Shown here: one piece after another, positions 1 to 64,000 of the stretch
Position numbering within the stretch: the first letter of the stretch is position 1
How the letters are laid out: each line of letters begins with the position of its first letter
Position numbers and translations under genes: made by a program
The notes under the pieces: generated by a model
Told to the model about the DNA's origin: nothing
The model's database searches: none
The model's input: only the letters and a program-made list of their open reading frames with translations
DNA from: Candidatus Omnitrophota bacterium
Lineage (GTDB): Bacteria; Omnitrophota; Omnitrophia; Omnitrophales; Aquincolibacteriaceae
NCBI GenBank assembly: GCA_016196545.1
Contig: JACPXM010000020.1
Location: 4,168-68,167, forward strand
DNA length: 64,000 nt
Direction: 5' to 3'

Positions 1-731
1 TCCGGCGTTTGGAAAAAAAGGGGTGTCGCGTTGAAGCAACGCAAAGGTCAAGCACAGGGATTCGATTCAAAGAACGAATGAATTTGTTTGATTCCGAAGA
101 ATTCCGTTCGGGCCTTTTTGAAATTCAAGATGAAGGCTCTCAGATTCTTTGTGAAAGGATGTCCCCCGTTCCGGGTGAGATCCTTTGGGATGTGTGCGCG
201 GGCGGTGGAGGCAAAAGCCTGGCCCTTGCCGCTCTGATGCAAAATAAAGGGCGCATCCTCGCAACGGACATTCGAACTCAAAAATTAATGGATTTAAAAA
301 AGCGTGCCCGGCGGGCTGCGATCACTAACATTTTTCCAGCAGAACTTGACCGGATTTCTGAAACCCAGGCCATGAAAAAGGGCGCGGATAAAATTCTTGT
401 GGATGCACCGTGCTCCGGTACCGGAACTTTTCGGCGCAATCCCGATGCCAAATGGAAATTAAGGGAAGAAGATTTCGATCGGTTTCAAAGCGAGCAGCTG
501 AAAATTCTGGAAGAAGCGCTCCCTTATCTTAAGCCCGGCGGTGTGCTATATTATGCCACTTGTTCCCTTGAGCCTGAGGAAAATGAAGAGGTGATTGAAG
601 GATTTCTCGAGAGGCACCCGGAATGCCGGCTTGAAACATCCCTACGACTTTATCCCCATCGGGAAGCAACCGACGGGTTTTTTATGGCAACGTTGAAAAA
701 ATTAGAATCTAAAAACGGGGAGAAATCCTAA
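1..731 (+). CDS. NOL1/NOP2/Sun-family RNA cytosine-C5 methyltransferase (RsmB/RsmF-like), 5'-truncated by the window edge
   Basis: ORF reads from the window start. Family motifs DAPCSGTGTFRRNPDAKW and the SAM-binding stretch CAGGGGKS are present, and the conserved C-terminus ends ...DGFFMA. Confidence 0.75.
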   Translation, partial: RRLEKKGCRVEATQRSSTGIRFKERMNLFDSEEFRSGLFEIQDEGSQILCERMSPVPGEILWDVCAGGGGKSLALAALMQNKGRILATDIRTQKLMDLKKRARRAAITNIFPAELDRISETQAMKKGADKILVDAPCSGTGTFRRNPDAKWKLREEDFDRFQSEQLKILEEALPYLKPGGVLYYATCSLEPEENEEVIEGFLERHPECRLETSLRLYPHREATDGFFMATLKKLESKNGEKS

Positions 732-1100
732 ATGAAAAAAAGTTGCCTTATATTTTTAATAATTATTTTTTTACTTCCTTCCATTGTTTTTGCGCTCGAT
801 GAAGATGGCCGCACAACGCAGTCGCCGCTTACACGGCCGTGGATGCTCATGGGCCGGGGAGTGGTCAATATCGTGGGCCTTCCCATGGAAATTCCTTTGA
901 CCCTCGCGCGCGAAGGAGATAAGCATTCCTGGCTTTGGCCGGTCAGCTTCCCTCCCAGACTCGTTACAAATATCATCACACGCAGCGCCTCGGCCGTGAA
1001 TGATTTCTTTTTCTTCCCGTGGGTGGCCTCTTTTACGGATGATCTTTCGCCGTGGACGGAACCGATGGGACTTCCGGAATATCCCTGGCAGTTTGAGTAG
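732..1100 (+). CDS. small secreted hypothetical protein
   Basis: N-terminal signal peptide MKKSCLIFLIIIFLLPSIVFA. Internal motif MLMGRGVVNIV also occurs in the secreted protein at 4186-4671. Confidence 0.45.
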   Translation: MKKSCLIFLIIIFLLPSIVFALDEDGRTTQSPLTRPWMLMGRGVVNIVGLPMEIPLTLAREGDKHSWLWPVSFPPRLVTNIITRSASAVNDFFFFPWVASFTDDLSPWTEPMGLPEYPWQFE

Positions 1101-1107
1101 ATAAGCC

Positions 1108-1683
1108 GTGACTAAAGTCGATAAAGCCCCCCGCAATCACAAAACCGAAGGCGCTTATGTAAAGAAGGGTCTTATCCTTGTCCATACGGGAGCGGGTAAG
1201 GGAAAAAGCACGGCCGCGTTTGGAACGGCCCTGCGAGCCGTGGGACGGGGCTGGAAAGTGGCGGTGGTTCAATTTATTAAGGGCAAATGGAAAACAGGGG
1301 AAGCCGAGGCCGCCAAAAAATATTTCGGAAAATCCATGGAGTTTTTCCCCATGGGAGACGGCTTTACCTGGGAGACGAAAAATTTTAAGCAGGACGTCCA
1401 AAAGGCCCAGGAGGCCTGGAAGCGATGCGTGAAGTTTTTGCATGACAAAGAGCACGCCCTTGTGATCTTCGATGAAATTAATTATGTCCTGAAATACAAT
1501 TTTTTAGACGTGAAAGAGGTTCTTCGGGAGCTGAAAAAAAAACCACCGATGAAGCACGTGATTCTCACCGGTGGCGGGGTCCCCGAAGAATTGATTGAAA
1601 TCGCAGACCTCGTCACCGAAATGAAATGCATCAAACATCCCTATCAGAAGGGCATCAAAGCGCAGCCCGGCATAGAGTACTAG
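1108..1683 (+). CDS. cobO: cob(I)yrinic acid a,c-diamide / cobalamin adenosyltransferase (CobO/BtuR family)
   Basis: P-loop-like GAGKGKSTAAFG followed by VVQFIKG, characteristic of CobA/CobO/BtuR. Length 191 aa. Confidence 0.8.
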   Translation: MTKVDKAPRNHKTEGAYVKKGLILVHTGAGKGKSTAAFGTALRAVGRGWKVAVVQFIKGKWKTGEAEAAKKYFGKSMEFFPMGDGFTWETKNFKQDVQKAQEAWKRCVKFLHDKEHALVIFDEINYVLKYNFLDVKEVLRELKKKPPMKHVILTGGGVPEELIEIADLVTEMKCIKHPYQKGIKAQPGIEY

Positions 1684-1697
1684 TTATCCTGAATTGC

Positions 1698-2081
1698 ATG
1701 GCCATCCATTGCCCCAAATGCGGAATGAAACATGATGTGGTGAAATTTGAGGAAGGCCGGCGTGTCAAATGTCGCTGTGGCCTGAAACTCGATTTAGGTT
1801 TAATGCAGACGGTGGATGATTTTCTGCGATTTTTTGAAAGTGAAAAGGAAAGAAAAAAGGCCAAGGAAATTCAGGACCACGCCGAGCAGATTTGCCAGAT
1901 GATTTTAGATGAGCATTCCGCGGATATCGATATTGAAATTGCGAAGCAGAAATTAAGAGAAAAAGTGGAGTCCTATTTTCCCGACAAGCTTGAAACCTAC
2001 CGCATGATTTATGAGGCCCGCTTCAGACGTCTTTGGGAGCAATTCCGAGCGCCTGGCGGGCAAGATCCGGCCGGTCCGTAA
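1698..2081 (+). CDS. zinc-ribbon domain hypothetical protein
   Basis: CPKCG...16 aa...CRCG double Cys pair right after an internal ATG at 1698. The longer ORF from 1626 would overlap cobO, so the 1698 start is preferred. Confidence 0.45.
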   Translation: MAIHCPKCGMKHDVVKFEEGRRVKCRCGLKLDLGLMQTVDDFLRFFESEKERKKAKEIQDHAEQICQMILDEHSADIDIEIAKQKLREKVESYFPDKLETYRMIYEARFRRLWEQFRAPGGQDPAGP

Positions 2082-2814
2082 TAATTCCATCCACTCCCCG
2101 CTGGCCCAGTTGTTGGATGTGGTGGCGATCATTAATCGTCCAAAAAAAGACGCGCATTTTTCGGCGCTTTAAAAAAGCAATCATTTCTGAGCTATCCAGC
2201 GCGAACTTAAATTTTTTAGGCGGGAGGCTCGCCACCGCGAAGGAATCAATTTTTCGCGGGTCCTCTTTTTTCTGTTTAAAATCCACGACCTGTTCCAAAA
2301 TTTGTCTTTGAGAAAGAAAGCGCGAAATTTCCGGAAACTCCCGGGCAAGCGTTTCAGCAACCCTGAAATGCTTGGATCCCACAATGACGCGCGAGCTGGC
2401 TTTAAAACGGTCCACAAGCTGCATGACGGAGCGGGTAGTTTCCACGGAATTTTCCTTGATCTCGATTGCAAACATTTTTTCCGGATATCGATCAAAGACC
2501 TGTTCCAGCGTCGGAATCTTGAGGCCTTTGCCGCGTTCGGGAAAGGATTTATTTTTTTGAGGGTCAAAGCGAAATCCGGCGTCCAGGGATTCGATTTCCC
2601 CCAAGGTCTTTTGAAAAATATAGCCGGAACCGTTTGTGGTGCGCTCAAGCCGGGCATCGTGTAAAATGACGGGAATTTTGTCGCGGGTCCTATGCACGTC
2701 GAATTCAATCATGTCCGCCTGCATTGGGCCCAGGGCCAGATCAAAGGACTCAAGCGTATTTTCCGGCAAATAGGCACCAGCCCCGCGATGGCCAATTACA
2801 AAAGGGTGTTTCAT
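2023..2814 (-). CDS. glycerophosphoryl diester phosphodiesterase (GDPD/UgpQ family)
   Basis: N-terminus HPFVIGHRGAGAYLPENTLESF is the GDPD catalytic His-Arg signature. Length 263 aa. Confidence 0.8.
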   Translation of the reverse strand: MKHPFVIGHRGAGAYLPENTLESFDLALGPMQADMIEFDVHRTRDKIPVILHDARLERTTNGSGYIFQKTLGEIESLDAGFRFDPQKNKSFPERGKGLKIPTLEQVFDRYPEKMFAIEIKENSVETTRSVMQLVDRFKASSRVIVGSKHFRVAETLAREFPEISRFLSQRQILEQVVDFKQKKEDPRKIDSFAVASLPPKKFKFALDSSEMIAFLKRRKMRVFFWTINDRHHIQQLGQRGVDGIITDRPDLARQALGIAPKDV

Positions 2815-3582
2815 ATGATTTGCGTCATTTTAGTCGAACCGGAGTCTTCTGACAATATCGGAGCTGTCGCAAGGGCCATGAAAAATATGGGCCTGGCGGA
2901 TCTCAGGCTTATTTTGCCTCCGAAAGACTTCAAAAGGAAGGCCAAAAAAATGGCCATGTCGGCGCAGGGCACCCTTCGCCGGGCAAGGGTTTTTAAGGAT
3001 TTAAAATCGGCCTCCAAAGATTTGCAGTTTTTGATAGGAACAACCCGTCGGTTGGGGAAAAAAAGAGGCTATTCACTGGAGTTTTCCGAGGCCCTTTATA
3101 AACTTTTAAGCTCAGGGCTCAAGTCCGGGATTGTCTTTGGCAAAGAATCCAAGGGATTGGCGAATTCGGATTTATCTCTTTGCGATGCCGTTGTAACGAT
3201 TCCTTCTTCTTCAAAATATCCTTCGCTTAATCTTGCCCAGGCCGTGATGATTTTTGCATTTGAGTTATTTTTTAAATCATCCCAAGCGAAGGCGGGCCGG
3301 CCGGCTCCAGCCTTAGTCTCCAAGGCCAGAATTCACAACATCCTTCAATGGATGCATGAGGCCTTAACGGTCCTTAAATATCACCCTGAAGTCATCCAAC
3401 GCATTCAAGTTACTTTTTCAAATTTGTTGAAGCGAGCGGGTTTGGAAGAACCCGAGGCACAGATGTTCACGGGATTGTTTCAAAGAATCCATCAGCAAAA
3501 ATCAATCGGTACCAGGTTCCTTTTTAAAAAAAGGAACCTGGTACCTTTCGGGGCTCCATGCTACAATTTTCCGCATGAATGA
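2815..3582 (+). CDS. trmJ: SpoU/TrmH-family RNA 2'-O-methyltransferase, TrmJ-like
   Basis: ICVILVEPESSDNIGAVARAMKNMGL matches the TrmJ N-terminus (E. coli [26 protein letters not shown], from memory). The ATG at 2815 directly abuts the minus-strand GDPD start at 2814. Confidence 0.75.
   Translation: MICVILVEPESSDNIGAVARAMKNMGLADLRLILPPKDFKRKAKKMAMSAQGTLRRARVFKDLKSASKDLQFLIGTTRRLGKKRGYSLEFSEALYKLLSSGLKSGIVFGKESKGLANSDLSLCDAVVTIPSSSKYPSLNLAQAVMIFAFELFFKSSQAKAGRPAPALVSKARIHNILQWMHEALTVLKYHPEVIQRIQVTFSNLLKRAGLEEPEAQMFTGLFQRIHQQKSIGTRFLFKKRNLVPFGAPCYNFPHE
3507..3547 (+). terminator. perfect 18-bp palindromic hairpin inside the trmJ 3' end, 28 nt upstream of pyrE (terminator/attenuator candidate)
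   Basis: ggtaccaggttccttttt / aaaaaggaacctggtacc is a perfect inverted repeat followed by tttcgg. Its right arm AAGGAACCTGGTACCTTT recurs at 43151. Confidence 0.4.
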
Positions 3583-4123
3583 ACAGGAACTCAAAGAGGA
3601 ACTCCTAAAACTTCTTAAAGAAAAAGCAGTGATTCGCGGCTCGCGTACGCTCGCTTCCGGAAAAAAGTCAGATTATTACATCGATGGCAAGCAGATCACG
3701 CTGGATTCTCACGGACTTTTAATCGTCGGAAAATTGATTCTCTCACTCATCCACGGAACGAATGCGGATGCGGTGGGCGGACCCACGCTTGGAGCAGATC
3801 CTCTGGCTTCCGCGGTAGCCCTTCTAAGTTCTCATACCGGAAAACCGCTGAAAGCCTTTATTGTCCGCAAGGAAGCCAAAAAACACGGTATGCAAAAAAT
3901 GATTGAAGGTCCCTTGTTAAAGCTCGGAGACAAGGTCGTTATTGTGGAAGATGTCATTACGACGGGCGGCTCGGTCTTGACGGCCATTCAAGAAGTTGAA
4001 AAAATCGGAGCAAAAATAGTAAAAGTGATTTGCCTCGTGGATAGGAACGAAGGTGCCTTCGAAAAACTCTCGCCGTATAATTACTCGCCGATCTTTACGT
4101 TAAGTGATTTGGGACTCAAATAA
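3575..4123 (+). CDS. pyrE: orotate phosphoribosyltransferase
   Basis: PRPP-binding motif VVIVEDVITTGGS. N-terminal region ...YYIDGKQ... is typical of PyrE. Length 182 aa. Confidence 0.85.
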   Translation: MNEQELKEELLKLLKEKAVIRGSRTLASGKKSDYYIDGKQITLDSHGLLIVGKLILSLIHGTNADAVGGPTLGADPLASAVALLSSHTGKPLKAFIVRKEAKKHGMQKMIEGPLLKLGDKVVIVEDVITTGGSVLTAIQEVEKIGAKIVKVICLVDRNEGAFEKLSPYNYSPIFTLSDLGLK

Positions 4124-4170
4124 AACAAACCGGGGACAGGTTTGAATTTCAAGCCTGTCCCCGGTTTGTT
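4124..4170. terminator. bidirectional intrinsic terminator between convergent pyrE and the minus-strand secreted-protein gene
   Basis: 16-bp perfect stem acaaaccggggacagg / cctgtccccggtttgt with a 13-nt loop. A T-run follows the stem on the minus strand. Confidence 0.6.
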
Positions 4171-4185
4171 ACTTACCCCTTAAAA

Positions 4186-4671
4186 CTATTTCTTTACATA
4201 CTCCATCGGGTCATGTTGCTTGGCAGGAACCACGGGTTCCTCCGCGATGACGGTTGAAGCAACCGGAGTAGCGTAGGTTGAACCCGCCTCGGGAGCAGGA
4301 GCCGCAACCTCATCCATTTCGAGACAATTGGAATAAGAACGTCCCACCGGAATCCCATTAAATCCGGGTACCCAGAATGTTGCAACATCCAGAACTCCCG
4401 AAGTCGCACGAAGCGCAGTGCATCCAATGCCGCCGCCGAGACCTGTAAGAGTGCCCACAAAAGGAGGTCCTTCTTGTGTGCCTTCGACCGTCTGAACAAT
4501 GACGTCCACAAAACAAGTGACCGCATTTAAAAGACCCCGTCCCAGCATACCGCCGGCTTTCTTTCCGTATTTATCTGATTGTGCCATGTCCCAAACGGTT
4601 TCTTGAGCAAAAGCCGTTGATGTCAGGCCGAGCAAAACAAGGACTGCAATGAGCATAATCCCTTTTTTCAT
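4186..4671 (-). CDS. secreted hypothetical protein
   Basis: Signal peptide MKKGIMLIAVLVLLGLTSTAFA. Shares the motif MLGRGLLNAV with the ORF at 732-1100. Confidence 0.45.
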   Translation of the reverse strand: MKKGIMLIAVLVLLGLTSTAFAQETVWDMAQSDKYGKKAGGMLGRGLLNAVTCFVDVIVQTVEGTQEGPPFVGTLTGLGGGIGCTALRATSGVLDVATFWVPGFNGIPVGRSYSNCLEMDEVAAPAPEAGSTYATPVASTVIAEEPVVPAKQHDPMEYVKK

Positions 4672-4848
4672 TGAGCTTACTCCTTTGTTTAATGAGGCGT
4701 TTGATGAAGTGCCGAAAAAACGGAAAATAGCATATTACAAATAATCAAATGAAGCAATAATTTTCTTCCGACCATCAAACACACTTTAACTCAAGGCTAT
4801 TAAAGGAGTTAAGGCGTCGCTTTTGGATATAATAATAACTATCAAAAC

Positions 4849-4877
4849 TTGACAATTTATAGTGATGATATTACTAT
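4849..4877 (+). promoter_or_regulatory. candidate sigma70-type promoter for the HTH gene and the polysaccharide locus
   Basis: TTGACA (4849-4854), a 17-nt spacer, then TACTAT. It lies inside a 265-bp AT-rich non-coding stretch. Confidence 0.3.
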
Positions 4878-4935
4878 TTAGTCTAGATTATAACTCTAAC
4901 GATCTTTAACTCAAAAGGAAGAACAGGAACAAACA

Positions 4936-5148
4936 ATGGAACATCAAAAAATTGAACATCCGAAAAGACCCGAACGCACCCAAATCATGACGCCCAAAGA
5001 AGCAGCCAAGTATCTGGGCTTTCACTTGGTGACGATTTACCGGCTTCTAAAAAAGCACGAAATCCCGGCCACGAAAATCGGCGGACAGTGGCGCTTTAAA
5101 AAGGATGTTTTGGATGCCTGGCTCCTTGACCGGATGAACAAAGAATAA
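4936..5148 (+). CDS. excisionase/MerR-like helix-turn-helix DNA-binding protein
   Basis: MTPKEAAKYLGFHLVTIYRLLKKHEIPATKIGGQWRF is the classic excisionase-family HTH signature. Length 70 aa. Confidence 0.6.
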   Translation: MEHQKIEHPKRPERTQIMTPKEAAKYLGFHLVTIYRLLKKHEIPATKIGGQWRFKKDVLDAWLLDRMNKE

Positions 5149-5249
5149 ATTTTAGAATACCCCACGACAATTCCATCAAACGAAAGACAGGGATAAAAAA
5201 TCCTTTGTCCAGGAGCATTGTGTGCGGGTTATGAATTTAAGAGAACGCC

Positions 5250-5807
5250 ATGATTGAGCTTGCAGACTCTCCTAAGGTGGCGGCTTCCATGTTGGATGAA
5301 GACCATCGCAAATGGCATGAAGCCTATTGGTATGCCCTTTATACTCGAAGCCGTCACGAAAAATTTATCCGTGGAGAACTTGAGAAAAAGGGGATTGAAA
5401 CCTTTCTTCCCCTGAAGCGCGTCACACGCCGGTGGTCCGACCGAAAAAAAGTTATCGAAGAACCCCTTTTTAAGGGATATTTATTCGTCCATACGCCTCT
5501 TATAAACCGAATTTCTATTTTAAATACCAAGGGAGCCGTCCGATTTGTAGGGCCCTCGGTTTCTCCCCTTCAGGTTTCCGAAACAGAACTTGCCTCAATC
5601 CGCCATTTTATGGAAAACGAGCTCCCCATGGACCCTTTCCCTTACCTTAAGGAGGGAGAGCGCGTTTACATTCGCTCCGGACCCATGAAGGGCGTAGAAG
5701 GTTTTATTGTACGTAAAGATAAGCACTGCCGTCTGGTCATTTCACTCGACTTATTAATGCAGTCCGTATCGGTTTTGGTGGATCAAGCCATCGTCGAGAA
5801 GTTATGA
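5250..5807 (+). CDS. NusG-paralog transcription antiterminator (RfaH/UpxY-like) heading the polysaccharide locus
   Basis: NGN domain WYALYTRSRHEKFIRGELEKKGIETFLP...RRWSDR...PLFKGYLFVH. C-terminal KOW motif GERVYIRSGPMKGVEGFIV. Confidence 0.75.
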   Translation: MIELADSPKVAASMLDEDHRKWHEAYWYALYTRSRHEKFIRGELEKKGIETFLPLKRVTRRWSDRKKVIEEPLFKGYLFVHTPLINRISILNTKGAVRFVGPSVSPLQVSETELASIRHFMENELPMDPFPYLKEGERVYIRSGPMKGVEGFIVRKDKHCRLVISLDLLMQSVSVLVDQAIVEKL

Positions 5808-5924
5808 ATAGGTAGGACATAGCGCAGAGCCCAGGCGTAAAAGTTGTGTTATGGATTTTGAAGCTCTGGAGGTTACAGCTTCCTGTGACTGAAGGGGCGA
5901 AGCTATGAAAAGGGGAAATTCAAA

Positions 5925-6899
5925 ATGAGCTATTGGACCTGTAAAAAAGTGCTGGTAACGGGAGGGGCGGGCTTTATCGGTTCCTATTTGGCGGAAGGGC
6001 TTGTCAATGCCGGTGCCGAAGTTACGGTGGCTGACAATCTCAACCGGGGAAGCCGGGAGCGGCTTGAATCTGTGATTTCAAAAATTCAGTTGAGGGAAGT
6101 CGACCTTTTTAATTCCACCCATTGTGACGAAGTCTGCAAAGGCCAGGATATAGTCTTGAACTTGGCGGCCAAGGTGACAGGGATTGAATATAACCGCTTT
6201 CATATGGCGGACATGTTTGAGGCGAATATGAAACTTCAAATCAACATGCTTCATGCCGCAGCCGATGCCGGCGTGAAACGTTTTTTACAAGTCAGTACCG
6301 CGTGCATTTATCCGCACGATGCAAAGGTTCCCACACCGGAATCGGAGGGAGATCGCGGCTCGCCGGAGCCCACCAACGAAGGTTATGGATTTGCTAAATT
6401 AATGGGGGAGAAGCTTGCAAAATATTATACGCGTGAGCGAAAAATTGAGGTGCTCATCGGCCGGCCTTTTAATGCCTATGGGCCTCGGGATCATTTTGAT
6501 GAAGCAACCAGTCATGTCATCCCTGCCATTATGAAGCGTGTTTTAGAGGGCGAGGATCCCGTCGTGATTTGGGGATCCGGCAATCAATCGCGCGTGTTTG
6601 TCCACGCCAAAGACATTGCGCGGGGCATGATGCTTCTTACCGAAAAAGCTCCGGCCGCAACGCCGATCAATATCGGCCATGACCAGGAAGTGGCCATCAA
6701 GGAACTCTTTGAGCTCATTTGCAAAGTGACGGGCAAAAATCCAAGGCCCTATTATGACACCACCAAACCCGACGGCTATCCGCGCCGGGCGGCTGATGTC
6801 AAGCTCCTTCGTAAATACACAGGGTTTGTTCCCTCGATTTCGCTTGAGGACGGCTTAAAAGAGATGTTTGATTATTTTCTTGCCAAGAAAAATTCTTGA
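5925..6899 (+). CDS. NAD-dependent nucleotide-sugar epimerase/dehydratase (SDR family)
   Basis: Rossmann motif VLVTGGAGFIGS. Catalytic YxxxK in YGFAKLMGEK. Length 324 aa. Confidence 0.8.
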   Translation: MSYWTCKKVLVTGGAGFIGSYLAEGLVNAGAEVTVADNLNRGSRERLESVISKIQLREVDLFNSTHCDEVCKGQDIVLNLAAKVTGIEYNRFHMADMFEANMKLQINMLHAAADAGVKRFLQVSTACIYPHDAKVPTPESEGDRGSPEPTNEGYGFAKLMGEKLAKYYTRERKIEVLIGRPFNAYGPRDHFDEATSHVIPAIMKRVLEGEDPVVIWGSGNQSRVFVHAKDIARGMMLLTEKAPAATPINIGHDQEVAIKELFELICKVTGKNPRPYYDTTKPDGYPRRAADVKLLRKYTGFVPSISLEDGLKEMFDYFLAKKNS

Positions 6900-6921
6900 G
6901 GGGGAGTTTAAACTTTAGGTT

Positions 6922-8016
6922 TTGCGAATTTTAGTTCTACTTTCGGATGCCTTTGGCGGATTTGGCGGTATCGCCAAGTTTAATCGAGATTTATTAAAAG
7001 CCCTTTGTTCTTTTTCGGAGGTTGAAGAAGTTGTCGCGATTCCCCGGAAAGCTTCCGAAACGATCGGGGAACTGCCTTCAAAGTTAGTTTATATCACCGA
7101 GGCCCTGAATCATAAAGGGAAGTATCTTCTTACTATTTTTAAAGTCCTATACCGCAAATCCGATTTTGATTTGATCCTTTGCGGGCATATTCATCTTCTT
7201 TTTTTGGCCTTTCTGGTTAAAAGCCTGCTCGGGAAGGGGCAATTAGTCCTTATGGCTCACGGTATCGAAGTTTGGAGGCCGCGGCATTTTTTGACCCGTT
7301 GGGCTGCCGGGCAAGTCAATGTTTTAATTTCAGTCAGCCGGTTTACGGAAAATCAATTTCAAAAATGGGCCTCTCTTCGAAAGGCGCGGCCCTTTCTTCT
7401 TCCGAATAGCGTTGATTTAGATCAGTTTAAACCCGGTGCAAAAAGAAGTGACTTAATGAACCGATACGGTCTTGAGGGAAAAAAAATTATCATGACGCTC
7501 GCCAGGCTTAACGCATCCGAGCGCTACAAAGGAATTGATGAAGTCCTCGAAGCACTGCCCGCACTGATTTCAGAAATCCCGGATATTCTCTATCTGATCG
7601 TGGGAGACGGTACGGACCGCAAGCGTTTTGAGCGGAAAGTCCAAAGTTTGAATTTAAACAAGCAGGTTATTTTTGCGGGCCAGATTTCAGAAGCAGAAAA
7701 AGTGGATTATTATCGATTGGCCGATGTCTTTGTCATGCCAGGCCGCGGGGAGGGATTCGGGATTGTTTATTTGGAAGCCCTTGCCTCGGGCATTCCCGTC
7801 ATCGGGAGCAAACGGGATGCCAGCCGGGAAACTTTGTGCGAGGGGGAACTGGGAATTTTAGTGGACCCGGATAATCCCAAGGAAATTCAATCCGCAATCA
7901 AAGAAGCTTTCAACAAACCCAGAAACGATGTTTCCCAAAAACTTCGCATTTTCTCAACGGATCATTTCAACGAAAGCCTTCATCAAATCCTGAATGAGGT
8001 CGCAGGGCGCAACTGA
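6922..8016 (+). CDS. glycosyltransferase, GT4-like (GT-B)
   Basis: C-terminal EGFGIVYLEALASGIPVIGS, the E-X7-E region. TTG start. Confidence 0.75.
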   Translation: MRILVLLSDAFGGFGGIAKFNRDLLKALCSFSEVEEVVAIPRKASETIGELPSKLVYITEALNHKGKYLLTIFKVLYRKSDFDLILCGHIHLLFLAFLVKSLLGKGQLVLMAHGIEVWRPRHFLTRWAAGQVNVLISVSRFTENQFQKWASLRKARPFLLPNSVDLDQFKPGAKRSDLMNRYGLEGKKIIMTLARLNASERYKGIDEVLEALPALISEIPDILYLIVGDGTDRKRFERKVQSLNLNKQVIFAGQISEAEKVDYYRLADVFVMPGRGEGFGIVYLEALASGIPVIGSKRDASRETLCEGELGILVDPDNPKEIQSAIKEAFNKPRNDVSQKLRIFSTDHFNESLHQILNEVAGRN

Positions 8017-8611
8017 TTTGAAGACGCCGGGGATTACCGCATTTCACACGCTCCTCTATTTTTTAAAGATCCATGAAGCCCATACTCAAACCACCCAAAA
8101 AGAGCGGGAAGCCTTATCGAAATATTCTTCAGGGAAGAAAAAGGCCGTCGAAATTGGTGTTTATGAAGGAGTTAATACGCGAATCATTGCGCAGCATTTA
8201 GATTCTCAAGGAGTTTTATATGCAGTCGACCCTTTTTTCCGCGGAAGAATCGGGATTTGTTGGAATGAATTTATTGCGCGAGGAGAAATTCGCCGGGGAA
8301 AAGTTAAAAACGTGGTTCAATTTGTTCATGCGACAAGCCATGAAGCGACTCAAACACTAAAAGGTCAATTCGATTTTATTTTTATAGATGCGGATCATTC
8401 TTATGAAGGAATCAAGTCTGATTGGGAAGATTGGTCCCCACGAATCGAAAAAGAGGGGATTATCGCATTGCATGATACTCAAGTTCCCGACCATGACGCT
8501 AGTATTGCTCAACTGGGCTCTTACCGATTTTTTCAGGAGCATATTCGACAGGATGCGCGATTCGAAATCCTGAAACAGACGGACTCTTTGAGTATTTTAA
8601 AGCGAAAATAA
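7994..8611 (+). CDS. class I SAM-dependent methyltransferase (TylF/CmcI-like O-methyltransferase fold)
   Basis: EIGVYEGVNT...FIFIDADHSYEGIKSDWEDW matches the sugar O-methyltransferase family. Confidence 0.65.
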   Translation: MRSQGATDLKTPGITAFHTLLYFLKIHEAHTQTTQKEREALSKYSSGKKKAVEIGVYEGVNTRIIAQHLDSQGVLYAVDPFFRGRIGICWNEFIARGEIRRGKVKNVVQFVHATSHEATQTLKGQFDFIFIDADHSYEGIKSDWEDWSPRIEKEGIIALHDTQVPDHDASIAQLGSYRFFQEHIRQDARFEILKQTDSLSILKRK

Positions 8612-8613
8612 AA

Positions 8614-9642
8614 TTGCTTCATATCGCCATCACCGCAGATCCTGAGCTTCCTATCCCGCCAAAGTTGTATGGAGGGATCGAACGTGTGATCGCCATTATG
8701 ATTCCCGAACTCCTAAAAAGGGGACATCAAGTCACCTTATTTGCTCATCCGAATTCAAAAATAGCCTGCAATTTGATTCCCTATTCCGGGAAAAGCAGCG
8801 TTTCCCTCGTCGATACTTGGAAGAATATGCAATGTATCAAAAAAGCCTATTTCGCCAAAAAATTTGATGTCCTTCATAGTTTTGGCCGGCTGGCTTATCT
8901 TTTACCACTCTTATCGAAGCCCTTTCCTAAAATTATGACGTATCAAAGAAAAATTAGTCCGAGGTCAATTCTTTGGGGAAGTCGATTGTCGCGTGGCAGC
9001 CTTCATTTTACCGCAATTAGTCATCATATGGTGGAGCCGGTAAAAAAATTATCGGATTGGAAAGTGATTTACAACGCCGTTGATATCAGAACTTTTCAAT
9101 TTCAAGCTCAGGTGGATTCGCAGGCCCCCTTAATCTTTTTAGGACGCGTGGAGGAAATCAAAGGCCCCCATCTCGCCATTGAAGTGGCACAAAAAAGCGG
9201 CCGCCGGCTCCTCATCGCAGGCAATATCCCTCAAGGAAGCAAGCATCAAAACTATTTTGAAACCCGTATCAAACCTCATCTTATGCCCCGTTTTATTGAC
9301 TATATCGGTCCCGTGGAGGATGCCCAAAAAAATGAGTTGTTGAGGCAGGCCGCTGCACTCCTGATGCCTATTTTGTGGGAGGAGCCCTTTGGAATTGTGA
9401 TGGCGGAAGCGCTTGCATGCGGTACGCCGGTGATTGGGCTGCGTCAAGGCTCGGTTCCGGAAGTCATCTTGCAGGGACAAAATGGATTTGTTTGTGACAG
9501 CGTGGGTGAAATGATTGTGGCGGTGGCAAAGATAGGCCAGATTTCACGCGCAAAATGCCGCGAGGACGCGGAGAAAAGATTCAGTCATTCGGTTTTAGTC
9601 GATCAATATGAAAATTTGTATCAAAGCGCTTTAAAAAAATGA
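8614..9642 (+). CDS. glycosyltransferase, GT4-like
   Basis: LHIAITADPELPIPPKLYGGIERV and EEPFGIVMAEALACGTPVIG. TTG start; an in-frame ATA two codons upstream would give MKLLHIA. Confidence 0.75.
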   Translation: MLHIAITADPELPIPPKLYGGIERVIAIMIPELLKRGHQVTLFAHPNSKIACNLIPYSGKSSVSLVDTWKNMQCIKKAYFAKKFDVLHSFGRLAYLLPLLSKPFPKIMTYQRKISPRSILWGSRLSRGSLHFTAISHHMVEPVKKLSDWKVIYNAVDIRTFQFQAQVDSQAPLIFLGRVEEIKGPHLAIEVAQKSGRRLLIAGNIPQGSKHQNYFETRIKPHLMPRFIDYIGPVEDAQKNELLRQAAALLMPILWEEPFGIVMAEALACGTPVIGLRQGSVPEVILQGQNGFVCDSVGEMIVAVAKIGQISRAKCREDAEKRFSHSVLVDQYENLYQSALKK

Positions 9643-10415
9643 ATCCGTCAACTTCCTCAATATCGGAACAACCGCTCATGGGCTCCCTGCGATTAAGGAG
9701 ATTCAAACAACGGATGGGTAAAATCCTTATTCCGAGCCTGCCGATTTGCCGGGCCACCTTCAATCAATTGAGAACGGAGCTGGTTGCCTTCGGGGTGCGG
9801 CTTTCTTGCCGCATCAATCCCTGGAAAATTTATAAAATTAAAATGCTGCAAAAAGCCAACGATTTATCAGTCAACATTGGCTGCGGTCCTTTTGGGGAGA
9901 CCGGGTGGATTAATTTGGATATTATTAAGGCCCCGAATTTATGGAAGCGCTTCGACGTCCGCAAGTCGCTGCCCCTAAGAGAAAATTCAGCGCTGCGCAT
10001 AAGATGTGAGCATTTTCTTGAGCATCTGGATTTTCATGACGAGGTGCCCCATTTTTTAAGGCATTGTTTACGCTGCCTAAAAAAAGGAGGAATTTTAAGA
10101 ATCGTGGTCCCGGATATTCCGAAGTATTTAGCCGCCTATCAATCGGGAAATAAGAATGAATGGAAGCGTTTGGGATGGGATTTGGACCATATGCCTGAGG
10201 GTTTTGAAACCCAAATGGACATCCTGAATCACGTTTTTCGGCAAAACGGCGAGCATCGGTATGCCTATGATTACCGCACCTTGGCCCGCTTGCTTCAAAA
10301 AGTCGGCTTTTCTGAAGTGAGGCAGATGCGCTTTGGCCTATCCTCGGATGAGGCGCTTCAAGGCGACTTAGAAAATCACAAAAATTATTCCCTCTATTTG
10401 GAAGCGGTTAAATGA
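9639..10415 (+). CDS. class I SAM-dependent methyltransferase
   Basis: SAM motif I VNIGCGPFGETGWINLD and motif II-like LKKGGILRIVVPD. ATGA overlap with the upstream gene. Confidence 0.65.
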   Translation: MNPSTSSISEQPLMGSLRLRRFKQRMGKILIPSLPICRATFNQLRTELVAFGVRLSCRINPWKIYKIKMLQKANDLSVNIGCGPFGETGWINLDIIKAPNLWKRFDVRKSLPLRENSALRIRCEHFLEHLDFHDEVPHFLRHCLRCLKKGGILRIVVPDIPKYLAAYQSGNKNEWKRLGWDLDHMPEGFETQMDILNHVFRQNGEHRYAYDYRTLARLLQKVGFSEVRQMRFGLSSDEALQGDLENHKNYSLYLEAVK

Positions 10416-11674
10416 TGAGGAATGACCCGTCTCAAAAAACGGTTTGCATTCTGACAACCGGTCAGCCCTCCACAAATCCTCGAGTTGTAAAGGAAGCGGA
10501 CGCGCTCTCGGAGGCCGGTTATCGCGTGATGGTGATTGCGTCTTTCTGGGCGGATTGGGCCTCTTCGTTTGATCCCCAATTAATGTCCAGCCGAAAATGG
10601 CAATGCCAAATGGTGGGCGGAAGCCCTACCTCAGAACCCTGGATTTATTTTTGGAGTCGCCTTCGCTTTAAAGTTGCTCGTCTCTTTGCCCCTATTTGGC
10701 CAAAAGGCATGAATCAAAGACCCGAAATCGCGATTTCAAGAACCTCCGAGGAACTCCGAAAAGCAGCTGAGTCGATTCCCGCGGATTTGTATATTGCCCA
10801 TTATCCCGCCGCACTTCCCGCAGCCTTTTTTGCGGCAAAAAAGTATCGGGCAAAGTTAGGTTTTGATGCCGAAGATTTTCACAGCGGAGAGTTTAATCCC
10901 AAAGAGGATCAACCCCTTCATGGGCTTATCAGCGATCTCGAACAAAAATACATTCCAAGGTGTGATCACTTCACGGTAGCAAGCCCTTTAATCGGAAAGG
11001 CCTACAAGCCCATTTGGAATGGGAAAAGTCCTTTGACGATTCTTAATGTATTCCCAAAAAATTTGCGTCCCCCAAAACTTTCCATGAATTCCTCCGGCGA
11101 GGCCTTGAAACTTTTTTGGTTTTCACAGTCCATCGGAGAGAGGAGGGGGATTGAAGATGTGATCGAAGCTATGGGAAAGTTAACCAAAGAACAAATAGAA
11201 TTCCATCTTTTGGGGAGAATACTTCCGGATTATAAAGCGCGGCTGGATTCCCTCATCTCCCAGAAAGGGTTGAGATCCTCCCAAGTGGTTTTTCATAAAC
11301 CCCTTCCGCCCGAGGAATTGGTCCGTTATTCGGCGCAATTTGACATTGGCGTATCCCTCGAGCAGCCCATTAATCTTCATAAAAAGTATTGTTTAAGCAA
11401 CAAATTATTTACCTATCTCTTAGCGGGGAATGCGCTTATCTTGACAAACTTGGAGGGGCAAAGAATGATTGCCGAGGAACTCAAAGACGCCTGCCTGGAA
11501 TACTCGCCCGGAGATATTGCACAACTTGCCTCAGGGCTATCCCATTGGATCCAGGATAGAGATTCTCTGCTTCGAAGCCGTCAAAGGTCCTGGGAATTAG
11601 GAGAAAACAAATACAACTGGGATCTTGAGAAAGAAAAATTCGTAGAAAGCATTCATCATTTATTTGGTCATTAA
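10412..11674 (+). CDS. glycosyltransferase (GT-B, GT4-like)
   Basis: Length 420 aa. N-terminus VCILTTGQPSTNPRV. Donor-binding domain in the C-terminal half. Translationally coupled to the upstream gene. Confidence 0.65.
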   Translation: MMRNDPSQKTVCILTTGQPSTNPRVVKEADALSEAGYRVMVIASFWADWASSFDPQLMSSRKWQCQMVGGSPTSEPWIYFWSRLRFKVARLFAPIWPKGMNQRPEIAISRTSEELRKAAESIPADLYIAHYPAALPAAFFAAKKYRAKLGFDAEDFHSGEFNPKEDQPLHGLISDLEQKYIPRCDHFTVASPLIGKAYKPIWNGKSPLTILNVFPKNLRPPKLSMNSSGEALKLFWFSQSIGERRGIEDVIEAMGKLTKEQIEFHLLGRILPDYKARLDSLISQKGLRSSQVVFHKPLPPEELVRYSAQFDIGVSLEQPINLHKKYCLSNKLFTYLLAGNALILTNLEGQRMIAEELKDACLEYSPGDIAQLASGLSHWIQDRDSLLRSRQRSWELGENKYNWDLEKEKFVESIHHLFGH

Positions 11675-11698
11675 TCTTATAAATTCAAAAGCCCAGCG

Positions 11699-12718
11699 AT
11701 GAGACAAAATATCAAAAAATTGCTTTACTCTTCGGGTTTTTACCACACCGTGGCGAAACAGTTAAGGCTCAATAAAATAGGTGTCCTTTGTTATCACGGG
11801 CTCACAGCGAAAGATTCCGAAGCCGTGAACCATATTCCCAACGCCTTTCTGCATACCCCCATTAAAGAATTTGAATTGCAGATGAAATTTATAAGCGAAG
11901 CATTTAATGTTCTTACGTTAACCAAACTCTGGGAGCATTTCACCCGTCGCAGAGAATTGCCTTCGAATTCTGTCTTAATTACCTTTGATGATGGATATAA
12001 GACGATTTATCGATTGGCGAAACCAGTTTTAGAAAAATATAACATTCAGCCCGTTATTTTTATCACCACAGAAAATATTGGGAAATATGATTTAATTTGG
12101 CCAGATGCAGTTTTTTTATATTATCAAGACCGAACGATTCCGAGCAAGCAGTTCCCAGACGGCTATACGGCAAATCCCAAAATTTCATCTTCGCCTTCTC
12201 AGATGGATGAAGAGGCCATTTACGATATTATCCGGTGGTTGAAAAAAGTAAAAAATCAAAAAAGATTGGAATTTTTGAACCGGATTATGAGCAAACCAGA
12301 TTTTATCAGCCGCATTCCTCAGGAATGTTTAGTGCTTAATGAGGATGAGATTTTTCAGCTTTCTTCCTTGGGCTTTAATATCGGATCTCACACCAATTCT
12401 CATTCAATCCTTTCTCGTATGTCCGCCGAAGAACAAGAAAACGAAATTGCCCTCTCGAAAAAGATCTTGGAAGAAATAACCTCAAAACCGGTTTGTAGTT
12501 TCGCTTATCCTGAGGGAGGAGCCCACGATTTTAATGACGTCACCATTCAACTCCTGAAGAAACACAACTATACCTCAGCCTTTACGACCATTGAGGGTTA
12601 CGATGGCAAAGATGAAAATTTATACAAGCTCAAACGCATCTTTGTGATGGGCAATCTCCCGATTTGGGAATTTTGTCACCGCATGGTTTTCAGCTGGCCC
12701 GCAACCTATATCCGATGA
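11699..12718 (+). CDS. polysaccharide deacetylase (CE4/NodB domain)
   Basis: NodB motif 1 ITFDDGYKT. Downstream His motifs in NIGSHTNSHS. Confidence 0.75.
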   Translation: MRQNIKKLLYSSGFYHTVAKQLRLNKIGVLCYHGLTAKDSEAVNHIPNAFLHTPIKEFELQMKFISEAFNVLTLTKLWEHFTRRRELPSNSVLITFDDGYKTIYRLAKPVLEKYNIQPVIFITTENIGKYDLIWPDAVFLYYQDRTIPSKQFPDGYTANPKISSSPSQMDEEAIYDIIRWLKKVKNQKRLEFLNRIMSKPDFISRIPQECLVLNEDEIFQLSSLGFNIGSHTNSHSILSRMSAEEQENEIALSKKILEEITSKPVCSFAYPEGGAHDFNDVTIQLLKKHNYTSAFTTIEGYDGKDENLYKLKRIFVMGNLPIWEFCHRMVFSWPATYIR

Positions 12719-13434
12719 TGAAACACCTTAAAAATTTATTGCCTCATTCGTTTAAAAGAAAATTATGGAGGCAGCGTCAAAATTGGAAGGTCTCTCCCGC
12801 AAATTGGGAATTATTGAGAAGATTATCTCCGCTGAGCCCTCATTATGGTGTGGAAAGAGGGCAGCCCATTGATCGCTATTATATAGAAAATTTTTTAGCG
12901 AAATATTCCGCCGATATCAAAGGCCGTGTTCTTGAGATTCAATCTTCAGGCTATACCCGGCAATTTGGAAAAGGCAGGGTGAATCAATCGGATGTTTTGG
13001 ATATCGATTCGGCCAATCCCCAAGCGAGCTTGGTTGTGGATTTAAGCAAAGCCGACGGGATTCCTTCCGGCCAATTTGATTGTTTTATATTAACGCAATC
13101 CCTTCAATATATGTTTGATCTGAAATCGGCGCTTGGGCATGCTTTCCGGATTTTAAAACCCGAAGGCGTTTTGCTGGTGAGCGTCCCCGCCATTGCGCGA
13201 ATCGACCCGGGCGCCCGGGCAACAGATTATTGGAGATTTACACCCATGGGTTTATGCAAACTAATGGAAGAACACACCCAACCTCAAAATATTGAAATCA
13301 CCGTCCATGGAAATGTGCTGTCTGATTTTGGATTCTTGATGGGTTTGTCTCATCATGAGTTGTCGGAGCGAGAATTAAATACCACCGATACGGATTTTCC
13401 TCTTGTCCTTTGCGCCCGAGCGGTTAAATCATGA
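12715..13434 (+). CDS. class I SAM-dependent methyltransferase
   Basis: Motifs VLEIQSSGY, then ILKPEGVLLVSVP. The ATGATGA start overlaps the upstream stop codon. Confidence 0.6.
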   Translation: MMKHLKNLLPHSFKRKLWRQRQNWKVSPANWELLRRLSPLSPHYGVERGQPIDRYYIENFLAKYSADIKGRVLEIQSSGYTRQFGKGRVNQSDVLDIDSANPQASLVVDLSKADGIPSGQFDCFILTQSLQYMFDLKSALGHAFRILKPEGVLLVSVPAIARIDPGARATDYWRFTPMGLCKLMEEHTQPQNIEITVHGNVLSDFGFLMGLSHHELSERELNTTDTDFPLVLCARAVKS

Positions 13435-14003
13435 TTCTTCCTTATAAATTCAAGAATTCCATCATTTCTCAATTGAGCTTATCCGCCAAAAAATTAATGA
13501 ATTCAATTTTTCGACGCAATCTATTGTTTTTGCCGCAATCGACATCCCGGGAAGCAAATTATCTTAATGTCCAATACAGCTATCGAGTGGAGAATGAATG
13601 CGCACAAATTAAAATTTCAGACCGCAGTGTCGGAAAACTCTCGGTAATTCTAAAGGCCGTTCAGGAAAGTCATCCGGTGCTCTTGTCCCTTGAAAAGATT
13701 GAATTCAATTTTAAAGAAATGATTAAAATCGATTTTAAAAATAAAGTCATCGAATTTAAAGAAAGCGCAGACAGCCATCCTTTTGAACCAGCTGTCCAAA
13801 GCCGAAGGTATGAGCTCGAATTAACCTTACGCGACTATTTGGGCAAAACAAAAAAAAGGACTTGTTCCCTGTATGTGCCCGGCGGGGGGGCCCATTCAAG
13901 GGAATTATTTTCAGGGGTGGAATTATTTCGATTACGAAACCCAAGCGCTCGGAGACGCCCTCTTTATCAGTCAATGGATTCGAGATTGGACAGCACCCTG
14001 TAA
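13431..14003 (+). CDS. hypothetical protein; possibly the N-terminal domain of the downstream methyltransferase if a frameshift at the G7 tract is not real
   Basis: ORF only. Its last 130 nt overlap the next ORF in the +1 frame across a G7 run at 13884-13890. Confidence 0.3.
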   Translation: MILPYKFKNSIISQLSLSAKKLMNSIFRRNLLFLPQSTSREANYLNVQYSYRVENECAQIKISDRSVGKLSVILKAVQESHPVLLSLEKIEFNFKEMIKIDFKNKVIEFKESADSHPFEPAVQSRRYELELTLRDYLGKTKKRTCSLYVPGGGAHSRELFSGVELFRLRNPSARRRPLYQSMDSRLDSTL

Positions 14004-14583
14004 AATCTTAGAGATTGGTTGCGGCTCGGGTCTTGCCTTGAAGCGGCTTGAGGAAATGGGTTTTGAAAGTTACGGCGTGGACATTGCCGATTGGGCGGTC
14101 CATGAGGCGAAAAAGAAAATGGGGAGTGAGCGCATCCACTTATGTGACATTGAGAAAGAGCCCCTTCCCTTTCAAGCCCCCTTTGATGCTATTTTTCTCA
14201 GCGCCGTATTTGAGCATTTTCATAAGCCTTATGAGGTCATCAAGAAGTTACTTCCCCTTACGAGGAAGGGGACACTGATCTTTATCCGCACGGCGAATCC
14301 AAAATCTCTGACGCGCCAGCTTTTCAAGCAAAATTGGGAGGGGTATTTTGACTACAGTCATTATGGCATTGAGCAGGTATTTCCCTCGGAGCTTCGCAAA
14401 CAATTTTCCGATCTAGGTTGGAAAATCATGTCTTTGGATACAGACAGTATTTGGACCTGCAATGGAGATGAAGTCGCGGCCGCTTTTCGGGACTTTTATA
14501 GTGGCGATGCAAGGTTTCGTTTGTTTATCAAAGAATTTGAACTTGGGGATTTTATCAGCCTCGTGGCAAGGCGGACCGTTTAA
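13873..14583 (+). CDS. class I SAM-dependent methyltransferase
   Basis: SAM motif ILEIGCGSGLALKRL. Motif II-like IFLSAVFEHF. Confidence 0.65.
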   Translation: MCPAGGPIQGNYFQGWNYFDYETQALGDALFISQWIRDWTAPCKILEIGCGSGLALKRLEEMGFESYGVDIADWAVHEAKKKMGSERIHLCDIEKEPLPFQAPFDAIFLSAVFEHFHKPYEVIKKLLPLTRKGTLIFIRTANPKSLTRQLFKQNWEGYFDYSHYGIEQVFPSELRKQFSDLGWKIMSLDTDSIWTCNGDEVAAAFRDFYSGDARFRLFIKEFELGDFISLVARRTV

Positions 14584-14679
14584 GGAATGAGGACTTAAAA
14601 CCCCATCGTTAAACCTCTTAAAATCATTTTAGGCGCGGGATGGTATTTTCCTCAAAGTACCGGAGGGATAGAAGTCTAT

Positions 14680-15960
14680 GTGTCGACGCTCGCTAAAATC
14701 TTCCAGGGCCTGGGTCATGACGTCGGCGTGGTGGTCCCGCATTTCGGCGAGAAAGTGGAGCACGATCGTTATGAAGGAATTTCGGTTTATCGATATCCCG
14801 TGCCCGCTTCCCCTTTTTGGGAGGAAGTTCAAGGGACAGTTTCTCCCCGCTTTTTTTCTCATTTCGTTGATTTAATTCAATCCCTTCGGCCAGATGTTAT
14901 TCATTTTCACACGACTTCATGGACCATGGGGCTTACGCATATCAAGGCAGCTTATCGGTCCGGTGCGGTGACTCTTCTGACCCATCATACGCCGAGCCTG
15001 GGATATCTTTGCCCTCGAGGGACAGGTATGCTTTGGGGAAAAGTGGCTTGTGACGGAATCGTCACGGCCTCGCGCTGCAGCGTCTGTCTTCTGCAGCAAA
15101 AAGGGATTCCGCCCATTTTGGGAAATCCCTTGGGAAGAATTCCTCCGGCGGTAGGGAAACACTTTCAAACCACATTCAAGAAAAACAAATTCTCTACTCT
15201 GGTGAGTCTTCCCTTCTTGATCGAGCAAAGAAAGGAAATGCATTCTGAGATTTTAGACCATGTCCATGCCGTTATTTGCTTGACCGAATGGGGAAGACAG
15301 ACGCTTCTGCGAAACGGCACGCCCTCTGAAAAGTTAATCCTTTGCCGCTTAGGGGTTGCAGGAAAGAACTGTTTGGGAAAATCCTCGCGACCTTCAAGTG
15401 AACCTTGTTTGGTGATGGGTTATATCGGACGCTACGATCCGATCAAGGGATTGGAGCCTCTCCTCAAGGCTTTCATGAAATTACCTTCTAAAGAGAAGGT
15501 GACCCTTCGAATTTATGGAGTTTCCAATGAAGATTCAACGTACGAACATTTTTTAAGAAAAATGGCGCAACCCGATGCCCGGATTAAGTTTGAAAATCCT
15601 TTAAAACCCGATCAGGTGAGAAAAGCTTTAAGGGAATTAGATGTGCTTGCGGTTCCCTCCTTGTGTATGGAAGGAGGGCCTACGGTTTTGCTGGAGGCCT
15701 TAGCAGAAAAAGTGCCGGTGATAGGTTCTGACCTCGGAGCCATCCCGGAATATATTCAAGCGGGGAAAAACGGCCTCCTTTTTCCGCCGGGGGATATCGA
15801 AGCGATTCAGCAAACCCTCACACGGCTTTCCTCCGACAGAGAACTCCTTTCAAATTTAGTTGAGGGCATTGAAGATGTCAGAACCCTGCAGGATGTCGCC
15901 CGGGAGCACATGGAATTCTATACATCGCTGAACCCCAAAAGGTCACTCTTTCAATGTTAA
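14680..15960 (+). CDS. glycosyltransferase, GT4-like; the start is probably upstream of the GTG called by the ORF track
   Basis: C-terminal EGGPTVLLEALAEKVPVIGSD. The conserved N-terminal motif ILGAGWYFPQSTGGIEVYV is encoded in-frame at 14617-14679 with no canonical start codon. Confidence 0.75.
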   Translation: MSTLAKIFQGLGHDVGVVVPHFGEKVEHDRYEGISVYRYPVPASPFWEEVQGTVSPRFFSHFVDLIQSLRPDVIHFHTTSWTMGLTHIKAAYRSGAVTLLTHHTPSLGYLCPRGTGMLWGKVACDGIVTASRCSVCLLQQKGIPPILGNPLGRIPPAVGKHFQTTFKKNKFSTLVSLPFLIEQRKEMHSEILDHVHAVICLTEWGRQTLLRNGTPSEKLILCRLGVAGKNCLGKSSRPSSEPCLVMGYIGRYDPIKGLEPLLKAFMKLPSKEKVTLRIYGVSNEDSTYEHFLRKMAQPDARIKFENPLKPDQVRKALRELDVLAVPSLCMEGGPTVLLEALAEKVPVIGSDLGAIPEYIQAGKNGLLFPPGDIEAIQQTLTRLSSDRELLSNLVEGIEDVRTLQDVAREHMEFYTSLNPKRSLFQC

Positions 15961-16640
15961 ACCTCCTTGATGAATTGGCGATCAAGCACGGCACGGACAA
16001 GTCCTCCCTACATCACAATTATACGGAACCCTATTTTCAGATCTTTCAGCCCCTGCGCCAAAAAAAACTCAAGCTCGTAGAAATCGGAGTCTATAACGGG
16101 TCCTCTCTAAGAATGTGGGAAGACTTTTTCCCGAATGCCGAAATTTATGGGATCGATTTGGACCCGAAGGCCATGGCCCATCAAAAAGGCCGAATCAAAA
16201 TAGCCCTTGGAGACCAGAACGACGAAAATTTTTTGCAGCGCTTTCAAAAAAAAGTCGGAAAAATAGACATCCTCATTGACGATGGAAGCCATCGACCCGA
16301 ACATCAATTAAAAAGTCTGAATTGTCTTTTCCCCTCACTTCTTAAAAACGGCATTTATGTGATCGAAGATTTATGCAGTTCCTTTTTGAAGACCTACGGG
16401 CCGTCAGCCGGCCTGCATAATTCAAGGAACACGCTGGAATACTTAAAGTCCGTCCTGGATGTGATTCACGCTGAAAAAAGTCACGGAGGCCTCCTGGGAG
16501 ATGAAGTGACGGAGCATATCAAGGCGATTCACTTTTATCCAAGGATTGCGTTTTTATTTAAAGGAAAGGTCTGCAAACAATTGCCTGGAACTAAAGGGAT
16601 CGATAAAAGAAAAAAGAGGGGTCGATTTCTATGGGGATGA
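15954..16640 (+). CDS. class I SAM-dependent sugar O-methyltransferase (TylF/CmcI-like)
   Basis: GTDKSSLHHNYTEPY...LVEIGVYNGSSLRMW...DILIDDGSH. Confidence 0.7.
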   Translation: MLNLLDELAIKHGTDKSSLHHNYTEPYFQIFQPLRQKKLKLVEIGVYNGSSLRMWEDFFPNAEIYGIDLDPKAMAHQKGRIKIALGDQNDENFLQRFQKKVGKIDILIDDGSHRPEHQLKSLNCLFPSLLKNGIYVIEDLCSSFLKTYGPSAGLHNSRNTLEYLKSVLDVIHAEKSHGGLLGDEVTEHIKAIHFYPRIAFLFKGKVCKQLPGTKGIDKRKKRGRFLWG

Positions 16641-17941
16641 AACGGGTTGCCATGGTTTCGCCTTATTTTCCTCCAAGTACGCTGGCGGGTGTGCATCGGG
16701 CTCGGCTTTTAGCCAAGCATCTCAATAAATTTAGCTGGGAGCCGGTTGTTTTTTGTGTTGATGAACATTATCACGAACAATCTTTGGATCTGGAATTGGA
16801 AAAGCTTGTTCCCAAAACGATTCGGGTGATCAAAAGCAAGGCCTTCCGGATTCAAATGACTCGGCTTTTTGGAGTGGGGGATATCGGCCTTCGAGGCTAC
16901 CGGGGCATGTATCAAGCGCTTGAAGATTTTTTAGGCAGGGAAAAAGCGGATCTTTTGTTCATTACCCTGTCTCCCTATTACCCGTCCCTCATGGGGCCCT
17001 CGCTGAAAAGAAAATTTAAACTTCCATTCATTTTAGATTATCAAGATCCCTGGGTATCGAAATTTGGAGCCCGTCAGCCTATTTTTACCAAGGCGGGATT
17101 ATCCCACATTTTAGCCAAGTGGCTGGAACCCAAGGTCCTGCGTTGGGCGGACCATATTACTTCGGTGTCGGAAGGAACCAATCAGGAAATTAGAATGCGC
17201 TACCCCAAACTCAACAAGGATATTTTTAGCGTGCTCCCAATTGGCGGGGACCCTGAAGATTATGAATATCTTGAGTCTCATCCATTTCCTTTGAAAATCG
17301 CAACGCTCTCCGATAAGGAGCTTAATTTTTGTTATGTGGGAACCCTTTTACCCCGGGCCCACAGGACCTTAAGGGCATTGCTTAAAGCGATCAAAATTAT
17401 TCGCGAAAAAAACCCAACGTTGTATCAAAAAATGAAGTTTCACTTTATTGGAACAAGTAATTTGCCCGATGGTTTTAAAGATTTTAAGGTTCTTCCGATG
17501 GCAAGAGAAGAAGGGGTGGAAGAGCGCATTCGCGAAATACCCGAGCGAGTGCCCTATCTAGAAGCCTTAAAAATTCTTTCTTCGTCGAATGTTATTTTGA
17601 TGCTGGGCTCGGATGAAAAGCATTATACGGCATCAAAACTTTTTCCCGGTCTTTTGTCAGGCCGTCCCATTCTAGCGCTTTATCATGAGGCAAGCAGCGT
17701 TTGTGAAATCGTCAAGCAGACCGGAGGCGTTCATCTTATTAAGTTCTCGGATGAGGTGCCGGCTCAAGACCAGGTAGGAAATATTTCAAAGGATTTGGAA
17801 CTTCTGGCATTGCATCCCGAGGTGGTTCAGCCGGCTTCTTTAGATGCAATGAAAAGTGTGCTTGCGTCGTCCATTGCGGGTCAGTTCGCAAAACTATTTG
17901 ATTCCGTGGTATCCCGAGGACCCTCTCAGGCAGCATGGTAA
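16637..17941 (+). CDS. glycosyltransferase (GT-B)
   Basis: N-terminus MKRVAMVSPYFPPSTLAGVHRARLLAKHL is GT4-like. ATGA overlap with the upstream gene. Confidence 0.65.
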   Translation: MKRVAMVSPYFPPSTLAGVHRARLLAKHLNKFSWEPVVFCVDEHYHEQSLDLELEKLVPKTIRVIKSKAFRIQMTRLFGVGDIGLRGYRGMYQALEDFLGREKADLLFITLSPYYPSLMGPSLKRKFKLPFILDYQDPWVSKFGARQPIFTKAGLSHILAKWLEPKVLRWADHITSVSEGTNQEIRMRYPKLNKDIFSVLPIGGDPEDYEYLESHPFPLKIATLSDKELNFCYVGTLLPRAHRTLRALLKAIKIIREKNPTLYQKMKFHFIGTSNLPDGFKDFKVLPMAREEGVEERIREIPERVPYLEALKILSSSNVILMLGSDEKHYTASKLFPGLLSGRPILALYHEASSVCEIVKQTGGVHLIKFSDEVPAQDQVGNISKDLELLALHPEVVQPASLDAMKSVLASSIAGQFAKLFDSVVSRGPSQAAW

Positions 17942-20286
17942 AACCTTCCATCGGTATTTTGGCGAGCCACCCGATTCAATATCAGGCGCCTTGGTTTCGC
18001 GAGCTCGCGAAAGAATTTGATCTCCATGTTTATTTTGCCCATAGGCAAACGTCCAAGCAACAAGCCGAAGCGGGGTTCGGCCAAACTTTTGATTGGGATA
18101 CGAATTTATTGGAGGGATACTGTTATACCTTTCTTGAAAACCGATCCCAATCTCCCGGCGTAGACCATTTCTTGGGTTGCGATACCCCCCAGATCCAACA
18201 AATCATTAGGCAGCAAAATTTTGATTTATTTATTGTGTGCGGCTGGAATCTAAAGTCCTACTGGCAGGCCGTTCATGTCTGCCGAAATTTAGGAATTCCT
18301 GTCCTTGCGAGAGGGGATTCTCAATTGAACTCACCCCGACCTTGGTATCTGGCCTCGCTTAAGGAAATTGCCTACCGGATTTTACTCGGGCAATTTAACG
18401 GATTTCTCTGCGTGGGCCAGAGAAATCGGGAGTATCTCCTTCACTACGGCGTAGCGCCCAAGAGGATTTTTGATGCTCCCCACTGTGTGGATAATGACTG
18501 GTTTAAAAGGCAGGCAAAAATCGATAATGTCCACCGGCAAGCACTCAGGCGTCAACTGGGGATTTCCCCGGACGCCACGCTTCTTCTCTTTGTGGGAAAG
18601 CTGGTTCCAAGAAAATACCCTCTCGATTTGATTCAAGCTTTAAGTTTGCTCAAAAACAAAGGGATTCATGTCGAGGGCCTTTTTGTGGGTTCGGGCGAAA
18701 TGGAATCCTTGATTCGTCAAAGGGCCCAAAACCTTTCTTTAAAAGTTCATCTTGCGGGTTTTAAAAATCAGAGCGAATTGCCCCGCTATTATGCCTTGGC
18801 GGATATGCTTGTGCTTCCTTCTGACGGAAGCGAAACCTGGGGATTGGTGGCGAATGAGGCCATGGCCTGCGGCCTTCCGGCCGTGGTGTCACGTCAAGCA
18901 GGGTGTGCCGCTGATTTAATTGATGAAGGAAAAACAGGTGCCACTTTCCGTTTTGGAGATGCGGAAAATTTGGCAGAGCGTATTCAGTCCCTGCTGCCGC
19001 AATTAGGGTCCGAAGATCTTTCTTGTGCGATACAAAAAAAAATTGAAAAATACGCCCCTTCTGAAGCTGTCCAAGGGGTTAAAAAGGCCGTCGATTTTTT
19101 TGACCCTTTATCTTCAGGCCGACAAAAACTCACCCCTTCAGAGATTCGGATCTTGGTTATTTTTGGAAATATTCCTTTATACGGTCAGGAACGGGCGACC
19201 ATCCAATTATTTCATTCCCTTAAAAAAGAAGGAGTCTCTAGTTTATTGGTGACCCATAAGCAATGGGGGGGCCTTCATATCCAACCGGCACTCAACCAAT
19301 TTCAACTTCCATGGGTGGCCGCCACTTATGCGGACCGCTTTAGAAAAAACATGTCTTTTAATGAAAGAGTGGATAATATCAAAAAAATCATTGTTGGATC
19401 TTGGGAGATTTTAAAAATCGCGAGGGATTTTCAACCGACCCACATCCATGTTGTCAATGAAACTTATTTGCTCGTTACTTTTCCCGCCCTCCTTTGCATC
19501 GGAAAACCCATTGTCTATTTAGTCTGTGATTTACCCTTGAGGCATCGGCCTCTCTTTCGTTTTTGGTGGAAATGGATCCTCGCTAAAGTCGTCCGGCGAT
19601 TTGTCTGTGTCTCCCGGCATATTCAAAAATGCGTTCTCACGGCCGGTGTCAAAAGAAACAAAACAAACGTCATTTTTCTTTATCCCCCCGAAAGAATTCC
19701 TGCCCAAAAAGACAACAATACCTTACCGGATCGTTACACGAAGGGAATCACCGTGACCTATATCGGACAAATCGCTCAGCACAAAGGAGTCGATCTCTTC
19801 GTCCAGGCGTCCCTTGAGATTTGTCAATCCGAAAAGAATGTCCGATTTTTAATTGCGGGGGATTATGCCTGGGAAAATCCCTTTGCCGATTCTCTAAGAA
19901 CTCGGGTCACTCAAAGCGGCTATTCCGATAGGATTTTATTTTTAGGGAATATGGAGGCTATTGAGGATCTGCTCGCCATGACACAAATCCATGTTTGTCC
20001 TTCGATTTGGGAAGAACCCCTCCCTACGGTTGTTTTAGAGGCCAAGAGGGCCCAAGTGCCTTCCGTCGTGTTTGCCTCAGGGGGAATTCCTGAACTTGTG
20101 ATTCATGAGGAAGACGGATTTGTGTGCTCGGAAAAGACAACCGCTTCTTTAAAGGAAGGGATTGAGTATTTCATGAAGGATTCAGTCCGTTCCAGCGAAG
20201 CGGGGAAAAAAGCCAGGACTTCCTTGAAGAATTTAGGAATCGATGATTTTTCTAAACAATGGCGTACCCTTTATGAGCGCACCTAA
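17935..20286 (+). CDS. bifunctional glycosyltransferase carrying two tandem GT4-like modules (783 aa)
   Basis: Two separate donor-binding regions, ETWGLVANEAMACGLPAVVS and EEPLPTVVLEAKRAQVPSVV. Each follows its own N-terminal GT-B half. Confidence 0.75.
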   Translation: MVKPSIGILASHPIQYQAPWFRELAKEFDLHVYFAHRQTSKQQAEAGFGQTFDWDTNLLEGYCYTFLENRSQSPGVDHFLGCDTPQIQQIIRQQNFDLFIVCGWNLKSYWQAVHVCRNLGIPVLARGDSQLNSPRPWYLASLKEIAYRILLGQFNGFLCVGQRNREYLLHYGVAPKRIFDAPHCVDNDWFKRQAKIDNVHRQALRRQLGISPDATLLLFVGKLVPRKYPLDLIQALSLLKNKGIHVEGLFVGSGEMESLIRQRAQNLSLKVHLAGFKNQSELPRYYALADMLVLPSDGSETWGLVANEAMACGLPAVVSRQAGCAADLIDEGKTGATFRFGDAENLAERIQSLLPQLGSEDLSCAIQKKIEKYAPSEAVQGVKKAVDFFDPLSSGRQKLTPSEIRILVIFGNIPLYGQERATIQLFHSLKKEGVSSLLVTHKQWGGLHIQPALNQFQLPWVAATYADRFRKNMSFNERVDNIKKIIVGSWEILKIARDFQPTHIHVVNETYLLVTFPALLCIGKPIVYLVCDLPLRHRPLFRFWWKWILAKVVRRFVCVSRHIQKCVLTAGVKRNKTNVIFLYPPERIPAQKDNNTLPDRYTKGITVTYIGQIAQHKGVDLFVQASLEICQSEKNVRFLIAGDYAWENPFADSLRTRVTQSGYSDRILFLGNMEAIEDLLAMTQIHVCPSIWEEPLPTVVLEAKRAQVPSVVFASGGIPELVIHEEDGFVCSEKTTASLKEGIEYFMKDSVRSSEAGKKARTSLKNLGIDDFSKQWRTLYERT

Positions 20287-21724
20287 CACGTATCTTCGAT
20301 TGCCCACGACGGCATGGTTTCTTATCGCCTTAGGATTGTTGACTTGTCTTGGAACTGCCAATCCCGCTTTTACCATGGCCAGTTTGATGTCCTTGGTTTT
20401 TTTTATCACGCTCTTGTGGCGGAAAGGGGAACCTCCGGTACTTTTTTTTGCGATCGCGTTTCAATGGCTACAGGTTAGCATAAAAATCTTTCATGCCAAT
20501 TTTATGGGATTCACGCTCGCCGATATGTTCGGAGATACCGATATCGAAAAAGCGATTACGCTTAGTCTTAGTGGATTGGCGGTACTGGGGTTGGGCATGA
20601 GATTCGGTCTCATTAATTTTAAGGGCACTCGAGAACAAAAAATAAAGGATGAGATTAAGCATTTTTCGGTGAAAAAAATCTGGGTCGTTTATCTTTTCAC
20701 GTTTATAGCCTCCTTAGTCTTCAAAGGGCTCATATGGAAAATTCCGCCTTTGACCCAGATTCTCCTTGCGGCATTCAATTTGAAATGGGCGGTTTTTTAT
20801 TTGCTGGCTTATACCATCATCGCAAAACGGATAGGGGCTTACTTTCTGATTTTAGCGGTCCTTATGGAAGTCATCGTTGGTGTGACGGGTTTTTTTTCAG
20901 ATTTCAAACAAGTCTTTTTTGTCTTATTTGTCGTCATGTGGACCGTGGGCTATCGCATGACGCCCAAAAATACGATCCGAACTCTCGCCATCGCCGTTTT
21001 GGTGTTTTTTATGGGGGTGGTTTGGACTTCGGTTAAAACAGAGTATCGAAAATTTGTGAGCGACGAAACCGGCCAACAAGTTACGCTTGTTTCCTATAAT
21101 GAAAGACTGAGTAAGATCATTGACCTTTCCTTGAGTATTGATTCGGAGCGTTTAACCAAAGGCGTTGAAAAACTTGCGGAACGGATAGCCTATGTGGATA
21201 TGTTCGCAAACGTATTGAATTATGTTCCGGACGTTATGCCTCATGAAAACGGAGCGCTTTGGAAGAAATCGATTATGCACATTCTTGCGCCCCGTATATT
21301 TTTTCCCAACAAACCCGTTTTGGAATCCGATTCTGAATTGACCATGAAATACACGGGGTTACAAATGGCAAGCGGTCAACAGGGAACCTCGATCAGCATC
21401 GGCTATATGGCGGAAAGCTACATCGATTTCAAAATTCCGGGAATGTTTATTCCTATTTTTATCCTCGGGATTTTATGGGGAGGAATGTATCGATACTTCA
21501 TAAGGAGATCTCGAACCAAAATATTTGGTTATGCCATTGCCGTGGCCGTTTTAATTCAAGCGAATCAGTTTGAAATTCATAATACCAAATTAGTTGGGGG
21601 CATGTTAATGAGTTTTATCGTTATGGGACTTGTACAGAAGTTTGGAATCCCCGTGATTAGTCAATGGGTGTTGATCGGTAGAGAGAAAAATGTCGCTGGT
21701 ATTACTCAAGAAAAACTATGTTGA
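20273..21724 (+). CDS. polytopic membrane protein, Wzy-like repeat-unit polymerase candidate
   Basis: More than 10 predicted TM helices and a roughly 110-aa hydrophilic loop at residues 270-380. It sits between the GT genes and the exporter. Confidence 0.45.
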   Translation: MSAPNTYLRLPTTAWFLIALGLLTCLGTANPAFTMASLMSLVFFITLLWRKGEPPVLFFAIAFQWLQVSIKIFHANFMGFTLADMFGDTDIEKAITLSLSGLAVLGLGMRFGLINFKGTREQKIKDEIKHFSVKKIWVVYLFTFIASLVFKGLIWKIPPLTQILLAAFNLKWAVFYLLAYTIIAKRIGAYFLILAVLMEVIVGVTGFFSDFKQVFFVLFVVMWTVGYRMTPKNTIRTLAIAVLVFFMGVVWTSVKTEYRKFVSDETGQQVTLVSYNERLSKIIDLSLSIDSERLTKGVEKLAERIAYVDMFANVLNYVPDVMPHENGALWKKSIMHILAPRIFFPNKPVLESDSELTMKYTGLQMASGQQGTSISIGYMAESYIDFKIPGMFIPIFILGILWGGMYRYFIRRSRTKIFGYAIAVAVLIQANQFEIHNTKLVGGMLMSFIVMGLVQKFGIPVISQWVLIGREKNVAGITQEKLC

Positions 21725-22926
21725 CAAATCTTTTTAGGTATCGGGACAAAGCTTTGATGATCATTGCGGGGTTTTTAGCCATTGTGAGTATAGGGAAAGG
21801 ATATCGAAATGCGTTAATGCCCGGTCAAAGCCAGGATTTGTTGCTTGTTTACAATTGGACAAAAATATGGTTATGGAACGGAGTCAATCCTTATGATGCA
21901 TCATACGCCAATTATCTGCCTCATGGACTGTTAATCCTTAGTCCTTTAACCCTTTTTTCTGAGGAATGGATATCCCCGATTTGGGGGGTATTAAATCTCA
22001 TTATTGCTCCTTTAATAGGTTACTTGGCTTTTCGTATGATTTGCCCCCAAGAGCCGATTCGTAAGGCAATTACCTTTACACTCATGGTATGCACCTGGGC
22101 TGGGATAAGAGTTGGAATAGGGAACGGTCAGTTCAGTTTATGGGCATTTGGGTTAGGACTGCTTGCCGTTGCGATAAGCGATAAAAAGCCATACTTAAGC
22201 GGTATCTTGTTGGCATTGTCTTTGACGAAACCCCATATTGGGTGTGCTTTTGTTTTATGGGCTTTATTTGTCTGTAAATTTAAGATTCTGATTATAAGTG
22301 TTTGCATCATGATCGCAGGGTGGAGTTTATTCTCTCTCCGAGTTTTACAGACGCCCCTCGAAGTGGCTCATTCTTTTTTTGTGGTGCTTGAGGATCAATT
22401 TTTCGTATCTGATTTTTTTCGGGGGAATTTTGAACTACGGCCCCTTATTTATGTTTTTCTATCAGATTCCATTTCGGCGGGAATTGTACATAACATCATC
22501 GTTGTTTCAAGCCTAATCGTAATAGGCACGATTATTATTCGAGAACGCGATAAACAGAAGTTAAATAAGAGTTTCTTCATCCTCAATCTCTGCTGTGTGT
22601 GGTGCCTCATGAGTTTTTTTCATAATGTCTATGACATTGTATTGATGATCCCGTTTATGGCTGATCTTTATGGGACTATGATCAGTCCCAATCGATCAGT
22701 GATTTTAGGTTCCCTTCCACGGGCTGTATTTTGGGGCTTTCAATTTTCTTTTGTTGCGCATCTTCCAGGGATTGTTTGGAAACTAACTCAGCAAACACAT
22801 CAGATCGTAAACTTATCTATGATTCATCCCTTACTGCATTTTGACAGGCTTTTTCCTCTCTTGGCTCTAGCATATCTTTTATACCTTTTTTGGGGGAGGA
22901 ATCATATTTTTTTAAAGCATGTATGA
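21718..22926 (+). CDS. polytopic membrane protein (possible GT-C glycosyltransferase or O-antigen ligase/polymerase-like)
   Basis: Hydrophobic throughout. No soluble catalytic motif recognised. Confidence 0.35.
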   Translation: MLTNLFRYRDKALMIIAGFLAIVSIGKGYRNALMPGQSQDLLLVYNWTKIWLWNGVNPYDASYANYLPHGLLILSPLTLFSEEWISPIWGVLNLIIAPLIGYLAFRMICPQEPIRKAITFTLMVCTWAGIRVGIGNGQFSLWAFGLGLLAVAISDKKPYLSGILLALSLTKPHIGCAFVLWALFVCKFKILIISVCIMIAGWSLFSLRVLQTPLEVAHSFFVVLEDQFFVSDFFRGNFELRPLIYVFLSDSISAGIVHNIIVVSSLIVIGTIIIRERDKQKLNKSFFILNLCCVWCLMSFFHNVYDIVLMIPFMADLYGTMISPNRSVILGSLPRAVFWGFQFSFVAHLPGIVWKLTQQTHQIVNLSMIHPLLHFDRLFPLLALAYLLYLFWGRNHIFLKHV

Positions 22927-22965
22927 AAGCAATCCATAATATTTTAAGTTCACTTTGAGGCGAAT

Positions 22966-24138
22966 ATGTTGAAACTGCTTCATATTATTCCTTCCATGAG
23001 TCCTTCTTATGGAGGGCCCAGTCATACGCTGCAGCAATTAGCCAGAGCCTTGAAAGGGAAAGGGGTAAGCGTCACCATTCTGACGACCCATCATAAAAAG
23101 GAAACAACGTTTAAAGATCAGAATGCGGAAATAGTCTCTATTCCTCGTTTGACAGATTTCATTTTTTATGCACCGCTGATGGGGCCTTGGCTTAAAAAAA
23201 ATATTTTTGGATTCGACATCGTCCATATTCACTCTTTATTTTCTTTCCCTGCCTTTATCGGAGGCTATTATGCGCGAACTTTCAAAAAACCTTATGTGAT
23301 TCGTCCTTTTGGGACTCTGGATGCCGAGTCTTTGCGGCATCATCCAATAAGAAAAAAAATTTACTTTGAACTTTTTGAAAAGAAAAACCTCCAAGGTGCT
23401 CAATGGATACACTGTACCTCGCGCTCGGAGGAAGAGGCCCTACGGCATCTGGGGCTAAGAATCCCCACAAAATTAATTCCCATGGGATTGATACTGAATC
23501 TTGACAATGACAAGACCTCCCAAGCCAGGGATCGGTTGGATCCGCAGACCTTCGGGAAGAAGAAACTCCTATTTTTGGGAAGAATTCACCCGAGAAAGGG
23601 TCTTGATTTTCTTATGGAGGTTATCTCAAAACTTAAACAGCGAAGAAGTGACTTCGTATTGCTTCTTGCTGGAAGTGGAGAAGAAAAATATATAAAAACT
23701 CTACAACAGAAAATTGAAAAGGAAAATATTAAAGATCATATTATTTGGTTGGGTGAAATTTCGGATCGATTGAAAAAAAGGGAGCTTTTAAAACAGGCAG
23801 ACCTTTTTCTATTGCCCTCTCATCGTGAGAGTTTCGGTCTCGCCGTGGTCGAAGCGATGGAAATGGGATGTCCTGTTTTGATCTCGGATCAGGTTGCGCT
23901 CGCGGCAGACATTCAGGAGGCAAAAGCCGGAATCGTTCTACCCCTCTCAACGGAACAATTTTCTAACGTTATCTGTGACATTCTGAATAACCCCAAAGCC
24001 CGTGATTTGTTCGGGTCTCAGGGGATAAAATTAGTTAAAGAAAAATTTGATTTGGGGAAAAACGTCGAAAATCTAATTGGGGAATACCAAAACATTTTAA
24101 AGAACAACTCCTCTCTATGTCCGATCAACCTAAAGTAG
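22966..24138 (+). CDS. glycosyltransferase, GT4-like
   Basis: ESFGLAVVEAMEMGCPVLISD. N-terminus LLHIIPSMSPSYGGP. Confidence 0.75.
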   Translation: MLKLLHIIPSMSPSYGGPSHTLQQLARALKGKGVSVTILTTHHKKETTFKDQNAEIVSIPRLTDFIFYAPLMGPWLKKNIFGFDIVHIHSLFSFPAFIGGYYARTFKKPYVIRPFGTLDAESLRHHPIRKKIYFELFEKKNLQGAQWIHCTSRSEEEALRHLGLRIPTKLIPMGLILNLDNDKTSQARDRLDPQTFGKKKLLFLGRIHPRKGLDFLMEVISKLKQRRSDFVLLLAGSGEEKYIKTLQQKIEKENIKDHIIWLGEISDRLKKRELLKQADLFLLPSHRESFGLAVVEAMEMGCPVLISDQVALAADIQEAKAGIVLPLSTEQFSNVICDILNNPKARDLFGSQGIKLVKEKFDLGKNVENLIGEYQNILKNNSSLCPINLK

Positions 24139-24944
24139 CGATTATCACGCCCTTTTACAAAAGGGATTTGAGTCCGGAGGAAACAATTTCCCTGAGGCAT
24201 TTGAATCATTTTTTGGGCCCCTATGATAAATATCTAGTGATGCCGGAAGGTAAAAAAGGGGGCCTCAAGGGGTTTCAAAAAACTTTTGTTCCCCAAAAAT
24301 ATTTTAAGAGCCTCGATTCTTACAGTCATTTGCTTTTATCAAAGAAATTTTACCAGCGGTTTGCCCGCTATGATTACATTTTGATTTATCAGCTTGATTC
24401 TTTAGTGTTCTCAGATCAACTCATGGAGTGGTGTGTTCGAGGCTATGATTATATTGGGGCCCCCTGGTTAAAGGAATTCGGATTCCCCTGGACTCAAGGA
24501 AAGGATTTGGTGGGAAATGGAGGGTTTTCCCTGAGAAAGGTTGATAAATTTATTGAGATATTAGAAAATTACAACCATATCGAATTTCTTACCAAACGCT
24601 TGCTTTCCAGCGCCAGACGATTAACATTGAGATTACCGAAGCGCATCTACAAGGCCATTGTTCGGAGCGAGGCGAAGACCACGCTTTACGATCTGTATCA
24701 TAATCCTTATCGATTGTTGAATTGGCTGAATCGAGGATATTCCGGAGAAGACCTTTTTTGGTCGGTCGAGGCCTCTCAGTATGTAAGGCAATATATCAAA
24801 GCCCCCGTGGAGCAAGCCTTGGCCTTCTCCTTTGAAGCAAATCCCGCCTCTTGCTTCAAGAAAAATCATAACACGCTGCCTTTTGGGTGTCATGCGTGGC
24901 CGAAAAATAACAGAAATTTTTGGGAGGCCTATCTTTTGCAATGA
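24117..24944 (+). CDS. conserved hypothetical protein (GT-A-like?), paralog A
   Basis: About 60% identical to the ORF at 26748-27569. Shared blocks SLRHLNHFLGPY, YILIYQLDSLVFSDQL, YDYIGAPWLKEF, GNGGFSLRKV and LPFGCHAW. Confidence 0.5.
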   Translation: MSDQPKVAIITPFYKRDLSPEETISLRHLNHFLGPYDKYLVMPEGKKGGLKGFQKTFVPQKYFKSLDSYSHLLLSKKFYQRFARYDYILIYQLDSLVFSDQLMEWCVRGYDYIGAPWLKEFGFPWTQGKDLVGNGGFSLRKVDKFIEILENYNHIEFLTKRLLSSARRLTLRLPKRIYKAIVRSEAKTTLYDLYHNPYRLLNWLNRGYSGEDLFWSVEASQYVRQYIKAPVEQALAFSFEANPASCFKKNHNTLPFGCHAWPKNNRNFWEAYLLQ

Positions 24945-26764
24945 AGATTTCAGACGATATTTTACGTTTTAAATCTCTGATTCAAAAAACGGAATTAAAA
25001 CTATATTATTTCGTTTTGCCCTCGACCCTTGCGATCCTTTCGTCTCTTTTGGAAGGGGCAACCGTGATGCTTCTTCCCTCTCTTCTCCAAGCGATTTTGA
25101 CCTTAAACATGAATGCCCTCGATCATTCCTTTATTTTTCGATGGCTGGATCCCGTTTTTCCGCTTGATCAAATTTCGAATAGCTCAAAATTCTTGCTTAC
25201 CGTAAGTTTTGTTTTCATCGGCAGTATTGCCCGGCAGATCTTCCAGTATGGAGCTCTGGTGAGTTCCGCTTATCTGGTAAGAACTTTTGCAGACCGCCTG
25301 AGGCAGGCGATCTTCAGCCGATGCCTGAGTTTTAATAAGCATTTTTTTGATGCAACCAGCATCGGGTACATGCATGAAACGGTCAATTACCCAAAGCAGA
25401 TTGCTGCGAAATTGCTGGAAGCGCAGTCGGTCATGATTCAATTGCTTCTCACTGTTGTTTACGTAACCATCCTTTTTTATATTTCGTGGGAATTGACCCT
25501 GATTAGTTTATTTTCATTTTTCTGCACGTATTTTTCCCTGCGGTGGCTGATCTTTAAAATTAAGCATTCTTCCAGAGACTATGTGATATCCCAAAATGAA
25601 TTGGGGAAAAAAATTTATGAAATCTTTTCTTGCATCCCTTTGGTGAAGGCCTATTCCAGGGAAACCGAAGAAAAAAAGAATTTTTCTGAATTGAGCCGGC
25701 AGGTGAGCCTGTTTGAATTTAGCATTGATAAAAAATGGCTCTTGATACCGTCGATTCAGGAAATGATTCAGCTGCTTTCAATTTTAGTGGTTTTATCCGC
25801 AATGGTTTATTTGGTGATTCATGGCGAGGGTGCCGATAGAATCGCTCAATACCTTGTCTTTTTTTACATTATGAGAAGGACCTCTGCGTCCATCGCGATC
25901 ATTAATTCCGCGAGAGGTGCTTTTGCCACCATCAGCGGTCCCGTGGAGGCTATCTCTAAGCTTTTAGAAGGCACAAGCCCGTATGAGATTCAAGAGGGGG
26001 ATAAAGAATTTTCCGGTATTCAAAAGGAAATCCATTTTCGTCATCTTAATTTTTCCTATCCTGGAAATCCAAACGTTCTGCAAGATGTTAATTTAATTTT
26101 GAAGCGAGGAGAAACAACAGCCCTCGTAGGTCCTTCCGGAGCCGGCAAAAGCACCTTGGTTCATTTGCTCCTTCGTTATTATGATTGCCCCCAAGGCTCG
26201 ATTCTTCTTGACGGTGAGGACATCCAGTCTTTCACCAATAAATCGCTTAGAAAGAAAATGGCGCTGGTCAGCCAGGATATTTTCTTGTTTCACCTATCCC
26301 TTCGTGAAAATCTTTTGTATGGCTTAGAAAGTCCAGTCCCGGAAGGGACCATTCAAAAAGTGCTGCATCAATCAAGACTAGCTGAATTTGTGCGGGGCCT
26401 TCCCTCAGGACTTGAGACCGTCGTCGGGGATCGCGGTATAAAACTTTCGGGGGGTGAGAAGCAAAGGCTTTCGATTGCCCGCGCAATTTTAAAGGATGCT
26501 GAAATTCTCATTCTGGATGAGGCCACAAGCTCCCTTGACAGTGTGACGGAGCGGTTGATTCAGGAAGCGATGGACGAACTTGTCAAAGGAAAGACCGTTA
26601 TGGTGATTGCCCATCGCTTTTCGACGATTCAAAAAGCGGATAAAGTGGTTTATCTTGAAAATGGGCGGGTCCTGGAAGAGGGGAAGTGGGAAGGGCTTTT
26701 GAAGCAAAAGGGCAAGGTCTACGAGGCCTGGAAGAATCAAAAAATTAATGTCGAATCCCTCTAA
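24941..26764 (+). CDS. ABC exporter, fused permease plus ATPase (MsbA/PglK-type)
   Basis: Six-TM N-terminal domain, then Walker A GPSGAGKST, signature LSGGEKQRLSIARAIL and Walker B ILILDEATSSLD. Confidence 0.85.
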   Translation: MKISDDILRFKSLIQKTELKLYYFVLPSTLAILSSLLEGATVMLLPSLLQAILTLNMNALDHSFIFRWLDPVFPLDQISNSSKFLLTVSFVFIGSIARQIFQYGALVSSAYLVRTFADRLRQAIFSRCLSFNKHFFDATSIGYMHETVNYPKQIAAKLLEAQSVMIQLLLTVVYVTILFYISWELTLISLFSFFCTYFSLRWLIFKIKHSSRDYVISQNELGKKIYEIFSCIPLVKAYSRETEEKKNFSELSRQVSLFEFSIDKKWLLIPSIQEMIQLLSILVVLSAMVYLVIHGEGADRIAQYLVFFYIMRRTSASIAIINSARGAFATISGPVEAISKLLEGTSPYEIQEGDKEFSGIQKEIHFRHLNFSYPGNPNVLQDVNLILKRGETTALVGPSGAGKSTLVHLLLRYYDCPQGSILLDGEDIQSFTNKSLRKKMALVSQDIFLFHLSLRENLLYGLESPVPEGTIQKVLHQSRLAEFVRGLPSGLETVVGDRGIKLSGGEKQRLSIARAILKDAEILILDEATSSLDSVTERLIQEAMDELVKGKTVMVIAHRFSTIQKADKVVYLENGRVLEEGKWEGLLKQKGKVYEAWKNQKINVESL

Positions 26765-27569
26765 CGTTGCAGTGATTGTCCCTTTTCATAAGGGATCACT
26801 GAGCCGGGATGAATCAATTTCTCTCAGGCACCTGAATCATTTTTTGGGTCCCTACGAAAAATTTCTTGTGATTCCGGAAAATCTTAGCTTGGACCTTCAA
26901 GGGTTTCAGAAAATGGTTTTTCCGGAAAAATTATTTCGGAGCGTTCAATCCTACAATTATCTGCTCTCCAAAAGAGATTTTTATCTTACTTTTAAGCGCT
27001 ACGAATATATCTTAATTTATCAGCTGGACTCCCTTGTCTTTTCTGATCAGCTCCTGCACTGGTGCTCCCAGGGCTATGATTACATTGGGGCGCCGTGGCT
27101 GAAGGAGTTTAAGCTTCCCTGGACCGAGGGAAAAGACCTCGTAGGAAACGGCGGCTTTTCACTCAGGAAGGTAGAAACCTTTCTGGAGGTCTTAGATACT
27201 TATGAAAAATCTCCCAGGCGATTCATCCCAATTCTCGGTCGCCTCTTACAAAGGGTCCCGCATTGGATTCGTAGGGGGAGGAATGCCCAAGCAAGAAGGA
27301 AAATATTAAGCGATTTTAAGAAGCATCCCTTTGGGGTCCTCAATTGGCTCGAGCGGGGAAACTGCAATGGGGAAGACATGTTTTGGTCCATTATGGTTCC
27401 AAAATTTAGTCCGAAATTCAAAAAAGCACCCCCCCGGAAGGCCTTATCTTTCTCTTTTGAATTTAACCCGAGGCTGTCCTTTCAAATGAATCATAAGGCG
27501 CTGCCTTTCGGGTGCCATGCCTGGGCCAAATATGACCGGGCCTTTTGGGAGCCTTACCTTCTTTCATGA
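26748..27569 (+). CDS. conserved hypothetical protein, paralog B of 24117-24944
   Basis: See paralog A. The two flank the ABC exporter. Confidence 0.5.
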   Translation: MSNPSNVAVIVPFHKGSLSRDESISLRHLNHFLGPYEKFLVIPENLSLDLQGFQKMVFPEKLFRSVQSYNYLLSKRDFYLTFKRYEYILIYQLDSLVFSDQLLHWCSQGYDYIGAPWLKEFKLPWTEGKDLVGNGGFSLRKVETFLEVLDTYEKSPRRFIPILGRLLQRVPHWIRRGRNAQARRKILSDFKKHPFGVLNWLERGNCNGEDMFWSIMVPKFSPKFKKAPPRKALSFSFEFNPRLSFQMNHKALPFGCHAWAKYDRAFWEPYLLS

Positions 27570-28480
27570 GTCCGGCACCCCAAGTGGGACCTCTCAAAAA
27601 AAAATGCGCACTGTTGACCTTGGTCAAAAATGAAAACATATTTCTCCCGCTTTGGCTTCAGTATTACTCAAAAATTTTCAACCCGGAAGATATTTATATC
27701 CTGGATCATGAAAGTAATGATGGGAGCATCGAGGAATGCCTTAAAAAATATTCCTTTCAACATATCCCCTTGCGCTGGGGTTATTATGACGAAATCTGGA
27801 AGGTCGAGAGGGTCCGCGAAAAGCAACGCGAATTACTTCAATTTTACGAATATGTTTTGTTTACGGATGCGGATGAAATCCTGATTCCTAATCCCCGAAA
27901 ATTTGGCAGTTTGCGCAACTATATCGATGGTCTTGACCGCGATTATGTCCTTTCCACGGGATTTCAGCTCATTCATCAAAGGGGGCTTGAGCCAAGGCTT
28001 GATCTGAGGCGGCCCCTTTTAGAACAGAGAAGCTATTGGTATCCCGATAAAATGTACGACAAACCGCTTCTCGCCCGTAAACCCCTGGACTGGATGCCAG
28101 GATTTCACGAGGCTAAAAATGCCAGCGGTGTCAGGGATCCTGATCTTTGGCTCTTGCATCTGCATAAAATGGATTTTGACATTTGCTGGTTAAAGCACCA
28201 GGCCATCGCAAAATTATCGCATCATCCCGATTGCGTTAAAAAAAAGTTTTCCTGGCATTATCGAATCCTTAATCTCCGTGAATTTGAGGATTATTTCATT
28301 CCACGCGAATTGAAAAAAGGGGGCGCACGCCATTATTTAAAAAAAGGAATCCTTTTTTTTGAGTGGTTGAAGGAAACCCTCTTAAAGCAGAATTCCCTTT
28401 CATGGTCGGAATGGATTTCTGAACGCATCCCTAAAATGACAAAAATGCCCCAGGATTTGATTCAAAAAAAAGTGATTTGA
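27566..28480 (+). CDS. GT-A fold glycosyltransferase-like protein (family 2-like)
   Basis: ALLTLVKNENIFLPLWLQYY N-terminus and DxD-like FTDADEILIP. ATGA overlap with the upstream gene. Confidence 0.45.
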   Translation: MSPAPQVGPLKKKCALLTLVKNENIFLPLWLQYYSKIFNPEDIYILDHESNDGSIEECLKKYSFQHIPLRWGYYDEIWKVERVREKQRELLQFYEYVLFTDADEILIPNPRKFGSLRNYIDGLDRDYVLSTGFQLIHQRGLEPRLDLRRPLLEQRSYWYPDKMYDKPLLARKPLDWMPGFHEAKNASGVRDPDLWLLHLHKMDFDICWLKHQAIAKLSHHPDCVKKKFSWHYRILNLREFEDYFIPRELKKGGARHYLKKGILFFEWLKETLLKQNSLSWSEWISERIPKMTKMPQDLIQKKVI

Positions 28481-28490
28481 TCCGCTAAGA

Positions 28491-30311
28491 ATGCTAATTT
28501 TCAATTTAAATTTTACCGATATCCCCCTCGAAACCCGCCGAAGGCTTGAGCCTTTATTGGAACTAAACGAAAAAACAGTGATTCTAGATATGGCGGATTG
28601 CGAGTCCTTTTCGCTTAAAGGTCAAAGGGTCGAGAGAAGAATATGGAAGGAAGATTTTCGGGAAAGCATCTCAGAGGCTCGCCGTGGAATTTCGTTTCTG
28701 CTCAATCCTTGGTTGAATGATAAAACACCGTGGGACTATCGAGGTCTTCCGCTACGAAAGATCCTGGAGGGGGAATTGCGTTCTATCGTTTTCTACCGTT
28801 TCCTCATGTTCATATTTTTCACGAAGGCCTTGAAGGCCACGACGTCAAAGCGAGTCGTGATGATCCGAAATAAGCAAGGTTACAATCCGGAGCTGGACCT
28901 GTGGTTTGAAGCGCTCAAGGGATTGGCCCATAACCGCTCTCTGGAATTATTGGAAATCGAAATCCCATCTCAAGGGGTCCCGTTTCGGCGTTGGCTTCGC
29001 CGGGGCTTAAAAGTTTTCCGAAAAGGTCTGACTCAAAAACGCTCAAATCGAATCACGGAATTGGGAAATCAAGAAAAAATCCTTGCGATGGGTTTTGATT
29101 TTCCGACGGCTTTTGAATTAATAACCCCCGTCTTTATCGATTTAAAAAAAGATTATGCTGTCAAATTGTGTCTTTCCGAAGCTTCCGGAGAAAAAGCGGA
29201 TCTTTTGATCAAAACCGCCCAACATTGTGACATCCCTTTTGAAATCCCAAGCCTTGGAGATTGCATTCAGCTTGAGAGGGAACCGCTGCCCGAAATGTAT
29301 CCCCTTTTTGAAACGGGCGCGCGCGACGCCGAATTGTGGAGATTTTTAAAACCCACCTTGGAGGAATATTTCGCTCCACGGGCTTTGCAAAACAAGTTTC
29401 GCCTCATTGAGAGCGTCCGGTTATGGCTTGAGGAAGACAAGGTGAAGGCCGTAATTTTACCCGCCGAAAAAACCGCGGTTCAAAGGGCCGCTTGTTATTG
29501 GGCGGGCATGAAGGCAATCAAAACCGTTATTGTGCCGCATTATTACGACCAATTTTCAATCAAACAGCGCGGCGATTTGTGGCATTCGCCGCCTTTGGCC
29601 ACTCAATGGGCAGTTTTGGGGGAGAAAATCAAAGAAGAATTGATCGATGGCGGAATGGATCGCGGGCGTATTACGGTAACGGGACTTCCTAAGTTCGATA
29701 TCTGCGAGACGGCCCCCGTAAATCAAAGTATCCTTCTTGACCGATTGAAGATTCGGGGAAGGTTCTCTGGAATATTTGTTTGGGCCTTGCAAGGGTTTCG
29801 GGAAGAGGCCTTGCTATTGGAGCATTTGAAGGCGGCCATGAAATTTTTTCCGGATAAGCTTTTAATTGTCAAACCGCATCCGTTTCAGGATCAAAAAGTA
29901 GAAGTCAAAGGGATAAAGAATATCGTGATTCATTCCCTCATGAGCATGAGGGATTTAATTTCCGCCGCCGAAATGCTTCTAACGGGAACTTCTATTAGTG
30001 CCTTTGAAGCGATTCTTATGGGGAGGCCGGTTCTCATTCTGAATTTATTTAACACCCTCTATCCCTATCCCTTTCTTGAGGCTCAAGCCGCATTCGAGGT
30101 GACAAAACCGGCTGAAATCGTCCCGACCATTAAAAAGATCTTGGAGGATACGAATGCTCAAAGTCAATTAAGGGCGGGCCGCGAGCAGATTCGTAAAGCC
30201 TATGGTCCCTGCGCAGGGCGGGATGCGAGGCAAAGATTAAGGGATCTCATTTTATCTGAGGACACGACATGCCTGAAATCCACGAACAATATCAAAAATT
30301 TAACGAGTTAA
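28491..30311 (+). CDS. large HP-motif GT-B protein, capsule-synthesis KpsC-like (Kdo/CMP-sugar transferase family) candidate
   Basis: C-terminal KPHPFQD, and about 40 aa later TGTSISAFEAILMGRPVLIL (HP motif then a serine-rich block). Length 606 aa, close to the roughly 675 aa I recall for KpsC (length not verified). Confidence 0.35.
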   Translation: MLIFNLNFTDIPLETRRRLEPLLELNEKTVILDMADCESFSLKGQRVERRIWKEDFRESISEARRGISFLLNPWLNDKTPWDYRGLPLRKILEGELRSIVFYRFLMFIFFTKALKATTSKRVVMIRNKQGYNPELDLWFEALKGLAHNRSLELLEIEIPSQGVPFRRWLRRGLKVFRKGLTQKRSNRITELGNQEKILAMGFDFPTAFELITPVFIDLKKDYAVKLCLSEASGEKADLLIKTAQHCDIPFEIPSLGDCIQLEREPLPEMYPLFETGARDAELWRFLKPTLEEYFAPRALQNKFRLIESVRLWLEEDKVKAVILPAEKTAVQRAACYWAGMKAIKTVIVPHYYDQFSIKQRGDLWHSPPLATQWAVLGEKIKEELIDGGMDRGRITVTGLPKFDICETAPVNQSILLDRLKIRGRFSGIFVWALQGFREEALLLEHLKAAMKFFPDKLLIVKPHPFQDQKVEVKGIKNIVIHSLMSMRDLISAAEMLLTGTSISAFEAILMGRPVLILNLFNTLYPYPFLEAQAAFEVTKPAEIVPTIKKILEDTNAQSQLRAGREQIRKAYGPCAGRDARQRLRDLILSEDTTCLKSTNNIKNLTS

Positions 30312-31309
30312 AAGCAATTTTCATCGGAGGATTGAATCGCTCGGGAACCTCTTTAGTTCTCAGGCTTTTGGACGGGCATCCTAAATTGCTGGTTTATCCT
30401 ACGGAAAATTGCATGATTCGCGACTATTTTTCGGTGGATTCGAAGCATCCCATTCGAAAGGGAATGGACGAAGGAATGGCATCGCGGGATGCCCAAAAGG
30501 TTTTTGACCATATAAGGATTCAGCCGCGGGCATGGCAATTAACACGTTTAAGGATTAAGGCAAGCGCCGAGCTTCTTTGGCAGCGGCACCCTCATCCCGA
30601 AAGAATCTCTGATGTTTTTACTTCTTTTAACATTCAGGATTTCGAAAAATGTTTCATTGTAACTTTAAATCTGATTAGCTCGGAATGGGACATCGGTCAT
30701 TTGGTGAGGGCTTGGAATTTCAGCTATTTTTGGACCCTTGGCATCCAGGACATGACAAAATTTTCCGGATGGGTCAGCAAATGCCCCAATTCGGAAAATC
30801 ACTATGGTGCTTACCTTTCGTTATTTCCCAAAGGCCGTACGATTCATATCCTTCGGGATCCCCGTGCAATTTTTATCTCCGCGAAAGAAAAAAAGAAGTT
30901 TTCCGGCCAAGGCCAAAGGGAACTTTTGAGCCTGCAGCCTTTCAAAGAGCTTGTTTTGTCCATTCAAACCTATAAAAACCGGTGGGCGAAAGTGGCGGAG
31001 GCCTCCCAGCTTTATCCAAGTGATTTTAAGATTTTAAAATATGAGGATTTGATTCAAAACCCTCAGCGCGAGATGGAAAAAATAAGCCATTTTTTGGGGA
31101 TCGAATACGACGCTATTTTGTTGACTCCGACTTTTATGGGGGATCCGTGGTATGCGAATTCCAGTTTTGAGCTTCAAAAAGATAAAACGGGAATTATTTT
31201 TCAAGATTCTTTAAAGCGATGGCAGAAGGAGATCTCCATTTGGGAAAGACTGCTGCTCAATTGCCACTTTTCAAAAATTCTTAAGGAGTGGAATTACCCC
31301 CGCTACTAA
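30269..31309 (+). CDS. sulfotransferase, paralog 1
   Basis: 5'-PSB loop GGLNRSGTSL and 3'-PB-like ILRDPRAIFIS. Confidence 0.7.
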   Translation: MPEIHEQYQKFNELKAIFIGGLNRSGTSLVLRLLDGHPKLLVYPTENCMIRDYFSVDSKHPIRKGMDEGMASRDAQKVFDHIRIQPRAWQLTRLRIKASAELLWQRHPHPERISDVFTSFNIQDFEKCFIVTLNLISSEWDIGHLVRAWNFSYFWTLGIQDMTKFSGWVSKCPNSENHYGAYLSLFPKGRTIHILRDPRAIFISAKEKKKFSGQGQRELLSLQPFKELVLSIQTYKNRWAKVAEASQLYPSDFKILKYEDLIQNPQREMEKISHFLGIEYDAILLTPTFMGDPWYANSSFELQKDKTGIIFQDSLKRWQKEISIWERLLLNCHFSKILKEWNYPRY

Positions 31310-31324
31310 AAGTGAGGAGCTTTG

Positions 31325-32338
31325 ATGTCTGAAATCCAAAAACAATTTCAAGCCTTCAGTAAGTTAACGGCGATTTTTATCGGGGGACTGGCACGATCGG
31401 GAACCTCCCTCATGCTACGCTTGTTGGATGGGCATCCCAAATTGCTCGTCCACCCGATTGAAAATTGCATCCTACGAGATTTTTTCGAAGCGCCCCCCAC
31501 GCATCCGGTCCGCAAGGGGATTGAAGAAGGGATGGGATCGCGGGATGCACAGAAGATTTTTGATCATTTGAAGACCAATCCCCGGGCATGGAGGCTTACC
31601 CGCGTAAGGACAGAAGGAGAGGGAGAAATCGTGGAGGAACACTCTTCCTTTAATGTGGAAGGGTTTGAAAAATGCTTTTTAGAAACCTTAAGCGGCGTCA
31701 ATTCCGCATGGGACATTCATCATTTACTTCAGGTTTGGCTTTTTAGTTATTTTTGGACGCTCAAAAAGCGGGACATGTCCCTGTATTCCGGTTGGGTCAT
31801 CAAATGTCCGAGTGCGGCCAAGTATTATAAAACCTACGCGGACTATTTTCCCGAGAGAAGGATTATCCATTTGATGCGCGATCCCCGCGCCGTCTATCTG
31901 TCGGCAAGGGAAAAAAAGACTTCCGCGCAAAATCAGGAAGTGGTCACTGTCCTTTTAAGAAAAAGGCCCCTTTTGGGAGTCCCGCTTTTGATGCGATTTT
32001 ACAAGGATGAAATAGATCGTGCCCAAGCCTTTGCCAAAGCTCAGCGTGTCAAATTTACCCTCATAAAGTATGAAGATTTGGTGAACTTCCCTCAAGATCA
32101 AATGGAAAAAATTAGCCATTTTTTAAACATCCCCTATGATCCTATTTTGGCAATGCCTACTTTCGGGGGACGGCCGTGGGTTGCCAATTCCAGTTTTGAG
32201 GTTCCGAGAGATCAAAGCGGAAAAATTTTTGAGGATTCTTCCAAACGCTGGGAAAAAGGGATCTCCGTTTGGGAAAGGCTTTTATTCGGGGTTTATTTTT
32301 CAAAAACGATTAAGGAGTGGAATTACCCCCGCTACTAA
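31325..32338 (+). CDS. sulfotransferase, paralog 2
   Basis: GGLARSGTSL and LMRDPRAVYLS. It shares a 30-nt identical 3' end, encoding KEWNYPRY, with paralog 1. Confidence 0.7.
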   Translation: MSEIQKQFQAFSKLTAIFIGGLARSGTSLMLRLLDGHPKLLVHPIENCILRDFFEAPPTHPVRKGIEEGMGSRDAQKIFDHLKTNPRAWRLTRVRTEGEGEIVEEHSSFNVEGFEKCFLETLSGVNSAWDIHHLLQVWLFSYFWTLKKRDMSLYSGWVIKCPSAAKYYKTYADYFPERRIIHLMRDPRAVYLSAREKKTSAQNQEVVTVLLRKRPLLGVPLLMRFYKDEIDRAQAFAKAQRVKFTLIKYEDLVNFPQDQMEKISHFLNIPYDPILAMPTFGGRPWVANSSFEVPRDQSGKIFEDSSKRWEKGISVWERLLFGVYFSKTIKEWNYPRY

Positions 32339-32347
32339 AGGTTGCTC

Positions 32348-33322
32348 ATGCCGGATATCTCCTTCATTATCCCTGCCTTGAATGAAAAGGAAACCCTGCG
32401 TTATACCCTTGCGAATCTCTTTAAGACGGTTACGCAACAAAGTTTTGAAGTCATTGTCGTGGATGACGGCTCTGAGGAAGACCTTTCAGGAGAGCTGATT
32501 GATCCCGGTAAGGTGATTTATATCAAAAATCACCAAAGATTGGGAGTCTCAAAATCCCGAAATCGCGGTGCCCGCCAGGCCCGGGGCCAAGTCCTCGTAT
32601 TTTTAGATGCCCATGTATGTTTTGTGGGGGATTGGCTCAGTAAAATTTTAAAAAAAAGAAAGCAGTTCAAGGATGCCGTCATGGGCATCATGACATATCC
32701 CTTAACAGATATTCAGGTGTTTTGGGAAATTGCCCTCTCGGGCGTCCCTCCTAAGAAAAAAATAAAGTCGCAGCCTTGTTACGGGTTTACCATGACTTCA
32801 TTGCCCATGCCGGAGCTTCATGCCATTTCTTCGAAACGATTCCATTCACCCTTTGAGGTCCCCATCGTAACGGCCCGCGCTATGATCGTTGAAAAAAATT
32901 TATTCTTTGAACTCGGGGGATTTCTTAATGAACTTACCGGTTATGGGGCCCTCGAAGATACGGAATTTTGTATGCGGGCTTGGATTTTTGGGAAAAAAGT
33001 GCTCGCCTTTGCCGATACGGAGTGCTATCACTGCCTTTACGGGCCGAGGTCTACCAAAAGCACACGCGTCGAATATGAAAAAATACCTTTTTATACCGAA
33101 AAATATGAAGGCGGTGTGGAAAACGCGTTTCGAATCTTTTACCTGCACTCTTCCGAAAATCAATTTAAGCAACTGATCGACTTCCATAAAAATCTCTCGG
33201 GGTTTAGCCCGAACCTTTCGGCGATTCTGACGGACGAATTAAAGGCCCAAAAAGAATGGATTTCCAAAAAAAGAATTCATGATGAGGACTGGCTTTTTCA
33301 GAGAATGAAAAAGGTAGGTTGA
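32348..33322 (+). CDS. glycosyltransferase family 2
   Basis: ISFIIPALNEKETL...FEVIVVDDGS. Confidence 0.8.
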   Translation: MPDISFIIPALNEKETLRYTLANLFKTVTQQSFEVIVVDDGSEEDLSGELIDPGKVIYIKNHQRLGVSKSRNRGARQARGQVLVFLDAHVCFVGDWLSKILKKRKQFKDAVMGIMTYPLTDIQVFWEIALSGVPPKKKIKSQPCYGFTMTSLPMPELHAISSKRFHSPFEVPIVTARAMIVEKNLFFELGGFLNELTGYGALEDTEFCMRAWIFGKKVLAFADTECYHCLYGPRSTKSTRVEYEKIPFYTEKYEGGVENAFRIFYLHSSENQFKQLIDFHKNLSGFSPNLSAILTDELKAQKEWISKKRIHDEDWLFQRMKKVG

Positions 33323-33324
33323 GA

Positions 33325-33774
33325 ATGTTTCCTCCGATCGTGATTGTGACCGATTCCCTAAAAAGGATGGAGGAATTTAAAAATAACGAGAGGTATTTAA
33401 TTGTCGCCACCCGGCCCCACCTAATTTTGGAATTCAAAGAAATGGGGTATTTGAATACCCGCGATTTGGGTCAATATCAAACGGGGAGGTTTCACGACTA
33501 TAACGATTTATACCGTCACTACGAGGCAGAGGTCCTCAAAGGGTCCGGATTGGCAGAAAAGGAGGAGGCCCTCTCGTGGGAGAATTTCCGTCAAACCTTG
33601 ATGTCTGCCCTTGCACCCATTTACTTCCTGCGAGATACCCTGAGCTCGCTTGCTCAAAAGGAAGGGGCCCACGAATTTATATTGAAAGTTCAAGACCCGG
33701 AATCAAAACTTAATTTTCAAATGGCCGTAAATGAACTCCATGAAAAAAATCTTATTCGCATTTTATCATCGTGA
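33325..33774 (+). CDS. hypothetical protein
   Basis: ORF only. Overlaps the next gene by about 40 nt. Confidence 0.3.
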   Translation: MFPPIVIVTDSLKRMEEFKNNERYLIVATRPHLILEFKEMGYLNTRDLGQYQTGRFHDYNDLYRHYEAEVLKGSGLAEKEEALSWENFRQTLMSALAPIYFLRDTLSSLAQKEGAHEFILKVQDPESKLNFQMAVNELHEKNLIRILSS

Positions 33775-34840
33775 TGATTTTCCCACGATAGAACCGCTTC
33801 CGCTTCCTTTAGCGAGGCGGGGGGCTGAGGCCTTTCTCTGTAATAGTTATCTGCCCCGATTTAGGTTTAAAACCTCAAATTGGAAAACGATTTTTCCCAA
33901 GCCTTCAAGGATAAAAGATTCAAACAAAGAATATTTATCCCAAGTTTTAAGCCCTCTGGCGAGAGGCATCTTAAATAAAAGGTACGGCAGTAATACGGTT
34001 ATTGAACATTTGCATAGTTATCAAACCGATATTCCCCCTTTTCTTGAAAGGACTCTTCAAACCCTGAAACCGGATTTGGTGGTACTCTCTTTGAGCGAAG
34101 TTGAAAGTATGCTGGCCCGGGACGCCTGCAAACGATTTTCCGTGAAATATTGCTATTTGTTGCCGCAGTATTTTGAATTCAAGACCCTCGGCTATTTTAA
34201 AATCGAGCCCGTCCCTTATCTCGTGGCCGGAGAGGAGGGAAAAGAGCGCCTGATTCGTAAAGGGGCCCGCCCGGAACAGATCTTCGTTACCGGAAACGCT
34301 TCCTACGACAAAGTCTTTCGTATCCTCAAAAAAAAGATCCCCAAAGATACTTCCCATAAAACTATTCTATTTGCCCAGCAAAATAGAAGTGAGGACGCCA
34401 TTCTAATGGATCTTTTAAAGCGCTATTTATCGAGACGAAAAACGGTGCGATGGGTTAACCGTCCTCATCCCACAGAGTTAAGCGGCAAGAGGCGGTCTTT
34501 TGCACAGTCTCAAAGCCTTCATTCCGACCTTTTAAAATCAGATGTCTTGGTGACGGCATCTTCCCTAACGCTGCTTGACGCAATCGTCTTGAATGTTCCG
34601 GCCCTTTCATTTAAATGCGACTATTTTCCTGAAGAAATTTCCTTTGCGGACCATGGCGATGTACTTCCGGCGCGTAACTACGGAGAATTGGAGAAATTTT
34701 TAGATCTTATTCTTTTTGATTCAGAATTTCGAAGGGTTTGGCGCAAATCCCGTGAAGATGCCTCTAAAAAATATCTGTCTCAGGGTGACGACCCTGCTGC
34801 GGAAAAAATTGCCGAGGTCTTGCTTGACCTTGCTTCCTAA
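33731..34840 (+). CDS. HP-motif GT-B protein, capsule-synthesis KpsS-like candidate
   Basis: VNRPHPTE, and 32 aa later VTASSLTLLDAIVLNVPAL. Length 369 aa, close to the roughly 390 aa I recall for KpsS (length not verified). Confidence 0.35.
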   Translation: MNSMKKILFAFYHRDDFPTIEPLPLPLARRGAEAFLCNSYLPRFRFKTSNWKTIFPKPSRIKDSNKEYLSQVLSPLARGILNKRYGSNTVIEHLHSYQTDIPPFLERTLQTLKPDLVVLSLSEVESMLARDACKRFSVKYCYLLPQYFEFKTLGYFKIEPVPYLVAGEEGKERLIRKGARPEQIFVTGNASYDKVFRILKKKIPKDTSHKTILFAQQNRSEDAILMDLLKRYLSRRKTVRWVNRPHPTELSGKRRSFAQSQSLHSDLLKSDVLVTASSLTLLDAIVLNVPALSFKCDYFPEEISFADHGDVLPARNYGELEKFLDLILFDSEFRRVWRKSREDASKKYLSQGDDPAAEKIAEVLLDLAS

Positions 34841-34841
34841 C

Positions 34842-35849
34842 TTGAATCAAAAAATTACAGTGCGTTCCTACGAAGCGGGGGATGAGGCCGGCGTTCGGGA
34901 TTTGTTTCATCGTGTCTTTGGAAAAGAAAAAAGGAAGGAAATTTGGGAATGGGAATTTTTCAGCGCCGAAAACGGCCCGTCTCTTTTGACAGTTGCGGCT
35001 GATGACGACGGTCATATTGTTGGATTTTGCGGAGGGGTGTCTCTACGGTTTCAGTATCAGGAAAGGGTATTAAAGGTTTATCAAATCGTGGACCTTATGG
35101 TCCATCCCGATTGTCGGTGCCGAGGACTTTTGCGTGACTTGATGCAATACCATTTTAAAAGTGCCCCGGGAGCTGATTACGGATTTATGTACGGATTTCC
35201 TTCCCCGGAGGCCGCGCGTTTGTTGAAATTTCATCAATTGAGCGAAGCGGCCTCGGAGATCACCGAGTGGAAAATGAAGCTTGGCTGGAGAAAGGGGCTC
35301 AAACTTTTATGGAAGCAGAACGCCTCAAAGGGAAATACTTTCGTGTTCACGCCTCTTAAGAAGTTTGATTCAGAAATCGATAGGTTCTGGGAATCTGTAA
35401 AAGGGGATTATCCCTGTGGGATTATTCGAGATAGTCAGTATCTTAATTGGCGCTATGCAGACGCTCCAGGACATCCTTATGATCTTTTTGTTGCCAGAGA
35501 CTCTCAAACCCGCTCGATTCAGGGATTAGCCGTGACCGAGGCGGTAGCGAATTCCGGCCGCTGGGAGATTATTTTATGGGAACTTTTTGTTCGCCCGAAT
35601 GACGACGCGTGCTTGCGATTTATGCTTGATCGTTTGGCGCTTCGCTGCTGGCTTCGTGGAAAGAAAGCCCTTCGCTTTTTTCAGGCGCCTCAAAAAAAAC
35701 CCCCGATTTTTATGTCCCTTGGATTTAAGAAAAAAGCGTTTGAGGCATGCCGATTTCTGCCCTTGTTTTATGGTCCCTCGGTCGATCGTTCCTTTATCAA
35801 GGACCGTCATTATTATTCACCAGGTGATATGGATCTTTTCTTCTTTTAA
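34842..35849 (+). CDS. GNAT-fold acyltransferase
   Basis: acyl-CoA-binding-like VGFCGG...RCRGLLRDLMQY. TTG start at 34842, straight after the upstream stop. Confidence 0.45.
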   Translation: MNQKITVRSYEAGDEAGVRDLFHRVFGKEKRKEIWEWEFFSAENGPSLLTVAADDDGHIVGFCGGVSLRFQYQERVLKVYQIVDLMVHPDCRCRGLLRDLMQYHFKSAPGADYGFMYGFPSPEAARLLKFHQLSEAASEITEWKMKLGWRKGLKLLWKQNASKGNTFVFTPLKKFDSEIDRFWESVKGDYPCGIIRDSQYLNWRYADAPGHPYDLFVARDSQTRSIQGLAVTEAVANSGRWEIILWELFVRPNDDACLRFMLDRLALRCWLRGKKALRFFQAPQKKPPIFMSLGFKKKAFEACRFLPLFYGPSVDRSFIKDRHYYSPGDMDLFFF

Positions 35850-35850
35850 A

Positions 35851-36822
35851 ATGGTCAATCCCAAATCGATTTGTGAAAAGCTCGACCGAAGGCTTTCAGC
35901 CGTCTTAGGATCACGCATTGTCATTTTAAATTATCATCATGTCCTCGCCTCCCGTCAGGATTTATTCAATATCTGTGTCGCGCCCAAAAATTTTGAGGCC
36001 CATTTGGAATTCCTCAAGCGCCGGTATCGGGTCTTGGGTCTTTCGGAACTATTGGGTCTTTTGAAAATAGGCAAAATTCCCCACAGGGCCGTAGTCCTGA
36101 CTTTCGACGACGGATATTCAGATAACTATTTGAACGCGGTGCCTCTTTTAGAAAAATATCGAATGCCCGCAACTTTTTTTGTGACCACACAACATCTAGA
36201 TACCCTTGAGGAATTTTGGTGGGATGGGATTCAAAGACTGGCTTTGTCCCTCAAAAAATTTCCGGAAAAGGTTCATCTTGAAATTTCCGGTGAGGATTGT
36301 GAATTGGCATTGGGGTCATCTCCCGAACCGACATTGAGATTATTATCCCAAAAAATGTATTCGCTGGAGGAGGAAAGCCGGAGGCGTCTTCTCCAGGAAC
36401 TATTTCGAAAATGTGGCGTTCGGGACGAGCCCCGAGCTGAGTACCGGTGTTTTTCGTCAGAAGAGCTCTTTTTGATTTCTAAAAATCCCCTTTTTGAAAT
36501 GGGTGCCCATACGGTTTCACACCGGTCCCTTAAATCGCTCCCCCTTGAAACCCAGAGGATGGAAATTTTGGCGAGCAAGAAATGCTTAGAAGAAATCATT
36601 CAAAAGACAATCCGGCATTTTGCGTATCCCTTTGGAACGCCGGAGCATTACACGCCTGAAACACAACGGTTAGTTCAAGCATGTGGATTTAAAAGCGCCT
36701 GCACGGTGGGATCTAGCGCGGTGAATCCTGACAGCCCTTTATTTGGTCTCTGCCGACTGGCGGTTGGAGATGGCCCAGCGACTTCATTTTCACAAAAGCT
36801 TGCGGAGTGTTTTCATTCTTAA
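35851..36822 (+). CDS. polysaccharide deacetylase (CE4/NodB domain)
   Basis: LTFDDGYSDNY and the later GAHTVSH. The ATG at 35851 follows the upstream stop codon by one nucleotide. Confidence 0.75.
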   Translation: MVNPKSICEKLDRRLSAVLGSRIVILNYHHVLASRQDLFNICVAPKNFEAHLEFLKRRYRVLGLSELLGLLKIGKIPHRAVVLTFDDGYSDNYLNAVPLLEKYRMPATFFVTTQHLDTLEEFWWDGIQRLALSLKKFPEKVHLEISGEDCELALGSSPEPTLRLLSQKMYSLEEESRRRLLQELFRKCGVRDEPRAEYRCFSSEELFLISKNPLFEMGAHTVSHRSLKSLPLETQRMEILASKKCLEEIIQKTIRHFAYPFGTPEHYTPETQRLVQACGFKSACTVGSSAVNPDSPLFGLCRLAVGDGPATSFSQKLAECFHS

Positions 36823-36829
36823 ACCCTTT

Positions 36830-38008
36830 ATGAAGCAAAAACTCAAATTGCATTCTCTCGCTATTTTCTGTGCTTCGCTTGTTATGTCTTCGGCCTTGGC
36901 CTGGCCCTTTTTGCCGGCGGTGAGGAATAAGCAATACGCCGTCTTTCCTCCAAAGTGGCGGGAAGTCTTAAAGCCAGATCCAAAAATTTTGTCCGGAATC
37001 GAGGGTGAATCCAGATTCAGCACGAACCGTTTGGGACTGCGGGGCGATGAACTTGGCGATCCAAAGATTAGAATTCTTGTTCTGGGAGGATCTGCGACAG
37101 AGTGCGGGTACTTGGATGATTCGGAGACCTGGCCTTATTTGATTCAAAAACAGCTTTCAAATTCACTCGCTGAAACCGTATGGGTAGGAAATGCCGGAAG
37201 GTCAGGGCATCATTCCTTGCATCACCTCGCACAGATGGAAATATTACTCGATCAAATCAAGCCCATCCATTTGGTAATTGTCATGATGGGATTCAATGAT
37301 ATGGCCGCTTGGCTCCGTCGCAAAGAGGATACCTTTGAAACTTGGCAGGATGCTGCCGTCCGCGAGAAATATACGCGCTCGGCCTTCTCCCGCGCCCCCG
37401 TAAAAGGGTTTAAAAATCAGCTTCGTCAAAGCCTTCACTCCCTTCGTAATTTTTTTAACGGAAAGGATCATTGGCATTCGGAAGAAATTCGTACCGGAAG
37501 TCAATATCGAGGCCTTCGAGAAAGAAGAATGAAAAGCGATCAAATTCTAATTCCGGAAGAAAAACTGGCAACGCTACCCTTCGCCTTAAAGAGGTATCAA
37601 CAAAACATTGAACAAATAATTCAAATTGCGAAAAATCATCAGACCCCATTGCTTTTTTTGACCCAACCCGGACTTTATCATGAATCGATGTCGCCTGAAG
37701 AGACGGCGCTTTTATGGTTTGGTGCCATTCAAGGAACCGAGGATATCAGGGCCCCTGCCGCAAATTATGCCCGAGTGGAGGAAATGAGAAGCGTTTTGAG
37801 CGATTATAACCAGATCCTCCTCAAAACGGCTGGGATGCATTCGATTGAAACATTGGATTTAGACCGGCTTTTACCCGCAAGCACCGAGATTTTTTATGAC
37901 GATGTTCATTTTCATGAAGCCGGGGCCGCAAGGGTTGCCCAACTCGTGGTTCAATCTTTATGTGACTCCAGGATTCTGAGTATGCCTTGCCGGAGAGAGG
38001 TCGCATGA
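36830..38008 (+). CDS. SGNH/GDSL-family hydrolase or acyltransferase, secreted or membrane-anchored
   Basis: Signal-peptide-like N-terminus. Block I ILVLGGSATECG; the later VMMGFNDM block resembles block III. Confidence 0.55.
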   Translation: MKQKLKLHSLAIFCASLVMSSALAWPFLPAVRNKQYAVFPPKWREVLKPDPKILSGIEGESRFSTNRLGLRGDELGDPKIRILVLGGSATECGYLDDSETWPYLIQKQLSNSLAETVWVGNAGRSGHHSLHHLAQMEILLDQIKPIHLVIVMMGFNDMAAWLRRKEDTFETWQDAAVREKYTRSAFSRAPVKGFKNQLRQSLHSLRNFFNGKDHWHSEEIRTGSQYRGLRERRMKSDQILIPEEKLATLPFALKRYQQNIEQIIQIAKNHQTPLLFLTQPGLYHESMSPEETALLWFGAIQGTEDIRAPAANYARVEEMRSVLSDYNQILLKTAGMHSIETLDLDRLLPASTEIFYDDVHFHEAGAARVAQLVVQSLCDSRILSMPCRREVA

Positions 38009-38841
38009 TGGAGAAACCTCCTTTAGTGAGTGTTATTGTTCCGACCTATAATCGTCCGGCCATGCTTCAGGAAGCGCTTCAAAGTGTCTTGAATCAGACC
38101 TATAAAAATATTGAAGTCCTTGTCGTCAATGACGGCGGTAGGGATGTGGAAAAAGACATTGCTTCTTTGGGATTCAAAGAACGTCTGATTTATATCCGCC
38201 ACCCTGAACACAAAGAAAGGTCTCGGGCAAGGAATACGGCGATAAAGGCTTCCCAGGGCAAATACATTGCGTATCTCGATGACGATGACATTTATTATCC
38301 CGATCATTTAGAAACCTTGGTGAATTTTCTCGAAACTCATCCTTATGCCATCGCTTATACGGATGCTTATCACGCCTTTCAAAAGAAAAAAAATGAACAA
38401 TATGTTACCGTGTCAAAAAAAATATTATTTTCTTATGATTTTAACCGGGATGAGTTAATGATAAAAAATCTCATTCCCATCCTTTGCCTCATGCATCAAA
38501 AAGAATGCCTCGAAAAAGCCGGCGGTTTTGATGAAACGCTCACAACCCACGAAGACTGGGATTTGTGGATTCGTCTTTCCAGGCACTTTGATTTTGCGCA
38601 CATTAAAGAATTCACATGCGAAGTTCGTTGTCATGACGGCACGACCACGGCCCAGCAAAAGGCCGATTTTTTACGTACGAAGATGCTTATTTATGAGAAA
38701 TACAAAAAATATGTCGAAGGAAAACCCGGCATTCTAAAAAGACAAAGCGAAGATTTAAAACAATACGGCTCCTTTTGTGAAGCATTCGAAGCGGCCGTGA
38801 AAAAATTAGGGAGATTATTTCATGATCATCCTCGGAATTAA
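38005..38841 (+). CDS. glycosyltransferase family 2
   Basis: VSVIVPTYNRPAMLQEALQSVLNQTYKNIEVLVVNDGG and the DXD motif YLDDDD. Confidence 0.8.
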   Translation: MMEKPPLVSVIVPTYNRPAMLQEALQSVLNQTYKNIEVLVVNDGGRDVEKDIASLGFKERLIYIRHPEHKERSRARNTAIKASQGKYIAYLDDDDIYYPDHLETLVNFLETHPYAIAYTDAYHAFQKKKNEQYVTVSKKILFSYDFNRDELMIKNLIPILCLMHQKECLEKAGGFDETLTTHEDWDLWIRLSRHFDFAHIKEFTCEVRCHDGTTTAQQKADFLRTKMLIYEKYKKYVEGKPGILKRQSEDLKQYGSFCEAFEAAVKKLGRLFHDHPRN

Positions 38842-40597
38842 CGCCTATCATCCGGATGCATCGGTAGCGCTCCTGCGAGACGGAGAGCTCCTCTGGGCCG
38901 CAGAGGAGGAGCGTTTCAACCGGGTCAAACACGCCTCCGGATTTCCGCACCTTGCCTTGAAACACTGTCTTGAGGAGACCGGAATTCCGGCCACGGCGAT
39001 TGATGTGGTGGCTGTTTCAAAAAATCCTCACGCGAATTTCATGAAGAAGGTTCAATTTGTATTGAAATACAGACCCGCCAAAAAATTAATCCTCGACCGT
39101 ATCTTGGCGTTTCGAAAATTTTCACATTTGGATGAAGATTTTTATCGCGACCTCCACACCACTCCAGGATTTCTCAAAGCCAAATTTATGTACGTGGAGC
39201 ATCACCAGTCGCATATTGCTTCGAGTTATTATTTTTCGGGATTTGAGCGGGCCGCCTTTCTCTCCTTGGACGGTATGGGGGATTTTTCATCCGCCATGTG
39301 GGGCCTGGCTGAGGAAGGACACTTGCGGGTGATAGACCGTGTCTTTTTTCCGCACTCCGCAGGATTTCTTTATACGGCCGCAACGCAATTTCTCGGGTTT
39401 CATAAATTTGGCGATGAGTATAAAGTCATGGGACTTGCCGGTTACGGCCAGCCCAAATATTTAGATCTCCTCCGTCATGTTTATCACCTCAAGCGAAACG
39501 GAGGCTTTGAACTGAATCTTCGCTATTTCCTGCATCAGGAGGGTGCCGCCAAAATACGCTGGAAGGGAGGTGCGCCGGAACAGGATATCCTTTTTTCGCG
39601 ACACTGGGAAGAAAAGCTCGGGCGTCCACGCTTGCCGGATGAAGCGATCACACAGCGGGACAAAGATATTGCCGCCTCGTTACAAGCCGCTTTAGAAGAA
39701 ATTTATTTTCATGTGCTAAGAAATCTTTTTCAAAAGACAGAGGAGAGCCGCCTTTGTCTGGCGGGAGGGTGCGCTTTTAATAGTGTCGCCAATGGCAAAA
39801 TTACAAAGGCCACGGGATTTCGCGAGATCTACATTCAGCCCGCCGCAGGAGATGCCGGAACCGCGGTGGGAGCCGCAGCCTTTATTTCTTACGCTGTGTT
39901 CAAAGAGCCAAAACGTACCGTCATGAATCATGCCCACTTTGGAAGCAGCTTTGAAGAGAGGACCCTTGAATCGTGCATTCAATTAAAATTAAAAGAGCTG
40001 GAAAAGGAGCAAGACGGGAACTCAAAGTTCTTTAGGGCTCATTTTTCTGAGGACGAATTAATTGCGAAAACCGTTGAGGCGCTTTCCGAAGGCAAAGTCG
40101 TGGGCTGGTTTCAGGGAAAAATGGAGTTTGGCCCACGCTCCCTTGGCGCACGAAGCATTCTTGCCGATCCCCGCAACCTGGACATGAAAGATATTCTCAA
40201 TCGTCGCATCAAACACCGCGAAACGTTCCGTCCTTTTGCCCCCTCCGTTCCCGAGGAACGGGCCGGCGAATTCTTTGAGATGGACTGCAAGTCATCCCCG
40301 TTTATGTTGAAGGTTTTTCCGGTAAGGCCCGAAAAAAGGTCTGTCCTCCCGGCCGTGACTCATGTGGACGGTAGCGCACGCGTTCAAACAGTTTCTAAAG
40401 AGGTCAATCCGCTTTACTGGAAACTTCTTGAGGCCTTTGGGAAAAAGACCGGTGTCCCGGTTCTCTTAAATACCTCTTTTAACGAACATGAACCCATTGT
40501 GTGCACTCCTGAAGAAGCCATAGACTGTTTCGTGAAGACCCCTATGGATGTGCTCGTTATGGGAAACTATTTTCTTGAAAAAAAGATTCAAGACTAA
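38822..40597 (+). CDS. carbamoyltransferase (NodU/CmcH family)
   Basis: N-terminal Kae1/YgjD-like LGINAYHPDASVALL...AAEEERFNRVKH and a C-terminal carbamoyltransferase domain. Length 591 aa. Confidence 0.8.
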   Translation: MIILGINAYHPDASVALLRDGELLWAAEEERFNRVKHASGFPHLALKHCLEETGIPATAIDVVAVSKNPHANFMKKVQFVLKYRPAKKLILDRILAFRKFSHLDEDFYRDLHTTPGFLKAKFMYVEHHQSHIASSYYFSGFERAAFLSLDGMGDFSSAMWGLAEEGHLRVIDRVFFPHSAGFLYTAATQFLGFHKFGDEYKVMGLAGYGQPKYLDLLRHVYHLKRNGGFELNLRYFLHQEGAAKIRWKGGAPEQDILFSRHWEEKLGRPRLPDEAITQRDKDIAASLQAALEEIYFHVLRNLFQKTEESRLCLAGGCAFNSVANGKITKATGFREIYIQPAAGDAGTAVGAAAFISYAVFKEPKRTVMNHAHFGSSFEERTLESCIQLKLKELEKEQDGNSKFFRAHFSEDELIAKTVEALSEGKVVGWFQGKMEFGPRSLGARSILADPRNLDMKDILNRRIKHRETFRPFAPSVPEERAGEFFEMDCKSSPFMLKVFPVRPEKRSVLPAVTHVDGSARVQTVSKEVNPLYWKLLEAFGKKTGVPVLLNTSFNEHEPIVCTPEEAIDCFVKTPMDVLVMGNYFLEKKIQD

Positions 40598-40603
40598 AGA
40601 CAC

Positions 40604-41815
40604 TTGAAACTTCTTCTGATTAATCAAGTTTTTTGGCCGGATGTAGCGGCGACCGCGCAGCATCTTACGGACCTTGCCTGTGAACTCATAAATCAGGGCC
40701 ATGAAGTGACAGTCCTTTGCGCCCGCCGTGGATATACGGAGCCGCATTCTATATTTGCCAAAAAAGAAATTTACCAAGGGATTCACATTGTTCGAGTGTG
40801 GCCCTTCTCTTTGGGCAGAAAATATAAAATTCTTAGAGTTTTAGATTCCCTTATTTTAAATTTTGCGTTTGCGCTGCGACTTGCGAGGCTGGGACATTTT
40901 GAGCGTATCCTTGTTCTTACGTCGCCTCCGCTCGTGGGTGGGGTGGCCGGTTTTTTTGCCAAGCTTTGGAGAAAACCTCTTATTTTGTGGATGATGGATG
41001 TGAATCCCGATGAGGCCATTGAGGCGGGTTGGATTCGACGAAACTCCTTGGAAGCTCACATGCTGGAGTCCGCGCTTCGATGGGTATTAAATCAAAGCCA
41101 AAAAATCATCGTGCTGGACCGCTTTATGCGGGACCGCATCCTTCTTAAAGGCGCCGATCCGAACAAAGTAAAAGTCATCGCGCCCTGGTCTCATGATGAA
41201 GCGATTCAACTTATTCCTCATCGTGATAATCCGTTTCGAAAAAAAAATAATCTTGATGGAAAATTCGTCGTTATGTATTCAGGTAATCTCAGCATTTGCC
41301 ATCCCCTGAACACGCTTTTGGAGGCTGCGTTTTTGCTCAAAGAGGAGCCTACGATTTCCTTTGTTTTCATCGGAGGCGGCCAGCGCACCCAAGATATCCT
41401 TCAGGCCCGCAAAGAGCGCTCTTTATCGAATGTTTTTTATTTTCCTTATCAACCCCGGACAGAGATCAAATATTCTCTTTCGGCAGCCGATCTTCATACC
41501 GTGGTGATGGGGGAACCTTATGTGGGGATTGTTCACCCCTGCAAAATTTACGGAATTTTAAGGCTTGGCCGGCCTTTCATTTACATCGGCCCTCAACAAA
41601 GCGCCCCCGGAGAATTGATGGAGGCCCTAAAGACGGGCGCTCGCGTCGATCACGGAGAAGCGGAAAGGCTTGCGGGGCTCATCCTTAAAATGAAAAATTT
41701 GAGCGAAGCTGAAAAAATGGAAATCCAAAAAATAAATCAGGCACTCGCGCAGCAGTTTTCCGGTCATGAAATTTGCGCCGGGCTCGCGCGCGAAATAACA
41801 GGGAAATTAAATTGA
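40604..41815 (+). CDS. glycosyltransferase, GT4-like (WcaI-like)
   Basis: LLLINQVFWPDVAATAQHLTDLACEL is a GT4 N-terminus. TTG start. Confidence 0.7.
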   Translation: MKLLLINQVFWPDVAATAQHLTDLACELINQGHEVTVLCARRGYTEPHSIFAKKEIYQGIHIVRVWPFSLGRKYKILRVLDSLILNFAFALRLARLGHFERILVLTSPPLVGGVAGFFAKLWRKPLILWMMDVNPDEAIEAGWIRRNSLEAHMLESALRWVLNQSQKIIVLDRFMRDRILLKGADPNKVKVIAPWSHDEAIQLIPHRDNPFRKKNNLDGKFVVMYSGNLSICHPLNTLLEAAFLLKEEPTISFVFIGGGQRTQDILQARKERSLSNVFYFPYQPRTEIKYSLSAADLHTVVMGEPYVGIVHPCKIYGILRLGRPFIYIGPQQSAPGELMEALKTGARVDHGEAERLAGLILKMKNLSEAEKMEIQKINQALAQQFSGHEICAGLAREITGKLN

Positions 41816-41817
41816 GG

Positions 41818-43143
41818 ATGATCTCTCAGCGAAGTTTCTTTCTTCTGAGCTGCGATTTATTGTCGCTTGCGATTGCCTATGTCTTTGGTTTCGGCATGCG
41901 CACGGGATTTAACGAATACGCGCTTTCACGGCTGAGCTTTCTTTATTTTTCTTTTATCGTCTTTCCCATTCTCTTTTACACGTTTGACCTTTACTATCCC
42001 TACAAGCATTTTGGCGGCATGCAAACGTTCATTGACGTCGTGCTGGCCGTTGTGACCGGGATTATCCTTTCTGCCGCCGCGGCCTATGCCGACCGTTCCC
42101 TTATTCTGCCCCGGCTTATCTTTTTCTATACCATGATTTCTCTCATTCCCACGATTTACGCGGCCCGACTTTTTTATGATTTTCTTTTTGGCTCAAGACT
42201 CCTCGATAAAAAAGTCATTGTCATTGGAACCGGTCCGCTGGCGCTGGAAATCGTGCGCACCATTCGTGCGACCCCTCATTCGGGAATGGATATTGTCGGC
42301 CTTGTCAGCACAAAAAAAGTGCCCTCGGAAAAAAAGCACGGAATTCCGATCACGGGTTCCCTCAAGGACCTGATCACTTTGATTGACTGGTACAACATTC
42401 AGCTTGTGGTGATGGCGCTGGAGGCCGGAGAAGACCATTCCGAGACTCATGTGATGGCAGACCTGCTGATGCACCGGGTCCAAGTCGTGAGCTCTATCCA
42501 TTTATTTGAGCGGCTGACGCAGGAAATTCCCTATAAGCTATTGGGGCCTCAATACCTTCTCGGATTAATGTCCCAAGTCAAAATTAGGCCTTATCTGAAA
42601 ATGAAGCGGGTTCTTGATCTCATCACGGCCTCTTTATTATTGATCTTTCTTTTGCCTGTTTTTATGTTCGCGTTGTTTTTTCTTTCGATCACGGCGCGCG
42701 GAAAAATATTTTTTTATCAGGACCGCATTGGAAAAGACAGCATCCCCTTCCGTCTCTATAAATTGAGGACGATGGCAGAGTCCCAAAAGGGGCATCTTTA
42801 CATCACGCGTTTCGGAGGATTCCTCAGGAAATTCCGGATCGACGAAATTCCTCAGCTATGGAATGTGATCAAAGGGGATATGAGCCTGATCGGCCCGCGG
42901 CCGGAAATCCCTTATTTTGTGACCCGCTGCCGCAAGCGCATTCCTTTTTATGACGCTGTCTTTGCCGTCAAACCCGGCCTTACGGGATGGGCTCAGGTGA
43001 AATTCCGTTACACGGTATCCGCCAAGGATTATGAGCAGAAATTTCGATACAACTTGTACTATTTAAAAAATATTTCCTTTGCGCTGGATCTTTTGATTGT
43101 TTTGAAGACGATTCGCGTGGTGTCGCTGGGGAGAGGAAAATAA
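41818..43143 (+). CDS. polyprenyl-phosphate sugar-phosphate transferase (WbaP/EpsL-type initiating transferase)
   Basis: KRVLDLITASLLLIFLLPVF...YKLRTM...DEIPQLWNVIKGDMSLIGPRPE is the bacterial sugar transferase domain. Confidence 0.85.
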   Translation: MISQRSFFLLSCDLLSLAIAYVFGFGMRTGFNEYALSRLSFLYFSFIVFPILFYTFDLYYPYKHFGGMQTFIDVVLAVVTGIILSAAAAYADRSLILPRLIFFYTMISLIPTIYAARLFYDFLFGSRLLDKKVIVIGTGPLALEIVRTIRATPHSGMDIVGLVSTKKVPSEKKHGIPITGSLKDLITLIDWYNIQLVVMALEAGEDHSETHVMADLLMHRVQVVSSIHLFERLTQEIPYKLLGPQYLLGLMSQVKIRPYLKMKRVLDLITASLLLIFLLPVFMFALFFLSITARGKIFFYQDRIGKDSIPFRLYKLRTMAESQKGHLYITRFGGFLRKFRIDEIPQLWNVIKGDMSLIGPRPEIPYFVTRCRKRIPFYDAVFAVKPGLTGWAQVKFRYTVSAKDYEQKFRYNLYYLKNISFALDLLIVLKTIRVVSLGRGK

Positions 43144-43172
43144 ACCAGAAGGAACCTGGTACCTTTTGGTTA
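43144..43172. terminator. hairpin at the distal end of the locus, convergent with the minus-strand gcvT-family gene
   Basis: aaccagaagg / ccttttggtt stem carrying the 18-nt repeat AAGGAACCTGGTACCTTT. Confidence 0.4.
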
Positions 43173-44273
43173 GGAACGGGGTTTATCGGAAGAAATAAAG
43201 GGCAATTCGCGGGTCCGTGCCGAAATTTCAGAGTCCGCTGTTTTAATCATTACTTCCTCACTCATACCAAAAGCCTCTTTTGTGACATAGCCTAAGGCAA
43301 TACCCTTTCCAAGCGTCGGTGAAAAACACGCGCTTGTAATCCATCCCGCTTCCAAGCCGTTTTTTAGGACCTTGTTCCCGGATCCCGGGAGCGGACCTCT
43401 CTCGAAGACAAATCCCGTCATTTTTCGCTGGAGTCCCCCGTAAGTTTTTACCCGCGCCACGACTTCTTGTCCTGGATAACAGCCTTTCGTTTCGCTTGCG
43501 GCAAGGCCTTCCAGGCCGGTTTCAGGGAGGGAAATATCCTCGTCCACGTCAATCCCGTAACGAAGCACGCCCGCCTCAATTCTTAAAATTTCACTGGTTC
43601 CATGTCCCACGGGTTGCAGCCCGTAAAGTTTTCCCACCACCATGACACGCTCTGCAACCCGCATGGCGTTTTCTTTGGCCACCGTCAAATGATAGCCCCA
43701 TTCCCCGGTGCGGCTGATGCGGATCACGGTGACCTCCACATCCCCCATGTGAAAATTTCCATGCTGGCGCTTGGAGAGTTCGGGAAAGGGGCCGGGAAAA
43801 AGCGTGTGGGCGAGGGCCTCGGAGCGCGGTCCCTGCAGGGCGAGCAGCGCAAAGTCCTCCGTGATGTCGCGTAATTTTACGTCTTCATTAATAAGGTATT
43901 TATTAAGGTGGGAAATCAGCCGCTTTTCCATCCCCATATCCACGCCCAGCAAGATGGAATTAGCAAAGACAAGGACATTCATATCCATTAAAATCTTTCC
44001 CGTGGCCGTCAAAAGCGCCGCATAACAGCCGTTTCCCAATCCCAAATTTTGAATGTCATTGGAAAGCATGCGATGAAGAAATGCGGCGCGGTCTTTTCCC
44101 GTCACTTCGATTTTCCCCCGGTAGGACTGGTCAATTAATCCCACGGCTTTTCTTACGGCATGATATTCAGTTTGAAAATCCTTAAAAAGGGAAGGGATGC
44201 GCCAATCTTGTTCTACCTTCAGAGTTGCCCCAAGGGATTCCCACAGGGGGTTGAGCGGAAGATCACGAATCAT
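43170..44273 (-). CDS. GcvT-family folate-binding protein (aminomethyltransferase / YgfZ-like)
   Basis: ...KAVGLIDQSYRGKIEVTGKDRAAFLHRMLSNDI... is characteristic of the GcvT N-domain. Confidence 0.65.
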   Translation of the reverse strand: MIRDLPLNPLWESLGATLKVEQDWRIPSLFKDFQTEYHAVRKAVGLIDQSYRGKIEVTGKDRAAFLHRMLSNDIQNLGLGNGCYAALLTATGKILMDMNVLVFANSILLGVDMGMEKRLISHLNKYLINEDVKLRDITEDFALLALQGPRSEALAHTLFPGPFPELSKRQHGNFHMGDVEVTVIRISRTGEWGYHLTVAKENAMRVAERVMVVGKLYGLQPVGHGTSEILRIEAGVLRYGIDVDEDISLPETGLEGLAASETKGCYPGQEVVARVKTYGGLQRKMTGFVFERGPLPGSGNKVLKNGLEAGWITSACFSPTLGKGIALGYVTKEAFGMSEEVMIKTADSEISARTRELPFISSDKPRS

Positions 44274-45420
44274 GCTTTGAAATGTCCTCTGCGATTTTAC
44301 GGTGGGGCGAAGGAAGGGGATAGAATTTAAGGCGGTCTGTGGAAATCCAACGAGAAGGACGCGAGCGAGAAGACTCGAGAAGGGGAAGGCCCATTTTCCT
44401 TGTCGTTTGCCTCATTGCCGTTGCCTCTTTTAATTCGAAGACCTCAAGTGAAATTCGGTATTTTGTAAATCCATGATGGACAGTCATGCGATGGGATAGC
44501 AGGGCCTGCCTTGCCCCGGCACTCGATTTTATGCGACGCATCATTTCATTTCTCGTTTTCCAAAACGGGAATATCCAAAGACCGCCCCAGCGCTCGTCAA
44601 GGGACTGCTTTTGAATTAAGACGTGGCCGTTCCTTCTTAAGATTAAGGCATAATTCCTGATTTTTTCAATAGTTTCTTTCCGTGCCTTCACCGGAAATTT
44701 TTCGGGGTTTCTCCCCTGAAATCCCAGGCAATGGGATTTTAGGGGGCAGGCCGGGCAGCGGGGAGCGTCGGGAAGACAAACCGTTGCCCCCAATTCCATC
44801 AGGGCCTGATTAAAATCACCGGGGTGGAAATCTTTAGACAGAAAGGGATTACGATTGGCCCCGACAAGCGTTGATGCGATGCCCCATAATTTTTTTTGAC
44901 CTTCCGTGGAATCTGCCGGCGTCTTGATTGCGAAAAACCTTGTGAGGACTCGAATCACATTCCCATCCAGCACTGGCACCCTTTCTCGGAACGCAATACT
45001 TGCAATGGCCCCTGCTGTGTAGCGGCCGATACCGGGAAGTGTCATCAACTCGGAGGCCGTTTCAGGGAAACGCTTATTTATAGCAAGCCTTTTTGCAGTT
45101 TCGTGAAGCATTCTGACGCGGCGGTAATAGCCAAGACCCGTCCACAATTTCATTACTTCCTGGAGAGATGTTCGCGCCAAAGATGTAAGGGAGGGAAACC
45201 GCGCAATCCAACGTTTGTAATAGGGGATCACGGTTTTGACCTGTGTTTGTTGCAGCATAATTTCTGAGATCCAAATCTTGTAGGGATCTTTCGTCTGCCT
45301 CCACGGTAAATCCCTCGCCCTCAGCCGATACCATTTAAGAAGGCGATTTCGAAACAACGGATGCGAATGCATGAAATGAAAGTACTGAATTCCGCCTTCA
45401 AAATCAAGGATTAAAACCAA
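44263..45420 (-). CDS. mutY: A/G-specific adenine DNA glycosylase
   Basis: LLKWYRLRARDLPWRQTKDPYKIWISEIMLQQTQVKTVIPYYKRWIARFP plus a C-terminal NUDIX-like domain. True start is probably the internal ATG near 45372. Confidence 0.85.
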   Translation of the reverse strand: MVLILDFEGGIQYFHFMHSHPLFRNRLLKWYRLRARDLPWRQTKDPYKIWISEIMLQQTQVKTVIPYYKRWIARFPSLTSLARTSLQEVMKLWTGLGYYRRVRMLHETAKRLAINKRFPETASELMTLPGIGRYTAGAIASIAFRERVPVLDGNVIRVLTRFFAIKTPADSTEGQKKLWGIASTLVGANRNPFLSKDFHPGDFNQALMELGATVCLPDAPRCPACPLKSHCLGFQGRNPEKFPVKARKETIEKIRNYALILRRNGHVLIQKQSLDERWGGLWIFPFWKTRNEMMRRIKSSAGARQALLSHRMTVHHGFTKYRISLEVFELKEATAMRQTTRKMGLPLLESSRSRPSRWISTDRLKFYPLPSPHRKIAEDISKHDS

Positions 45421-45460
45421 CTAGTGTTTGTACATTTTTCATGATTGAGGGCGAAGGAAT

Positions 45461-45570
45461 CCGCTACCTCCCCCCACCCGGTGTTTAAAAGCTTTTTCAC
45501 ACCGAGTGGGGGGAGGGTTGCCGGGAGAATGACAATTGCACGAACTGGTAGACACCCCCTGGTACTTTTT
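45461..45570. repeat. composite GC-rich repeat: a 50-nt near-perfect palindrome (45467-45516) fused to a 45-nt module shared with 48520-48576
   Basis: cctccccccacccggtgt...acaccgagtggggggagg, with 1 mismatch in 18 bp. Then gttgccgggagaatgacaattgcacgaactggtagacacccc. Confidence 0.55.
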
Positions 45571-45594
45571 GGGTGCTGCTGCGAGGACTGAGAG

Positions 45595-46716
45595 GTGTAT
45601 AATCGAGCCGTGGCGAAACGGACCTTAGATCAAATATTGGCCGAACACACGCGTGAAGGCGAGCTTTACGAAAAGCTGCCGGATGGGAGAATCCGCTGCT
45701 TCGCCTGCGGCCACCGCTGTCCGATCCCGGAAGGCCGGGCCGGTGTTTGTAAAATCCGTTTTAATCAAGGTGGAATTTTGCATGTCCCCTGGGGTTATGT
45801 CGGCGGCCTTCAAGATGATCCCGTCGAAAAGAAACCCTTTTTCCATGCCATGCCCGGGGTGCGTGCGCTCAGCTTCGGGATGCTGGGATGCGACTTTCAT
45901 TGCAGCTATTGCCAAAACTGGATTACAAGTCAGGCCCTTCGAGATCCCGAGGCCGTTTCCCCGCCGGTTGAAATTTCCCCCAAAGAACTAGTAAATTTAG
46001 CGATCGAAAGGCAATGTCAATTGGTCACGAGTACTTATAATGAGCCTTTGATTACAAGTGAATGGGGCATTGAAATTTTTAAAGAAGCGAAACACCGCGG
46101 CCTTGTGACGTCCTATGTCTCAAACGGAAATGGAACGTCGGAAGTCCTTGATTATATTCAACCTTGGGTGGATCTCTATAAAGTGGATCTAAAAAGTTTC
46201 GAAGACAGTCACTATCGGGAGCTTGGCGGCGCTCTAAAAAATGTTTGCGAGACAATCCGCGGGCTTTACGAGCGCAAAATCTGGCTGGAAGTCTTAACGC
46301 TCTTAATTCCGGGATTCAATAATTCTGATGAGGAACTTACCCGCCTTGCGGAATTTCTCGTTTCGGTTTCGCCCGATATCCCCTGGCATGTAACGGCCTT
46401 CCATAAAGATTACAAAATGATGCACTCTGAAAACACACAACCGGAACATCTTCTCCGCGCTGCAGAGATCGGAAAAAAAGCGGGGATTCGTTACCTCTAT
46501 CTCGGCAATCTCCCCGGCCAGGTGGGAGGATGGGAAAATACAATTTGTCCGGAATGCGGAGAAATCCTAGTCCGGCGATTTGGTTTTAAAGTTCTCTCCG
46601 ATTTCCTTACGAAATCCGAAGGTTATTGTCCTAAATGCCGATACAAAATCCCAGGGTTTTGGAAGAAACCAACGGTTCACCGGAGTTCAGAAGGTTATGT
46701 GCAACCTCTCCTGTAA
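45595..46716 (+). CDS. radical SAM enzyme (AmmeMemoRadiSam-system / PflA-like type)
   Basis: N-terminal CFACGHRC...C zinc-ribbon-like Cys cluster, then the CDFHCSYCQN CX3CX2C motif. Confidence 0.7.
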   Translation: MYNRAVAKRTLDQILAEHTREGELYEKLPDGRIRCFACGHRCPIPEGRAGVCKIRFNQGGILHVPWGYVGGLQDDPVEKKPFFHAMPGVRALSFGMLGCDFHCSYCQNWITSQALRDPEAVSPPVEISPKELVNLAIERQCQLVTSTYNEPLITSEWGIEIFKEAKHRGLVTSYVSNGNGTSEVLDYIQPWVDLYKVDLKSFEDSHYRELGGALKNVCETIRGLYERKIWLEVLTLLIPGFNNSDEELTRLAEFLVSVSPDIPWHVTAFHKDYKMMHSENTQPEHLLRAAEIGKKAGIRYLYLGNLPGQVGGWENTICPECGEILVRRFGFKVLSDFLTKSEGYCPKCRYKIPGFWKKPTVHRSSEGYVQPLL

Positions 46717-47446
46717 GAAAAAAGGCGAAAAGCAAAAATTTCCCCTACGAGGTTTCCGCATTGCAGGGAACCTGGTGCTCGTGGGGTTATTTTCCCTTTC
46801 GTCTTTTGCTGCAGAAGATTCCTCCTCGAATTGGTATTCAGAAAAAGACAATGTGACGGCGGATGAAAAACTTTATTTAGAAAAGGCGAGCCAAGAATTT
46901 GTAATCGTGGAGGAGCATTTGGCGGAACTTCGAAGACAGAAGACGTTTAGGCAATTGGAGAATCAAAATACCCTCCAAGAAATCGAAAAAGAGAAAAGTT
47001 TCGCGGAGGGCCGGCTTAAAATTCTAAAATCGGCATCAGAGGCGGAACGCGCCCATGCGCAACAGGAATTTGAAAAATCACTTTCGCACTTTAATCAAGG
47101 GATGGAAAAAACCTCTAAAAATATGCTCTCGGAAGATCATTATTTTCTCTGGCAGCTTCGTTCCCAAATGCGCGACCGGGAATATCAAGAAAAGCAAATT
47201 CATAAAATTAAGCCCGACCCGAGTTGGGGAAATAAGGAAAAGCTCGATCAAAAATTGAAGGCCGCCATCGGTAAAAGAAAGACCTTGGATGAGAAAATTA
47301 AGGCCTATGAGAAATCCAAAGGAAAGGCACGCGACGAGGCCCGTCAAGCCCTTGAAGAGGAAATGAAATCTCTAAATAAGGAATATAAGGAAATCCTTTC
47401 AAGGTCCAAACGCAGCCAGGGGCCGGTGATTAAAACGATCCAATAA
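46697..47446 (+). CDS. secreted or membrane-anchored coiled-coil protein
   Basis: Hydrophobic N-terminus GNLVLVGLFSLSSFAAE, then a low-complexity E/K/Q-rich heptad-like sequence. Confidence 0.4.
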   Translation: MCNLSCKKKGEKQKFPLRGFRIAGNLVLVGLFSLSSFAAEDSSSNWYSEKDNVTADEKLYLEKASQEFVIVEEHLAELRRQKTFRQLENQNTLQEIEKEKSFAEGRLKILKSASEAERAHAQQEFEKSLSHFNQGMEKTSKNMLSEDHYFLWQLRSQMRDREYQEKQIHKIKPDPSWGNKEKLDQKLKAAIGKRKTLDEKIKAYEKSKGKARDEARQALEEEMKSLNKEYKEILSRSKRSQGPVIKTIQ

Positions 47447-47487
47447 GTTAATTTCAGATTTTATTAAGATATCCTTTGCCAACGTTA

Positions 47488-47506
47488 TTCCCCCCCCTCC
47501 CCACCC
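47488..47506. repeat. poly-C tract C8TC4AC3 (G-quadruplex motif on the minus strand)
   Basis: ttcccccccctccccaccc. Related to the left arm of the 45467 palindrome. Confidence 0.45.
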
Positions 47507-47637
47507 ATTCTCCTAAAGCAACCCAGTCAAATAGGAATGAATTGTAACTTTTGATTGTTTTATTATGTCATAACTTGTTTATTTTTAAATGGTTATAGCT
47601 ATTGCAATGAAATCTTAATGTGGTAATTTTCCCTATA

Positions 47638-47654
47638 GGGGGGGGGTTGGGGCC
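47638..47654. repeat. poly-G tract G9TTG4 immediately upstream of the GAF gene RBS
   Basis: gggggggggttgggg. It is a mirror partner of the poly-C tract 130 bp upstream. Confidence 0.45.
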
Positions 47655-47673
47655 TTTAGCAGAAAGGAGTCCG

Positions 47674-48519
47674 ATGCAAATCGAGCAAAGGGGGCCGTAT
47701 CTGAGTTTTCAATGGATAGTTCCCCTCACTATTCTTCTTCTAAGTTTTACCCTCTGGGACGCCGCTTTGAAATCCTATCCCGCGATTTGCGGGGGATCTT
47801 TCGGTTGTCTTTATTTAGGTTTCGGTTTTTTGTTGTCTGGCGCGGTCGGATTTTGGATTCGTACTCGCGAATATCAGGAGAAGGTTCTGAAAGATGCTTT
47901 TCAGGAAAAAAGAAAACAACTGTCTGAGAAATTGAGAGACATGAATCATTCTGACCGTGCCACCTCCTTTCTTTATCAATGCTGTCAAGAGCTTCACACC
48001 TCCATTCATTTGGAGGAACTTCTTTCCCGCGTGATGGCACTGATTCATAAAGGGCTTCACGCGGACGAGGGTTCGGTGATGCTGCTTAACGAAAATAATA
48101 TGCTTTCCATCGCAGCCAGTTCCGGAATTCCGGAAGAAATCGCTCGTACGGTAAGGCTCAAACTTGGAGAACGCGTGGCGGGGAGGGCAGCACTGCTGCG
48201 CAAGGAATTTCTGCTGATTGAAGGGCTCGAGCATTACCCTGAATTCCGGGATATTCAAACAAATCCAAGAATCCGCTCTTCTATTGTGTGTCCCATGATT
48301 GCCAACTGCGAGCTTATCGGAGTCCTTACGTTGAATAGGACGCAAAACACAAAAAATTTTACAGTCACGGATTTAATGCATACTTCCGTGATAGCCTCCG
48401 AAATCGCCCAGGCCATCCAAAATACCAGGCTTCATGCAGTTCTTCAGAATAAAAACGAAGAGCTCGAAGCCGCCAGCCGCATGATTTTGGAGCTTAAAGA
48501 AAAAATCGGCGAAGTTTAA
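47674..48519 (+). CDS. membrane-anchored GAF-domain protein
   Basis: Two N-terminal TM segments, then a GAF-like core ...HADEGSVMLLNENNMLSIAASSG...GERVAGRAAL... The ATG at 47674 has a perfect aaaggag RBS. Confidence 0.55.
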   Translation: MQIEQRGPYLSFQWIVPLTILLLSFTLWDAALKSYPAICGGSFGCLYLGFGFLLSGAVGFWIRTREYQEKVLKDAFQEKRKQLSEKLRDMNHSDRATSFLYQCCQELHTSIHLEELLSRVMALIHKGLHADEGSVMLLNENNMLSIAASSGIPEEIARTVRLKLGERVAGRAALLRKEFLLIEGLEHYPEFRDIQTNPRIRSSIVCPMIANCELIGVLTLNRTQNTKNFTVTDLMHTSVIASEIAQAIQNTRLHAVLQNKNEELEAASRMILELKEKIGEV

Positions 48520-48576
48520 CCGTTTAGAGGGCACCTACCAGTTCATGCAATTGTCATTCTCCCGGCTACCTCCCCC
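48520..48576. repeat. inverted copy of the 45517-45560 repeat module
   Basis: Its reverse complement, gggggaggtagccgggagaatgacaattgcatgaactggtaggtgccc, is about 90% identical to 45509-45555. Confidence 0.55.
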
Positions 48577-48632
48577 TTGACAAATCGGTTAGAATACTCA
48601 GAAAATTGCCGATACCTTGGATACCTTGAATC

Positions 48633-49391
48633 ATGATTGACGTCAAAGATCTCACCATGCATTACGGCGGATTCGTTGCCCTAACAGGGGTTTCTTTCCA
48701 AGCCCGGGAAAAAGAAATTCTCGGACTTTTAGGGCCAAACGGCGCAGGCAAAACCACAGCCATGCGCATTTTAACCACTTACCTTTATCCCACGTCGGGC
48801 ACCGCGAAAGTCGACGGCCACGATATCTTGGAACATCCCGAGGAAGTCAGAAAGCGAATTGGATATCTTCCGGAAACGGCCCCTCTTTATCCGGATATGC
48901 AAGTCGAAGAATACCTTCAATTTGTGGGAAGCGCCCGGGGGCTGTCAAAGTCTGCCTTAATCGCAAGGCTTCGATGGGTTCGAGAGGCCTGCGGCTTGGA
49001 GGCGGTCTGGAAACATACTGTGAATGAACTCTCAAAAGGCTATCGACAAAGAACCGGACTTGCGCAGGCCTTGATCCATGATCCTAAAGTCCTCATTCTT
49101 GATGAACCCACCTCCGGACTTGATCCGCTTCAAATTATCGGAATCCGCGATTTGATCAAACAATTGGCCAAGGAAAAAACCATTATCTTTTCCACCCACA
49201 TCTTGCAGGAAGTGGAGGCCGTGGCCGACCGCGTCGTCATTATTAATGAAGGAAAAATCGTTGCGCAGGGCACACAAAAGGAATTGGCGGAAGAAGTGAG
49301 GACGCGCGGCCATCAGAAATCGGACCTGAATTTAGAAGACATTTTCATTTCGCTTTTAATGCCGAAAAAGAGGGAAAAACAGTCGGTATGA
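48633..49391 (+). CDS. ABC transporter ATP-binding protein (GldA-like)
   Basis: Walker A GPNGAGKTT, signature LSKGYRQR and Walker B LILDEPTSGLD. Confidence 0.85.
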   Translation: MIDVKDLTMHYGGFVALTGVSFQAREKEILGLLGPNGAGKTTAMRILTTYLYPTSGTAKVDGHDILEHPEEVRKRIGYLPETAPLYPDMQVEEYLQFVGSARGLSKSALIARLRWVREACGLEAVWKHTVNELSKGYRQRTGLAQALIHDPKVLILDEPTSGLDPLQIIGIRDLIKQLAKEKTIIFSTHILQEVEAVADRVVIINEGKIVAQGTQKELAEEVRTRGHQKSDLNLEDIFISLLMPKKREKQSV

Positions 49392-51913
49392 AGAGTTTGT
49401 CGAATATCCTTACCGTCTTCCGGCGTGAACTGAGCGCTTATTTTAACGCGGCCATTGCTTATATTTTCATCATCGTCTTTGTGCTTTTAAACGGCGGTCT
49501 TTTCATGACGCAATTTTTTGTGATTGACCGCGCGGACATGCGCCCCTTTTTCGGCACGCTCCCCTTTATCCTTTCTGTTTTTCTGCCCGCCGTTACGATG
49601 CGTCTTTGGGCGGAGGAAAAAAGAGGGAATACTCTGGAACTCCTTTTGACTTTTCCGATGGCTACCCATGAACTTGTCCTCGGAAAATTTCTGGCAAGTT
49701 TACTGTTCTATTTTACTGCGCTGGCCGGAACGTTCACGATCCCGGTCATGCTTTCCGTGATCAGCCGCCCCGATTTGGGGGTTGTCTTTGGAGGTTATTT
49801 AGGAGCAGCCCTTTTGGGGGCATTTTATCTTGCTATCGGAATTTTTATTTCGGGGCTTTGCCGCGATCAAATCGTTTCCTTCATTCTTTCCATGATGATT
49901 TGTTTCGGTCTCTTTTTGGTGGGAACGGAATTTTTGTCTTCTTCCATTGACGGCTGGATTCCCGGGCTCGGCTCCTTTTTCAGCCAATTTCTCGGCACCT
50001 CTTCTCATTTCGATTCCTTTGCCAAAGGCGTCATCGATGGCGGGGATCTCCTTTATTTTGTGATTGGGTCTTTGATCTTTCTTGTTTTAAACGGTTTTTG
50101 GTTGGAGGGCCGCATGAGGCCGCGTGCAAAGAGTATCTTTGCTACGGCCACGCTCATTTGCGCCGGGATTTTTCTTACTACCAACTGGCTTTTTGCCGGG
50201 GTTTCCATCGGTCGCTTTGATTTGACGGAAGGGAAAATCTATACGATTGCCCCCGCGACAAAAAAAATCCTTCGCGAGCTCAAGGCTCCTGTGACGGCCA
50301 AATTTTATGTTTCTCCAGTCGATAAAATGCCGACGGGAATGAAGACGATCGAACAGGATGTCCTGGACAAACTGGATGAGTTTAAAGTAGCCTCGGGCGG
50401 AAATTTTAACTACAAAATTTTTCGAATGGAAGCAGCGAACGTCGTGGAGGGAACGGGAAAGGCCGGCGAAGAATCCCTGGAAGAGCAGCTGCAAAAAAAA
50501 GGGATTCAACCCTTTCAGGTGCGGGCCATTGTTTCCGATGAAGTGGCGGTTCGTTTGATTTATTCCTCGATTAGCGTTGCCTACAAAGAAAAACCCGAGG
50601 AAATCATTGCGCGCGTTTATCCGGACAATTTGGATGAGCTGGAATACATGTTGGCTTCAAAGATTTACCGAATGACCTTATCCAGCATTCCAAAAATCGC
50701 GCTCGTGGCACCTTATGAAGAAAAAAGCGTGGAGCCGGAGGTGCAGGCCCTTCTCGCACAGCTCGGCGGCCAGGCCCCGGAGGCTTATCGCGAAGATAAC
50801 TATGAACTTCTTCCCCTGGCACTGGAATATGAAGGCTATGAAGTTTCGCGCATTCAACTCAATGAAAAAGAGTCCCTTCCCGAGGACGTCAAGACCGTTG
50901 TGATCGTAGAGCCTCGGGAACTCAATGAGCGCCAAAAATATGAGATCAGCCGATTCTTGAGCCGCGGCGGATCGGTCTTTCTCGCGGTTCAGAACTACGA
51001 ATATCAATACGCGCCCAGCGGCCGGGATCTTTCCATTTTCCCGAAAGAAAAAAAACCAGAGGTTAATCCCTTGCTTGAAAATTGGGGCCTGGAAGTGGAC
51101 GAACAAATTCTTGTGGACGAACAAAGCGATGTCATTAATTTAAGCGGGGCGGCCCGCCTGGGGCCCTTCGAGGTCTCGGTACCGGTCAAAGTCCCGATCC
51201 AGATTCTTATCACACAGGAACAAATGAATTCCCAAATTTCCGTGACTTCGAATCTCGCCTCTTTGTTTTATCTCTGGGGAACGGCGATCAAACCCAATGA
51301 AGAAAAAATAAAAGATCAGAAACTTAAAGTGGATACACTTTTTAGCTCAAGCCGCCAGTCCTGGACAGTGCCGTTTCAGTCCGGCTCCCTTCAACCCGCG
51401 CATTTAGAATATAAAGCCGAGAGCAGCCGAAAAGGGCCTTTCCCGCTTGCGGTCTATGTCCAGGGGATTTTTGCCGACGCTTACAAGGACAAGGCCGTTC
51501 CCGAATGGCCGAAAACAGAGCCTGCTGCCAGTGCTGAAGAAACCAAAGAAGAGGCCAAAAAAGAAGAGCTAAAATCGGAAGCGGTTCTGTCGCCTGCGCC
51601 GGGAAAGCTGATCGTGGTAGGTGCGGCCACGCTTTTTCAAAAACATCTCGTAAAGGGGGGAGGCAATCTTCAGTTATTTATGAATTCCGTGGATATCTTG
51701 AGCCTTGGAGAGGAGCTTGTCACGATTCGCTCCAAGCGCCCCATTGACCGCTCCGTCGGACGCGTTCCCTCCGCGGCCAAGATGGGTTGGAGATTTTTTG
51801 TCACGGTCTTAATTCCTGTGATCCTTGCGGTGCTGGGGGCCCTTCGCTTATTTCTGAGGCGCCAGACCAAAAGTCTTTATTTAAAATCCCTTCAAATCAG
51901 CTCTGTCTCATGA
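49388..51913 (+). CDS. fused ABC-2 permease (GldF-like) plus GldG-like auxiliary domain
   Basis: Six-TM ABC-2 N-terminal half, a large extracytoplasmic domain and a C-terminal TM anchor. Length 841 aa. ATGA coupling with the ATPase gene. Confidence 0.65.
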   Translation: MKSLSNILTVFRRELSAYFNAAIAYIFIIVFVLLNGGLFMTQFFVIDRADMRPFFGTLPFILSVFLPAVTMRLWAEEKRGNTLELLLTFPMATHELVLGKFLASLLFYFTALAGTFTIPVMLSVISRPDLGVVFGGYLGAALLGAFYLAIGIFISGLCRDQIVSFILSMMICFGLFLVGTEFLSSSIDGWIPGLGSFFSQFLGTSSHFDSFAKGVIDGGDLLYFVIGSLIFLVLNGFWLEGRMRPRAKSIFATATLICAGIFLTTNWLFAGVSIGRFDLTEGKIYTIAPATKKILRELKAPVTAKFYVSPVDKMPTGMKTIEQDVLDKLDEFKVASGGNFNYKIFRMEAANVVEGTGKAGEESLEEQLQKKGIQPFQVRAIVSDEVAVRLIYSSISVAYKEKPEEIIARVYPDNLDELEYMLASKIYRMTLSSIPKIALVAPYEEKSVEPEVQALLAQLGGQAPEAYREDNYELLPLALEYEGYEVSRIQLNEKESLPEDVKTVVIVEPRELNERQKYEISRFLSRGGSVFLAVQNYEYQYAPSGRDLSIFPKEKKPEVNPLLENWGLEVDEQILVDEQSDVINLSGAARLGPFEVSVPVKVPIQILITQEQMNSQISVTSNLASLFYLWGTAIKPNEEKIKDQKLKVDTLFSSSRQSWTVPFQSGSLQPAHLEYKAESSRKGPFPLAVYVQGIFADAYKDKAVPEWPKTEPAASAEETKEEAKKEELKSEAVLSPAPGKLIVVGAATLFQKHLVKGGGNLQLFMNSVDILSLGEELVTIRSKRPIDRSVGRVPSAAKMGWRFFVTVLIPVILAVLGALRLFLRRQTKSLYLKSLQISSVS

Positions 51914-53301
51914 AGCCGAAACAAATTATTTTTCTCGCCATTCTTTTCGGTGTTTTGGTGATTGCCGTGACCGTGAAAAATTTCCAGAAGCCCGCCGAGC
52001 TTGCAACCCAGGAATTTACCCCGTTGGACCTGTCGTTGAACGTGGATGAAATTGAAAAAATTGAAATTACAAAGCCTAAGAGCGGGGATGTGGAAAAGGA
52101 AGAATATGTGGAACTTCATAAAATGAAGGGCGAGTGGCGGGTTAAAAGCCTTTACGATGCCCGTGCAGAGGAGGACAAGGTGAAGGCCCTTTTGGAGGAG
52201 ATAAAAAATGCCAAAGGAGAGCTTCGGGCCCGCGACAAGGAATTGCATGCAGATTTCAAGATTAAGGAAGAAGAGGCCCTTGGGATCAAACTTTCCACAA
52301 GTTCGGGTGCGACGGCCCTTCATTTATTGGTGGGCATGCGCAAATCCGGTCAGATGATTTTTATCCGAAAAAGCGGGGAAGACACAGTCTATCTTACAGA
52401 AGCGGACCTTATGGGACAGGTGGGCCTTTTTGGGGATACGGATAGAGAAGGCCTCTCCAGTGACTTCTGGGCTTCCATGGTGCTTGCCGAGCCCGATCCT
52501 GAAAAAGTAGATAAATTTGAAATTCACCGGCTTGAAGGCGGGGACTTCATTTCAGCGAGCCTTGAAAAGGCGCCGGACCCTGCGGACGCCTCACGAAAGA
52601 TCTGGCAATTTTCACGTCCCCTTCAAAATCCGTTCAAGGCGGACCCGGAAAAGGTGAAGCTTTATCTTGAGAATATCAAAACATGGCGTGCCCAAAAGGT
52701 GCTGGACCCTCAGGCGAAGGATTACGGATTCTCAAAACCCCAATGGAAATTGATCATAACTCAAGAAGGCGGCCAAACCCTTGAGATTACGGCCCCAGCT
52801 CCGGATGAAACAACAAAGTCTTATCCGATGAAGGTCACCGATAAACCCGTGATTTTTCAATTGATTCATTATTATTTTGAAAATTTGGACGCCGATGACA
52901 GCCGTTTTTATACCGATGAAAATCTTTTGGGAATTGAAAATGAAAAGATCGTAAAACTCGTGATTTATGCCGGCAAAAAGGAAATGAAATTTAATCCGAA
53001 AGAAAGAACTTGGGACGCTTTAACGAATTATATGAATTCTCTGAAAAGCGATTTTCATATCAAACGTCTCCTCTTTCATCCTTCCGATCAGAAGAAAGTG
53101 CGGGCCAACGCAAGTACGTGGATAGAAATTCAAAAAGAAGGGGAAGCTTCTAAGTTTATCGATCTGGGTGATAAGATTTCTCCGGATTCACCGGAATACG
53201 CCGCCCAACTCCGGGGCACCGGTATACCGTTTGCGATCGAGGAATCGCTTTTTAAGAAATTGGTTGAAAATCTCGACCCGCTCGCCGAACCGAAGCCGTA
53301 A
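51910..53301 (+). CDS. DUF4340-like periplasmic protein with an N-terminal anchor
   Basis: Single N-terminal TM KQIIFLAILFGVLVIAV. ATGA overlap with the GldG-like gene, a gene order that often accompanies GldG. Confidence 0.45.
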   Translation: MKPKQIIFLAILFGVLVIAVTVKNFQKPAELATQEFTPLDLSLNVDEIEKIEITKPKSGDVEKEEYVELHKMKGEWRVKSLYDARAEEDKVKALLEEIKNAKGELRARDKELHADFKIKEEEALGIKLSTSSGATALHLLVGMRKSGQMIFIRKSGEDTVYLTEADLMGQVGLFGDTDREGLSSDFWASMVLAEPDPEKVDKFEIHRLEGGDFISASLEKAPDPADASRKIWQFSRPLQNPFKADPEKVKLYLENIKTWRAQKVLDPQAKDYGFSKPQWKLIITQEGGQTLEITAPAPDETTKSYPMKVTDKPVIFQLIHYYFENLDADDSRFYTDENLLGIENEKIVKLVIYAGKKEMKFNPKERTWDALTNYMNSLKSDFHIKRLLFHPSDQKKVRANASTWIEIQKEGEASKFIDLGDKISPDSPEYAAQLRGTGIPFAIEESLFKKLVENLDPLAEPKP

Positions 53302-54086
53302 TGCTTCGTTTCTTCATCAATTTTCTCATGACCTCCCTTATTTTTTTTCCTGAAAAAACACATTTCGAAACGCCCAAAGATTATGGACTTCTCTTTGAAG
53401 ATGTTTTCTTTAAAACGGCCGATGGGATTAAACTTCACGGCTGGTTTCTAGAAGCAAAACCAGACCCCGCCGGGGTTTTGCTTTTCTTCCACGGCAATGC
53501 CGGGAATATCTCGGGTCGTCTTTTCAAAGCAAAAGGATGGATTAAACGCGGTTATTCAGTCTTCTTGGCGGATTATCGCGGATACGGCAAAAGCGAAGGA
53601 AAAATCGATCACGAAGAGGACGTGACAAAGGACGCCCAAGCGGCTTGGAAATGGCTTCGGGAAGAAAATAAATTTACGGAAGAAAAAATAATTATTTTTG
53701 GCGAGTCTTTAGGCAGCCATCCCGCGATTCGCCTGGGAGGGCTTTACCGGCCCAAGGCGGTCCTTTTAGAAGCCCCTTTCACTTCCTTTATCGATCTTGC
53801 CAAACTTCATTATGGAGCCATTCCCGGCATTGATTTCCTAATGAGGGATTTTCAATTTCAAAATATAAATTTTATCTCCCAAATCAACGCTCCGCTTTTT
53901 ATTCTCCACGGGACATCGGATGAAACTTGTCCCTTTGAAATGAGTGAAAAGCTTATGGCCAAGGCCCCGGAACCCAAGGAACTTTTTTCAATTTCAAATG
54001 GATTTCACAATGATTTGCCCCAAAAATCCGGGGAGGCCTATTGGGATAAACCCGTCGAATTTCTTCAGAAAACCGGAAGTTTCTAG
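53301..54086 (+). CDS. alpha/beta hydrolase
   Basis: Nucleophile elbow GESLGS. Catalytic-triad spacing in HGTSDE...GFHND. Confidence 0.65.
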   Translation: MLRFFINFLMTSLIFFPEKTHFETPKDYGLLFEDVFFKTADGIKLHGWFLEAKPDPAGVLLFFHGNAGNISGRLFKAKGWIKRGYSVFLADYRGYGKSEGKIDHEEDVTKDAQAAWKWLREENKFTEEKIIIFGESLGSHPAIRLGGLYRPKAVLLEAPFTSFIDLAKLHYGAIPGIDFLMRDFQFQNINFISQINAPLFILHGTSDETCPFEMSEKLMAKAPEPKELFSISNGFHNDLPQKSGEAYWDKPVEFLQKTGSF

Positions 54087-54137
54087 CGGCCAAGATTCGC
54101 TTCGTCATTGCGCGTCATTGCCGGTACAATACCTCTT

Positions 54138-55403
54138 ATGAATTCACAAAAAAAATCATTCCTGATCATTGGCGGTGGGATTGTGGGGCTTGCCACAGCG
54201 CGCGAAATTTTGCTTCGTAACCCTGAAGCGAAAGTTACGGTTCTAGAAAAGGAATCACAAATTGCCCTGCATCAAAGTGGCCACAATAGCGGTGTTATTC
54301 ATTCCGGAATTTATTACAAGCCCGGCACCGAAAAGGCCAAGACTTGTCGCGAGGGGATTCGTCTCCTTCATGAATTCTGTGAGGAAAAAGGAATTGTGCG
54401 CCGGCGTGTGGGGAAATTAATTATCGCAATCTCGGAAGAAGAAAGACAGCGGCTTGGTCCGCTGAAGGAGCAAGGCCTTGCAAACGGGATTAAAGATATT
54501 AAGCAAGTCCGTCAAGACGAAATCAAAGGTTATGAACCTTCCGTTTCAGGAATTGAAGGAATCTATCTTCCGGAAGTCGCGCTTGTAGATTTTAAGGAGG
54601 TCAGTGAGGCGCTCAAGGCGGATATTGAAGCGCATGGCGGGGAAGTGGTCGTGCATCGTAAGGTGACGAAAATTGTGAGATTGCGAGATCGGACCCCTTT
54701 ACCTTTATCCTCTCCCCCTTTAAGGGGGGGAGGGCAGGGTGAGGGAGAAATTATTGTTCTTGCCGACAATTGCGAATACAAAGCCTCTTTCCTCATTAAT
54801 TGCGCGGGTCTTTACAGCGATAAAATTGCAAGGCTTTCCGGGCTTTACCCAAGAGTCCGAATCGTTCCCTTTCGCGGCGAATATTTCTGGCTCAATCCGG
54901 AAAAAGCAAAACTTATCCGAGGGCTTGTCTACGGGGTTCCCGATCCACGGCTTCCATTTTTAGGCATGCATTTAACTCCGACCTTGGAGGGACGCGTCAA
55001 AGTGGGACCCAATGCCGTCCTTGCCCTCGCGCGCGAAGGCTATTTTTCAAATCAAATCAACGCCCAAGAGACATTTGAACTTGTGGCTTCACCCGTCTTT
55101 TGGCGAATGGCATTACGTTATTGGAAAACAGGAATTTCTGAAGTGATTCATTCCCGGATGATGAATTTTTATCTGGCCACGCTTCGGAAATTTCTCCCCA
55201 CGGCGGAAATTTCAGATTTAACGCCGGGTCCTACGGGCGTGCGTGCGCAGGCCGTCGATGAAAAGGGCCAGCTCGTAAGTGATTTTTATTTTATGGAAGA
55301 GTCCGACGCCTGCCATGTCTTGAATGCCCCGTCTCCGGCTGCCACTGCTGCCCTCGCCATTGCCAAGCGCGTCGTGGATCAAATCAAGATGCAGGATTTT
55401 TAA
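54138..55403 (+). CDS. FAD-dependent oxidoreductase, L-2-hydroxyglutarate oxidase (LhgO)-like
   Basis: FAD motif SFLIIGGGIVGLATA. HNSGVIHSGIYY is typical of LhgO-like enzymes. Confidence 0.65.
   Translation: MNSQKKSFLIIGGGIVGLATAREILLRNPEAKVTVLEKESQIALHQSGHNSGVIHSGIYYKPGTEKAKTCREGIRLLHEFCEEKGIVRRRVGKLIIAISEEERQRLGPLKEQGLANGIKDIKQVRQDEIKGYEPSVSGIEGIYLPEVALVDFKEVSEALKADIEAHGGEVVVHRKVTKIVRLRDRTPLPLSSPPLRGGGQGEGEIIVLADNCEYKASFLINCAGLYSDKIARLSGLYPRVRIVPFRGEYFWLNPEKAKLIRGLVYGVPDPRLPFLGMHLTPTLEGRVKVGPNAVLALAREGYFSNQINAQETFELVASPVFWRMALRYWKTGISEVIHSRMMNFYLATLRKFLPTAEISDLTPGPTGVRAQAVDEKGQLVSDFYFMEESDACHVLNAPSPAATAALAIAKRVVDQIKMQDF
54694..54747. repeat. GC-rich palindromic element inserted in-frame in the LhgO-like gene
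   Basis: cccctttacctttatcctctccccctttaagggggggagggcagggtgagggag encodes RTPLPLSSPPLRGGGQGEGE. It shares the module ccctcaccc..ccctc with the acnA element. Confidence 0.5.
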
Positions 55404-55542
55404 ATTTCTTCTCTCCATGACTTTTCTTTTCTCTTCTCACGATGACGCTTATAGGATTTGTCGGAATCTTTGACGCGGGATTTGGGATTGATGCGCCAGA
55501 CGTGACGAGGTTTTGGAAGGGTCCGCTTCTTTTTTCGCTTTT

Positions 55543-56334
55543 TCATTTCCCGAGATTTTGATAAGGCTTCAGGACAGCGAGCATTTCCTCGTGAATGAAT
55601 CCGTTCGAGGCCACATTTTGTACGTCTTCTAAAGTCAGGGGATTTCCGGAAAAATTGCTCAGACATCCTCCGGCTTCAGCAACAATCAACATTGCCGCAG
55701 CCTTGTCCCAAGGATTCAATTTAACCTCGTAATAACCGTCAAAGCGCCCGCAGGCTACGTAGCAAAGGTCAAGGGCGGCCGCGCCAAGACGCCTCATCCC
55801 TTGAGTTTTCACAACGAAATCTTTAAACGGGGGGATATAGTCATTGATTTTTTCGCGGCGGTCATAGGGAAATCCGGTCACCACCAGAGATTCGTTAAGT
55901 GTGGAAATTCGCGAGACCGTAATCGGTTCTCCATTGAGGGTCGCGCCATTGCCGCGCTCGGCGAAAAAAAGTTCATTGCGGAAGGGATCTAAAATTCCGC
56001 CCATTTCCACCACCCCGTTTTCTTCATAAGCAATGGAAACACAGGCGATAGGAAAAGTGTGGGCAAAATTGGTAGTTCCGTCCAAAGGGTCAATAATCCA
56101 TCGCGATCGGGATTGTCCCATCGGGGGAGACTCCTCCGTCAAAAAGGCGTGATCCGGAAAAATGATTCGAATTGTATCAAGAATAATTTGCTCCGCTTTT
56201 TTGTCCGAAGCCGTAACAAGGCTGAGCTCCGATTTCTTTTGAACAACGTGGCGTTCACGCAGGGTGCATTTTAAATGCTTTCCTGAATCTGTGAGGGCCT
56301 TTAAGAGGGTCCTTTTAATTTTCTTCTTATTCAT
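55543..56334 (-). CDS. suhB: inositol monophosphatase family protein
   Basis: [17 protein letters not shown] metal-binding motif. Confidence 0.8.
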
Positions 56335-56423
56335 ATAGAATAATCACTTTATTTAACAGAAATTCGCAAAAAGTCAAAAGAATTAAGAGCACTTTTGCCT
56401 TGTGCCCTTCTAAGGAGTTAGCT

Positions 56424-57521
56424 ATGAAATCCTATCGTGTAACCTTAATTCCCGGAGACGGTGTGGGTCCAGAAATCGCAGATACGGCCAGGGCCTGTAT
56501 CGATGCCACGGGCGTTGCCATCGACTGGGACATTCAGCATGCCGGCCTTGAGGTCATGGAAAAGGAAGGGACGCCGCTTCCGGAGCGCGTGATCGAATCT
56601 ATTCGTAAAAACAAGGTGGCGCTCAAATCCCCGATTACCACGCCGGTCGGCACCGGATTTCGTTCCGTGAATGTCGCACTTCGCAAGGAACTCGATTTAT
56701 ATGCCTGCCTCCGGCCCTGTAAATCTTATGAAGGCGTCCGGTCACGATATAAGAATATTGATCTTGTCATTGTGCGCGAAAATACCGAAGACCTTTATGC
56801 CGGCATCGAATTTCAAAAGGGTACCAAGGAGGTTCAGGAGATCATTGCCGCGATTGAAAAATATTCCGGAAAAAAAATACGTCCCGATTCAGGCGTCAGC
56901 ATTAAACCCATTTCCGTTTCGGGTACGGAACGCGTGGTAAAATTCGCGTTTGATTACGCACGCCAGTATAAACGTAAAAAAGTCACAGCAGTTCACAAGG
57001 CCAATATTATGAAATTCTCCGACGGCCTTTTTCTTGAAGTCGCGCGCGAAATCGCCAAAAAATACACGGACATTCAATTTGAAGACCGCATCGTTGACAA
57101 CATGTGCATGCAGCTTGTACAGGTGCCGGAACAATACGATGTCCTCGTTCTCCCGAATCTTTACGGTGATATTTTGTCGGATCTTTGCGCGGGTTTAATC
57201 GGAGGACTGGGCGTGGCTCCCGGCGCAAATATTGGAACCGACGGAGCCCTTTTTGAAGCAACGCATGGCTCCGCGCCTAAGTATAAAGGCCTTAATAAGG
57301 TCAATCCCACGGCCGTGATTCTTTCCGGCGTGCTGATGCTTCGCTATCTGGGTGAGACCCAGGCGGCGGACAGGCTGGAAAGGGCAATCGCCGAGGTGAT
57401 TCGAGAGGGTAAAAACGTGACTTATGATATGAAGGCCGATCGCAAGGATCCTACCGCCGTGGGCACGCGCGAAATGGGGCAGGCGATTATCGATAAAATG
57501 AAGAGAACTGTTAATGTCTAA
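56424..57521 (+). CDS. icd: NAD(P)-dependent isocitrate dehydrogenase (isocitrate/isopropylmalate dehydrogenase family)
   Basis: [14 protein letters not shown]-terminus. aaggag RBS. Lies next to mdh and acnA. Confidence 0.6.
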
Positions 57522-58437
57522 AGTTACGGTTGTCGGAGCGGGATTTGTCGGCGCAACCACGGCGCAACGATTAGTCGAAAAAGATCTCGCGGATGTGGTG
57601 ATGATTGACGTGGTGGAAGGTCTTCCGCAAGGCAAGGCGCTTGATATGATGGAATCGGCGCCGATTGAAGGTTTTAAATCCAAAATTGTCGGATCGAATG
57701 ATTATAAAGACACTCAAAATTCTGATATTGTTGTTGTGACTGCAGGAATTGCGCGTAAGCCCGGAATGACTCGCGATGATTTGGTAAATACAAACGCCGG
57801 AATTGTCGGAAGCGTTGTCACTGAAGCCGTAAAATATTCTCCCAAGGCGATTTTTGTTATTGTTTCCAATCCTCTTGATGTGATGACTTACCTTGCCTGG
57901 AAAAAAACGGGACTCGATACGAAGCGCGTTTTCGGAATGGCGGGCGCGCTTGATTCCGCGCGAATGGCTTATTTTATCGCGGAGGCCGCGGGCTGTCTTC
58001 CTTCCGAAGTTGACGCCACCGTGCTCGGCGGCCACGGCGATGAAATGGTGCCTGTACCCGCGCTCACCAAAGTCAAAGGCAAGTCGATTACGGAAGTTCT
58101 CAAGGCCGACAAAATCGAGGCCATCAATCAACGCACGCGCGACGGCGGCGCGGAAATTGTGAAATACCTCAAAACCGGAAGCGCCTTCTACGCGCCATCT
58201 TCTTCCGTCGTCCGAATGGTAAGCGCGATTCTGCAGGATAAAGGAGAAGTTATTCCTTCTTGTGTTTATCTCACGGGTCAATACGGCTTAAAAGACGTTT
58301 ATTGCGGGGTCCCGGCCAAACTTGGTAAGGGAGGCGTGAAGGAAGTGGTGGAAGTGAAATTATCCCCCGCGGAAAAAGAGGCCCTCCAGAAGTCCGCAGA
58401 GCACGTGCGTGAAAACTGCGCGAAACTAAATTTATGA
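57514..58437 (+). CDS. mdh: malate dehydrogenase (LDH-like family)
   Basis: [15 protein letters not shown], and [19 protein letters not shown]. Confidence 0.85.
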
Positions 58438-58461
58438 AAAGGATTATTTGAGATTATTAAA

Positions 58462-61263
58462 ATGAGCGGCAAGCATTTATTGAAGATTAAGGGGAAAGAT
58501 TATCACTTCTTTCGATTAGAGGTCTCTAGGAAACTTCCCTATTCCATCCGGATTCTGCTGGAGAATTTACTGCGGCATGAAGATGGAAAAGCGGTGCGGC
58601 GGGAAGATATTGAGGCGCTTGCAGCGTGGGATTCTAAACAGACATCGAATAAGGAAATTGCCTTTATCCCTGGCCGGGTGATTCTTCAGGATTTTACGGG
58701 GGTTCCCTGTGTTGTTGATCTGGCTGCGATGCGCGACAAAATCCGTGAAATGCGGGGCGACGCCAAAAAGATCAATCCGCTTGAGCCCGTGGATTTGGTG
58801 ATCGACCATTCCGTGCAAGTCGATGCCTTCGGCTCTCCGGAAGCCTTCCGTAAAAATGTGGAGCTTGAATTCCAAAGAAATAAAGAACGCTACCAATTCC
58901 TTCGCTGGGGCCAGCAGGCCTTTAGAAATTTCCGCGTGGTGCCGCCGGGAACGGGGATCGTTCATCAAGTAAATCTCGAATATCTTGCCGGTGTCATTCT
59001 CACCAAAAAAGTTGGAAACGAAACACTTCTTTATCCGGACACGCTGGTTGGAACGGATTCTCATACCACGATGATTAATGGCCTGGGCGTTCTGGGTTGG
59101 GGGGTGGGCGGCATTGAGGCCGAGGCTGCAATGCTCGGCCAGCCCATTTCCATGTTGATTCCCGAAGTCGTGGGATTTCGCTTCACCGGAAAACTACAAG
59201 AGGGTGCCACGGCAACGGATCTTGTATTGACGGTTACTGAAATGCTCCGCAAAAAAGGTGTGGTTGGAAAATTCGTGGAATTTTTTGGTCCCGGGCTGGA
59301 TCATTTGACGCTCGCCGATCGCGCGACGATTGCCAATATGGCTCCCGAATACGGGGCAACCACGGGCTATTTTCCCGTGGATGTTGAAACTATGAACTAT
59401 CTTAGATTAAGCGACCGGCAGGCAGAACACGTCGAATTAGCAGAGGCTTATTTTAAAGAACAAGGGCTTTTCCGTACTCCAAATTCTCCTGAGCCCGTTT
59501 TCTCCGACACGCTTGAATTAAACCTTTCCCAAATTGAAGCCAGTCTTGCCGGTCCCAAAAGACCCCAAGATCGAGTCGCCCTGAAAAAGGTAAAACAAAA
59601 TTTCCAAGAAACTTTAAAAACAATCATAAAAGGAAAACCGTTGCCTGAAACGGACCCGAGGCGCGTCAATCATTGGCAGGCGGAAGGCGGAAGCACGAAG
59701 CCCTTAGCTGCCCAATTGCAAAAGGAGCCGTTGGAAATTTCTGAGCCGGTTGAAATCCGGACTGAAGATCAATCTTTCAAAATCAATCATGGCTCTGTGG
59801 TGATTGCTGCCATTACAAGCTGCACGAACACATCCAATCCCGCGGTGATGATGGGCGCGGGGCTTCTTGCGAAAAAGGCAGTGGAACGTGGTCTCAACGC
59901 CAAACCTTGGGTGAAAACTTCGCTGGCCCCGGGTTCCAAAGTCGTGATGGATTATTTGGAAAAGACGGGGCTTAAGACCTATCTTGAGAAATTAAATTTT
60001 CATTTGGTAGGCTACGGATGCACCACGTGTATCGGAAATTCGGGGCCGCTTCTCGAGGAAATCGGTGCTGCGGTCAAAGAAAATGATTTATATGTTGCGG
60101 CCGTACTTTCGGGCAACCGCAATTTTGAAGGACGTGTGAACCCTTTGGTGCGCGCCAATTACCTGGCCTCACCTCCGCTTGTTGTGGCCTACGCGCTCGC
60201 GGGGACCGTCGAAAAAGACCTCACCACGGAACCGCTTGGCCAAGATTCCAAGGGAAATCCTGTTTATCTCAAAGACATTTGGCCCACACAAAAGGAAATT
60301 GAAAACGCGATGCGCGAGGTCGATGCCGCCATGTTTCGAAGACAATATGAAAATGTCTTTGACGGTGAAGAGGCCTGGCGCATCATGAAAGTTCCGACCG
60401 GCGACAATTTTCAATGGGATGAAAAATCCACCTACATCAAAAAACCCCCCTATTTTGAGGGGATGCCCCAAGCGCCTTCCGCTCTTCAGGATATTAAAAA
60501 TGCGCGCGTGCTTGTCAGGGTGGGTGATTCCGTCACAACGGATCATATTTCACCCGCAGGCTCCATTGCCAAAGACAGTCCGGCCGCAAAATATTTAATG
60601 GAGCAAGGTGTTTTGCCCAAAGATTTTAATTCTTACGGGGCCCGCCGGGGAAATCACGAAGTCATGATGCGAGGGACTTTCGCGAATACTCGACTCAAAA
60701 ATGAATTGGCCCCAGGTACGGAGGGCGGCTGGACTCGGTATTTTAATTCGCCCTCACCCCAACCCTCTCCCTCAGGGGGAAAGTTGGGTGAGGGGAATAT
60801 CTCGGTTTATGACGCGGCAGTGGAATATCAAAAACAGGCAACGCCGCTTCTTGTCATTGCGGGAAAGGAATACGGCTCAGGATCCTCCCGTGATTGGGCG
60901 GCCAAAGGCCCCGCGCTGCTTGGCGTCAAGGCCGTGATCGCGGAGAGTTTTGAACGCATTCACCGCTCGAATCTCATTGGAATGGGGATTCTTCCGCTTG
61001 AATTTGAACAAGGTCAAACGCGAAAATCATTGGGATTAACCGGGGAGGAGATTTTTTCCATCGAAGGAATTGCAAAGGATCTTGTACCCGGAAAAAAATT
61101 AGCCGTAGGGGCGCGCCCGGAACCGGGCGGGGAAAATCCCACCCCTCCATCAAAACAATTTTTCGTCAAATGCCGGATTGACACCCCGGTGGAACTTGAA
61201 TATTATCGCCACGGCGGTATCTTACAGTACGTATTAAGACAATTAATAGCAGAAAACAAATAA
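58462..61263 (+). CDS. acnA: aconitate hydratase A
   Basis: Length 933 aa. Fe-S ligand region [10 protein letters not shown] and a C-terminal [17 protein letters not shown]...[21 protein letters not shown] almost identical to E. coli AcnA (from memory). Confidence 0.9.
60749..60796. repeat. GC-rich palindromic element inserted in-frame in acnA
   Basis: cgccctcaccccaaccctctccctcagggggaaagttgggtgagggg encodes [16 protein letters not shown]. The segment is absent from the corresponding E. coli AcnA stretch GGMTRHLPDSDVVSIYDAAM. Confidence 0.6.
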
Positions 61264-61341
61264 CAGAAGACAGAGAACCAATGATCGATAAAACTGTTTT
61301 TTTAATTTTTTGTTCTCTTTCCCCCTATCCTCTGAAGCGAC

Positions 61342-61971
61342 ATGGACGCAAACGACATTAAAATATCCCCCCATTTCTGGCTTAGGCGGCTTCACTCGCT
61401 TTCCGGAGTTTTCCCCATCGGCGCCTTCTTGCTGGAGCATATGTTTTCTAATGCCCTGATTATCAAAGGTCCGGCGGCCTACAATGAACAAATCGCTTTC
61501 TTAAGCGGGCTTCCGTATGTGATTTGGCTGGAAATCTTTTTCATTTATTTGCCCATTCTCTTTCACGCCTTTTATGGTTTTTATGTGATGTTTACGGGAA
61601 AAAGCAATTTGATTTGGTATCCCTATCCGGCCAATTGGATGTATTTTTTGCAGCGCGCTTCAGGCGTTATCACCTTTGTTTATGTGTTTTATCATTTTTA
61701 TCACACACGCGGTGTGAATCTTCTCTACGGGACGGAAGTGAGCTTCGCCCGTATGCAAGAGCTTATGAAAAACCCTGCAATATTTTGGTTTTATATCGTG
61801 GGTCTTTTGGCAGTGATGTTTCATTTCGCTAACGGCCTTTGGGGGTTTTTCATCAGCTGGGGCATAACGATCGGCCCTAAATCCCGCGCGGTTTCAGGCG
61901 TCCTTTGCGCCGGCCTCGGCATAACGCTTTTTGTCGTGGGCGTTAACTCCCTCATTCATTTAATCCCATGA
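61342..61971 (+). CDS. sdhC: succinate dehydrogenase cytochrome b558 subunit (Bacillus-type)
   Basis: Five predicted TM helices with His-containing segments. Directly upstream of sdhA with a 4-nt overlap. Confidence 0.7.
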   Translation: MDANDIKISPHFWLRRLHSLSGVFPIGAFLLEHMFSNALIIKGPAAYNEQIAFLSGLPYVIWLEIFFIYLPILFHAFYGFYVMFTGKSNLIWYPYPANWMYFLQRASGVITFVYVFYHFYHTRGVNLLYGTEVSFARMQELMKNPAIFWFYIVGLLAVMFHFANGLWGFFISWGITIGPKSRAVSGVLCAGLGITLFVVGVNSLIHLIP

Positions 61972-63701
61972 ACTCAAAACCTAAATTCGTAGTGGTGGGT
62001 GGCGGTTTAGCGGGATTGATGACGACCCTCAAACTTGCGGAAGCAGGCTGCCAGATTGATTTAATTTCTGTGGTGCCTTGCAAGCGTTCGCATTCGGTTT
62101 GCGCGCAGGGGGGCATCAACGCCTCGGTTAACACCAAAGGCGAGGGCGACTCTCCACAAATTCATTTCGAAGAAACCATTCTTGGCGGCGACTTTCTTGC
62201 GAATCAGCCGCTTGTGATGGAAATGTGTAAAAATGCCCCGAGCTTTGTTTATATGCTGGACCGGATGGGTGTTCAATTTAACCGCACCCCCGAGGGCCTT
62301 ATCGATTTCCGCCGGTTCGGTGGTACCAAATTTCACCGCACTGCCTTTGCCGGCGCCACCACAGGTCAGCAAATGCTTTACGCACTTGATGAGCAAGTCC
62401 GCCGCTTTGAAGTCGAAGGCAAAGTCATGCGTTTTGAGGGCTGGGAATTTCTTTCGGCAGTGATTGACGACGCCGGCGTTGGCCGTGGTGTTGTTGCGAT
62501 GAATCTCACGAATTTTGAGATTCGAGTCTTCCCTGCGGTGGCTACCGTATTTGCCACGGGCGGCTGCGGCATGATTTACGGCCGTTCCACGATGTCCATG
62601 ATTTGCACGGGCGCTGCGGCGGGCTCGCTTTTTCAGCAGGGTGTTCATTATGCCAACGGCGAATTCATTCAAGTGCATCCCACGGCGATTGCGGGCGAAG
62701 ACAAAAACCGCCTGATTTCCGAAGCCGTGCGCGGCGAAGGCGGCAGGCTTTGGACCTACAAAGAAGGCAAGCGCTGGTATTTTATGGAAGAGTGGTATCC
62801 CAAATACGGGAACCTCGTGCCCCGTGACATTGCCTCACGTGCCATTTTTAAGGTTTGCCGCGAGATGAAGCTCGGCGTGGAGGGCCAGGACATCGTCTAT
62901 TTGGATATTTCGCACATCGATTCGAAAGTCCTTCACGAAAAACTGGGGGGCATCATCGAAATCTACGAAAAATTCATGAATGAAGACCCCAGTAAAGTTC
63001 CGATGCGCGTGTTTCCTTCCGTGCATTATTCCATGGGCGGCATTTATATTGACGGAAGGCATAGGACCAATATTCCAGGACTTTGGGCGGCCGGTGAATG
63101 CGATTATCAGTATCACGGCGCAAACCGTCTGGGCGCGAATTCGCTGCTTTCCGTGCTTCAAGGCGGGCTGACTTCCGCGAAGTCCGCGCAAGAATATGCG
63201 GAAGGTCTAACATCGAGCTTGGATGCAAGTTCCAAATGGTTTGATCAGCAAGTTAAAAAAGAGGAAGCAAAAAATGACGAACTCCTTCGCCGTAAGGGCA
63301 AGGAAAATGCATATTACCTTTGGGAAGAAATGGGGAAGGTGATGACTGACAATGTTACGGTTGTGCGCCACAACAAAAACTTGGAAGCCACCGATAAAAA
63401 GCTTGTGGAATTGAAAGACCGCGCCAAAGAAATTAATGTGATGGACAATTCCAAATGGGCGAATCAAACTTTAGTCTTCACGCGACAGCTCTTAAATATG
63501 CTAGAAATTGCGCGCGTCATTACGCTCGGGGCCCTTGCCCGCAATGAAAGCCGCGGCGCTCATTACAAGCCAGATTTCCCAAATCGCGATGACGCCAATT
63601 GGCTAAAAACCACAGTCGCCAAGTACACACCCAAAGGCCCTGAGCTTTCTTACGAAGCGGTCGATACATCCCTATTGAAGCCGCGGGAGAGAAAGTATTG
63701 A
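61968..63701 (+). CDS. sdhA: succinate dehydrogenase flavoprotein subunit
   Basis: FVVVGGGLAGL...RSHSVCAQGGINA (covalent-FAD His) and HPTAI. Strong similarity to B. subtilis SdhA (from memory). Confidence 0.9.
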   Translation: MNSKPKFVVVGGGLAGLMTTLKLAEAGCQIDLISVVPCKRSHSVCAQGGINASVNTKGEGDSPQIHFEETILGGDFLANQPLVMEMCKNAPSFVYMLDRMGVQFNRTPEGLIDFRRFGGTKFHRTAFAGATTGQQMLYALDEQVRRFEVEGKVMRFEGWEFLSAVIDDAGVGRGVVAMNLTNFEIRVFPAVATVFATGGCGMIYGRSTMSMICTGAAAGSLFQQGVHYANGEFIQVHPTAIAGEDKNRLISEAVRGEGGRLWTYKEGKRWYFMEEWYPKYGNLVPRDIASRAIFKVCREMKLGVEGQDIVYLDISHIDSKVLHEKLGGIIEIYEKFMNEDPSKVPMRVFPSVHYSMGGIYIDGRHRTNIPGLWAAGECDYQYHGANRLGANSLLSVLQGGLTSAKSAQEYAEGLTSSLDASSKWFDQQVKKEEAKNDELLRRKGKENAYYLWEEMGKVMTDNVTVVRHNKNLEATDKKLVELKDRAKEINVMDNSKWANQTLVFTRQLLNMLEIARVITLGALARNESRGAHYKPDFPNRDDANWLKTTVAKYTPKGPELSYEAVDTSLLKPRERKY

Positions 63702-63749
63702 GCCATTCTAACGAAGAAGAAAGAAACAATATCGATCCGTTAAAAAGCG

Positions 63750-64000
63750 CCATGGAAAGAGGTAGAATTTTTGGCATTGGCGCCACGGGGAAATATAAGA
63801 AGAAACCGATTGTACGTATAGGTTTTTGTATTTTAGCGATTCCGTTATTGGCTGCTGGATTTCGTTTTTCAGTCATTGTATTCAGAGCATTCCCCCTTCA
63901 AGGTGCTGAAGAAAGTTTGGCAACATTATGGATTGGTGTTCTGGCAGCGGGCTCAACACTATTGGCATTAGCATTCGTTGTTAATGCGATAAGAAAATAA
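63750..64000 (+). CDS. small hydrophobic membrane protein of unknown function
   Basis: ORF with two predicted TM segments. The ATG at 63750 or a TTG at 63698. It ends at the window edge, and its local GC is lower than the flanks. Confidence 0.3.

Follow-up and report, generated by a model that had tools for sequence, protein, structure and literature searches.

The locus studied here raises the question of whether a long run of glycan genes on one strand specifies a single methylated, sulfated, and carbamoylated surface polymer, and by which route such a polymer would reach the cell surface. Within the window, the whole 64-kb stretch of DNA that was analysed, the ORF listing gives 36 + strand ORFs spanning 4936-43143, namely a gene for a 70-aa HTH_17 protein, a NusG paralogue, and 34 others. 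All − strand ORFs within these limits are short and nested inside + strand genes, and − strand genes resume with gcvT and mutY from 43170. Once starts had been adjusted using homologue alignment and RBS, overlaps were counted at 20 of the 35 junctions (eight as ATGA), and 11 further junctions have gaps of 0-25 nt. Four gaps are longer than 25 nt (101, 117, 96, and 39 nt), and the 96-nt gap is actually in-frame N-terminal GT4 coding sequence. The array, which comes from the MAG of an uncultured Candidatus Omnitrophica (Omnitrophota) bacterium, is a real 38-kb one-strand gene set, much as the original prediction of about 35 co-directional, tightly packed genes with ATGA overlaps had it. Internal terminators were also sought: terminator-like hairpins are not enriched in the array (24 against 28±5 and 29 against 31±6 in shuffles), and none lies in its intergenic gaps. 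From the packing, we infer a single transcript.

Pfam and NCBIfam HMM scans, covering the locus genes and most of the larger flanking ORFs in the window, bore out the enzyme inventory expected from the sequence, including about 11 GT4 and GT2 enzymes plus one GT-C. The predicted lack of Wza/Wzc, KpsMT, KpsDE, and oligosaccharyltransferase genes also stood, with no Poly_export, Wzz/Wzc, ABC-2/KpsM, KpsD/E, MOP/Wzx, or oligosaccharyltransferase domain among the scanned window ORFs. No Wza/Wzc or PAPS-synthesis genes were seen in the 64-kb window. The only membrane proteins of the array are ORFs 16, 17, 20, 31, and 35, and the tailoring enzymes using a cytoplasmic cofactor (SAM, PAPS, carbamoyl phosphate/ATP) are all soluble.

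The head of the array is organised as follows:
4849..4877, + strand: promoter-like site TTGACA-17-TACTAT, 5' of the first gene
4936..5148, + strand: first gene, HTH_17 (excisionase-type) DNA-binding protein, 70 aa
5250..5807, + strand: ORF1, NusG paralogue, UpxY family of transcription antiterminators
5883..5904, + strand: 22-nt leader motif CTGTGACTGAAGGGGCGAAGCT, lying 3' of the antiterminator gene and 5' of the first gene for biosynthesis

The syntenic locus L012 retains the -35 block of the promoter-like site and has the same HTH_17 gene 5' of its NusG paralogue; in L017 this gene lies 5' of an ABC exporter. ORF1 scores 134.5 bits against NF033644 (cutoff 100), as expected of a NusG/UpxY-like antiterminator, and shares 59% identity with its L012 counterpart. 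The conserved leader motif is unique in the window (0/100 shuffles) and has two copies in L012, one 3' of the NusG paralogue and one at an internal 440-nt gap; we regard it as a candidate ops-like recruitment or leader element. Capsular polysaccharide loci of Bacteroides likewise have a UpxY-family NusG paralogue as the leading gene of a long one-strand operon, but they belong to another phylum and use Wzx/Wzy, and the window array has the extra HTH_17 gene upstream and no identified UpxZ-like inhibitor.

Behind the leader motif lie the genes of module A, the putative polymerase, and the exporter with its neighbours:
5925..6899, + strand: ORF2, extended SDR epimerase/reductase
6922..20286, + strand: module A core, ORFs 3-15
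20273..21724, + strand: ORF16, putative Wzy-type polymerase, polytopic in the membrane
21718..22926, + strand: ORF17, GT-C fold membrane glycosyltransferase, GT87/DUF2029-like
22966..24138, + strand: ORF18, GT4 glycosyltransferase
24117..24944, + strand: ORF19, DUF5672 protein
24941..26764, + strand: ORF20, B-family ABC half-transporter (TMD+NBD), HepA/MsbA-like, ABC_membrane and ABC_tran
26748..27569, + strand: ORF21, second DUF5672 protein
27566..28480, + strand: ORF22, GT2-like protein (Glyco_tranf_2_4)

ORF2, whose best match is of the GDP-L-fucose synthase type and below the equivalog cutoff, is the single SDR epimerase/reductase, which agrees with the one epimerase predicted among nucleotide-sugar enzymes. 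The module A core comprises GT4 enzymes (ORFs 3, 5, 7, 12, 14, and 15, the last with a double domain), the five expected SAM methyltransferases (ORFs 4, 6, 9, 11, and 13 by HMM), a cytoplasmic CE4 enzyme (ORF8), and ORF10, which is without family assignment. Three weak but concordant lines suggest that ORF16 is the Wzy-like polymerase originally proposed; ORF16 and 33 sampled family members match Wzy polymerase models, and none matches Wzy_C. No ORF16-like gene was found adjoining the ABC homologues in L015-L017. ORF17 matches PF09594 (45 bits, cutoff 25), has TM segments, and presumably acts at the periplasmic face. ORF19 and ORF21 are paralogues (55% identity), one on each side of the ABC exporter.

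An ABC exporter with no Wzx had been foreseen, and a B-family exporter is indeed present with no MOP/Wzx among the scanned window ORFs. Its description as MsbA/PglK-type held in part: against the NCBIfam equivalog cutoffs, all of which it misses, ORF20 reaches 478 of 725 bits for HepA, 373 of 602 for MsbA, and, far behind, 198 of 1000 for PglK. In the PDB, no half-transporter matches it better than MsbA (261 bits), and PglK is absent from its top 60 matches there. ORF20 is a candidate flippase or exporter of a lipid-linked glycan; alternatively, it could be the lipid A-core flippase of the organism or a complete-chain exporter.

Module B (ORFs 23-30), the sulfation cassette, begins 10 nt after ORF22:
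28491..30311, + strand: ORF23, 606 aa, first gene of module B
30269..32338, + strand: ORF24 and ORF25, tandem paralogous PAPS-type sulfotransferases (Sulfotransfer_3)
32348..33322, + strand: ORF26, soluble GT2 glycosyltransferase
33325..33774, + strand: ORF27, ~150 aa, no family match
33740..34840, + strand: ORF28, GT-B-like, UDP-GlcNAc 2-epimerase superfamily, PHP motif (H246-P247)
34830..35849, + strand: ORF29, GNAT acyltransferase (Acetyltransf_9), start set from homologue alignment
35851..36822, + strand: ORF30, cytoplasmic CE4 deacetylase (no signal peptide or TM segment), start refined

The two predicted sulfotransferases are borne out by strong Sulfotransfer_3 matches with conserved 5'-PSB (RSGTSL) and 3'-PB (RDPR...S) PAPS-binding motifs; they are 53% identical to each other, share ≤27% identity with JGI contigs, and are distant relatives of everything retrieved. 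ORF26 has orthologues in L012 and L014 (38-39% identity), in both of which ORF27 keeps its position directly 5' of the ORF28 orthologue; ORF30 is the last gene common to the three loci. ORF23 and ORF28, the two HP-motif proteins, have a single PHP motif apiece, and ORF28 is a distant paralogue of the ORF23 C-terminal domain. Their supposed resemblance to KpsC/KpsS was not borne out. ORF28 looks instead like a GT-B of UDP-GlcNAc 2-epimerase type: ORF28 and its orthologues match Epimerase_2 (P0004 at 42.7 bits, over the gathering score) and give no signal for Capsule_synth, and every top Foldseek match is a UDP-GlcNAc 2-epimerase. ORF23, which has a GT-B-like C-terminal domain (H463-P464) and an N-terminal half without family assignment, itself has no Capsule_synth match; its assignment as an HP-motif GT-B appears ambiguous among KpsC/S, TagF-like, and TIGR04396 candidates.

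The tail completes the array:
36830..38008, + strand: ORF31, SGNH/GDSL hydrolase or acyltransferase with N-terminal membrane anchor
38005..38841, + strand: ORF32, GT2 glycosyltransferase
38822..40597, + strand: ORF33, NodU/CmcH-family O-carbamoyltransferase
40604..41815, + strand: ORF34, GT4 glycosyltransferase
41818..43143, + strand: ORF35, polytopic polyprenyl-phosphate phosphoglycosyl transferase, WbaP/WcaJ type, last gene

With ORF31, the HMMs recover the anticipated two CE4 enzymes (ORF8 and ORF30), one GNAT (ORF29), and one SGNH enzyme. The carbamoyltransferase call rests on strong matches to Carbam_trans_C (244 bits) and Carbam_trans_N (206 bits). An initiating polyprenyl-P transferase at the distal end was likewise recovered, since ORF35 is the last gene and carries Bac_transf with a TIGR03025 score of 313 bits, over the subfamily cutoff of 295.55; its match to HepC-type PGTs is weak. 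The same tailoring chemistries, including CE4 deacetylation followed by re-acylation, are combined in rhizobial Nod-factor synthesis, where NodH (sulfo), NodS (methyl), NodU (carbamoyl), and NodB (CE4) act in the cytoplasm on a GlcNAc-based glycan. Nod factors differ from the window glycan, however, in being small lipochitooligosaccharides exported by NodIJ, and ORF33 matches NodU at just 160 bits (cutoff 1000).

We propose, with about even confidence, that the whole array is transcribed as one long unit and specifies a surface heteroglycan, made by a Wzy-type pathway with an ABC flippase and a mobile sulfation cassette; its product is most likely a methylated, sulfated, and carbamoylated surface glycan. 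In this pathway, whose substrate and step order we infer, the UpxY-type NusG paralogue would keep transcription of the array processive, ORF35 would prime polyprenyl phosphate, and the soluble GT4/GT2 enzymes would build a large lipid-linked oligosaccharide at the cytoplasmic face. There it would undergo O-methylation by the five SAM methyltransferases, carbamoylation by ORF33, de-N-acetylation and re-acylation by CE4 and GNAT enzymes, and sulfation by ORF24/25 with PAPS. The HepA/MsbA-like ABCB exporter ORF20 would stand in for a Wzx flippase. At the outer face, ORF16 would polymerise the units, ORF17 would add side residues, and the anchored SGNH protein ORF31 may modify them further. For ORF20 the mechanistic model comes from C. 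jejuni PglK and H. pylori Wzk, half-size ABCB exporters of Und-PP-linked glycans that work in place of Wzx. PglK can reportedly substitute for Wzx when E. coli makes O-antigen, and Wzk is the ABC flippase that H. pylori is said to use. The similarity between PglK and ORF20 is low, though, and the PglK and Wzk systems are not known to include a Wzy polymerase. Outer-membrane export and chain-length proteins (Wza/Wzc type) would be encoded elsewhere in the genome, for which the OPX gene of synechan, away from the sulfated-EPS cluster, is a precedent (PMC8205485).

The synechan (xss) cluster of Synechocystis PCC 6803 is also similar in being large, with two sulfotransferases, a Wzy polymerase, and about eight GTs including a priming GT, but it has a Wzx flippase, a PCP, and its own regulators, and is without an ABCB exporter, carbamoyltransferase, methyltransferase set, CE4/GNAT pair, or NusG-type antiterminator (PMC8205485). 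Compared by gene content, the putative sulfated glycosaminoglycan cluster of Pontiella sulfatireligans F21 (Kiritimatiellae, PVC group), whose measured EPS is mostly N-sulfated, shares a PF13469 sulfotransferase, GT2/GT4 enzymes, a methyltransferase, a GT-C-like membrane protein, and, like the window array, a start beside trmJ (PMC7356697). It differs by its transaminase, GtrA, Und-P mannosyltransferase, and TuaB genes, and its description mentions neither an ABCB exporter nor a carbamoyltransferase nor proteins of the ORF23/28 type (PMC7356697).

Relatives show how the array is composed, and the comparative synteny check found its cassettes again in L012, L014, and L016. L012, from a sister genome, represents the same chromosomal site (PRT 74%, a 161-aa ORF 65%, and the NusG paralogue 59% identity). 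Module B is syntenic with L012 and L014, and in L012 it comes immediately after a Wzm/Wzt transporter and is followed by the internal gap with its own leader motif copy. On the Omnitrophota contig L016, orthologues of ORFs 3, 5, 7, 8, 9, 12, 14, and 15 are clustered with an ABC exporter. Among ORF20 homologues, P0007, which its source names as Omnitrophota and which shares 45% identity, comes immediately 3' of genes of the Poly_export, Wzz/GNVR/AAA_31, and Wzy_C-TPR types, and the 19 kb read around it contain no Wzx; others are in loci rich in GT4, methyltransferase, and CE4 genes, and the closest (48%) is followed by a sulfotransferase. Cyanobacterial HepA-labelled proteins form the next tier after Omnitrophota. 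The heterocyst envelope polysaccharide genes of Anabaena/Nostoc likewise place a B-family ABC exporter, HepA, inside a polysaccharide locus; HepA shares just 33-35% identity with ORF20 and belongs to another cell biology.

These arrangements bear on a tentative alternative, in which one array makes two glycans. Module A and the tail (ORFs 2-22, 33-35) would yield a methylated and carbamoylated Und-PP-linked heteropolysaccharide via the ABC flippase and Wzy, and module B (ORFs 23-30/32) a separate sulfated amino-sugar polymer. Synthesis of this second polymer would fall to the GT2 enzyme and the pair of HP-motif GT-B proteins, perhaps with a glycolipid anchor like that of group-2 capsules, and its export either to ORF20 or to an ABC-2 transporter whose genes lie elsewhere. 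The modules do occur apart, since L012 and L014 have module B without module A and L016 has module A without module B within ±10 kb, but about 21 kb of L012 and L016 were read and the other module may lie beyond. The L012 layout, with Wzm/Wzt and its own leader copy, suggests that module B may make a self-contained, ABC-2-exported glycan rather than decorate the product of module A. This pairing resembles the group 2 capsule of E. coli/Neisseria (KpsMT-KpsDE, KpsC/KpsS, transition transferases), as do the matches of the L012 ORF23 orthologue to Capsule_synth (24.4 bits) and Glyphos_transf (22.5 bits), which reach the Pfam gathering score around the HP motif and whose families act on glycolipid-anchored polymers (PMC11666461). 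The window, in contrast, is without Wzm/Wzt or another ABC-2 transporter and KpsD/E, no promoter or leader-motif copy lies in the 10-nt ORF22-ORF23 spacing, ORF23 itself has no Capsule_synth match, and ORF28 is epimerase-like.

Two further readings concern the acceptor. We consider it unlikely that this is an LPS outer-core/O-antigen locus of Helicobacter type, where a complete chain would be made on Und-PP in the cytoplasm, flipped in an MsbA/Wzk-like manner, and joined to lipid A-core with ORF16 as ligase rather than polymerase. The Wzy-model matches of ORF16 and its sampled family members, with none to Wzy_C, argue against such a ligase, and the window locus has no GT9 or Kdo-transferase genes, whereas the PDB rank of MsbA, the GT9 (heptosyltransferase-family) genes adjoining ABC homologues in L015 and L017, the Wzy_C (ligase-type) gene in L017 and L066, and the 7-O-carbamoyl-heptose of the P. 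aeruginosa core, a precedent for carbamoylated LPS, speak for it. General protein glycosylation, with PglK-like ABC flipping of a large non-repeating oligosaccharide and its transfer to proteins, seems very improbable: no PglB/STT3, PglL/Wzy_C, or other oligosaccharyltransferase domain occurs among the scanned window ORFs and the PglK match is poor, set against a weak match of ORF23 to the BFO_1060 family (42 bits, cutoff 200) and a likeness of the array, in its many single-copy GTs, its ABC exporter standing in for Wzx, and its abundant methylation, to Campylobacter pgl and Bacteroidota/Tannerella O-glycan loci.

The single transcription unit for a surface heteroglycan remains the reading we prefer, with the idea of one dedicated polymer weakened. 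On gene order, the locus is an evolutionary mosaic of cassettes found apart elsewhere, and module A (ORFs 3-15 plus the ABC exporter) and module B separate in related genomes. Nor is the hybrid export logic peculiar to this locus, as the original prediction had implied: several Omnitrophota-type contigs have homologous exporters in their glycan loci, in one case immediately beside Wza-/Wzc-/Wzy_C-type genes, and an ABC exporter in place of Wzx is, judged from these neighbourhoods, typical of the lineage. Because the two modules separate in relatives, the site 3' of trmJ behaves like a hypervariable surface-antigen locus.

The forward-strand genes form an unbroken run of ORFs with tight junctions from 4936 to 43143, so that the one-strand array of the original prediction is real. 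The array holds 36 genes (an HTH_17 gene, a NusG paralogue and 34 more), numbered from the NusG paralogue (ORF1) to the last gene (ORF35). Its ends and flanks are as follows.

4936–5148, + strand: HTH_17 gene, 70 aa, first gene of the array
5250–5807, + strand: NusG paralogue of the UpxY family (ORF1)
Low-side flank: trmJ (2692–3582), a phosphoribosyltransferase gene and a 161-aa − strand ORF, housekeeping
High-side flank: gcvT and mutY, convergent to the array

With starts refined by alignment of homologues, neighboring genes overlap at 20 of the 35 junctions (8 of them as ATGA) and are separated by 0–25 nt at another 11. Only four gaps exceed 25 nt (101, 117, 96, and 39 nt), and the 96-nt "gap" ahead of ORF12 in fact encodes, in frame, the first β-strand of a GT4 fold. 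Terminator-like hairpins are not enriched over shuffled sequence (24 against 28 ± 5; 29 against 31 ± 6) and none is located in the gaps of the array, in agreement with a single predicted locus. Promoter-like sites stay at chance level across the array, and a good match (TTGACA-17-TACTAT, 4849–4877) is positioned 5' of the first gene, with its −35 block kept in a related locus. Neither the Rfam nor the tRNA scan of the window gave a hit. The long overlaps of ORF29/30 (263 nt) and ORF28/29 (125 nt) were discarded as products of longest-ORF starts: the sequence that would extend ORF30 upstream shows no conservation, and in L012, a sister locus at the same chromosomal site, a stop codon interrupts it.

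Two gene boundaries deserve separate description. The N-terminal β-strand of the ORF12 GT4 domain (…LKIILGAGWYFPQSTGGIEVY) is encoded in frame ahead of the first canonical start, GTG 14680 (window 14584–14680). The stretch from the stop at 14596 to 14680 offers ATC/ATT codons only, and ATG 14587 is followed by two codons and then TAA; ORF12 either begins at a non-canonical codon, carries a point lesion or is a pseudogene, or is affected by an error in the assembly. ORF10 and ORF11 overlap by 131 nt (13873–14003), and a later start would deprive ORF11 of the SAM-binding motif; either the two genes truly overlap this far, or a frameshift has split a single gene. GC content falls to 41–43% over ORFs 16–19 (Wzy-type, GT-C, GT4, and DUF5672 genes; 20001–26000) versus 45–50% elsewhere, as is usual where a surface-glycan locus varies most and is exchanged laterally.

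Pfam and NCBIfam scans of every locus ORF reproduced the predicted enzyme inventory almost item by item (all + strand).

ORF2: extended SDR, closest to the GDP-fucose-synthase type, under the equivalog cutoff
ORFs 3, 5, 7, 12, 14, 15 (two GT4 units), 18, 34: GT4 glycosyltransferases
ORFs 22, 26, 32: GT2 glycosyltransferases
ORF17: GT87-like GT-C membrane protein (45 bits, cutoff 25)
ORFs 4, 6, 9, 11, 13: SAM methyltransferases
ORFs 8, 30: CE4 deacetylases, both lacking signal and TM segments
ORF29: GNAT
ORF31: SGNH, membrane-anchored
ORFs 19 (24117–24944) and 21 (26748–27569): DUF5672 paralogues, 55% identical, bracketing the ABC gene
ORFs 24, 25: Sulfotransfer_3 (89.5 and 79.7 bits, GA 27; E 5e-25 and 5e-22)
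ORF33: NodU/CmcH O-carbamoyltransferase (Carbam_trans_N 206 bits, Carbam_trans_C 244 bits)
ORF35: WbaP/WcaJ-type phosphoglycosyl transferase, last gene (Bac_transf 185.6 bits; TIGR03025 313 bits, cutoff 295.55)

The sulfotransferase and carbamoyltransferase calls were upheld. ORF24 and ORF25 share 53% identity and keep the PAPS-binding 5'-PSB and 3'-PB motifs (R-S-G-T and R-D-P-R...S, invariant across four homologues); with HMM scores over the gathering score in addition to these motifs, they have the features of PAPS-dependent sulfotransferases (PF13469/PF00685). ORF33 has the two-domain NodU/CmcH architecture and does not reach the NodU equivalog (160/1000 bits). An exact look-up of ORF33 gave no match, and that of GcvT returned only one 1.8-kb Logan contig. 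ORF35 has the profile of an initiating polyprenyl-phosphate phosphoglycosyl transferase and occupies the distal end, as anticipated. No Pfam or NCBIfam match was found for ORF10, ORF27, or the N-terminal half of ORF23, and phmmer searches of the PDB with ORFs 16, 17, 19, 23, and 28 gave nothing significant. For the uncharacterised DUF5672 family, sequence comparison gave no relative in the PDB and a literature search nothing useful. Outside the array, an inositol-monophosphatase-family gene (55543–56334, − strand, 220 bits) belongs to a family that includes CysQ; if it is a CysQ (3'-phosphoadenosine-5'-phosphatase), its product would recycle the sulfotransferase by-product PAP.

The NusG-like ORF1 (NGN and KOW domains) is located at the 5' end of the array and exceeds the UpxY-family cutoff (NF033644, 134.5 bits, cutoff 100), with 78 bits in the RfaH and LoaP models, under their cutoffs. 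A 22-nt motif, CTGTGACTGAAGGGGCGAAGCT, is found at 5883–5904 (+ strand) inside the 117-nt gap 3' of this gene. The motif is kept in the syntenic L012 (2717–2735) despite different downstream genes, and a second L012 copy (16770–16788) is placed in an internal 440-nt gap where another gene block begins. Two of these three copies contribute the 3' arm of a 7–8-bp hairpin; RNA folding of the motif regions was not significant (z −1.8, +0.3, and −1.5). Six exact matches in viral contigs are compatible with chance in so large a collection. The motif may be regarded as a candidate ops-like or leader element for the antiterminator.

The export machinery was analyzed in the genes of the locus and, within the 64-kb window, in most of the larger ORFs on its flanks. 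Among the ORFs scanned there are no Wza, Wzc/Wzz, or KpsD/E domains (Poly_export, KpsE-like), no Polysacc_synt/MOP/MurJ-type match for Wzx, and no oligosaccharyltransferase domain, and the glycan locus has no ABC-2 transporter (KpsM/T, Wzm/Wzt), confirming that Wzx, Wza, Wzc, KpsMT, KpsDE, and oligosaccharyltransferase are absent from the locus. A gliding-type ABC-2 system (48633–53301), composed of a GldA-like ABC ATPase, an 841-aa fused GldF-GldG-like permease/accessory protein, and a DUF4340 protein, is located downstream with no obvious link to the locus and is the sole ABC-2-type transporter in the window. The polytopic proteins of the locus are ORFs 16, 17, 20, and 35 only. ORF20 is a half-transporter with an N-terminal ABC_membrane TMD (77 bits) and a C-terminal ABC_tran NBD (114 bits). 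It scores 478/725 bits against HepA, 373/602 against MsbA, and 198/1000 against PglK, all under the equivalog cutoffs; in the PDB, MsbA is the best half-transporter (261 bits) and PglK falls outside the top 60. The proposed MsbA/PglK-type exporter thus holds as a B-family ABC half-transporter with MsbA second-best, but HepA scores best and PglK far lower.

ORF16 has at least 8 hydrophobic segments and matches TIGR04370 ("oligosaccharide repeat unit polymerase") weakly and under cutoff (E 1.6e-6). Its family is large (1828 representatives in a full HMMER scan, 701 at E ≤ 1e-30), and in 33 sampled members the Pfam models O-ag_pol_Wzy and O_anti_polymase match 7 and 4, respectively, and the ligase model Wzy_C none. 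An AlphaFold model built on the family alignment is confident (pLDDT 91.6, pTM 0.90). Three weak lines concur on ORF16 as a possible Wzy-type polymerase of a lipid-linked glycan, in the direction of the original prediction, but all stay below curated thresholds. With the ORF16 profile (A4), no similar gene was found in L012 or in the homologous loci L014–L017 of related contigs.

The two proteins carrying a His-Pro (HP) motif, ORF23 and ORF28, had been proposed as KpsC/KpsS-like. ORF28 is distantly paralogous to the C-terminal domain of ORF23 (22% identity, E 4e-8); each has one PHP motif, and both match TIGR04396 ("surface carbohydrate biosynthesis protein") weakly (51 and 34 bits, cutoff 125). 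For ORF28, the KpsS-like assignment was excluded in every test run: there is no Capsule_synth (PF05159) signal, its orthologue P0004 matches Epimerase_2 over the Pfam gathering score (42.7 bits), and the top PDB match of the family profile is a UDP-GlcNAc 2-epimerase (E 0.006). Modelling of ORF28 with AF2 on an alignment of three sequences gave a poor structure (pLDDT 57.8; below 50 in the C-terminal domain including the HP motif); its top Foldseek matches, all UDP-GlcNAc 2-epimerases at TM ~0.35, are supportive at most. ORF23 does not match PF05159 even at E ≤ 10 and itself hits only Glyphos_transf in Pfam (E 0.0026). Its L012 orthologue matches Capsule_synth (24.4 bits, E 2e-5), Glyphos_transf (22.5), and Epimerase_2 (19) over the same ~80 residues around the HP motif, and the ORF23 profile does not find KpsC in the PDB significantly (E 0.5). 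ORF23 is best described as a predicted HP-motif GT-B domain, ambiguous between families. The HP motif marks enzymes using CMP- or CDP-activated donors. Since the locus has no CMP- or CDP-donor pathway genes of its own, CMP-Kdo from LPS synthesis would be an economical guess for the ORF23 donor. ORF20, ORF23, and ORF28 each have a 100% identical NCBI protein in a "Candidatus Omnitrophica bacterium" MAG (locus tags HYZ85_01345 and HYZ85_01370; 202,760-bp contig). Apart from itself, a word-indexed homologue search returned no relative for ORF23, and it returned two for ORF28.

These ORF28 homologues led to L012 (the 94.8-kb Logan contig SRR13608701_921, of which 21 kb was read) and L014 (NCBI GCA_964427885.1). 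L012 occupies the same chromosomal site, with TrmJ, the phosphoribosyltransferase (74%), the 161-aa − strand ORF (65%), HTH_17, and the NusG paralogue (59% identity). After the antiterminator come these genes.

Wzm and Wzt (ABC2_membrane and ABC_tran/Wzt_C); sulfotransferase; 2OG-Fe oxygenase
ORF23 orthologue (31%, full length); sulfotransferase (34%)
Orthologues of ORF27, ORF28 (39%), ORF29 GNAT, ORF30 CE4, and ORF26 GT2 (38%)
Penicillin-amidase-like gene; 440-nt gap; further GT4/GT2 genes

The same cassette is present in L014, and because it is common to the window, L012, and L014, ORFs 23–30 constitute a conserved unit, "module B". The genes found in L012 and not in the window, a 2OG-Fe(II) oxygenase (5807–6640) and a penicillin-amidase-family Ntn hydrolase (14284–16452), hint at further tailoring variants. 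In JGI metagenome contigs, an ORF28-family scan found nothing, and a sulfotransferase-family scan gave 41 loci, all at most 27% identical and none with module B partners.

The ABC exporter provided a second entry to related loci. A scan of GTDB representative genomes with ORF20 found no close relative (best 45%, over the NBD only). Elsewhere, homologues 40–48% identical form a clade in which those with a named source are mostly Omnitrophota/Omnitrophica, followed by cyanobacterial HepA-type proteins at 33–35%. All ORF20 homologues whose neighborhoods were examined lie in long glycan loci on one strand, in which GT4, methyltransferase, and CE4 genes abound. In L016, orthologues of ORFs 3, 5 (50% identity), 7, 8, 9, 12, 14, and 15 surround the ABC gene ("module A"). 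The nearest ABC homologue (48%) has a sulfotransferase gene directly after it. In L066, Poly_export (Wza-type), Wzz/GNVR/AAA_31 (Wzc-type), a Wzy_C-TPR membrane protein, and an epimerase directly precede the ABC gene, and no MOP flippase was found in the 19 kb read. From these neighborhoods we conclude that the window locus was put together as a mosaic from modules of separate history, that the trmJ-proximal site varies between related genomes, as is usual for surface-antigen loci, and that an ABCB exporter in the Wzx position is recurrent in these Omnitrophota-type loci. The hybrid export logic is thus not the one-off it had seemed, and synteny exists for modules A and B each, in separate loci.

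The best-supported model, which we judge equally likely to hold or to fail, is a Wzy-type pathway with an ABC flippase expressed from one transcript. A single long transcript would be made with processivity provided by the UpxY-type factor, ORF35 would prime polyprenyl phosphate, and soluble GT4/GT2 enzymes would build a large unit on the cytoplasmic face. Tailoring dependent on SAM, PAPS, and carbamoyl phosphate/ATP would also be cytoplasmic, because those enzymes all have no TM or signal segments. ORF20, the putative flippase, would then move the unit across the membrane, ORF16 would polymerise the units, and ORF17 (GT-C) and the anchored SGNH protein ORF31 would modify them further on the outer face. 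ABC proteins can take this flippase role: PglK complements wzx mutants, and the Wzk of H. pylori is an ABC flippase in place of Wzx. Outer-membrane export would proceed through Wza/Wzc-type proteins encoded elsewhere in the genome, and synechan, whose OPX gene is away from the cluster, is a precedent for such a remote export gene (PMC8205485).

A division into two glycans, with module B making a separate sulfated polymer, is possible but on balance doubtful. L012 speaks for it, where module B forms a unit with Wzm/Wzt ahead of the internal gap bearing the second leader-motif copy; in the window, however, only 10 nt separate modules A and B, and module B has no transporter of its own. Reading the product as an LPS O-antigen would make ORF16 a ligase, which is improbable given that the Wzy_C signal is absent altogether, and protein glycosylation is very improbable indeed, as the window ORFs scanned contain no oligosaccharyltransferase. 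The conserved adjacency of cytoplasmic CE4, GNAT, and sulfotransferases suggests, speculatively, that an amino sugar is de-N-acetylated and then N-acylated or N-sulfated.

The genetics of few sulfated bacterial polysaccharides have been defined, namely synechan (proven) and that of Pontiella (predicted). The synechan xss cluster is experimentally proven and of the Wzx/Wzy type, whereas the window locus encodes an ABCB exporter and no Wzx. In the PVC bacterium Pontiella, N-sulfated EPS was measured (PMC7356697), and the Fig. 5 legend of that paper has the putative sulfated glycosaminoglycan cluster of Pontiella sulfatireligans starting beside trmJ. The window locus likewise begins just downstream of trmJ (2692–3582), which may reflect a shared insertion site or coincidence. 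Other near systems are HepA-linked heterocyst polysaccharide genes, UpxY-headed Bacteroides capsule loci and, for the L012 variant, group 2 capsule systems. In none of these does an ABCB exporter occur together with a Wzy-type polymerase, a carbamoyltransferase, five methyltransferases, and a sulfation cassette, and our literature search found no paper tying Omnitrophota to sulfotransferases or such loci. Metagenome-assembled genomes commonly contain large glycan loci with heavy tailoring, and every enzyme family in this one is already known. The finding is solid and only moderately surprising, with no evidence of a new principle.

Collectively, the analyses describe a well-delimited, lineage-typical glycan locus with an unusual, apparently portable sulfation cassette, the functions all being predictions. 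If they hold, the compact cassette would be of interest for engineering sulfated glycans, the natural series of Wzy-type pathways with an ABC exporter for Wzx would help in asking what governs flippase choice, and the leader motif would be a candidate for the cis element of a UpxY-type antiterminator in a phylum other than Bacteroidota. The Omnitrophota, uncultured bacteria that are often very small, may depend on hosts. A broader proposal, which we consider unlikely as a whole, is that the Omnitrophota as a lineage swapped Wzx for a dedicated HepA/MsbA-like ABCB clade within Wza/Wzc/Wzy-type pathways and carry a compact, horizontally shuffled cassette (ORF23-/ORF28-type HP-motif GT-B, GT2, cytoplasmic CE4, GNAT, and tandem sulfotransferases) that makes a heparan-sulfate-like (de-N-acetylated, N-/O-sulfated) amino-sugar glycan and can be plugged into ABC-2 or ABCB export. 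If true, the cassette would parallel in bacteria the N-deacetylase/N-sulfotransferase logic of animals.

Follow-up and report, generated by a model that had tools for sequence, protein, structure and literature searches.

A diverged tandem pair of predicted PAPS-dependent sulfotransferases in a glycan operon of an Omnitrophota bacterium

Two neighbouring genes in a glycan locus of an Omnitrophota bacterium, here called A and B, are both already named sulfotransferase in GenBank and share a string of 30 identical nucleotides at their ends, which raises the question of what the two enzymes act on, how old the pair is, and whether the common ending has a meaning of its own. The analysis covered a 64-kb stretch of DNA (the window), in which the two genes lie as follows.

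30269..31309, + strand: sulfotransferase A, 346 aa (GenBank MBI3316636.1; ORF list, Pfam, AF2 model, Foldseek)
31325..32338, + strand: sulfotransferase B, tandem paralog of A, 337 aa (GenBank MBI3316637.1; Pfam, similarity to A)

The ATG at 31325 is most likely the start of gene B, as judged from a GAGGAG Shine-Dalgarno sequence 6 nt upstream and from the resulting length of 337 aa, which agrees with GenBank. Independent support came from a Logan assembly of a different run (SRR12113417), which matched the window across 29417-32184 with 0 mismatches and confirmed gene A, the first copy of the 30-mer and the A-B junction.

Pfam searches placed both proteins far over the gathering score of Sulfotransfer_3 (PF13469; 4.8e-25 and 89.5 bits for A, 4.7e-22 and 79.7 bits for B) and also over the cut-off of Sulfotransfer_1 (PF00685; 44.5 bits in A), with no other family matched. 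The AF2 model of A (pLDDT 86, pTM 0.87) returned 20 Foldseek matches in the PDB at E <= 1e-3, all of them PAPS-binding sulfotransferase-fold enzymes and headed by TPST1/2, CurM ST, OLS ST, Stf9 and Stf1; profile comparison with the PDB gave TPST1 at 2.5e-29, CurM ST at 7.7e-25 and OLS at 2.1e-23. The first-pass annotation had reported the loops GGLNRSGTSL and GGLARSGTSL and an RDPR motif in both proteins, and direct reading of the sequence confirmed them, with RDPR at residues 196-199 of A (30854-30865) and 185-188 of B (31877-31888). The active-site elements are listed below.

30326..30355, + strand: 5'-phosphosulfate-binding (5'-PSB) loop of A, GGLNRSGTSL, residues 20-29 with Arg24 (read from sequence; alignment)
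31382..31411, + strand: 5'-PSB loop of B, GGLARSGTSL, residues 20-29 with Arg24 (read from sequence; alignment as for A)
30404..30406, + strand: Glu46 of A, predicted catalytic base (invariant in subclade; profile alignment to TPST)
31460..31462, + strand: Glu46 of B, predicted catalytic base (same column as Glu46 of A)
30779..30781, + strand: Lys171 of A (KCP), matching the catalytic Lys of TPST (nearly invariant; profile alignment)
31802..31804, + strand: Lys160 of B (KCP), counterpart of Lys171 of A
30854..30880, + strand: 3'-phosphate-binding (3'-PB) element of A, RDPRAIFIS, with Arg196 and Ser204 (invariance; alignment to TPST1)
31877..31903, + strand: 3'-PB element of B, RDPRAVYLS, with Arg185 and Ser193 (read from sequence)

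The GxxRSGT motif of A and B aligns to the TPST 5'-PSB loop (GGVPRSGTTL of TPST1/2), with R24, G26 and T27 of A invariant across the subclade, and RDPRxxxxS aligns to the TPST 3'-PB element (RDGRASVHS in TPST1), with R196, P198 and S204 of A invariant. Glu46 falls on the second Glu of TPST 'GEETR', which, from the TPST2 structure, we take to be the TPST catalytic base, and Lys171 falls on the Lys of TPST1 'NKDP'. The TPST PSB Arg, Glu, Lys and 3'-PB Arg/Ser thus have their counterparts in R24, E46, K171, R196 and S204 of A (K160, R185 and S193 in B), positions that are invariant or nearly so and are occupied in both copies. The superficial resemblance of GxxRSGT to a Walker A loop was all that could be found for taking it as the P-loop of a kinase or ATPase with a different fold; this reading is refuted by the exclusively sulfotransferase matches in Pfam and at the top of the structural search and by the conserved 3'-PB element, Glu and Lys, and we give it practically no credence. 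The sulfotransferase identity first proposed from motifs is therefore borne out by HMM and structural matches alike. We regard the fold, family and catalytic residues of A and B as established, and the data support their placement in the TPST/CurM-like branch of Sulfotransfer_3. NCBIfam assigned no specific equivalog to A or B; the sole model with any similarity was NoeE (A, 2.3e-08), and membership of A was rejected at 33 bits, far under the 500-bit equivalog cut-off.

Both genes lie inside a glycan operon of ~38 kb with at least 12 glycosyltransferases, an ABC exporter, a UpxY antiterminator at its start and an initiating phosphoglycosyl transferase at its end, a gene content in keeping with the glycan locus recognized earlier.

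5250..5807, + strand: UpxY-family NusG-like antiterminator, operon head (NF033644, 134.5 bits vs. cut-off 100)
24920..26764, + strand: fused ABC exporter (HepA/MsbA/PglK-like), candidate flippase/exporter of lipid-linked glycan (PF00664 and PF00005; HepA_fam_ABC 4.7e-143, under that model's cut-off)
28491..30311, + strand: 606-aa GT-B-like 'surface carbohydrate biosynthesis' protein (TIGR04396 1.2e-13 and weak Glyphos_transf, both below cut-off)
32342..33322, + strand: GT2 glycosyltransferase directly 3' of B (PF00535 8.8e-27)
33319..36822, + strand: rest of the cassette, comprising a 151-aa protein, a 369-aa GT-B-like protein, a GNAT acetyltransferase and a polysaccharide deacetylase (Pfam)
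41773..43143, + strand: initiating polyprenyl-phosphate glycosylphosphotransferase, operon end (PF02397 7.9e-55; TIGR03025 313 bits vs. cut-off 295.6)

A related contig (L076) carries the same gene order around a single sulfotransferase. The UpxY-family gene is 59% identical to the NusG-like gene heading that locus, the GT2 gene is 38% identical to the GT2 ending its cassette, and the genes at 33319..36822 have collinear homologues there at 29-39% identity. The 606-aa gene, which overlaps gene A by 43 nt, is 31% identical to the 624-aa gene directly 5' of the single L076 sulfotransferase, and on this similarity we take it to be the conserved upstream partner of the cassette sulfotransferase. 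Pfam scans of the operon genes detected no Wzx and only a weak Wzy-like match, and the 64-kb window contained no APS kinase or ATP sulfurylase gene.

The pair had been thought a recent duplication, a view that the alignment of the two genes refutes. A and B are 53-55% identical as proteins (1e-140), 63% as DNA and 45% at third codon positions, with a saturated pS of 0.73, dN of 0.35 and dN/dS of 0.12, and beyond the 30-mer their longest identical run is 15 nt. Each of nine outgroups was equidistant from A and B. In both large protein libraries the two were mutual best matches, the next relative standing at 40%, and the L076 sulfotransferase was 34.4% identical to A and 34.6% to B; an orthologous A/B pair was found in none of the collections searched. 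Judged by this divergence, A and B are an old, diverged tandem duplicate pair. They would stem from a lineage-specific duplication of the single sulfotransferase gene of a conserved Omnitrophota glycan-modification cassette, with both copies retained under purifying selection.

The common ending consists of two exact copies.

31281..31310, + strand: identical 30-mer, copy 1 (within a 46-nt stretch, 31268-31313, at 91% identity)
32310..32339, + strand: identical 30-mer, copy 2 (within a 46-nt stretch, 32297-32342, at 91% identity)

The 64-kb window contains exactly two copies of the 30-mer TTAAGGAGTGGAATTACCCCCGCTACTAAA; no further match was found there with up to 3 mismatches, and a search of 100 shuffles gave 0 matches. 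It comprises 2 nt, 8 codons (KEWNYPRY), TAA and one base beyond the stop, that is, 26 coding nt, the stop and 1 intergenic base; the 30-nt identity noted at first is real, but only 29 nt of it belong to each gene. The run is mostly explained by the eight identical residues, whose codons offer only ~3.7 synonymous sites, and members across the sulfotransferase family conserve a [W/F/Y]-x-Y close to the C-terminus. We conclude that the tail is this conserved aromatic motif ([W/F]-x-Y) together with about four synonymous sites at which the two genes happen to agree, and no separate element. An identical run of 26 nt or longer at any position in the gene had P = 0.034 when observed codon pairs were permuted within amino-acid classes and P = 0.001 under a looser model in which synonymous codons were drawn independently. 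The shared ending is thus a mild statistical outlier for which pure chance is not entirely comfortable, and we treat it as a mild oddity only.

Two other accounts of the tail were weighed. Gene conversion, raised in the first-pass annotation, would have homogenized the 3' ends by a partial or short tract after divergence, leaving the 30-mer as the best-preserved part of roughly the last 150 nt. The 30-mer alone argues weakly for this (P about 0.03 on the conservative model), and the surrounding sequence adds to it: the 46-nt stretch stands at 91% against 63% overall, and pS falls to 0.48-0.50 in windows covering 283-327. The same codon is used in 24/30 cases (0.80) in the last ~50 codons (residues 297 onward) vs. 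71/142 (0.50) elsewhere, a difference (Fisher p = 0.002) whose cut-point was set post hoc, after the data had been seen. In a control set of 22 sulfotransferase paralog pairs taken from 11 unrelated loci, no pair had an identical tail or more than 4 identical 3' nt, and control pairs at ~50% amino-acid identity had longest identical runs of 11-14 nt. However, the test for the longest same-codon run was not significant (P = 0.083), the 3' region is also more conserved in protein (pN 0.17-0.19), so that constraint may account for part of the signal, and 63% identity would leave little perfect homology to initiate RecA-dependent conversion. The tail is the outermost part of a 3' zone of ~50 codons with lower synonymous divergence; this zone may be the trace of an old partial conversion, a possibility that we entertain with some doubt. 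A function at the nucleotide level (RNA hairpin, internal AAGGAG pause site, or termination/translational-coupling context) appears unlikely. The identity does end one base past the stop in both copies, AAGGAG lies within the string, and each copy is predicted to form a small hairpin of 5 bp (AGUGG/CCGCU); but folding showed no advantage over shuffles (z = -0.61 and +1.04), no Rfam family matched in the window, so that neither search yielded an RNA element at the 30-mer, and promoter-like and terminator-like counts stayed within the shuffled-sequence range. Moreover, the 30-mer is absent from other operon gene ends even with 3 mismatches, the spacing to the next start differs (15 nt after A, where a separate GAGGAG is present, against about 10 nt after B), and AAGGAG, ~37-42 nt 5' of the next starts, is too far away to be their ribosome-binding site.

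Taken together, these results make it quite probable that A and B are old-duplicate PAPS sulfotransferases of a glycan cassette, each serving a different site, with a tail that is not a separate element; within this explanation, we infer the use of PAPS, the glycan acceptor, the cytoplasmic timing and the two distinct sulfation sites. No transmembrane segment was predicted in either protein, and both would be soluble cytoplasmic enzymes using PAPS, the activated sulfate donor. Each would transfer sulfate to a different hydroxyl, possibly on a different sugar, of an undecaprenyl-diphosphate-linked oligosaccharide at the cytoplasmic membrane face; the fused ABC exporter would then carry the glycan outward, giving a surface polysaccharide heavily decorated with sulfate, methyl, carbamoyl and acetyl groups. 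The acceptor could instead be a protein or peptide tyrosine, as for TPST, or a lipid or small molecule; RaxST is a bacterial tyrosine sulfotransferase. The nearest solved structures in sequence and fold, which are tyrosylprotein and CurM/OLS acyl-ACP sulfotransferases, and the missing NCBIfam equivalog would fit such an acceptor. However, TPST identity is only about 16-17%, and few bacterial carbohydrate sulfotransferases of the family have been solved, so the ranking mirrors what was crystallized. A and B lie among, and overlap, other genes of a single glycan operon in an order conserved in L076, and next to them no candidate gene for a precursor peptide was noticed. Furthermore, subclade relatives are found in Wzm/Wzt loci, one of them carrying a fused GT9 domain and lying directly behind Wzm/Wzt, and another relative adjoins a separate GT9 gene. 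A non-glycan acceptor is accordingly improbable, and a glycan remains the preferred reading.

The first-pass annotation had predicted a sulfated polysaccharide or glycolipid from the two genes and called this uncommon in bacteria outside a few lineages. This holds for demonstrated bacterial sulfated polysaccharides, which are few (PMC8205485, PMC7356697), but not for the gene family: 5,454 cluster representatives at E <= 1e-3 make it a very common one, relatives occur in many phyla, and clustered sulfotransferase paralogs are frequent too (11/50 loci). A predicted sulfated glycan in Omnitrophota is the one point of modest interest.

Among solved structures, TPST1/TPST2 (PDB 3AP1, 5WRI, 9WWE) are the best sequence and fold matches of A and B, with TM-scores of about 0.5-0.6. 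They share the xxRSGT(T/S)L 5'-PSB loop, in which Arg replaces the Lys of cytosolic SULTs, a Glu ~22 residues further on, a Lys preceding the 3'-PB element and RDxRxxxxS; TPSTs, however, are type II membrane proteins of the Golgi lumen that act on tyrosines of acidic peptides, whereas A and B are soluble, bacterial and part of a glycan operon. The sulfotransferase domains of CurM and olefin synthase (OLS; PDB 4GBM, 4GOX) are bacterial and of the same branch, CurM ST giving the highest TM-scores (0.56/0.67, Foldseek), but they sit in polyketide synthases and activate a beta-hydroxyl on acyl-ACP, a context absent around A and B. Rhizobial NoeE, like A and B as proposed, performs bacterial PAPS-dependent sulfation of an oligosaccharide (Nod factor), although the locus here has no nod-gene context. 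In Pontiella sulfatireligans F21 (PVC group), a PF13469 sulfotransferase lies among the GT2/GT4 and methyltransferase genes of a cluster for a putative sulfated glycosaminoglycan-like EPS, and a sulfated exopolymer was detected chemically (PMC7356697); the likeness is one of gene context, F21 having a single gene rather than a tandem pair and the sulfated Omnitrophota glycan being predicted. Synechocystis sp. PCC 6803, from a different phylum, has two sulfotransferases, XssA and XssE, in its synechan (xss) cluster, where the enzyme counts (8 glycosyltransferases, 2 sulfotransferases) agree with the make-up of the polymer (8 sugars, 2 sulfates; PMC8205485). The xss cluster uses Wzx/Wzy/PCP, unlike the Omnitrophota operon with its fused ABC exporter and weak Wzy-like match, but in gene content the two are alike, with two sulfotransferase genes among many glycosyltransferases in one exopolysaccharide cluster, and the logic is that proposed here: two enzymes for two sulfate positions on a lipid-linked repeat unit made in the cytoplasm.

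The two tandem sulfotransferase genes, here called A and B, lie in a block (5250-43143) where every gene is on the + strand and separated from its neighbors by short gaps or overlaps. The pair and the two genes at the ends of this operon are listed below.

Genes of the tandem pair and of the operon ends
30269-31309, + strand: gene A, ORF of 346 aa; GenBank MBI3316636.1, "sulfotransferase"
31325-32338, + strand: gene B, 337 aa from ATG 31325 (listed ORF start TTG 31322); GenBank MBI3316637.1, "sulfotransferase"
Operon head, + strand: NusG-like antiterminator of the UpxY family (134.5 bits; cut-off 100)
Operon end, + strand: initiating polyprenyl-phosphate glycosylphosphotransferase, passing TIGR03025 at 313 bits (cut-off 295.6)

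For B, ATG 31325 is a more plausible start than TTG 31322 because GAGGAG lies 6 nt upstream of it, and it yields the same 337-aa product as the GenBank record. A Logan assembly from a different run matched window positions 29417-32184 with 0 mismatches; gene A, the A-B junction and the first copy of the 30-nt string shared by the 3' ends of both genes are therefore not assembly artefacts.

Profile searches placed both proteins well above the Pfam gathering cut-offs for PF13469 (Sulfotransfer_3; 89.5 bits for A and 79.7 bits for B, cut-off 27) and for PF00685 (Sulfotransfer_1; 44.5 and 33.5 bits, cut-off 22). The 5'-phosphosulfate-binding (PSB) loops occur as quoted in the first-pass annotation, GGLNRSGTSL in A and GGLARSGTSL in B (both residues 20-29), and align with GGVPRSGTTL of the tyrosylprotein sulfotransferases TPST1 and TPST2; R24, G26, and T27 are invariant in the eleven-member subclade. 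The RDPR motif is likewise present (A 196-199, B 185-188), within a 3'-phosphate-binding (3'-PB) element (RDPRAIFIS, A 196-204; RDPRAVYLS, B 185-193) that aligns with RDGRASVHS of TPST1 and in which R196, P198, and S204 are invariant. Additionally, E46, invariant in the subclade, occupies the column of the second Glu of the TPST "EETR" motif, and K171 of A (K160 of B), invariant or nearly so in the subclade, aligns with the Lys of "NKDP"; in the TPST2 structure, these TPST residues are the catalytic ones. A Glu about 21-22 residues past the PSB Arg and a Lys ahead of the 3'-PB element are the features by which the TPST/CurM-like branch was recognized, and the sequences of A and B thus assign them to Sulfotransfer_3 and, within it, to this branch, with a predicted Glu base.

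The AlphaFold2 model of A, built on 17 homologues, had a mean pLDDT of 86.1 and a pTM of 0.87, and all 20 Foldseek matches in the PDB at E <= 1e-3 were PAPS-binding sulfotransferase-fold enzymes, headed by tyrosylprotein sulfotransferases 1 and 2 and followed by CurM and olefin-synthase sulfotransferase domains and mycobacterial Stf9/Stf1. Comparison of the family profile with solved structures gave E-values of 2.5e-29 for TPST1 and 7.7e-25 for the CurM sulfotransferase domain. The lack of any HMM match, or a kinase P-loop in another fold, either of which would have spoken against the assignment, is excluded by the Pfam and structure matches; the assignment, already present in GenBank, is sound within the limits of what sequence and a predicted structure reveal. 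Neither protein contains a hydrophobic segment, and both are therefore predicted to be soluble and cytoplasmic.

Two narrower functional assignments were considered. Membership of the NoeE equivalog family (NCBIfam NF052394) is excluded, the two proteins scoring 33.1 and 18.1 bits where the cut-off is 500, and the pair was not filed under TPST/RaxST as a functional family, given 16-17% identity to TPST and a context of glycan biosynthesis; no precursor-peptide gene was noticed beside A or B. Most close subclade relatives (P0023, P0024, P0026, P0027, P0003, P0028, and P0031) run 20-50 residues beyond a conserved E[W/F]GY motif, and this C-terminal extension is basic and partly hydrophobic (e.g., KKVQFQKLKKFIWFILQYRRGM), while A and B both end three residues after the motif. 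The extension, with no counterpart in A or B, may represent a membrane-association helix that the pair has lost.

The operon interior encodes at least 12 glycosyltransferases (GT4, GT2, GT87) and several methyltransferases, together with two polysaccharide deacetylases, a GNAT acetyltransferase, a GDSL esterase, a carbamoyltransferase, two DUF5672 paralogs, a weak Wzy-like protein, and a fused HepA/MsbA-type ABC exporter. With this gene content, and with the initiating transferase, the exporter and UpxY in one + strand block, the description of the region as a glycan locus proved correct; as in a synechan-type locus, a single operon combines the sulfotransferase genes with those for glycosyltransferases, an initiating transferase, and export. 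Neither ATP sulfurylase nor APS kinase was found within the 64-kb window. The sole Inositol_P-family protein in the window (55543-56334) scored best as SuhB-like, below all cut-offs, and is not a clear CysQ.

Several further features of the region were recorded. The mechanically listed ORFs for the GNAT (34716-35849) and a polysaccharide deacetylase (35587-36822) overlap by 263 nt; in tblastn comparisons, the match of the deacetylase ORF to the related contig L076 began at ORF residue 31, a point that precedes the start called for the L076 gene, and its match to locus L072 at residue 93, just past the GNAT stop codon. A hairpin at 4124-4170, with near-perfect 23-nt arms (96% complementary) and a 1-nt loop, directly follows a Pribosyltran-like gene ending at 4123 and is probably a terminator between that gene and the glycan operon region. 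Downstream of the operon, a 51-nt inverted repeat (45510-45560 and 48526-48576; 84% complementary, with a 25-nt core containing one mismatch) has both arms in intergenic sequence flanking a three-gene block that encodes a radical SAM protein (45595-46716), an ORF without a Pfam match (46580-47446), and a GAF-domain protein (47620-48519). The repeat occurs only twice in the window, was matched in 0 of 100 shuffles, and gave no Rfam match; its arms might form a pair of regulatory sites or mark the termini of a small unit that is mobile or invertible.

A and B came out as mutual nearest relatives in a library of 5.8 billion proteins and again when 1.84 billion representatives were scanned exhaustively with HMMER, with 53-55% identity to one another, 40% to the next relative and about 33-35% to the remainder. 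Each forms a single-member cluster from the Candidatus Omnitrophota genome, where both are encoded on a 202,760-bp contig. At E <= 1e-3 the wider family counts 5,454 representatives, a number that falls to 11 at E <= 1e-30, and its distant members occur in representative genomes of many phyla. Searches for orthologous loci returned only relatives at <= 29% identity in the genome-contig scan, the source genome not being among its matches, none in the metagenome-contig protein scan, and none with a degenerate DNA pattern for KEWNYPRY plus stop.

Three subclade relatives had informative contexts. One of them, P0025, lies on the 94.8-kb L076 contig (Logan SRR13608701 contig 921), which is syntenic with the window. 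The L076 locus is headed by a NusG-like gene 59% identical to the window UpxY, and its cassette comprises, in order, a 624-aa homologue of 28491-30311, one sulfotransferase, a small protein, a GT-B-like protein, a GNAT, a deacetylase, and a GT2, with identities of 29-39% to the corresponding window proteins. The single L076 sulfotransferase is 34.4% identical to A and 34.6% to B, and the ancestral cassette therefore carried one sulfotransferase, which was duplicated into A and B within this genome's own lineage. Synteny was also observed at the operon head (L076 1-17023 against window 3575-36822: Pribosyltran, a small minus-strand ORF, HTH_17, NusG/UpxY). In L076, the sulfotransferase cassette lies within 2-6 kb of this head, after Wzm/Wzt, whereas the window has an additional stretch of about 23 kb between the two, made up of glycosyltransferase and methyltransferase genes, and an ABC exporter of another, fused type; the locus appears to be a variable region flanked by conserved ends.

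Another relative, P0026, is a natural fusion protein of 776 aa in which a subclade sulfotransferase is joined to a GT9 (heptosyltransferase-family) domain; it was found in two groundwater-type metagenome assemblies at L072 (10001-12331; ENA ERZ27253378 contig k141_680047) and L073; P0027 adjoins a separate GT9 gene. Directly ahead of the fusion gene are Wzm and a Wzt with a carbohydrate-binding Wzt_C domain, and a polysaccharide deacetylase gene comes next after it. Wzt_C recognises the chain-terminating cap in ABC-transporter-dependent O-antigen systems, and one speculative idea is that sulfate could serve as such a cap at the GT9-fusion loci.

The divergence of the pair contradicts the earlier proposal of a recent duplication. 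Nei-Gojobori estimates for A versus B gave a pS of 0.73 and a saturated dS of about 2.9, with a dN of 0.35 and a dN/dS of 0.12; third-position identity was 45%, and A and B were equally far from all nine outgroups. By contrast, a truly recent paralog pair in the comparison locus L007 has 89% identity and shares an unbroken run of 667 nt. These values indicate that the duplication is old and that both copies have been held under purifying selection. Divergence is concentrated at residues 94-118, a segment of low pLDDT that includes an 11-residue indel, and at residues 207-267, where windowed pN reached 0.39-0.60, while the two proteins remain alike in the N-terminal PAPS-binding part and over their last 90 residues; this pattern would fit altered acceptor specificity. 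The operon contains a second paralog pair, the DUF5672 proteins at 24117-24944 (3e-52) and 26748-27569 (4.8e-52), with the fused ABC exporter between them and 71% identity over the first 132 nt; duplication within the locus is therefore not unique to the sulfotransferases.

Against this divergence stands the identical tail. The string TTAAGGAGTGGAATTACCCCCGCTACTAAA occurs in exactly two copies in the 64-kb window (31281-31310 and 32310-32339), and no further copy was present in the window at <= 3 mismatches, including at other gene ends in the operon. The first-pass annotation was right that 30 nt are identical, but these are not the last 30 nt of the genes; they consist of two bases, the KEWNYPRY codons, TAA, and one base past the stop. 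The last eight codons offer only about 3.7 synonymous sites, and the eight identical residues hence explain most of the 30 nt. Such constraint at the protein level is to be expected, since a C-terminal aromatic [W/F/Y]-x-Y is conserved throughout the family and the tail is confidently modelled in A (pLDDT about 87 for the last block). Gene conversion may have contributed to the identity. Under a conservative model in which observed codon pairs were permuted within amino-acid classes, an identical run of >= 26 nt anywhere in the gene had P = 0.034, while drawing synonymous codons independently gave P = 0.001 for the same run. None of 22 other sulfotransferase paralog pairs from 11 loci shared more than 4 identical 3' nt, and control pairs of comparable divergence had longest identical runs of 11-14 nt, so that the identical tail is a mild outlier. 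From position 297 on, a cut-point chosen post hoc, 24 of 30 identical residues share their codon, compared with 71 of 142 in the rest of the gene (p = 0.002, one-sided Fisher test), and pS in this zone was about 0.5; the longest same-codon run, used as a test for conversion, was not significant (P = 0.083). Taken together, we read the tail as the product of protein constraint and one further factor, either chance or an old, partial 3' gene conversion, between which the data do not separate.

A function of the 30-mer at the nucleotide level was not supported. The 75-nt 3' regions of both genes fold no better than shuffles, Rfam gave no match anywhere in the window, and promoter-like and terminator-like sites were at background level. 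AAGGAG was rejected as a ribosome-binding site, being too distant from either downstream start codon, as was an RfaH ops element, which by eye was only partly alike in the reverse complement, on the wrong strand and over a span of 6 nt. The main value of the identical tail is as a caution that 30 identical paralog nucleotides can rest on fewer than 4 informative synonymous sites.

The locus encodes, in one operon and within a conserved glycan cassette, two enzymes of the sulfotransferase fold that are intact and retain the full set of PAPS-binding and catalytic motifs. Since PAPS is a cytoplasmic nucleotide and both enzymes are predicted to be soluble, A and B would be expected to add sulfate to an undecaprenyl-diphosphate-linked oligosaccharide at the inner membrane face, where the methyl, carbamoyl, and acetyl transfers encoded nearby would likewise occur ahead of export by the ABC transporter. 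Retention of two paralogs suggests two sulfate positions. Among solved structures, the nearest ones belong to enzymes with tyrosine or acyl-ACP acceptors, but this ranking mostly reflects which family members have been crystallised. One more specific possibility, which we consider improbable, is that the cassette (GT-B-like, sulfotransferase, GNAT, and CE4-type deacetylase) is a split bacterial counterpart of the eukaryotic heparan-sulfate N-deacetylase/N-sulfotransferase and yields a surface polymer that resembles glycosaminoglycans and is sulfated twice. In this scheme, a hexosamine of the lipid-linked glycan would have its amino group exposed by the deacetylase and N-sulfated by one paralog, while the second supplied an O-sulfate. 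Three subclade loci had sufficient context, and sulfotransferase and Polysacc_deac_1 genes occur together in each of them (the window, L076, and L072, where they are directly adjacent), as against only 3 of 71 distant-family loci. If true, this would be the first doubly sulfated, glycosaminoglycan-like polymer in a phylum where none is known.

More generally, the pair predicts a surface polysaccharide that would be sulfated at two positions in an uncultured Omnitrophota bacterium, and A and B are candidate enzymes for engineered sulfated glycans. The sulfated-glycan claim stands at the level of annotation, and because that annotation is already in GenBank and the gene family is very widespread, current understanding is unchanged, with a modest upside should the cassette make an N- and O-sulfated, glycosaminoglycan-like polymer. 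A literature search for Omnitrophota with sulfotransferases, sulfated glycans, exopolysaccharides, or APS kinase returned nothing relevant. The view that such systems are uncommon in bacteria holds for demonstrated sulfated polysaccharides, which are rare, but not for sulfotransferase genes, which are common (PMC8205485), as the 5,454 representatives from many phyla also illustrate. Chemically proven cases are few, mainly from cyanobacteria with scattered others such as Pontiella, and a conserved Omnitrophota sulfotransferase cassette would therefore extend the known range. At the system level, the A/B pair among glycosyltransferases resembles the synechan (xss) cluster of Synechocystis, where the numbers of glycosyltransferases (eight) and sulfotransferases (two) correspond to eight sugars and two sulfates (PMC8205485), and the locus is similarly like the putative sulfated-exopolymer cluster of Pontiella, a member of the PVC group in which largely N-sulfated exopolymers have been chemically detected (PMC7356697).

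Follow-up and report, generated by a model that had tools for sequence, protein, structure and literature searches.

Two paralogous HP-motif GT-B proteins of a conserved Omnitrophota cassette: candidate transferases for a cytidine-nucleotide-activated sugar

The beta-Kdo transferases of families GT99, GT107 and GT140 share a QXXXD motif whose nucleophilic Asp is absolutely conserved (PMC10148158, PMC12887879), and terminal Kdo of the WbbB type is known from pathways with a Wzm/Wzt(+Wzt_C) transporter (PMC12887879). In Tannerella forsythia, BFO_1060-type proteins are genetically supported Pse/Leg transferases (PMC5420450). B. subtilis SpsB, a TagB-like HP protein encoded beside CMP-Leg genes, is dispensable for Leg transfer (PMC7439481), so that gene neighbourhood and an HP motif together have misled before. 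Here we compare with these systems two HP-motif proteins that an uncultured Omnitrophota bacterium encodes in a 64-kb stretch of DNA, referred to as the window, as part of a large gene cluster for cell-surface sugars. Their NCBI locus tags, in a Candidatus Omnitrophica MAG, are HYZ85_01345 and HYZ85_01370.

Both open reading frames contain an HP motif followed by a Ser block (Table 1), as had been noticed originally, and encode proteins of 606 and 369 aa; the distance from the His to the block is 35 residues in the former and 29 in the latter. BLASTP aligned the two proteins over 262 aa at 22% identity (E = 4e-8) and brought their HP and T-x-S blocks into register; they are paralogues. The 606-aa protein consists of an N-terminal alpha/beta extension (approximately aa 1-195), a GT-B N-domain (approximately 196-405) and a C-domain (approximately 420-606). 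Two homologues of about 40% identity were found for the 369-aa protein. The size match to KpsC and KpsS, on which the original prediction drew, is weak, since E. coli CFT073 has a KpsC of 675 aa, in which each of two modules bears an HP, and a KpsS of 412 aa.

Table 1. Positions of the two HP-motif proteins, their motifs and the surrounding features in the window
Feature	Position (nt)	Residues (aa)	Strand	Remarks
493-aa protein, weak Wzy-like repeat-unit polymerase match	20243..21724		+	TIGR04370 E = 1.6e-6, below cutoff
Fused ABC exporter, HepA/MsbA/PglK type	24920..26764		+	Pfam ABC_membrane and ABC_tran
606-aa HP-motif GT-B protein	28491..30311		+	ORF; HYZ85_01345
N-domain motif PHYYDQ	29535..29552	349-354	+	606-aa protein; clade-specific, in place of family QHG
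QGFRE	29790..29804	434-438	+	606-aa protein; end of first C-domain strand
HP motif KPHPFQD (H463, P464)	29871..29891	461-467	+	Directly after second C-domain strand
Thr/Ser block TGTSISAFEAIL, then helix residues E505-A507	29982..30017	498-509	+	After fourth C-domain strand
Sulfotransferase (Sulfotransfer_3), cassette member	30269..31309		+	Pfam E = 4.8e-25
Second sulfotransferase	31322..32338		+	Pfam E = 4.8e-22
GT2 glycosyltransferase between the two HP-motif genes	32342..33322		+	Pfam Glycos_transf_2 E = 8.8e-27
151-aa ORF, conserved upstream of 369-like gene	33319..33774		+	Homologues in L002 and L006
369-aa HP-motif GT-B protein	33731..34840		+	ORF; HYZ85_01370; without N-terminal extension
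N-domain motif PQYFEF	34163..34180	145-150	+	369-aa protein
QNRSED	34379..34396	217-222	+	369-aa protein
HP motif NRPHPTE (H246, P247)	34457..34477	243-249	+	369-aa protein
Thr/Ser block TASSLTLLDAIV (T275, S278, A284)	34553..34588	275-286	+	369-aa protein
GNAT acetyltransferase (Acetyltransf_9), cassette member	34716..35849		+	Pfam E = 2.4e-12
CE4 polysaccharide deacetylase, cassette member	35587..36822		+	Pfam E = 2.9e-24
Polyprenyl glycosylphosphotransferase, initiating enzyme	41773..43143		+	Pfam Bac_transf E = 7.9e-55

An HP dipeptide by itself says little, since it was present in 32-35% of composition-preserving shuffles; HP followed 25-45 residues on by [ST]x[ST]S was seen in 0.3-1% of them. 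Conservation of the motifs is stronger evidence than these statistics. H463, P464, S501 and A507 are invariant in an alignment of 24 sequences and at least 90% conserved among 84-90 homologues, and T498, S501 and A507 of the Thr/Ser block are conserved in the homologue alignments. Across the family, the C-terminal Rossmann domain carries an ordered conserved set, putatively donor-binding, made up of the Gln of a T-Q motif, HP, T-x-S and E/D-A. Q434 of QGFRE is nearly invariant, and the acidic residue at +4 varies within the clade; in the three-sequence clade of the 369-aa protein, Q217, N218 and D222 of QNRSED are invariant, with the Asp at +5 from the Gln and not at +4. In the N-domain, the window clade has PxYx[DE]Q in place of the family QHG motif. 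P349, Y351 and Q354 of PHYYDQ show no variation in a seven-sequence clade alignment, and all three sequences of the 369-aa clade share P145, Y147, E149, F150, K151 and T152.

Profile alignment put KPHPFQD opposite the HP motif in KpsS, in each of the two KpsC modules and in a 2-epimerase; the Thr/Ser block of the 606-aa protein fell opposite VTINSTAGISAL in KpsS and TDSGGVQEEA in the epimerase. The family QHG motif aligned with EEG of KpsS and VEAG of UDP-GlcNAc 2-epimerase; by our own reading its counterpart in KpsC is EDG, the profile-KpsC alignment stopping short of that motif. The original prediction took the HP-then-Ser arrangement as shared by CMP-sugar-dependent GT-B enzymes, but UDP-GlcNAc 2-epimerases, which bind UDP, align at the same positions, and the arrangement is not specific to CMP-dependent enzymes.

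The expected GT-B fold was borne out by confident AlphaFold models of both the 606-aa (pLDDT 88.5, pTM 0.90) and the 369-aa protein (pLDDT 86.7, pTM 0.86). In the predicted structure HP follows the second C-domain strand and T-x-S follows the fourth, ahead of a helix, which would place both on the edge of the Rossmann fold that binds the nucleotide, as judged by alignment and topology rather than by measured distances. The nearest solved folds for both models were canonical UDP-GlcNAc 2-epimerases (Foldseek E-values 1e-12 to 1e-14), the 606-aa protein aligning over about 430 columns to 2-epimerase-type GT-B structures. TagF structures ranked below them at 47-49, and neither KpsC nor WbbB was among the top 50 Foldseek matches. 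Profile searches likewise gave a UDP-GlcNAc 2-epimerase as the best solved structure (4neq, 1.1e-15) and a GT28 glucosyltransferase as the second-best PDB match, with WbbB at E = 0.68.

The family to which both proteins belong is large and uncharacterised, comprising at least 1,228 sequence clusters (E <= 1e-3), most of them 600-670 aa with a layout like that of the 606-aa protein. Neither window protein passes the cutoff of any curated family model. The closest models are NF046086, the BFO_1060 family of Tannerella Pse/Leg transferases, and TIGR04396, which match all 84 family members searched with best E-values of 3e-35 and 9e-33. Of the window pair, NF046086 matches only the 606-aa protein (7e-11), and TIGR04396 matches both (1e-13 for the 606-aa and 1.6e-8 for the 369-aa protein), in each case over the C-domain only. 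In Pfam, the 606-aa protein matches Glyphos_transf alone (E = 0.0026, 17.2 bits) and the 369-aa protein matches Epimerase_2 best (4.7e-5), both under the gathering score. The original prediction had itself named a TagF-type hit as a sign against a KpsC/KpsS identity, and Capsule_synth, the model it pointed to, matches neither protein at E <= 1.

Elsewhere the family is linked to sialic-acid-like sugars. We sampled the genes up to three positions away from 15 mainstream family members in GTDB genomes, 76 in all; the commonest Pfam families among them were NeuB (9) and CTP_transf_3 (7). NeuB homologues were present in nine of the 15 loci and CMP-synthetase homologues in eight, and one family gene (P0015) overlaps a CTP_transf_3 gene. 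That NeuB and CMP-sugar synthetase genes lie alongside speaks for the family using a CMP-activated donor. Canonical Epimerase_2 enzymes are present too in five of these loci; the family gene is thus an addition to the pathway and not a stand-in. One locus, L018, bridges the two settings, containing a CE4 deacetylase, the same GNAT type, a family gene, NeuB and CMP synthetase. No NeuB, CMP-sugar synthetase or Kdo genes were found in the window or in two related cassette loci, L002 and L006. Since QHG is replaced in the window clade, its chemistry, donor or acceptor may differ from those of the NulO-linked mainstream.

In three Omnitrophota loci, a cassette is kept that consists of a 606-like gene, one or two sulfotransferases, a small ORF, a 369-like gene, GNAT, a CE4 deacetylase and GT2. 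The 606-like genes of L002 and L006 adjoin homologues of the first sulfotransferase; the second sulfotransferase is paralogous to the first (phmmer E = 3e-126). CE4 homologues occupy the equivalent cassette position in L002 and L006 and lie beside the family gene in L018, while GNAT homologues directly adjoin family genes in L002, L006, L031 and L018. As called, the GNAT ORF begins before the 369-aa gene has ended, and its true start probably lies further downstream. Counterparts of the 151-aa ORF (144 and 138 aa) sit at the equivalent position in L002 and L006; hhalign matched the ORF to family positions 2-122 (probability 78%, E = 1.7e-5), and this similarity makes it a probable stand-alone version of the family N-terminal extension. 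The ABC exporter scores 477.8 bits against the NCBIfam HepA family, under its cutoff, and the 493-aa Wzy-like protein has no Pfam match.

It would be reasonable to propose that the two paralogues are soluble GT-B transferases that use a cytidine-nucleotide-activated donor to decorate a polyprenyl-phosphate-linked surface glycan, a proposal that we consider evenly poised between right and wrong; they are not KpsC/KpsS equivalents. Each would bind most likely a CMP-ulosonic acid, for example one derived from Kdo or from a nonulosonic acid. If they work as in KpsC, WbbB and sialyltransferases, the His and Ser may hold and protonate the phosphate leaving group, and the residue would be moved onto a glycan begun by the phosphoglycosyl transferase of the locus. 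Both enzymes would act inside the conserved cassette, which may decorate a heavily modified surface polysaccharide; there the 151-aa ORF would probably provide in trans the extension that the long paralogue carries within its own chain. The initiating enzyme, which exceeds its curated TIGR03025 cutoff (313 against 295.55 bits), counts for this proposal. Counting against it are the best solved-structure matches, which bind UDP and not CMP, the missing NeuB, CMP-sugar synthetase and Kdo genes in the window and the two related loci, the PxYx[DE]Q motif in place of QHG, and the failure of both proteins to pass a curated model.

Ordinary glycosyltransferases using UDP-, GDP- or dTDP-sugars, or, with less likelihood, enzymes that act on a UDP-sugar in the manner of an epimerase or hydrolase, are a possible but doubtful alternative, in which HP would be the general phosphate-binding His of this GT-B branch. 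The epimerases at the top of both structural searches, the GT28 match and the Epimerase_2 hit of the 369-aa protein are in line with this, and the locus would need no dedicated donor-synthesis genes. However, where epimerases have the Glu of HxEAG, the family has Gln and the window clade Pro, the segment with the next epimerase catalytic acid is deleted, the Epimerase_2 match is sub-threshold, canonical Epimerase_2 proteins co-occur with family genes, and the nearest family models and gene neighbourhoods favour CMP-NulO chemistry. Improbable, in our estimate, are phosphotransferases like TagF/TagB, moving a polyol- or sugar-phosphate from a CDP-activated donor into a teichoic-acid-like element. 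Besides the Glyphos_transf match of the 606-aa protein, which is below the gathering score and has no parallel in the 369-aa protein, 75 of the 84 family members match this model (best E = 4.5e-19), the family profile detects TarL (1e-7), Cps3D (8e-7) and the CFT073 K2 TagF-like polymerase (35.7 bits), and TagF structures appear within the Foldseek ranking. The family QHG motif also resembles the catalytic-His motif of TagF, but this His is not conserved in the window clade. The window and related cassette loci contain no CDP-glycerol or CDP-ribitol synthesis gene, and the neighbours of mainstream family genes are NeuB and CMP-synthetase rather than polyol-phosphate genes.

The original prediction, retaining beta-Kdo transferases like KpsC/KpsS that build a poly-Kdo linker on a lipid in an ABC-transporter-dependent capsule pathway, now appears very improbable. 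At the level of the superfamily the resemblance stands: both proteins are GT-B, HP aligns as described, Q434 corresponds to the Gln in QXXXD of KpsC ('VVDQTFND'), KpsS reaches 52.7 and KpsC 33.7 bits against the family profile, and 74 of the 84 family members have weak Capsule_synth matches. An LPS-making bacterium supplies CMP-Kdo without dedicated locus genes, and their absence would fit; moreover, in L002, a related locus, the cassette adjoins a Wzm/Wzt(+Wzt_C) transporter. As counterparts of KpsC and KpsS, the proteins were rejected on fold, single module, QXXXD Asp and locus content. Similarity to KpsS/KpsC is limited to a stretch of 70-100 residues that takes in HP and the Ser block, window-clade profiles score the two only at 1e-3 or miss them altogether, and the Capsule_synth match is missing. 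The QXXXD Asp is Glu here or moved to +5, and varies within the clade, while the (E/D)(E/D)G general-base site reads P-H-Y in the 606-aa and P-Q-Y in the 369-aa protein. The canonical GT-B fold is nearest to 2-epimerases, unlike the remodelled fold of KpsC and WbbB, in agreement with the Foldseek results for these two and the profile score of WbbB.

A (Kdo)n-lipid anchor is unlikely because the locus encodes a sugar transferase acting on polyprenyl phosphate, together with a Wzy-like protein and an exporter of HepA/MsbA type, and lacks KpsM/T/E/D/F/U. The exporter, which the original prediction saw as fitting a capsule of this type, is of the HepA/MsbA/PglK type and is not a KpsMT-type ABC-2 transporter. 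The enzymes differ in architecture as well, KpsC having two catalytic modules and the 606-aa protein a single HP and a single GT-B module behind a non-catalytic N-terminal extension.

The interval 28491-34840 was found to hold six ORFs, all co-directional, which include the genes of the 606-aa and 369-aa proteins (hereafter the long and the short protein). Both are annotated as hypothetical proteins in a Candidatus Omnitrophica metagenome-assembled genome, on a contig of 202.8 kb. Every motif quoted in the original prediction was present in them. An HP dipeptide alone occurred in about one third of shuffled versions of either protein, and HP followed 25-45 residues on by [ST]x[ST]S in 0.3-1% of shuffles. 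The two proteins are paralogues: an alignment of residues 327-588 of the long protein with 125-365 of the short one (22% identity over 262 residues, E = 4e-8) brings both motifs into register. Both belong to a large GT-B transferase family (hereafter the family), and in alignments of 84-90 of its members conservation of G398, H463, P464, S501 and A507 was at least 90%. Among 24 aligned sequences H463, P464, S501 and A507 were invariant and Q434 and T498 nearly so, and H246-P247 of the short protein is conserved as H463-P464 is in the long one. Conservation is a stronger argument against chance than the shuffle statistics. The observation of an HP and a Ser block is thus confirmed by its rarity in shuffles, its register between paralogues and its conservation among homologues.

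Since consecutive longest-ORF calls of neighbouring genes overlap by 43-260 nt (30269/30311, 33731/33774, 34716/34840, 35587/35849), several true start codons probably lie downstream of the first candidate, which leaves the motifs unaffected. The NCBI start of the short protein is three codons further downstream.

Features of the window, the two proteins and related loci
Feature	Position	Remark
Long protein (606 aa)	28491-30311 (+)	NCBI: hypothetical protein HYZ85_01345
Sulfotransferase 1	30269-31309	
Sulfotransferase 2	31322-32338	
GT2 glycosyltransferase	32342-33322	
151-aa ORF	33319-33774	directly upstream of, and overlapping, the short form
Short protein (369 aa)	33731-34840 (+)	NCBI: hypothetical protein HYZ85_01370
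KPHPFQD	aa 461-467	long protein
TGTSISAFEAIL	aa 498-509	long protein
NRPHPTE	aa 243-249	short protein
TASSLTLLDAIV	aa 275-286	short protein
UpxY-family antiterminator (NusG paralogue)	5250-5807	cluster limit; same position in L002 at 5462-6016
Polyprenyl glycosylphosphotransferase	41773-43143	cluster limit
Protein with tandem GT4 modules (783 aa)	17935-20286	
Membrane protein (493 aa)	20243-21724	with the 402-aa protein, 20243-22926
DUF5672 paralogues	24117-24944; 26748-27569	
ABC exporter	24920-26764	L002 exporter at 6140-8210
Nod-factor-like decoration genes	30269-32338; 35587-36822; 11699-12718; 38822-40597; 7994-16640	
Cassette, window	28491-36822	
Cassette, L002	8294-17664	order in SRR13608701_921 (L002/L004): sulfotransferase, 2OG-oxygenase, 624-aa homologue, sulfotransferase, 144-aa ORF, 411-aa homologue, GNAT, CE4 deacetylase, GT2
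Cassette, L006	1-10022	order in GCA_964427885.1: 606-like C-terminal fragment, sulfotransferase, SGNH, two unknowns, sulfotransferase, 138-aa ORF, 387-aa homologue, GNAT, CE4, GT2
Small ORF, L002	12934-13368	directly upstream of, and overlapping, the short form
Small ORF, L006	4629-5045	directly upstream of, and overlapping, the short form
Acetyltransf_9 GNAT (~340-380 aa) adjoining family GT-B	window 34716-35849; L018 7272-10726; L031 2064-3077	

Confident AlphaFold models built on family alignments, with pLDDT values of 88.5 and 86.7 and pTM values of 0.90 and 0.86 for the long and the short protein, respectively, predict in both a GT-B core of two Rossmann domains. In the modelled C-domain of the long protein, strand 427-432 ends in Q434 and leads into a helix, strand 456-461 is followed immediately by H463-P464, and strand 495-498 by G-T-S501 and helix 503-509 (E505, A507). 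The HP and the Ser block thus sit on the edge of the C-terminal Rossmann domain that binds the nucleotide, and the strand order, together with alignments to KpsC/KpsS and to an epimerase, suggests that the HP lies in the interdomain cleft. The long protein also has an N-terminal alpha/beta extension of ~195 residues, common to most family members. On Foldseek comparison, the top 42 matches of the long protein and 43 of the top 50 of the short one were 2-epimerases (E = 1e-12 to 1e-14; TM ~0.6, spanning roughly 400-445 alignment columns, gaps included). GT4 and GT1 enzymes came after the epimerases in both lists, TagF occupied ranks 47-49 in that of the long protein, and KpsC and WbbB were missing from the top 50 matches of either.

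In word-indexed searches the long protein returned itself only, the short one two homologues and a 24-sequence profile three matches; the family was seen only by exhaustive HMMER search, in which 1,228 relatives, mostly of 600-670 aa, reached E <= 1e-3. It comprises at least 1,228 clusters at 50% identity, from bacteria and archaea. The best curated models, for both window proteins and all family members tested, were NF046086 and TIGR04396, which were matched by 84 of 84 members with best E values of 3e-35 and 9e-33. In the window proteins the matches are confined to the C-domain and lie far below the curated cutoffs of 200 bits (NF046086) and 125 bits (TIGR04396): NF046086 matches the long protein only (7e-11, 41.9 bits), and TIGR04396 matches the long protein at 1e-13 (51.1 bits) and the short one at 1.6e-8 (34.2 bits). 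The mainstream 600-670-aa members are widely spread in methanogens, Asgard and DPANN lineages and bacteria.

An HP followed by a Ser block had been proposed as an arrangement shared by GT-B enzymes which use CMP-sugars. UDP-GlcNAc 2-epimerases bind UDP, and in a profile alignment with one of them, 4neq, the family HP corresponds to the epimerase 'IHPR' and the family T-x-S-T...EA block to 'TDSGGVQEEA'. Since UDP-binding epimerases align at both elements, the pair is a general feature of this GT-B branch, to which epimerases, TagF-like, Capsule_synth and sialyltransferase-like enzymes belong; it is not diagnostic, and alone it cannot identify either KpsC/KpsS or a CMP-sugar donor. In the same alignment the HxEAG Glu is replaced by Gln in the family and by Pro in the window clade (the divergent branch which holds both window proteins), and the 'mPEEinR' segment is deleted. 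The catalytic acids of the 2-epimerase N-domain, namely the HxEAG Glu and the next acidic segment, are missing in the window proteins.

The family was also compared with KpsC, KpsS and other polymer-forming enzymes. Neither window protein matched Pfam Capsule_synth (PF05159) at E <= 1, and family members matched it weakly (best 1.2e-9). A sequence search of the PDB with each protein singly gave nothing meaningful. With the family profile, the best PDB matches were UDP-GlcNAc 2-epimerases (4neq, 1.1e-15) and then a GT28 glucosyltransferase, followed by TarL (1e-7), the TagF-like polymerase Cps3D (8e-7), KpsC (1.3e-5, over ~85 residues) and WbbB (0.68). Against proteins of the E. coli CFT073 kps cluster, and with the search space set to the size of the PDB, the broad profile of the family gave 52.7 bits for KpsS (2.6e-13), 35.7 bits for the TagF-like K2 polymerase and 33.7 bits for KpsC. 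The profile of the long protein's own clade did worse, at no more than 1.3e-3 for KpsC and 2.8e-3 for KpsS, and that of the short protein's clade had no matches. The stretch aligned to the Kps proteins covers 70-100 residues, from the first C-domain strand via the HP to the Ser block, and the HP of H463-P464/H246-P247 aligns with that of KpsS and of both KpsC modules. The TagF-like polymerase, of 1,266 aa, is encoded in region 2 of the CFT073 K2 capsule locus (L007, 22336-26136), and the family profile aligns to its residues 659-788 at 28.8 bits. These scores put TagF-like and KpsS-like enzymes at about equal distance from the family.

The sizes had been said to mirror KpsC and KpsS; the CFT073 proteins measure 675 and 412 aa and their domain layouts also differ, and size likeness was dropped as evidence. 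The motif-HPs of CFT073 KpsC, one in each of its two modules, are at residues 194 and 522 (further HP dipeptides are found at 270 and 625), and the long protein contains a single HP, a single GT-B core and a non-catalytic extension. In retaining beta-Kdo transferases a QXXXD motif is absolutely conserved, its Asp being the nucleophile, and a Glu in the N-domain acts as base (PMC10148158, PMC12887879). The family Q434 aligns with the Gln of KpsC QXXXD. The Asp is not kept: the long protein reads QGFRE, the clade of the short protein has QNxxxD with an invariant Asp at +5, and some clade members have Trp, Ser or Gly at +4. At the site of EDG in KpsC and EEG in KpsS, the mainstream family has QHG, the long protein P-H-Y and the short protein P-Q-Y, so that the Glu base is absent at the aligned site of both. 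The remodelled GT-B fold, with a reduced N-domain, a helical subdomain and other Kdo transferases as nearest structures, was not found in the models.

Taken together, the Pfam, fold, motif, architecture and locus tests do not indicate a (Kdo)n-lipid anchor. What stands of the KpsC/KpsS idea is a remote but real homology of the nucleotide-binding core; the proteins are not KpsC/KpsS counterparts, and we consider it highly improbable that they carry out true KpsC/KpsS-type chemistry. The motif pair of bacterial sialyltransferases (GT38/GT52/GT80) is D/E-D/E-G plus HP (Freiberger et al. 2007, PMC2169525), and the Pfam models polyST (GT38) and GT52 matched neither window protein and, weakly, four and one of 84 family members, respectively.

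Two other kinds of donor have to be weighed. A CDP-activated polyol or sugar-phosphate would make the proteins TagF-like, and the sole Pfam match of the long protein is indeed Glyphos_transf (PF04464; E = 0.0026), which at 17.2 bits, in the C-domain only, is below the gathering score of 22.1 bits; the short protein does not match this model, and no CDP-glycerol or CDP-ribitol supply genes were found in the window, in L002 or in L006, the related Omnitrophota loci. We regard this donor as distinctly unlikely. An ordinary NDP-sugar is a somewhat better candidate, though still an unlikely one. The best Pfam match of the short protein is Epimerase_2 (PF02350; 4.7e-5) over 52 residues, at 22.8 bits against a gathering score of 30.6 bits, and the long protein has no match to it.

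In order to place the family, 19 genomic loci of members with the QHG motif were taken, and counts were made on the 15 best (L011-L025, from GTDB). The sampled archaea were Methanosarcinales, Methanogenium, Methanoregula, Asgard, Woesearchaeota, Altiarchaeales and Undinarchaeota, and the bacteria Omnitrophota, Sumerlaeota, Dehalococcoidia, Clostridiales and Bacteroides. Of the 76 genes lying at most three positions away from the family gene, the commonest Pfam families were NeuB (9) and CTP_transf_3 (7). NeuB homologues were present in nine of the 15 loci and CMP-synthetase homologues in eight, and in one further metagenomic locus the family gene and the CMP-synthetase gene overlap. B12-binding radical-SAM enzymes and methyltransferases were also frequent neighbours. 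Since canonical Epimerase_2 genes (in five loci) and DegT aminotransferase genes co-occur, the family protein is an addition to the nonulosonic-acid pathway. A role as substitute for NeuC/LegG, considered in view of the 2-epimerases as nearest folds, was rejected as the main reading, given these five loci, the lack of epimerase catalytic acids and the behaviour of BFO_1060-type proteins as transferases in genetics (PMC5420450). In Tannerella forsythia, deletion in the BFO_1060 group removes the terminal pseudaminic/legionaminic acid derivative from the S-layer O-glycan (PMC5420450). Circumstantially there is a good case for transfer of CMP-activated nonulosonic acids by the mainstream family, which is a candidate nonulosonic-acid transferase family that lacks an adequate curated model. 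This reading calls for caution, since B. subtilis SpsB has similar credentials and yet is dispensable for Leg transfer (PMC7439481).

The polysaccharide cluster of the window runs from the UpxY-family antiterminator gene to a polyprenyl glycosylphosphotransferase gene, whose product exceeds the TIGR03025 cutoff. It encodes many GT4 and GT2 enzymes, methyltransferases, two CE4 deacetylases, two sulfotransferases, a GNAT, an SGNH protein and a NodU-like carbamoyltransferase. A 493-aa membrane protein without a Pfam match is weakly similar to the repeat-unit polymerase model TIGR04370 (E = 1.6e-6), and next to it comes a 402-aa protein that has a GT87-like match; the two are likely to be the membrane components earlier called 'Wzy-like'. 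The ABC exporter is of the fused HepA/MsbA/PglK type. Among the scanned window ORFs, no KpsM/T/E/D, KpsF/U or CMP-sugar synthetase was found with Pfam and NCBIfam models and CFT073 as comparison. Synteny between the locus L002 and the window extends from RsmB through SpoU, a phosphoribosyltransferase and the NusG paralogue; the L002 exporter is Wzm/Wzt with a Wzt_C carbohydrate-binding domain, whereas the window has the HepA/MsbA/PglK type and ~20 kb of extra GT4 and methyltransferase genes.

Several other features of the region were observed. The NusG paralogue, which scores above the UpxY-family cutoff and heads the 38-kb polysaccharide locus, is probably an operon-specific antiterminator. 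Two DUF5672 paralogues (E ~1e-52 each) flank the exporter gene, and a 783-aa protein carries two tandem GT4 modules with two Glycos_transf_1 stretches. The decoration genes resemble the Nod-factor toolkit: besides NoeE-like sulfotransferases (a weak match) and two CE4 enzymes, there are six ORFs with methyltransferase domains, of which two are overlapping calls, and a NodU-like carbamoyltransferase. Heavy substitution of the glycan is therefore probable. Downstream of the locus, 48633-53301 encodes an ABC ATPase, an 841-aa ABC-2 permease/DUF7088/ABC_transp_aux fusion and a DUF4340 protein, a gene set which we take to resemble those of gliding-motility-associated ABC transporters.

The closest relatives of both window proteins were found together in two other Omnitrophota assemblies. 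Since the same gene set recurs in the window, L002/L004 and L006, the pair with its sulfotransferase(s), small ORF, GNAT and CE4 deacetylase is a conserved cassette, nearly identical in order in the three assemblies. The window clade has PxYx[DE]Q in place of the family QHG, and no NeuB or CMP-synthetase homologue was found in the 64-kb window, L002/L004 or L006. The cassette is rare or missing among representative genomes, since a search of GTDB species genomes with the alignment of the short protein's clade found no relatives. A bridge to the mainstream loci exists in the Dehalococcoidia locus L018, where a CE4 and the same type of GNAT lie directly upstream of the family gene and NeuB and CMP-synthetase genes downstream; P0014, a member of an intermediate clade, is likewise followed by this GNAT. 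The recurrence of the GNAT beside the family gene, also in L031, suggests a functional GT-B/GNAT(/CE4) module across distant lineages.

The 151-aa ORF and its two orthologues share 33-36% identity. As a single sequence it was not significantly similar to the family (probability 7%), and the three-sequence profile aligned co-linearly with family positions 2-122, the N-terminal extension of the long architecture (hhalign probability 78%, E = 1.7e-5). These profile data moderately support the view that the short protein and the small ORF probably reproduce the layout of the long protein as two proteins, which would point to a gene split or fusion. Another relative, the 418-aa P0009, is preceded in the same manner by an ORF of 186 aa (L032, 9453-10013).

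The donor-binding edge (Q, HP, T-x-S, E/D-A) is intact and conserved in both paralogues, both belong to a family whose mainstream is linked to nonulosonic acids, and the conserved cassette lies within a polyprenyl-phosphate-primed locus. The chances are roughly even that the donor is a CMP-ulosonic acid, either Kdo drawn from the housekeeping pool or a nonulosonic acid whose synthesis is encoded elsewhere in the genome. Each enzyme would bind a donor activated by a cytidine nucleotide, the HP His and the Ser contacting its phosphate by analogy with KpsC, WbbB and sialyltransferases, and would add one residue to a lipid-linked glycan before export; the adjoining sulfotransferases, GNAT and deacetylase may alter the same region of the glycan. 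The full proposal is tentative and, taken whole, unlikely: the window clade would be an unrecognised type of ulosonic-acid (Kdo/NulO) transferase, derived from the NulO-linked GT-B family by exchange of QHG for PxYx[D/E]Q, the long form and the short form with its detached module would be a fixed pair, and together with the sulfotransferases, GNAT and CE4 they would make an acidic, sulfated glycan found in Omnitrophota alone. In that case the conserved Q-x3-E or Q-x4-D could be a variant of QXXXD, the nucleophile motif in retaining Kdo transferases.

Several transferases of Kdo and sialic-acid-like sugars have founded new CAZy families (GT99, GT107, GT118, GT140), and to our knowledge such enzymes are poorly catalogued beyond a few pathogens. 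The present work shows a very large GT-B family of bacteria and archaea, tied genomically to NeuB and CMP-synthetase and covered loosely by curated models, and a divergent, paired branch of it in Omnitrophota. Its main practical value is a corrected annotation: the two genes should not be named KpsC/KpsS, nor the locus called a group-2-type capsule. In fold, motif and general role the two proteins conform to a known kind of enzyme. What is new is the divergent clade, in which the N-domain motif has changed, the fixed pairing within it, where the N-terminal module has probably been split, and the sulfotransferase-rich cassette around the pair in Omnitrophota. The family-level link to NeuB and CMP-synthetase is useful for annotation and was already foreshadowed by the Tannerella work.

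Among known systems, the UDP-GlcNAc 2-epimerases (Epimerase_2; WecB, MnaA, NeuC) are the closest solved folds and share with the family a His, a Ser and a helix acid at equivalent positions, but the long form has an additional N-terminal domain. The TagF/TarL/Cps3D phosphotransferases likewise have a GT-B fold, an HP-type His and a T-x-S-S-like block, with profile-level likeness to the family across the C-domain which is sub-threshold for the window proteins; unlike them, the window proteins have no CDP-polyol genes nearby, and the family neighbourhood is NulO-type. Bacterial sialyltransferases also carry an HP in the C-terminal nucleotide-binding domain, but at the site aligned with their conserved D/E-D/E-G the family reads QHG and the window clade P-x-Y. 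With KpsS/KpsC (GT107) and WbbB (GT99) the window proteins share GT-B ancestry, the HP, the upstream Gln and a T/S-x-S-T block; they differ in their canonical fold and in lacking the QXXXD Asp and the N-domain Glu base, and their locus, in contrast to KpsC/KpsS systems, has a polyprenyl-phosphate primer and no Kps export or Kdo genes. The window proteins share the GT-B fold and HP with members of both TIGR04396, a 'surface carbohydrate biosynthesis protein' model, and NF046086, the 'BFO_1060 family glycosyltransferase' (Tannerella forsythia Tanf_01245/TFUB4_00887), which represents transferases of Pse/Leg derivatives. The window clade differs from BFO_1060 in having no NulO genes nearby and a different N-domain motif, and the long protein in its ~195-aa extension, whereas the mainstream family, like BFO_1060, adjoins nonulosonic-acid biosynthesis genes (PMC5420450).
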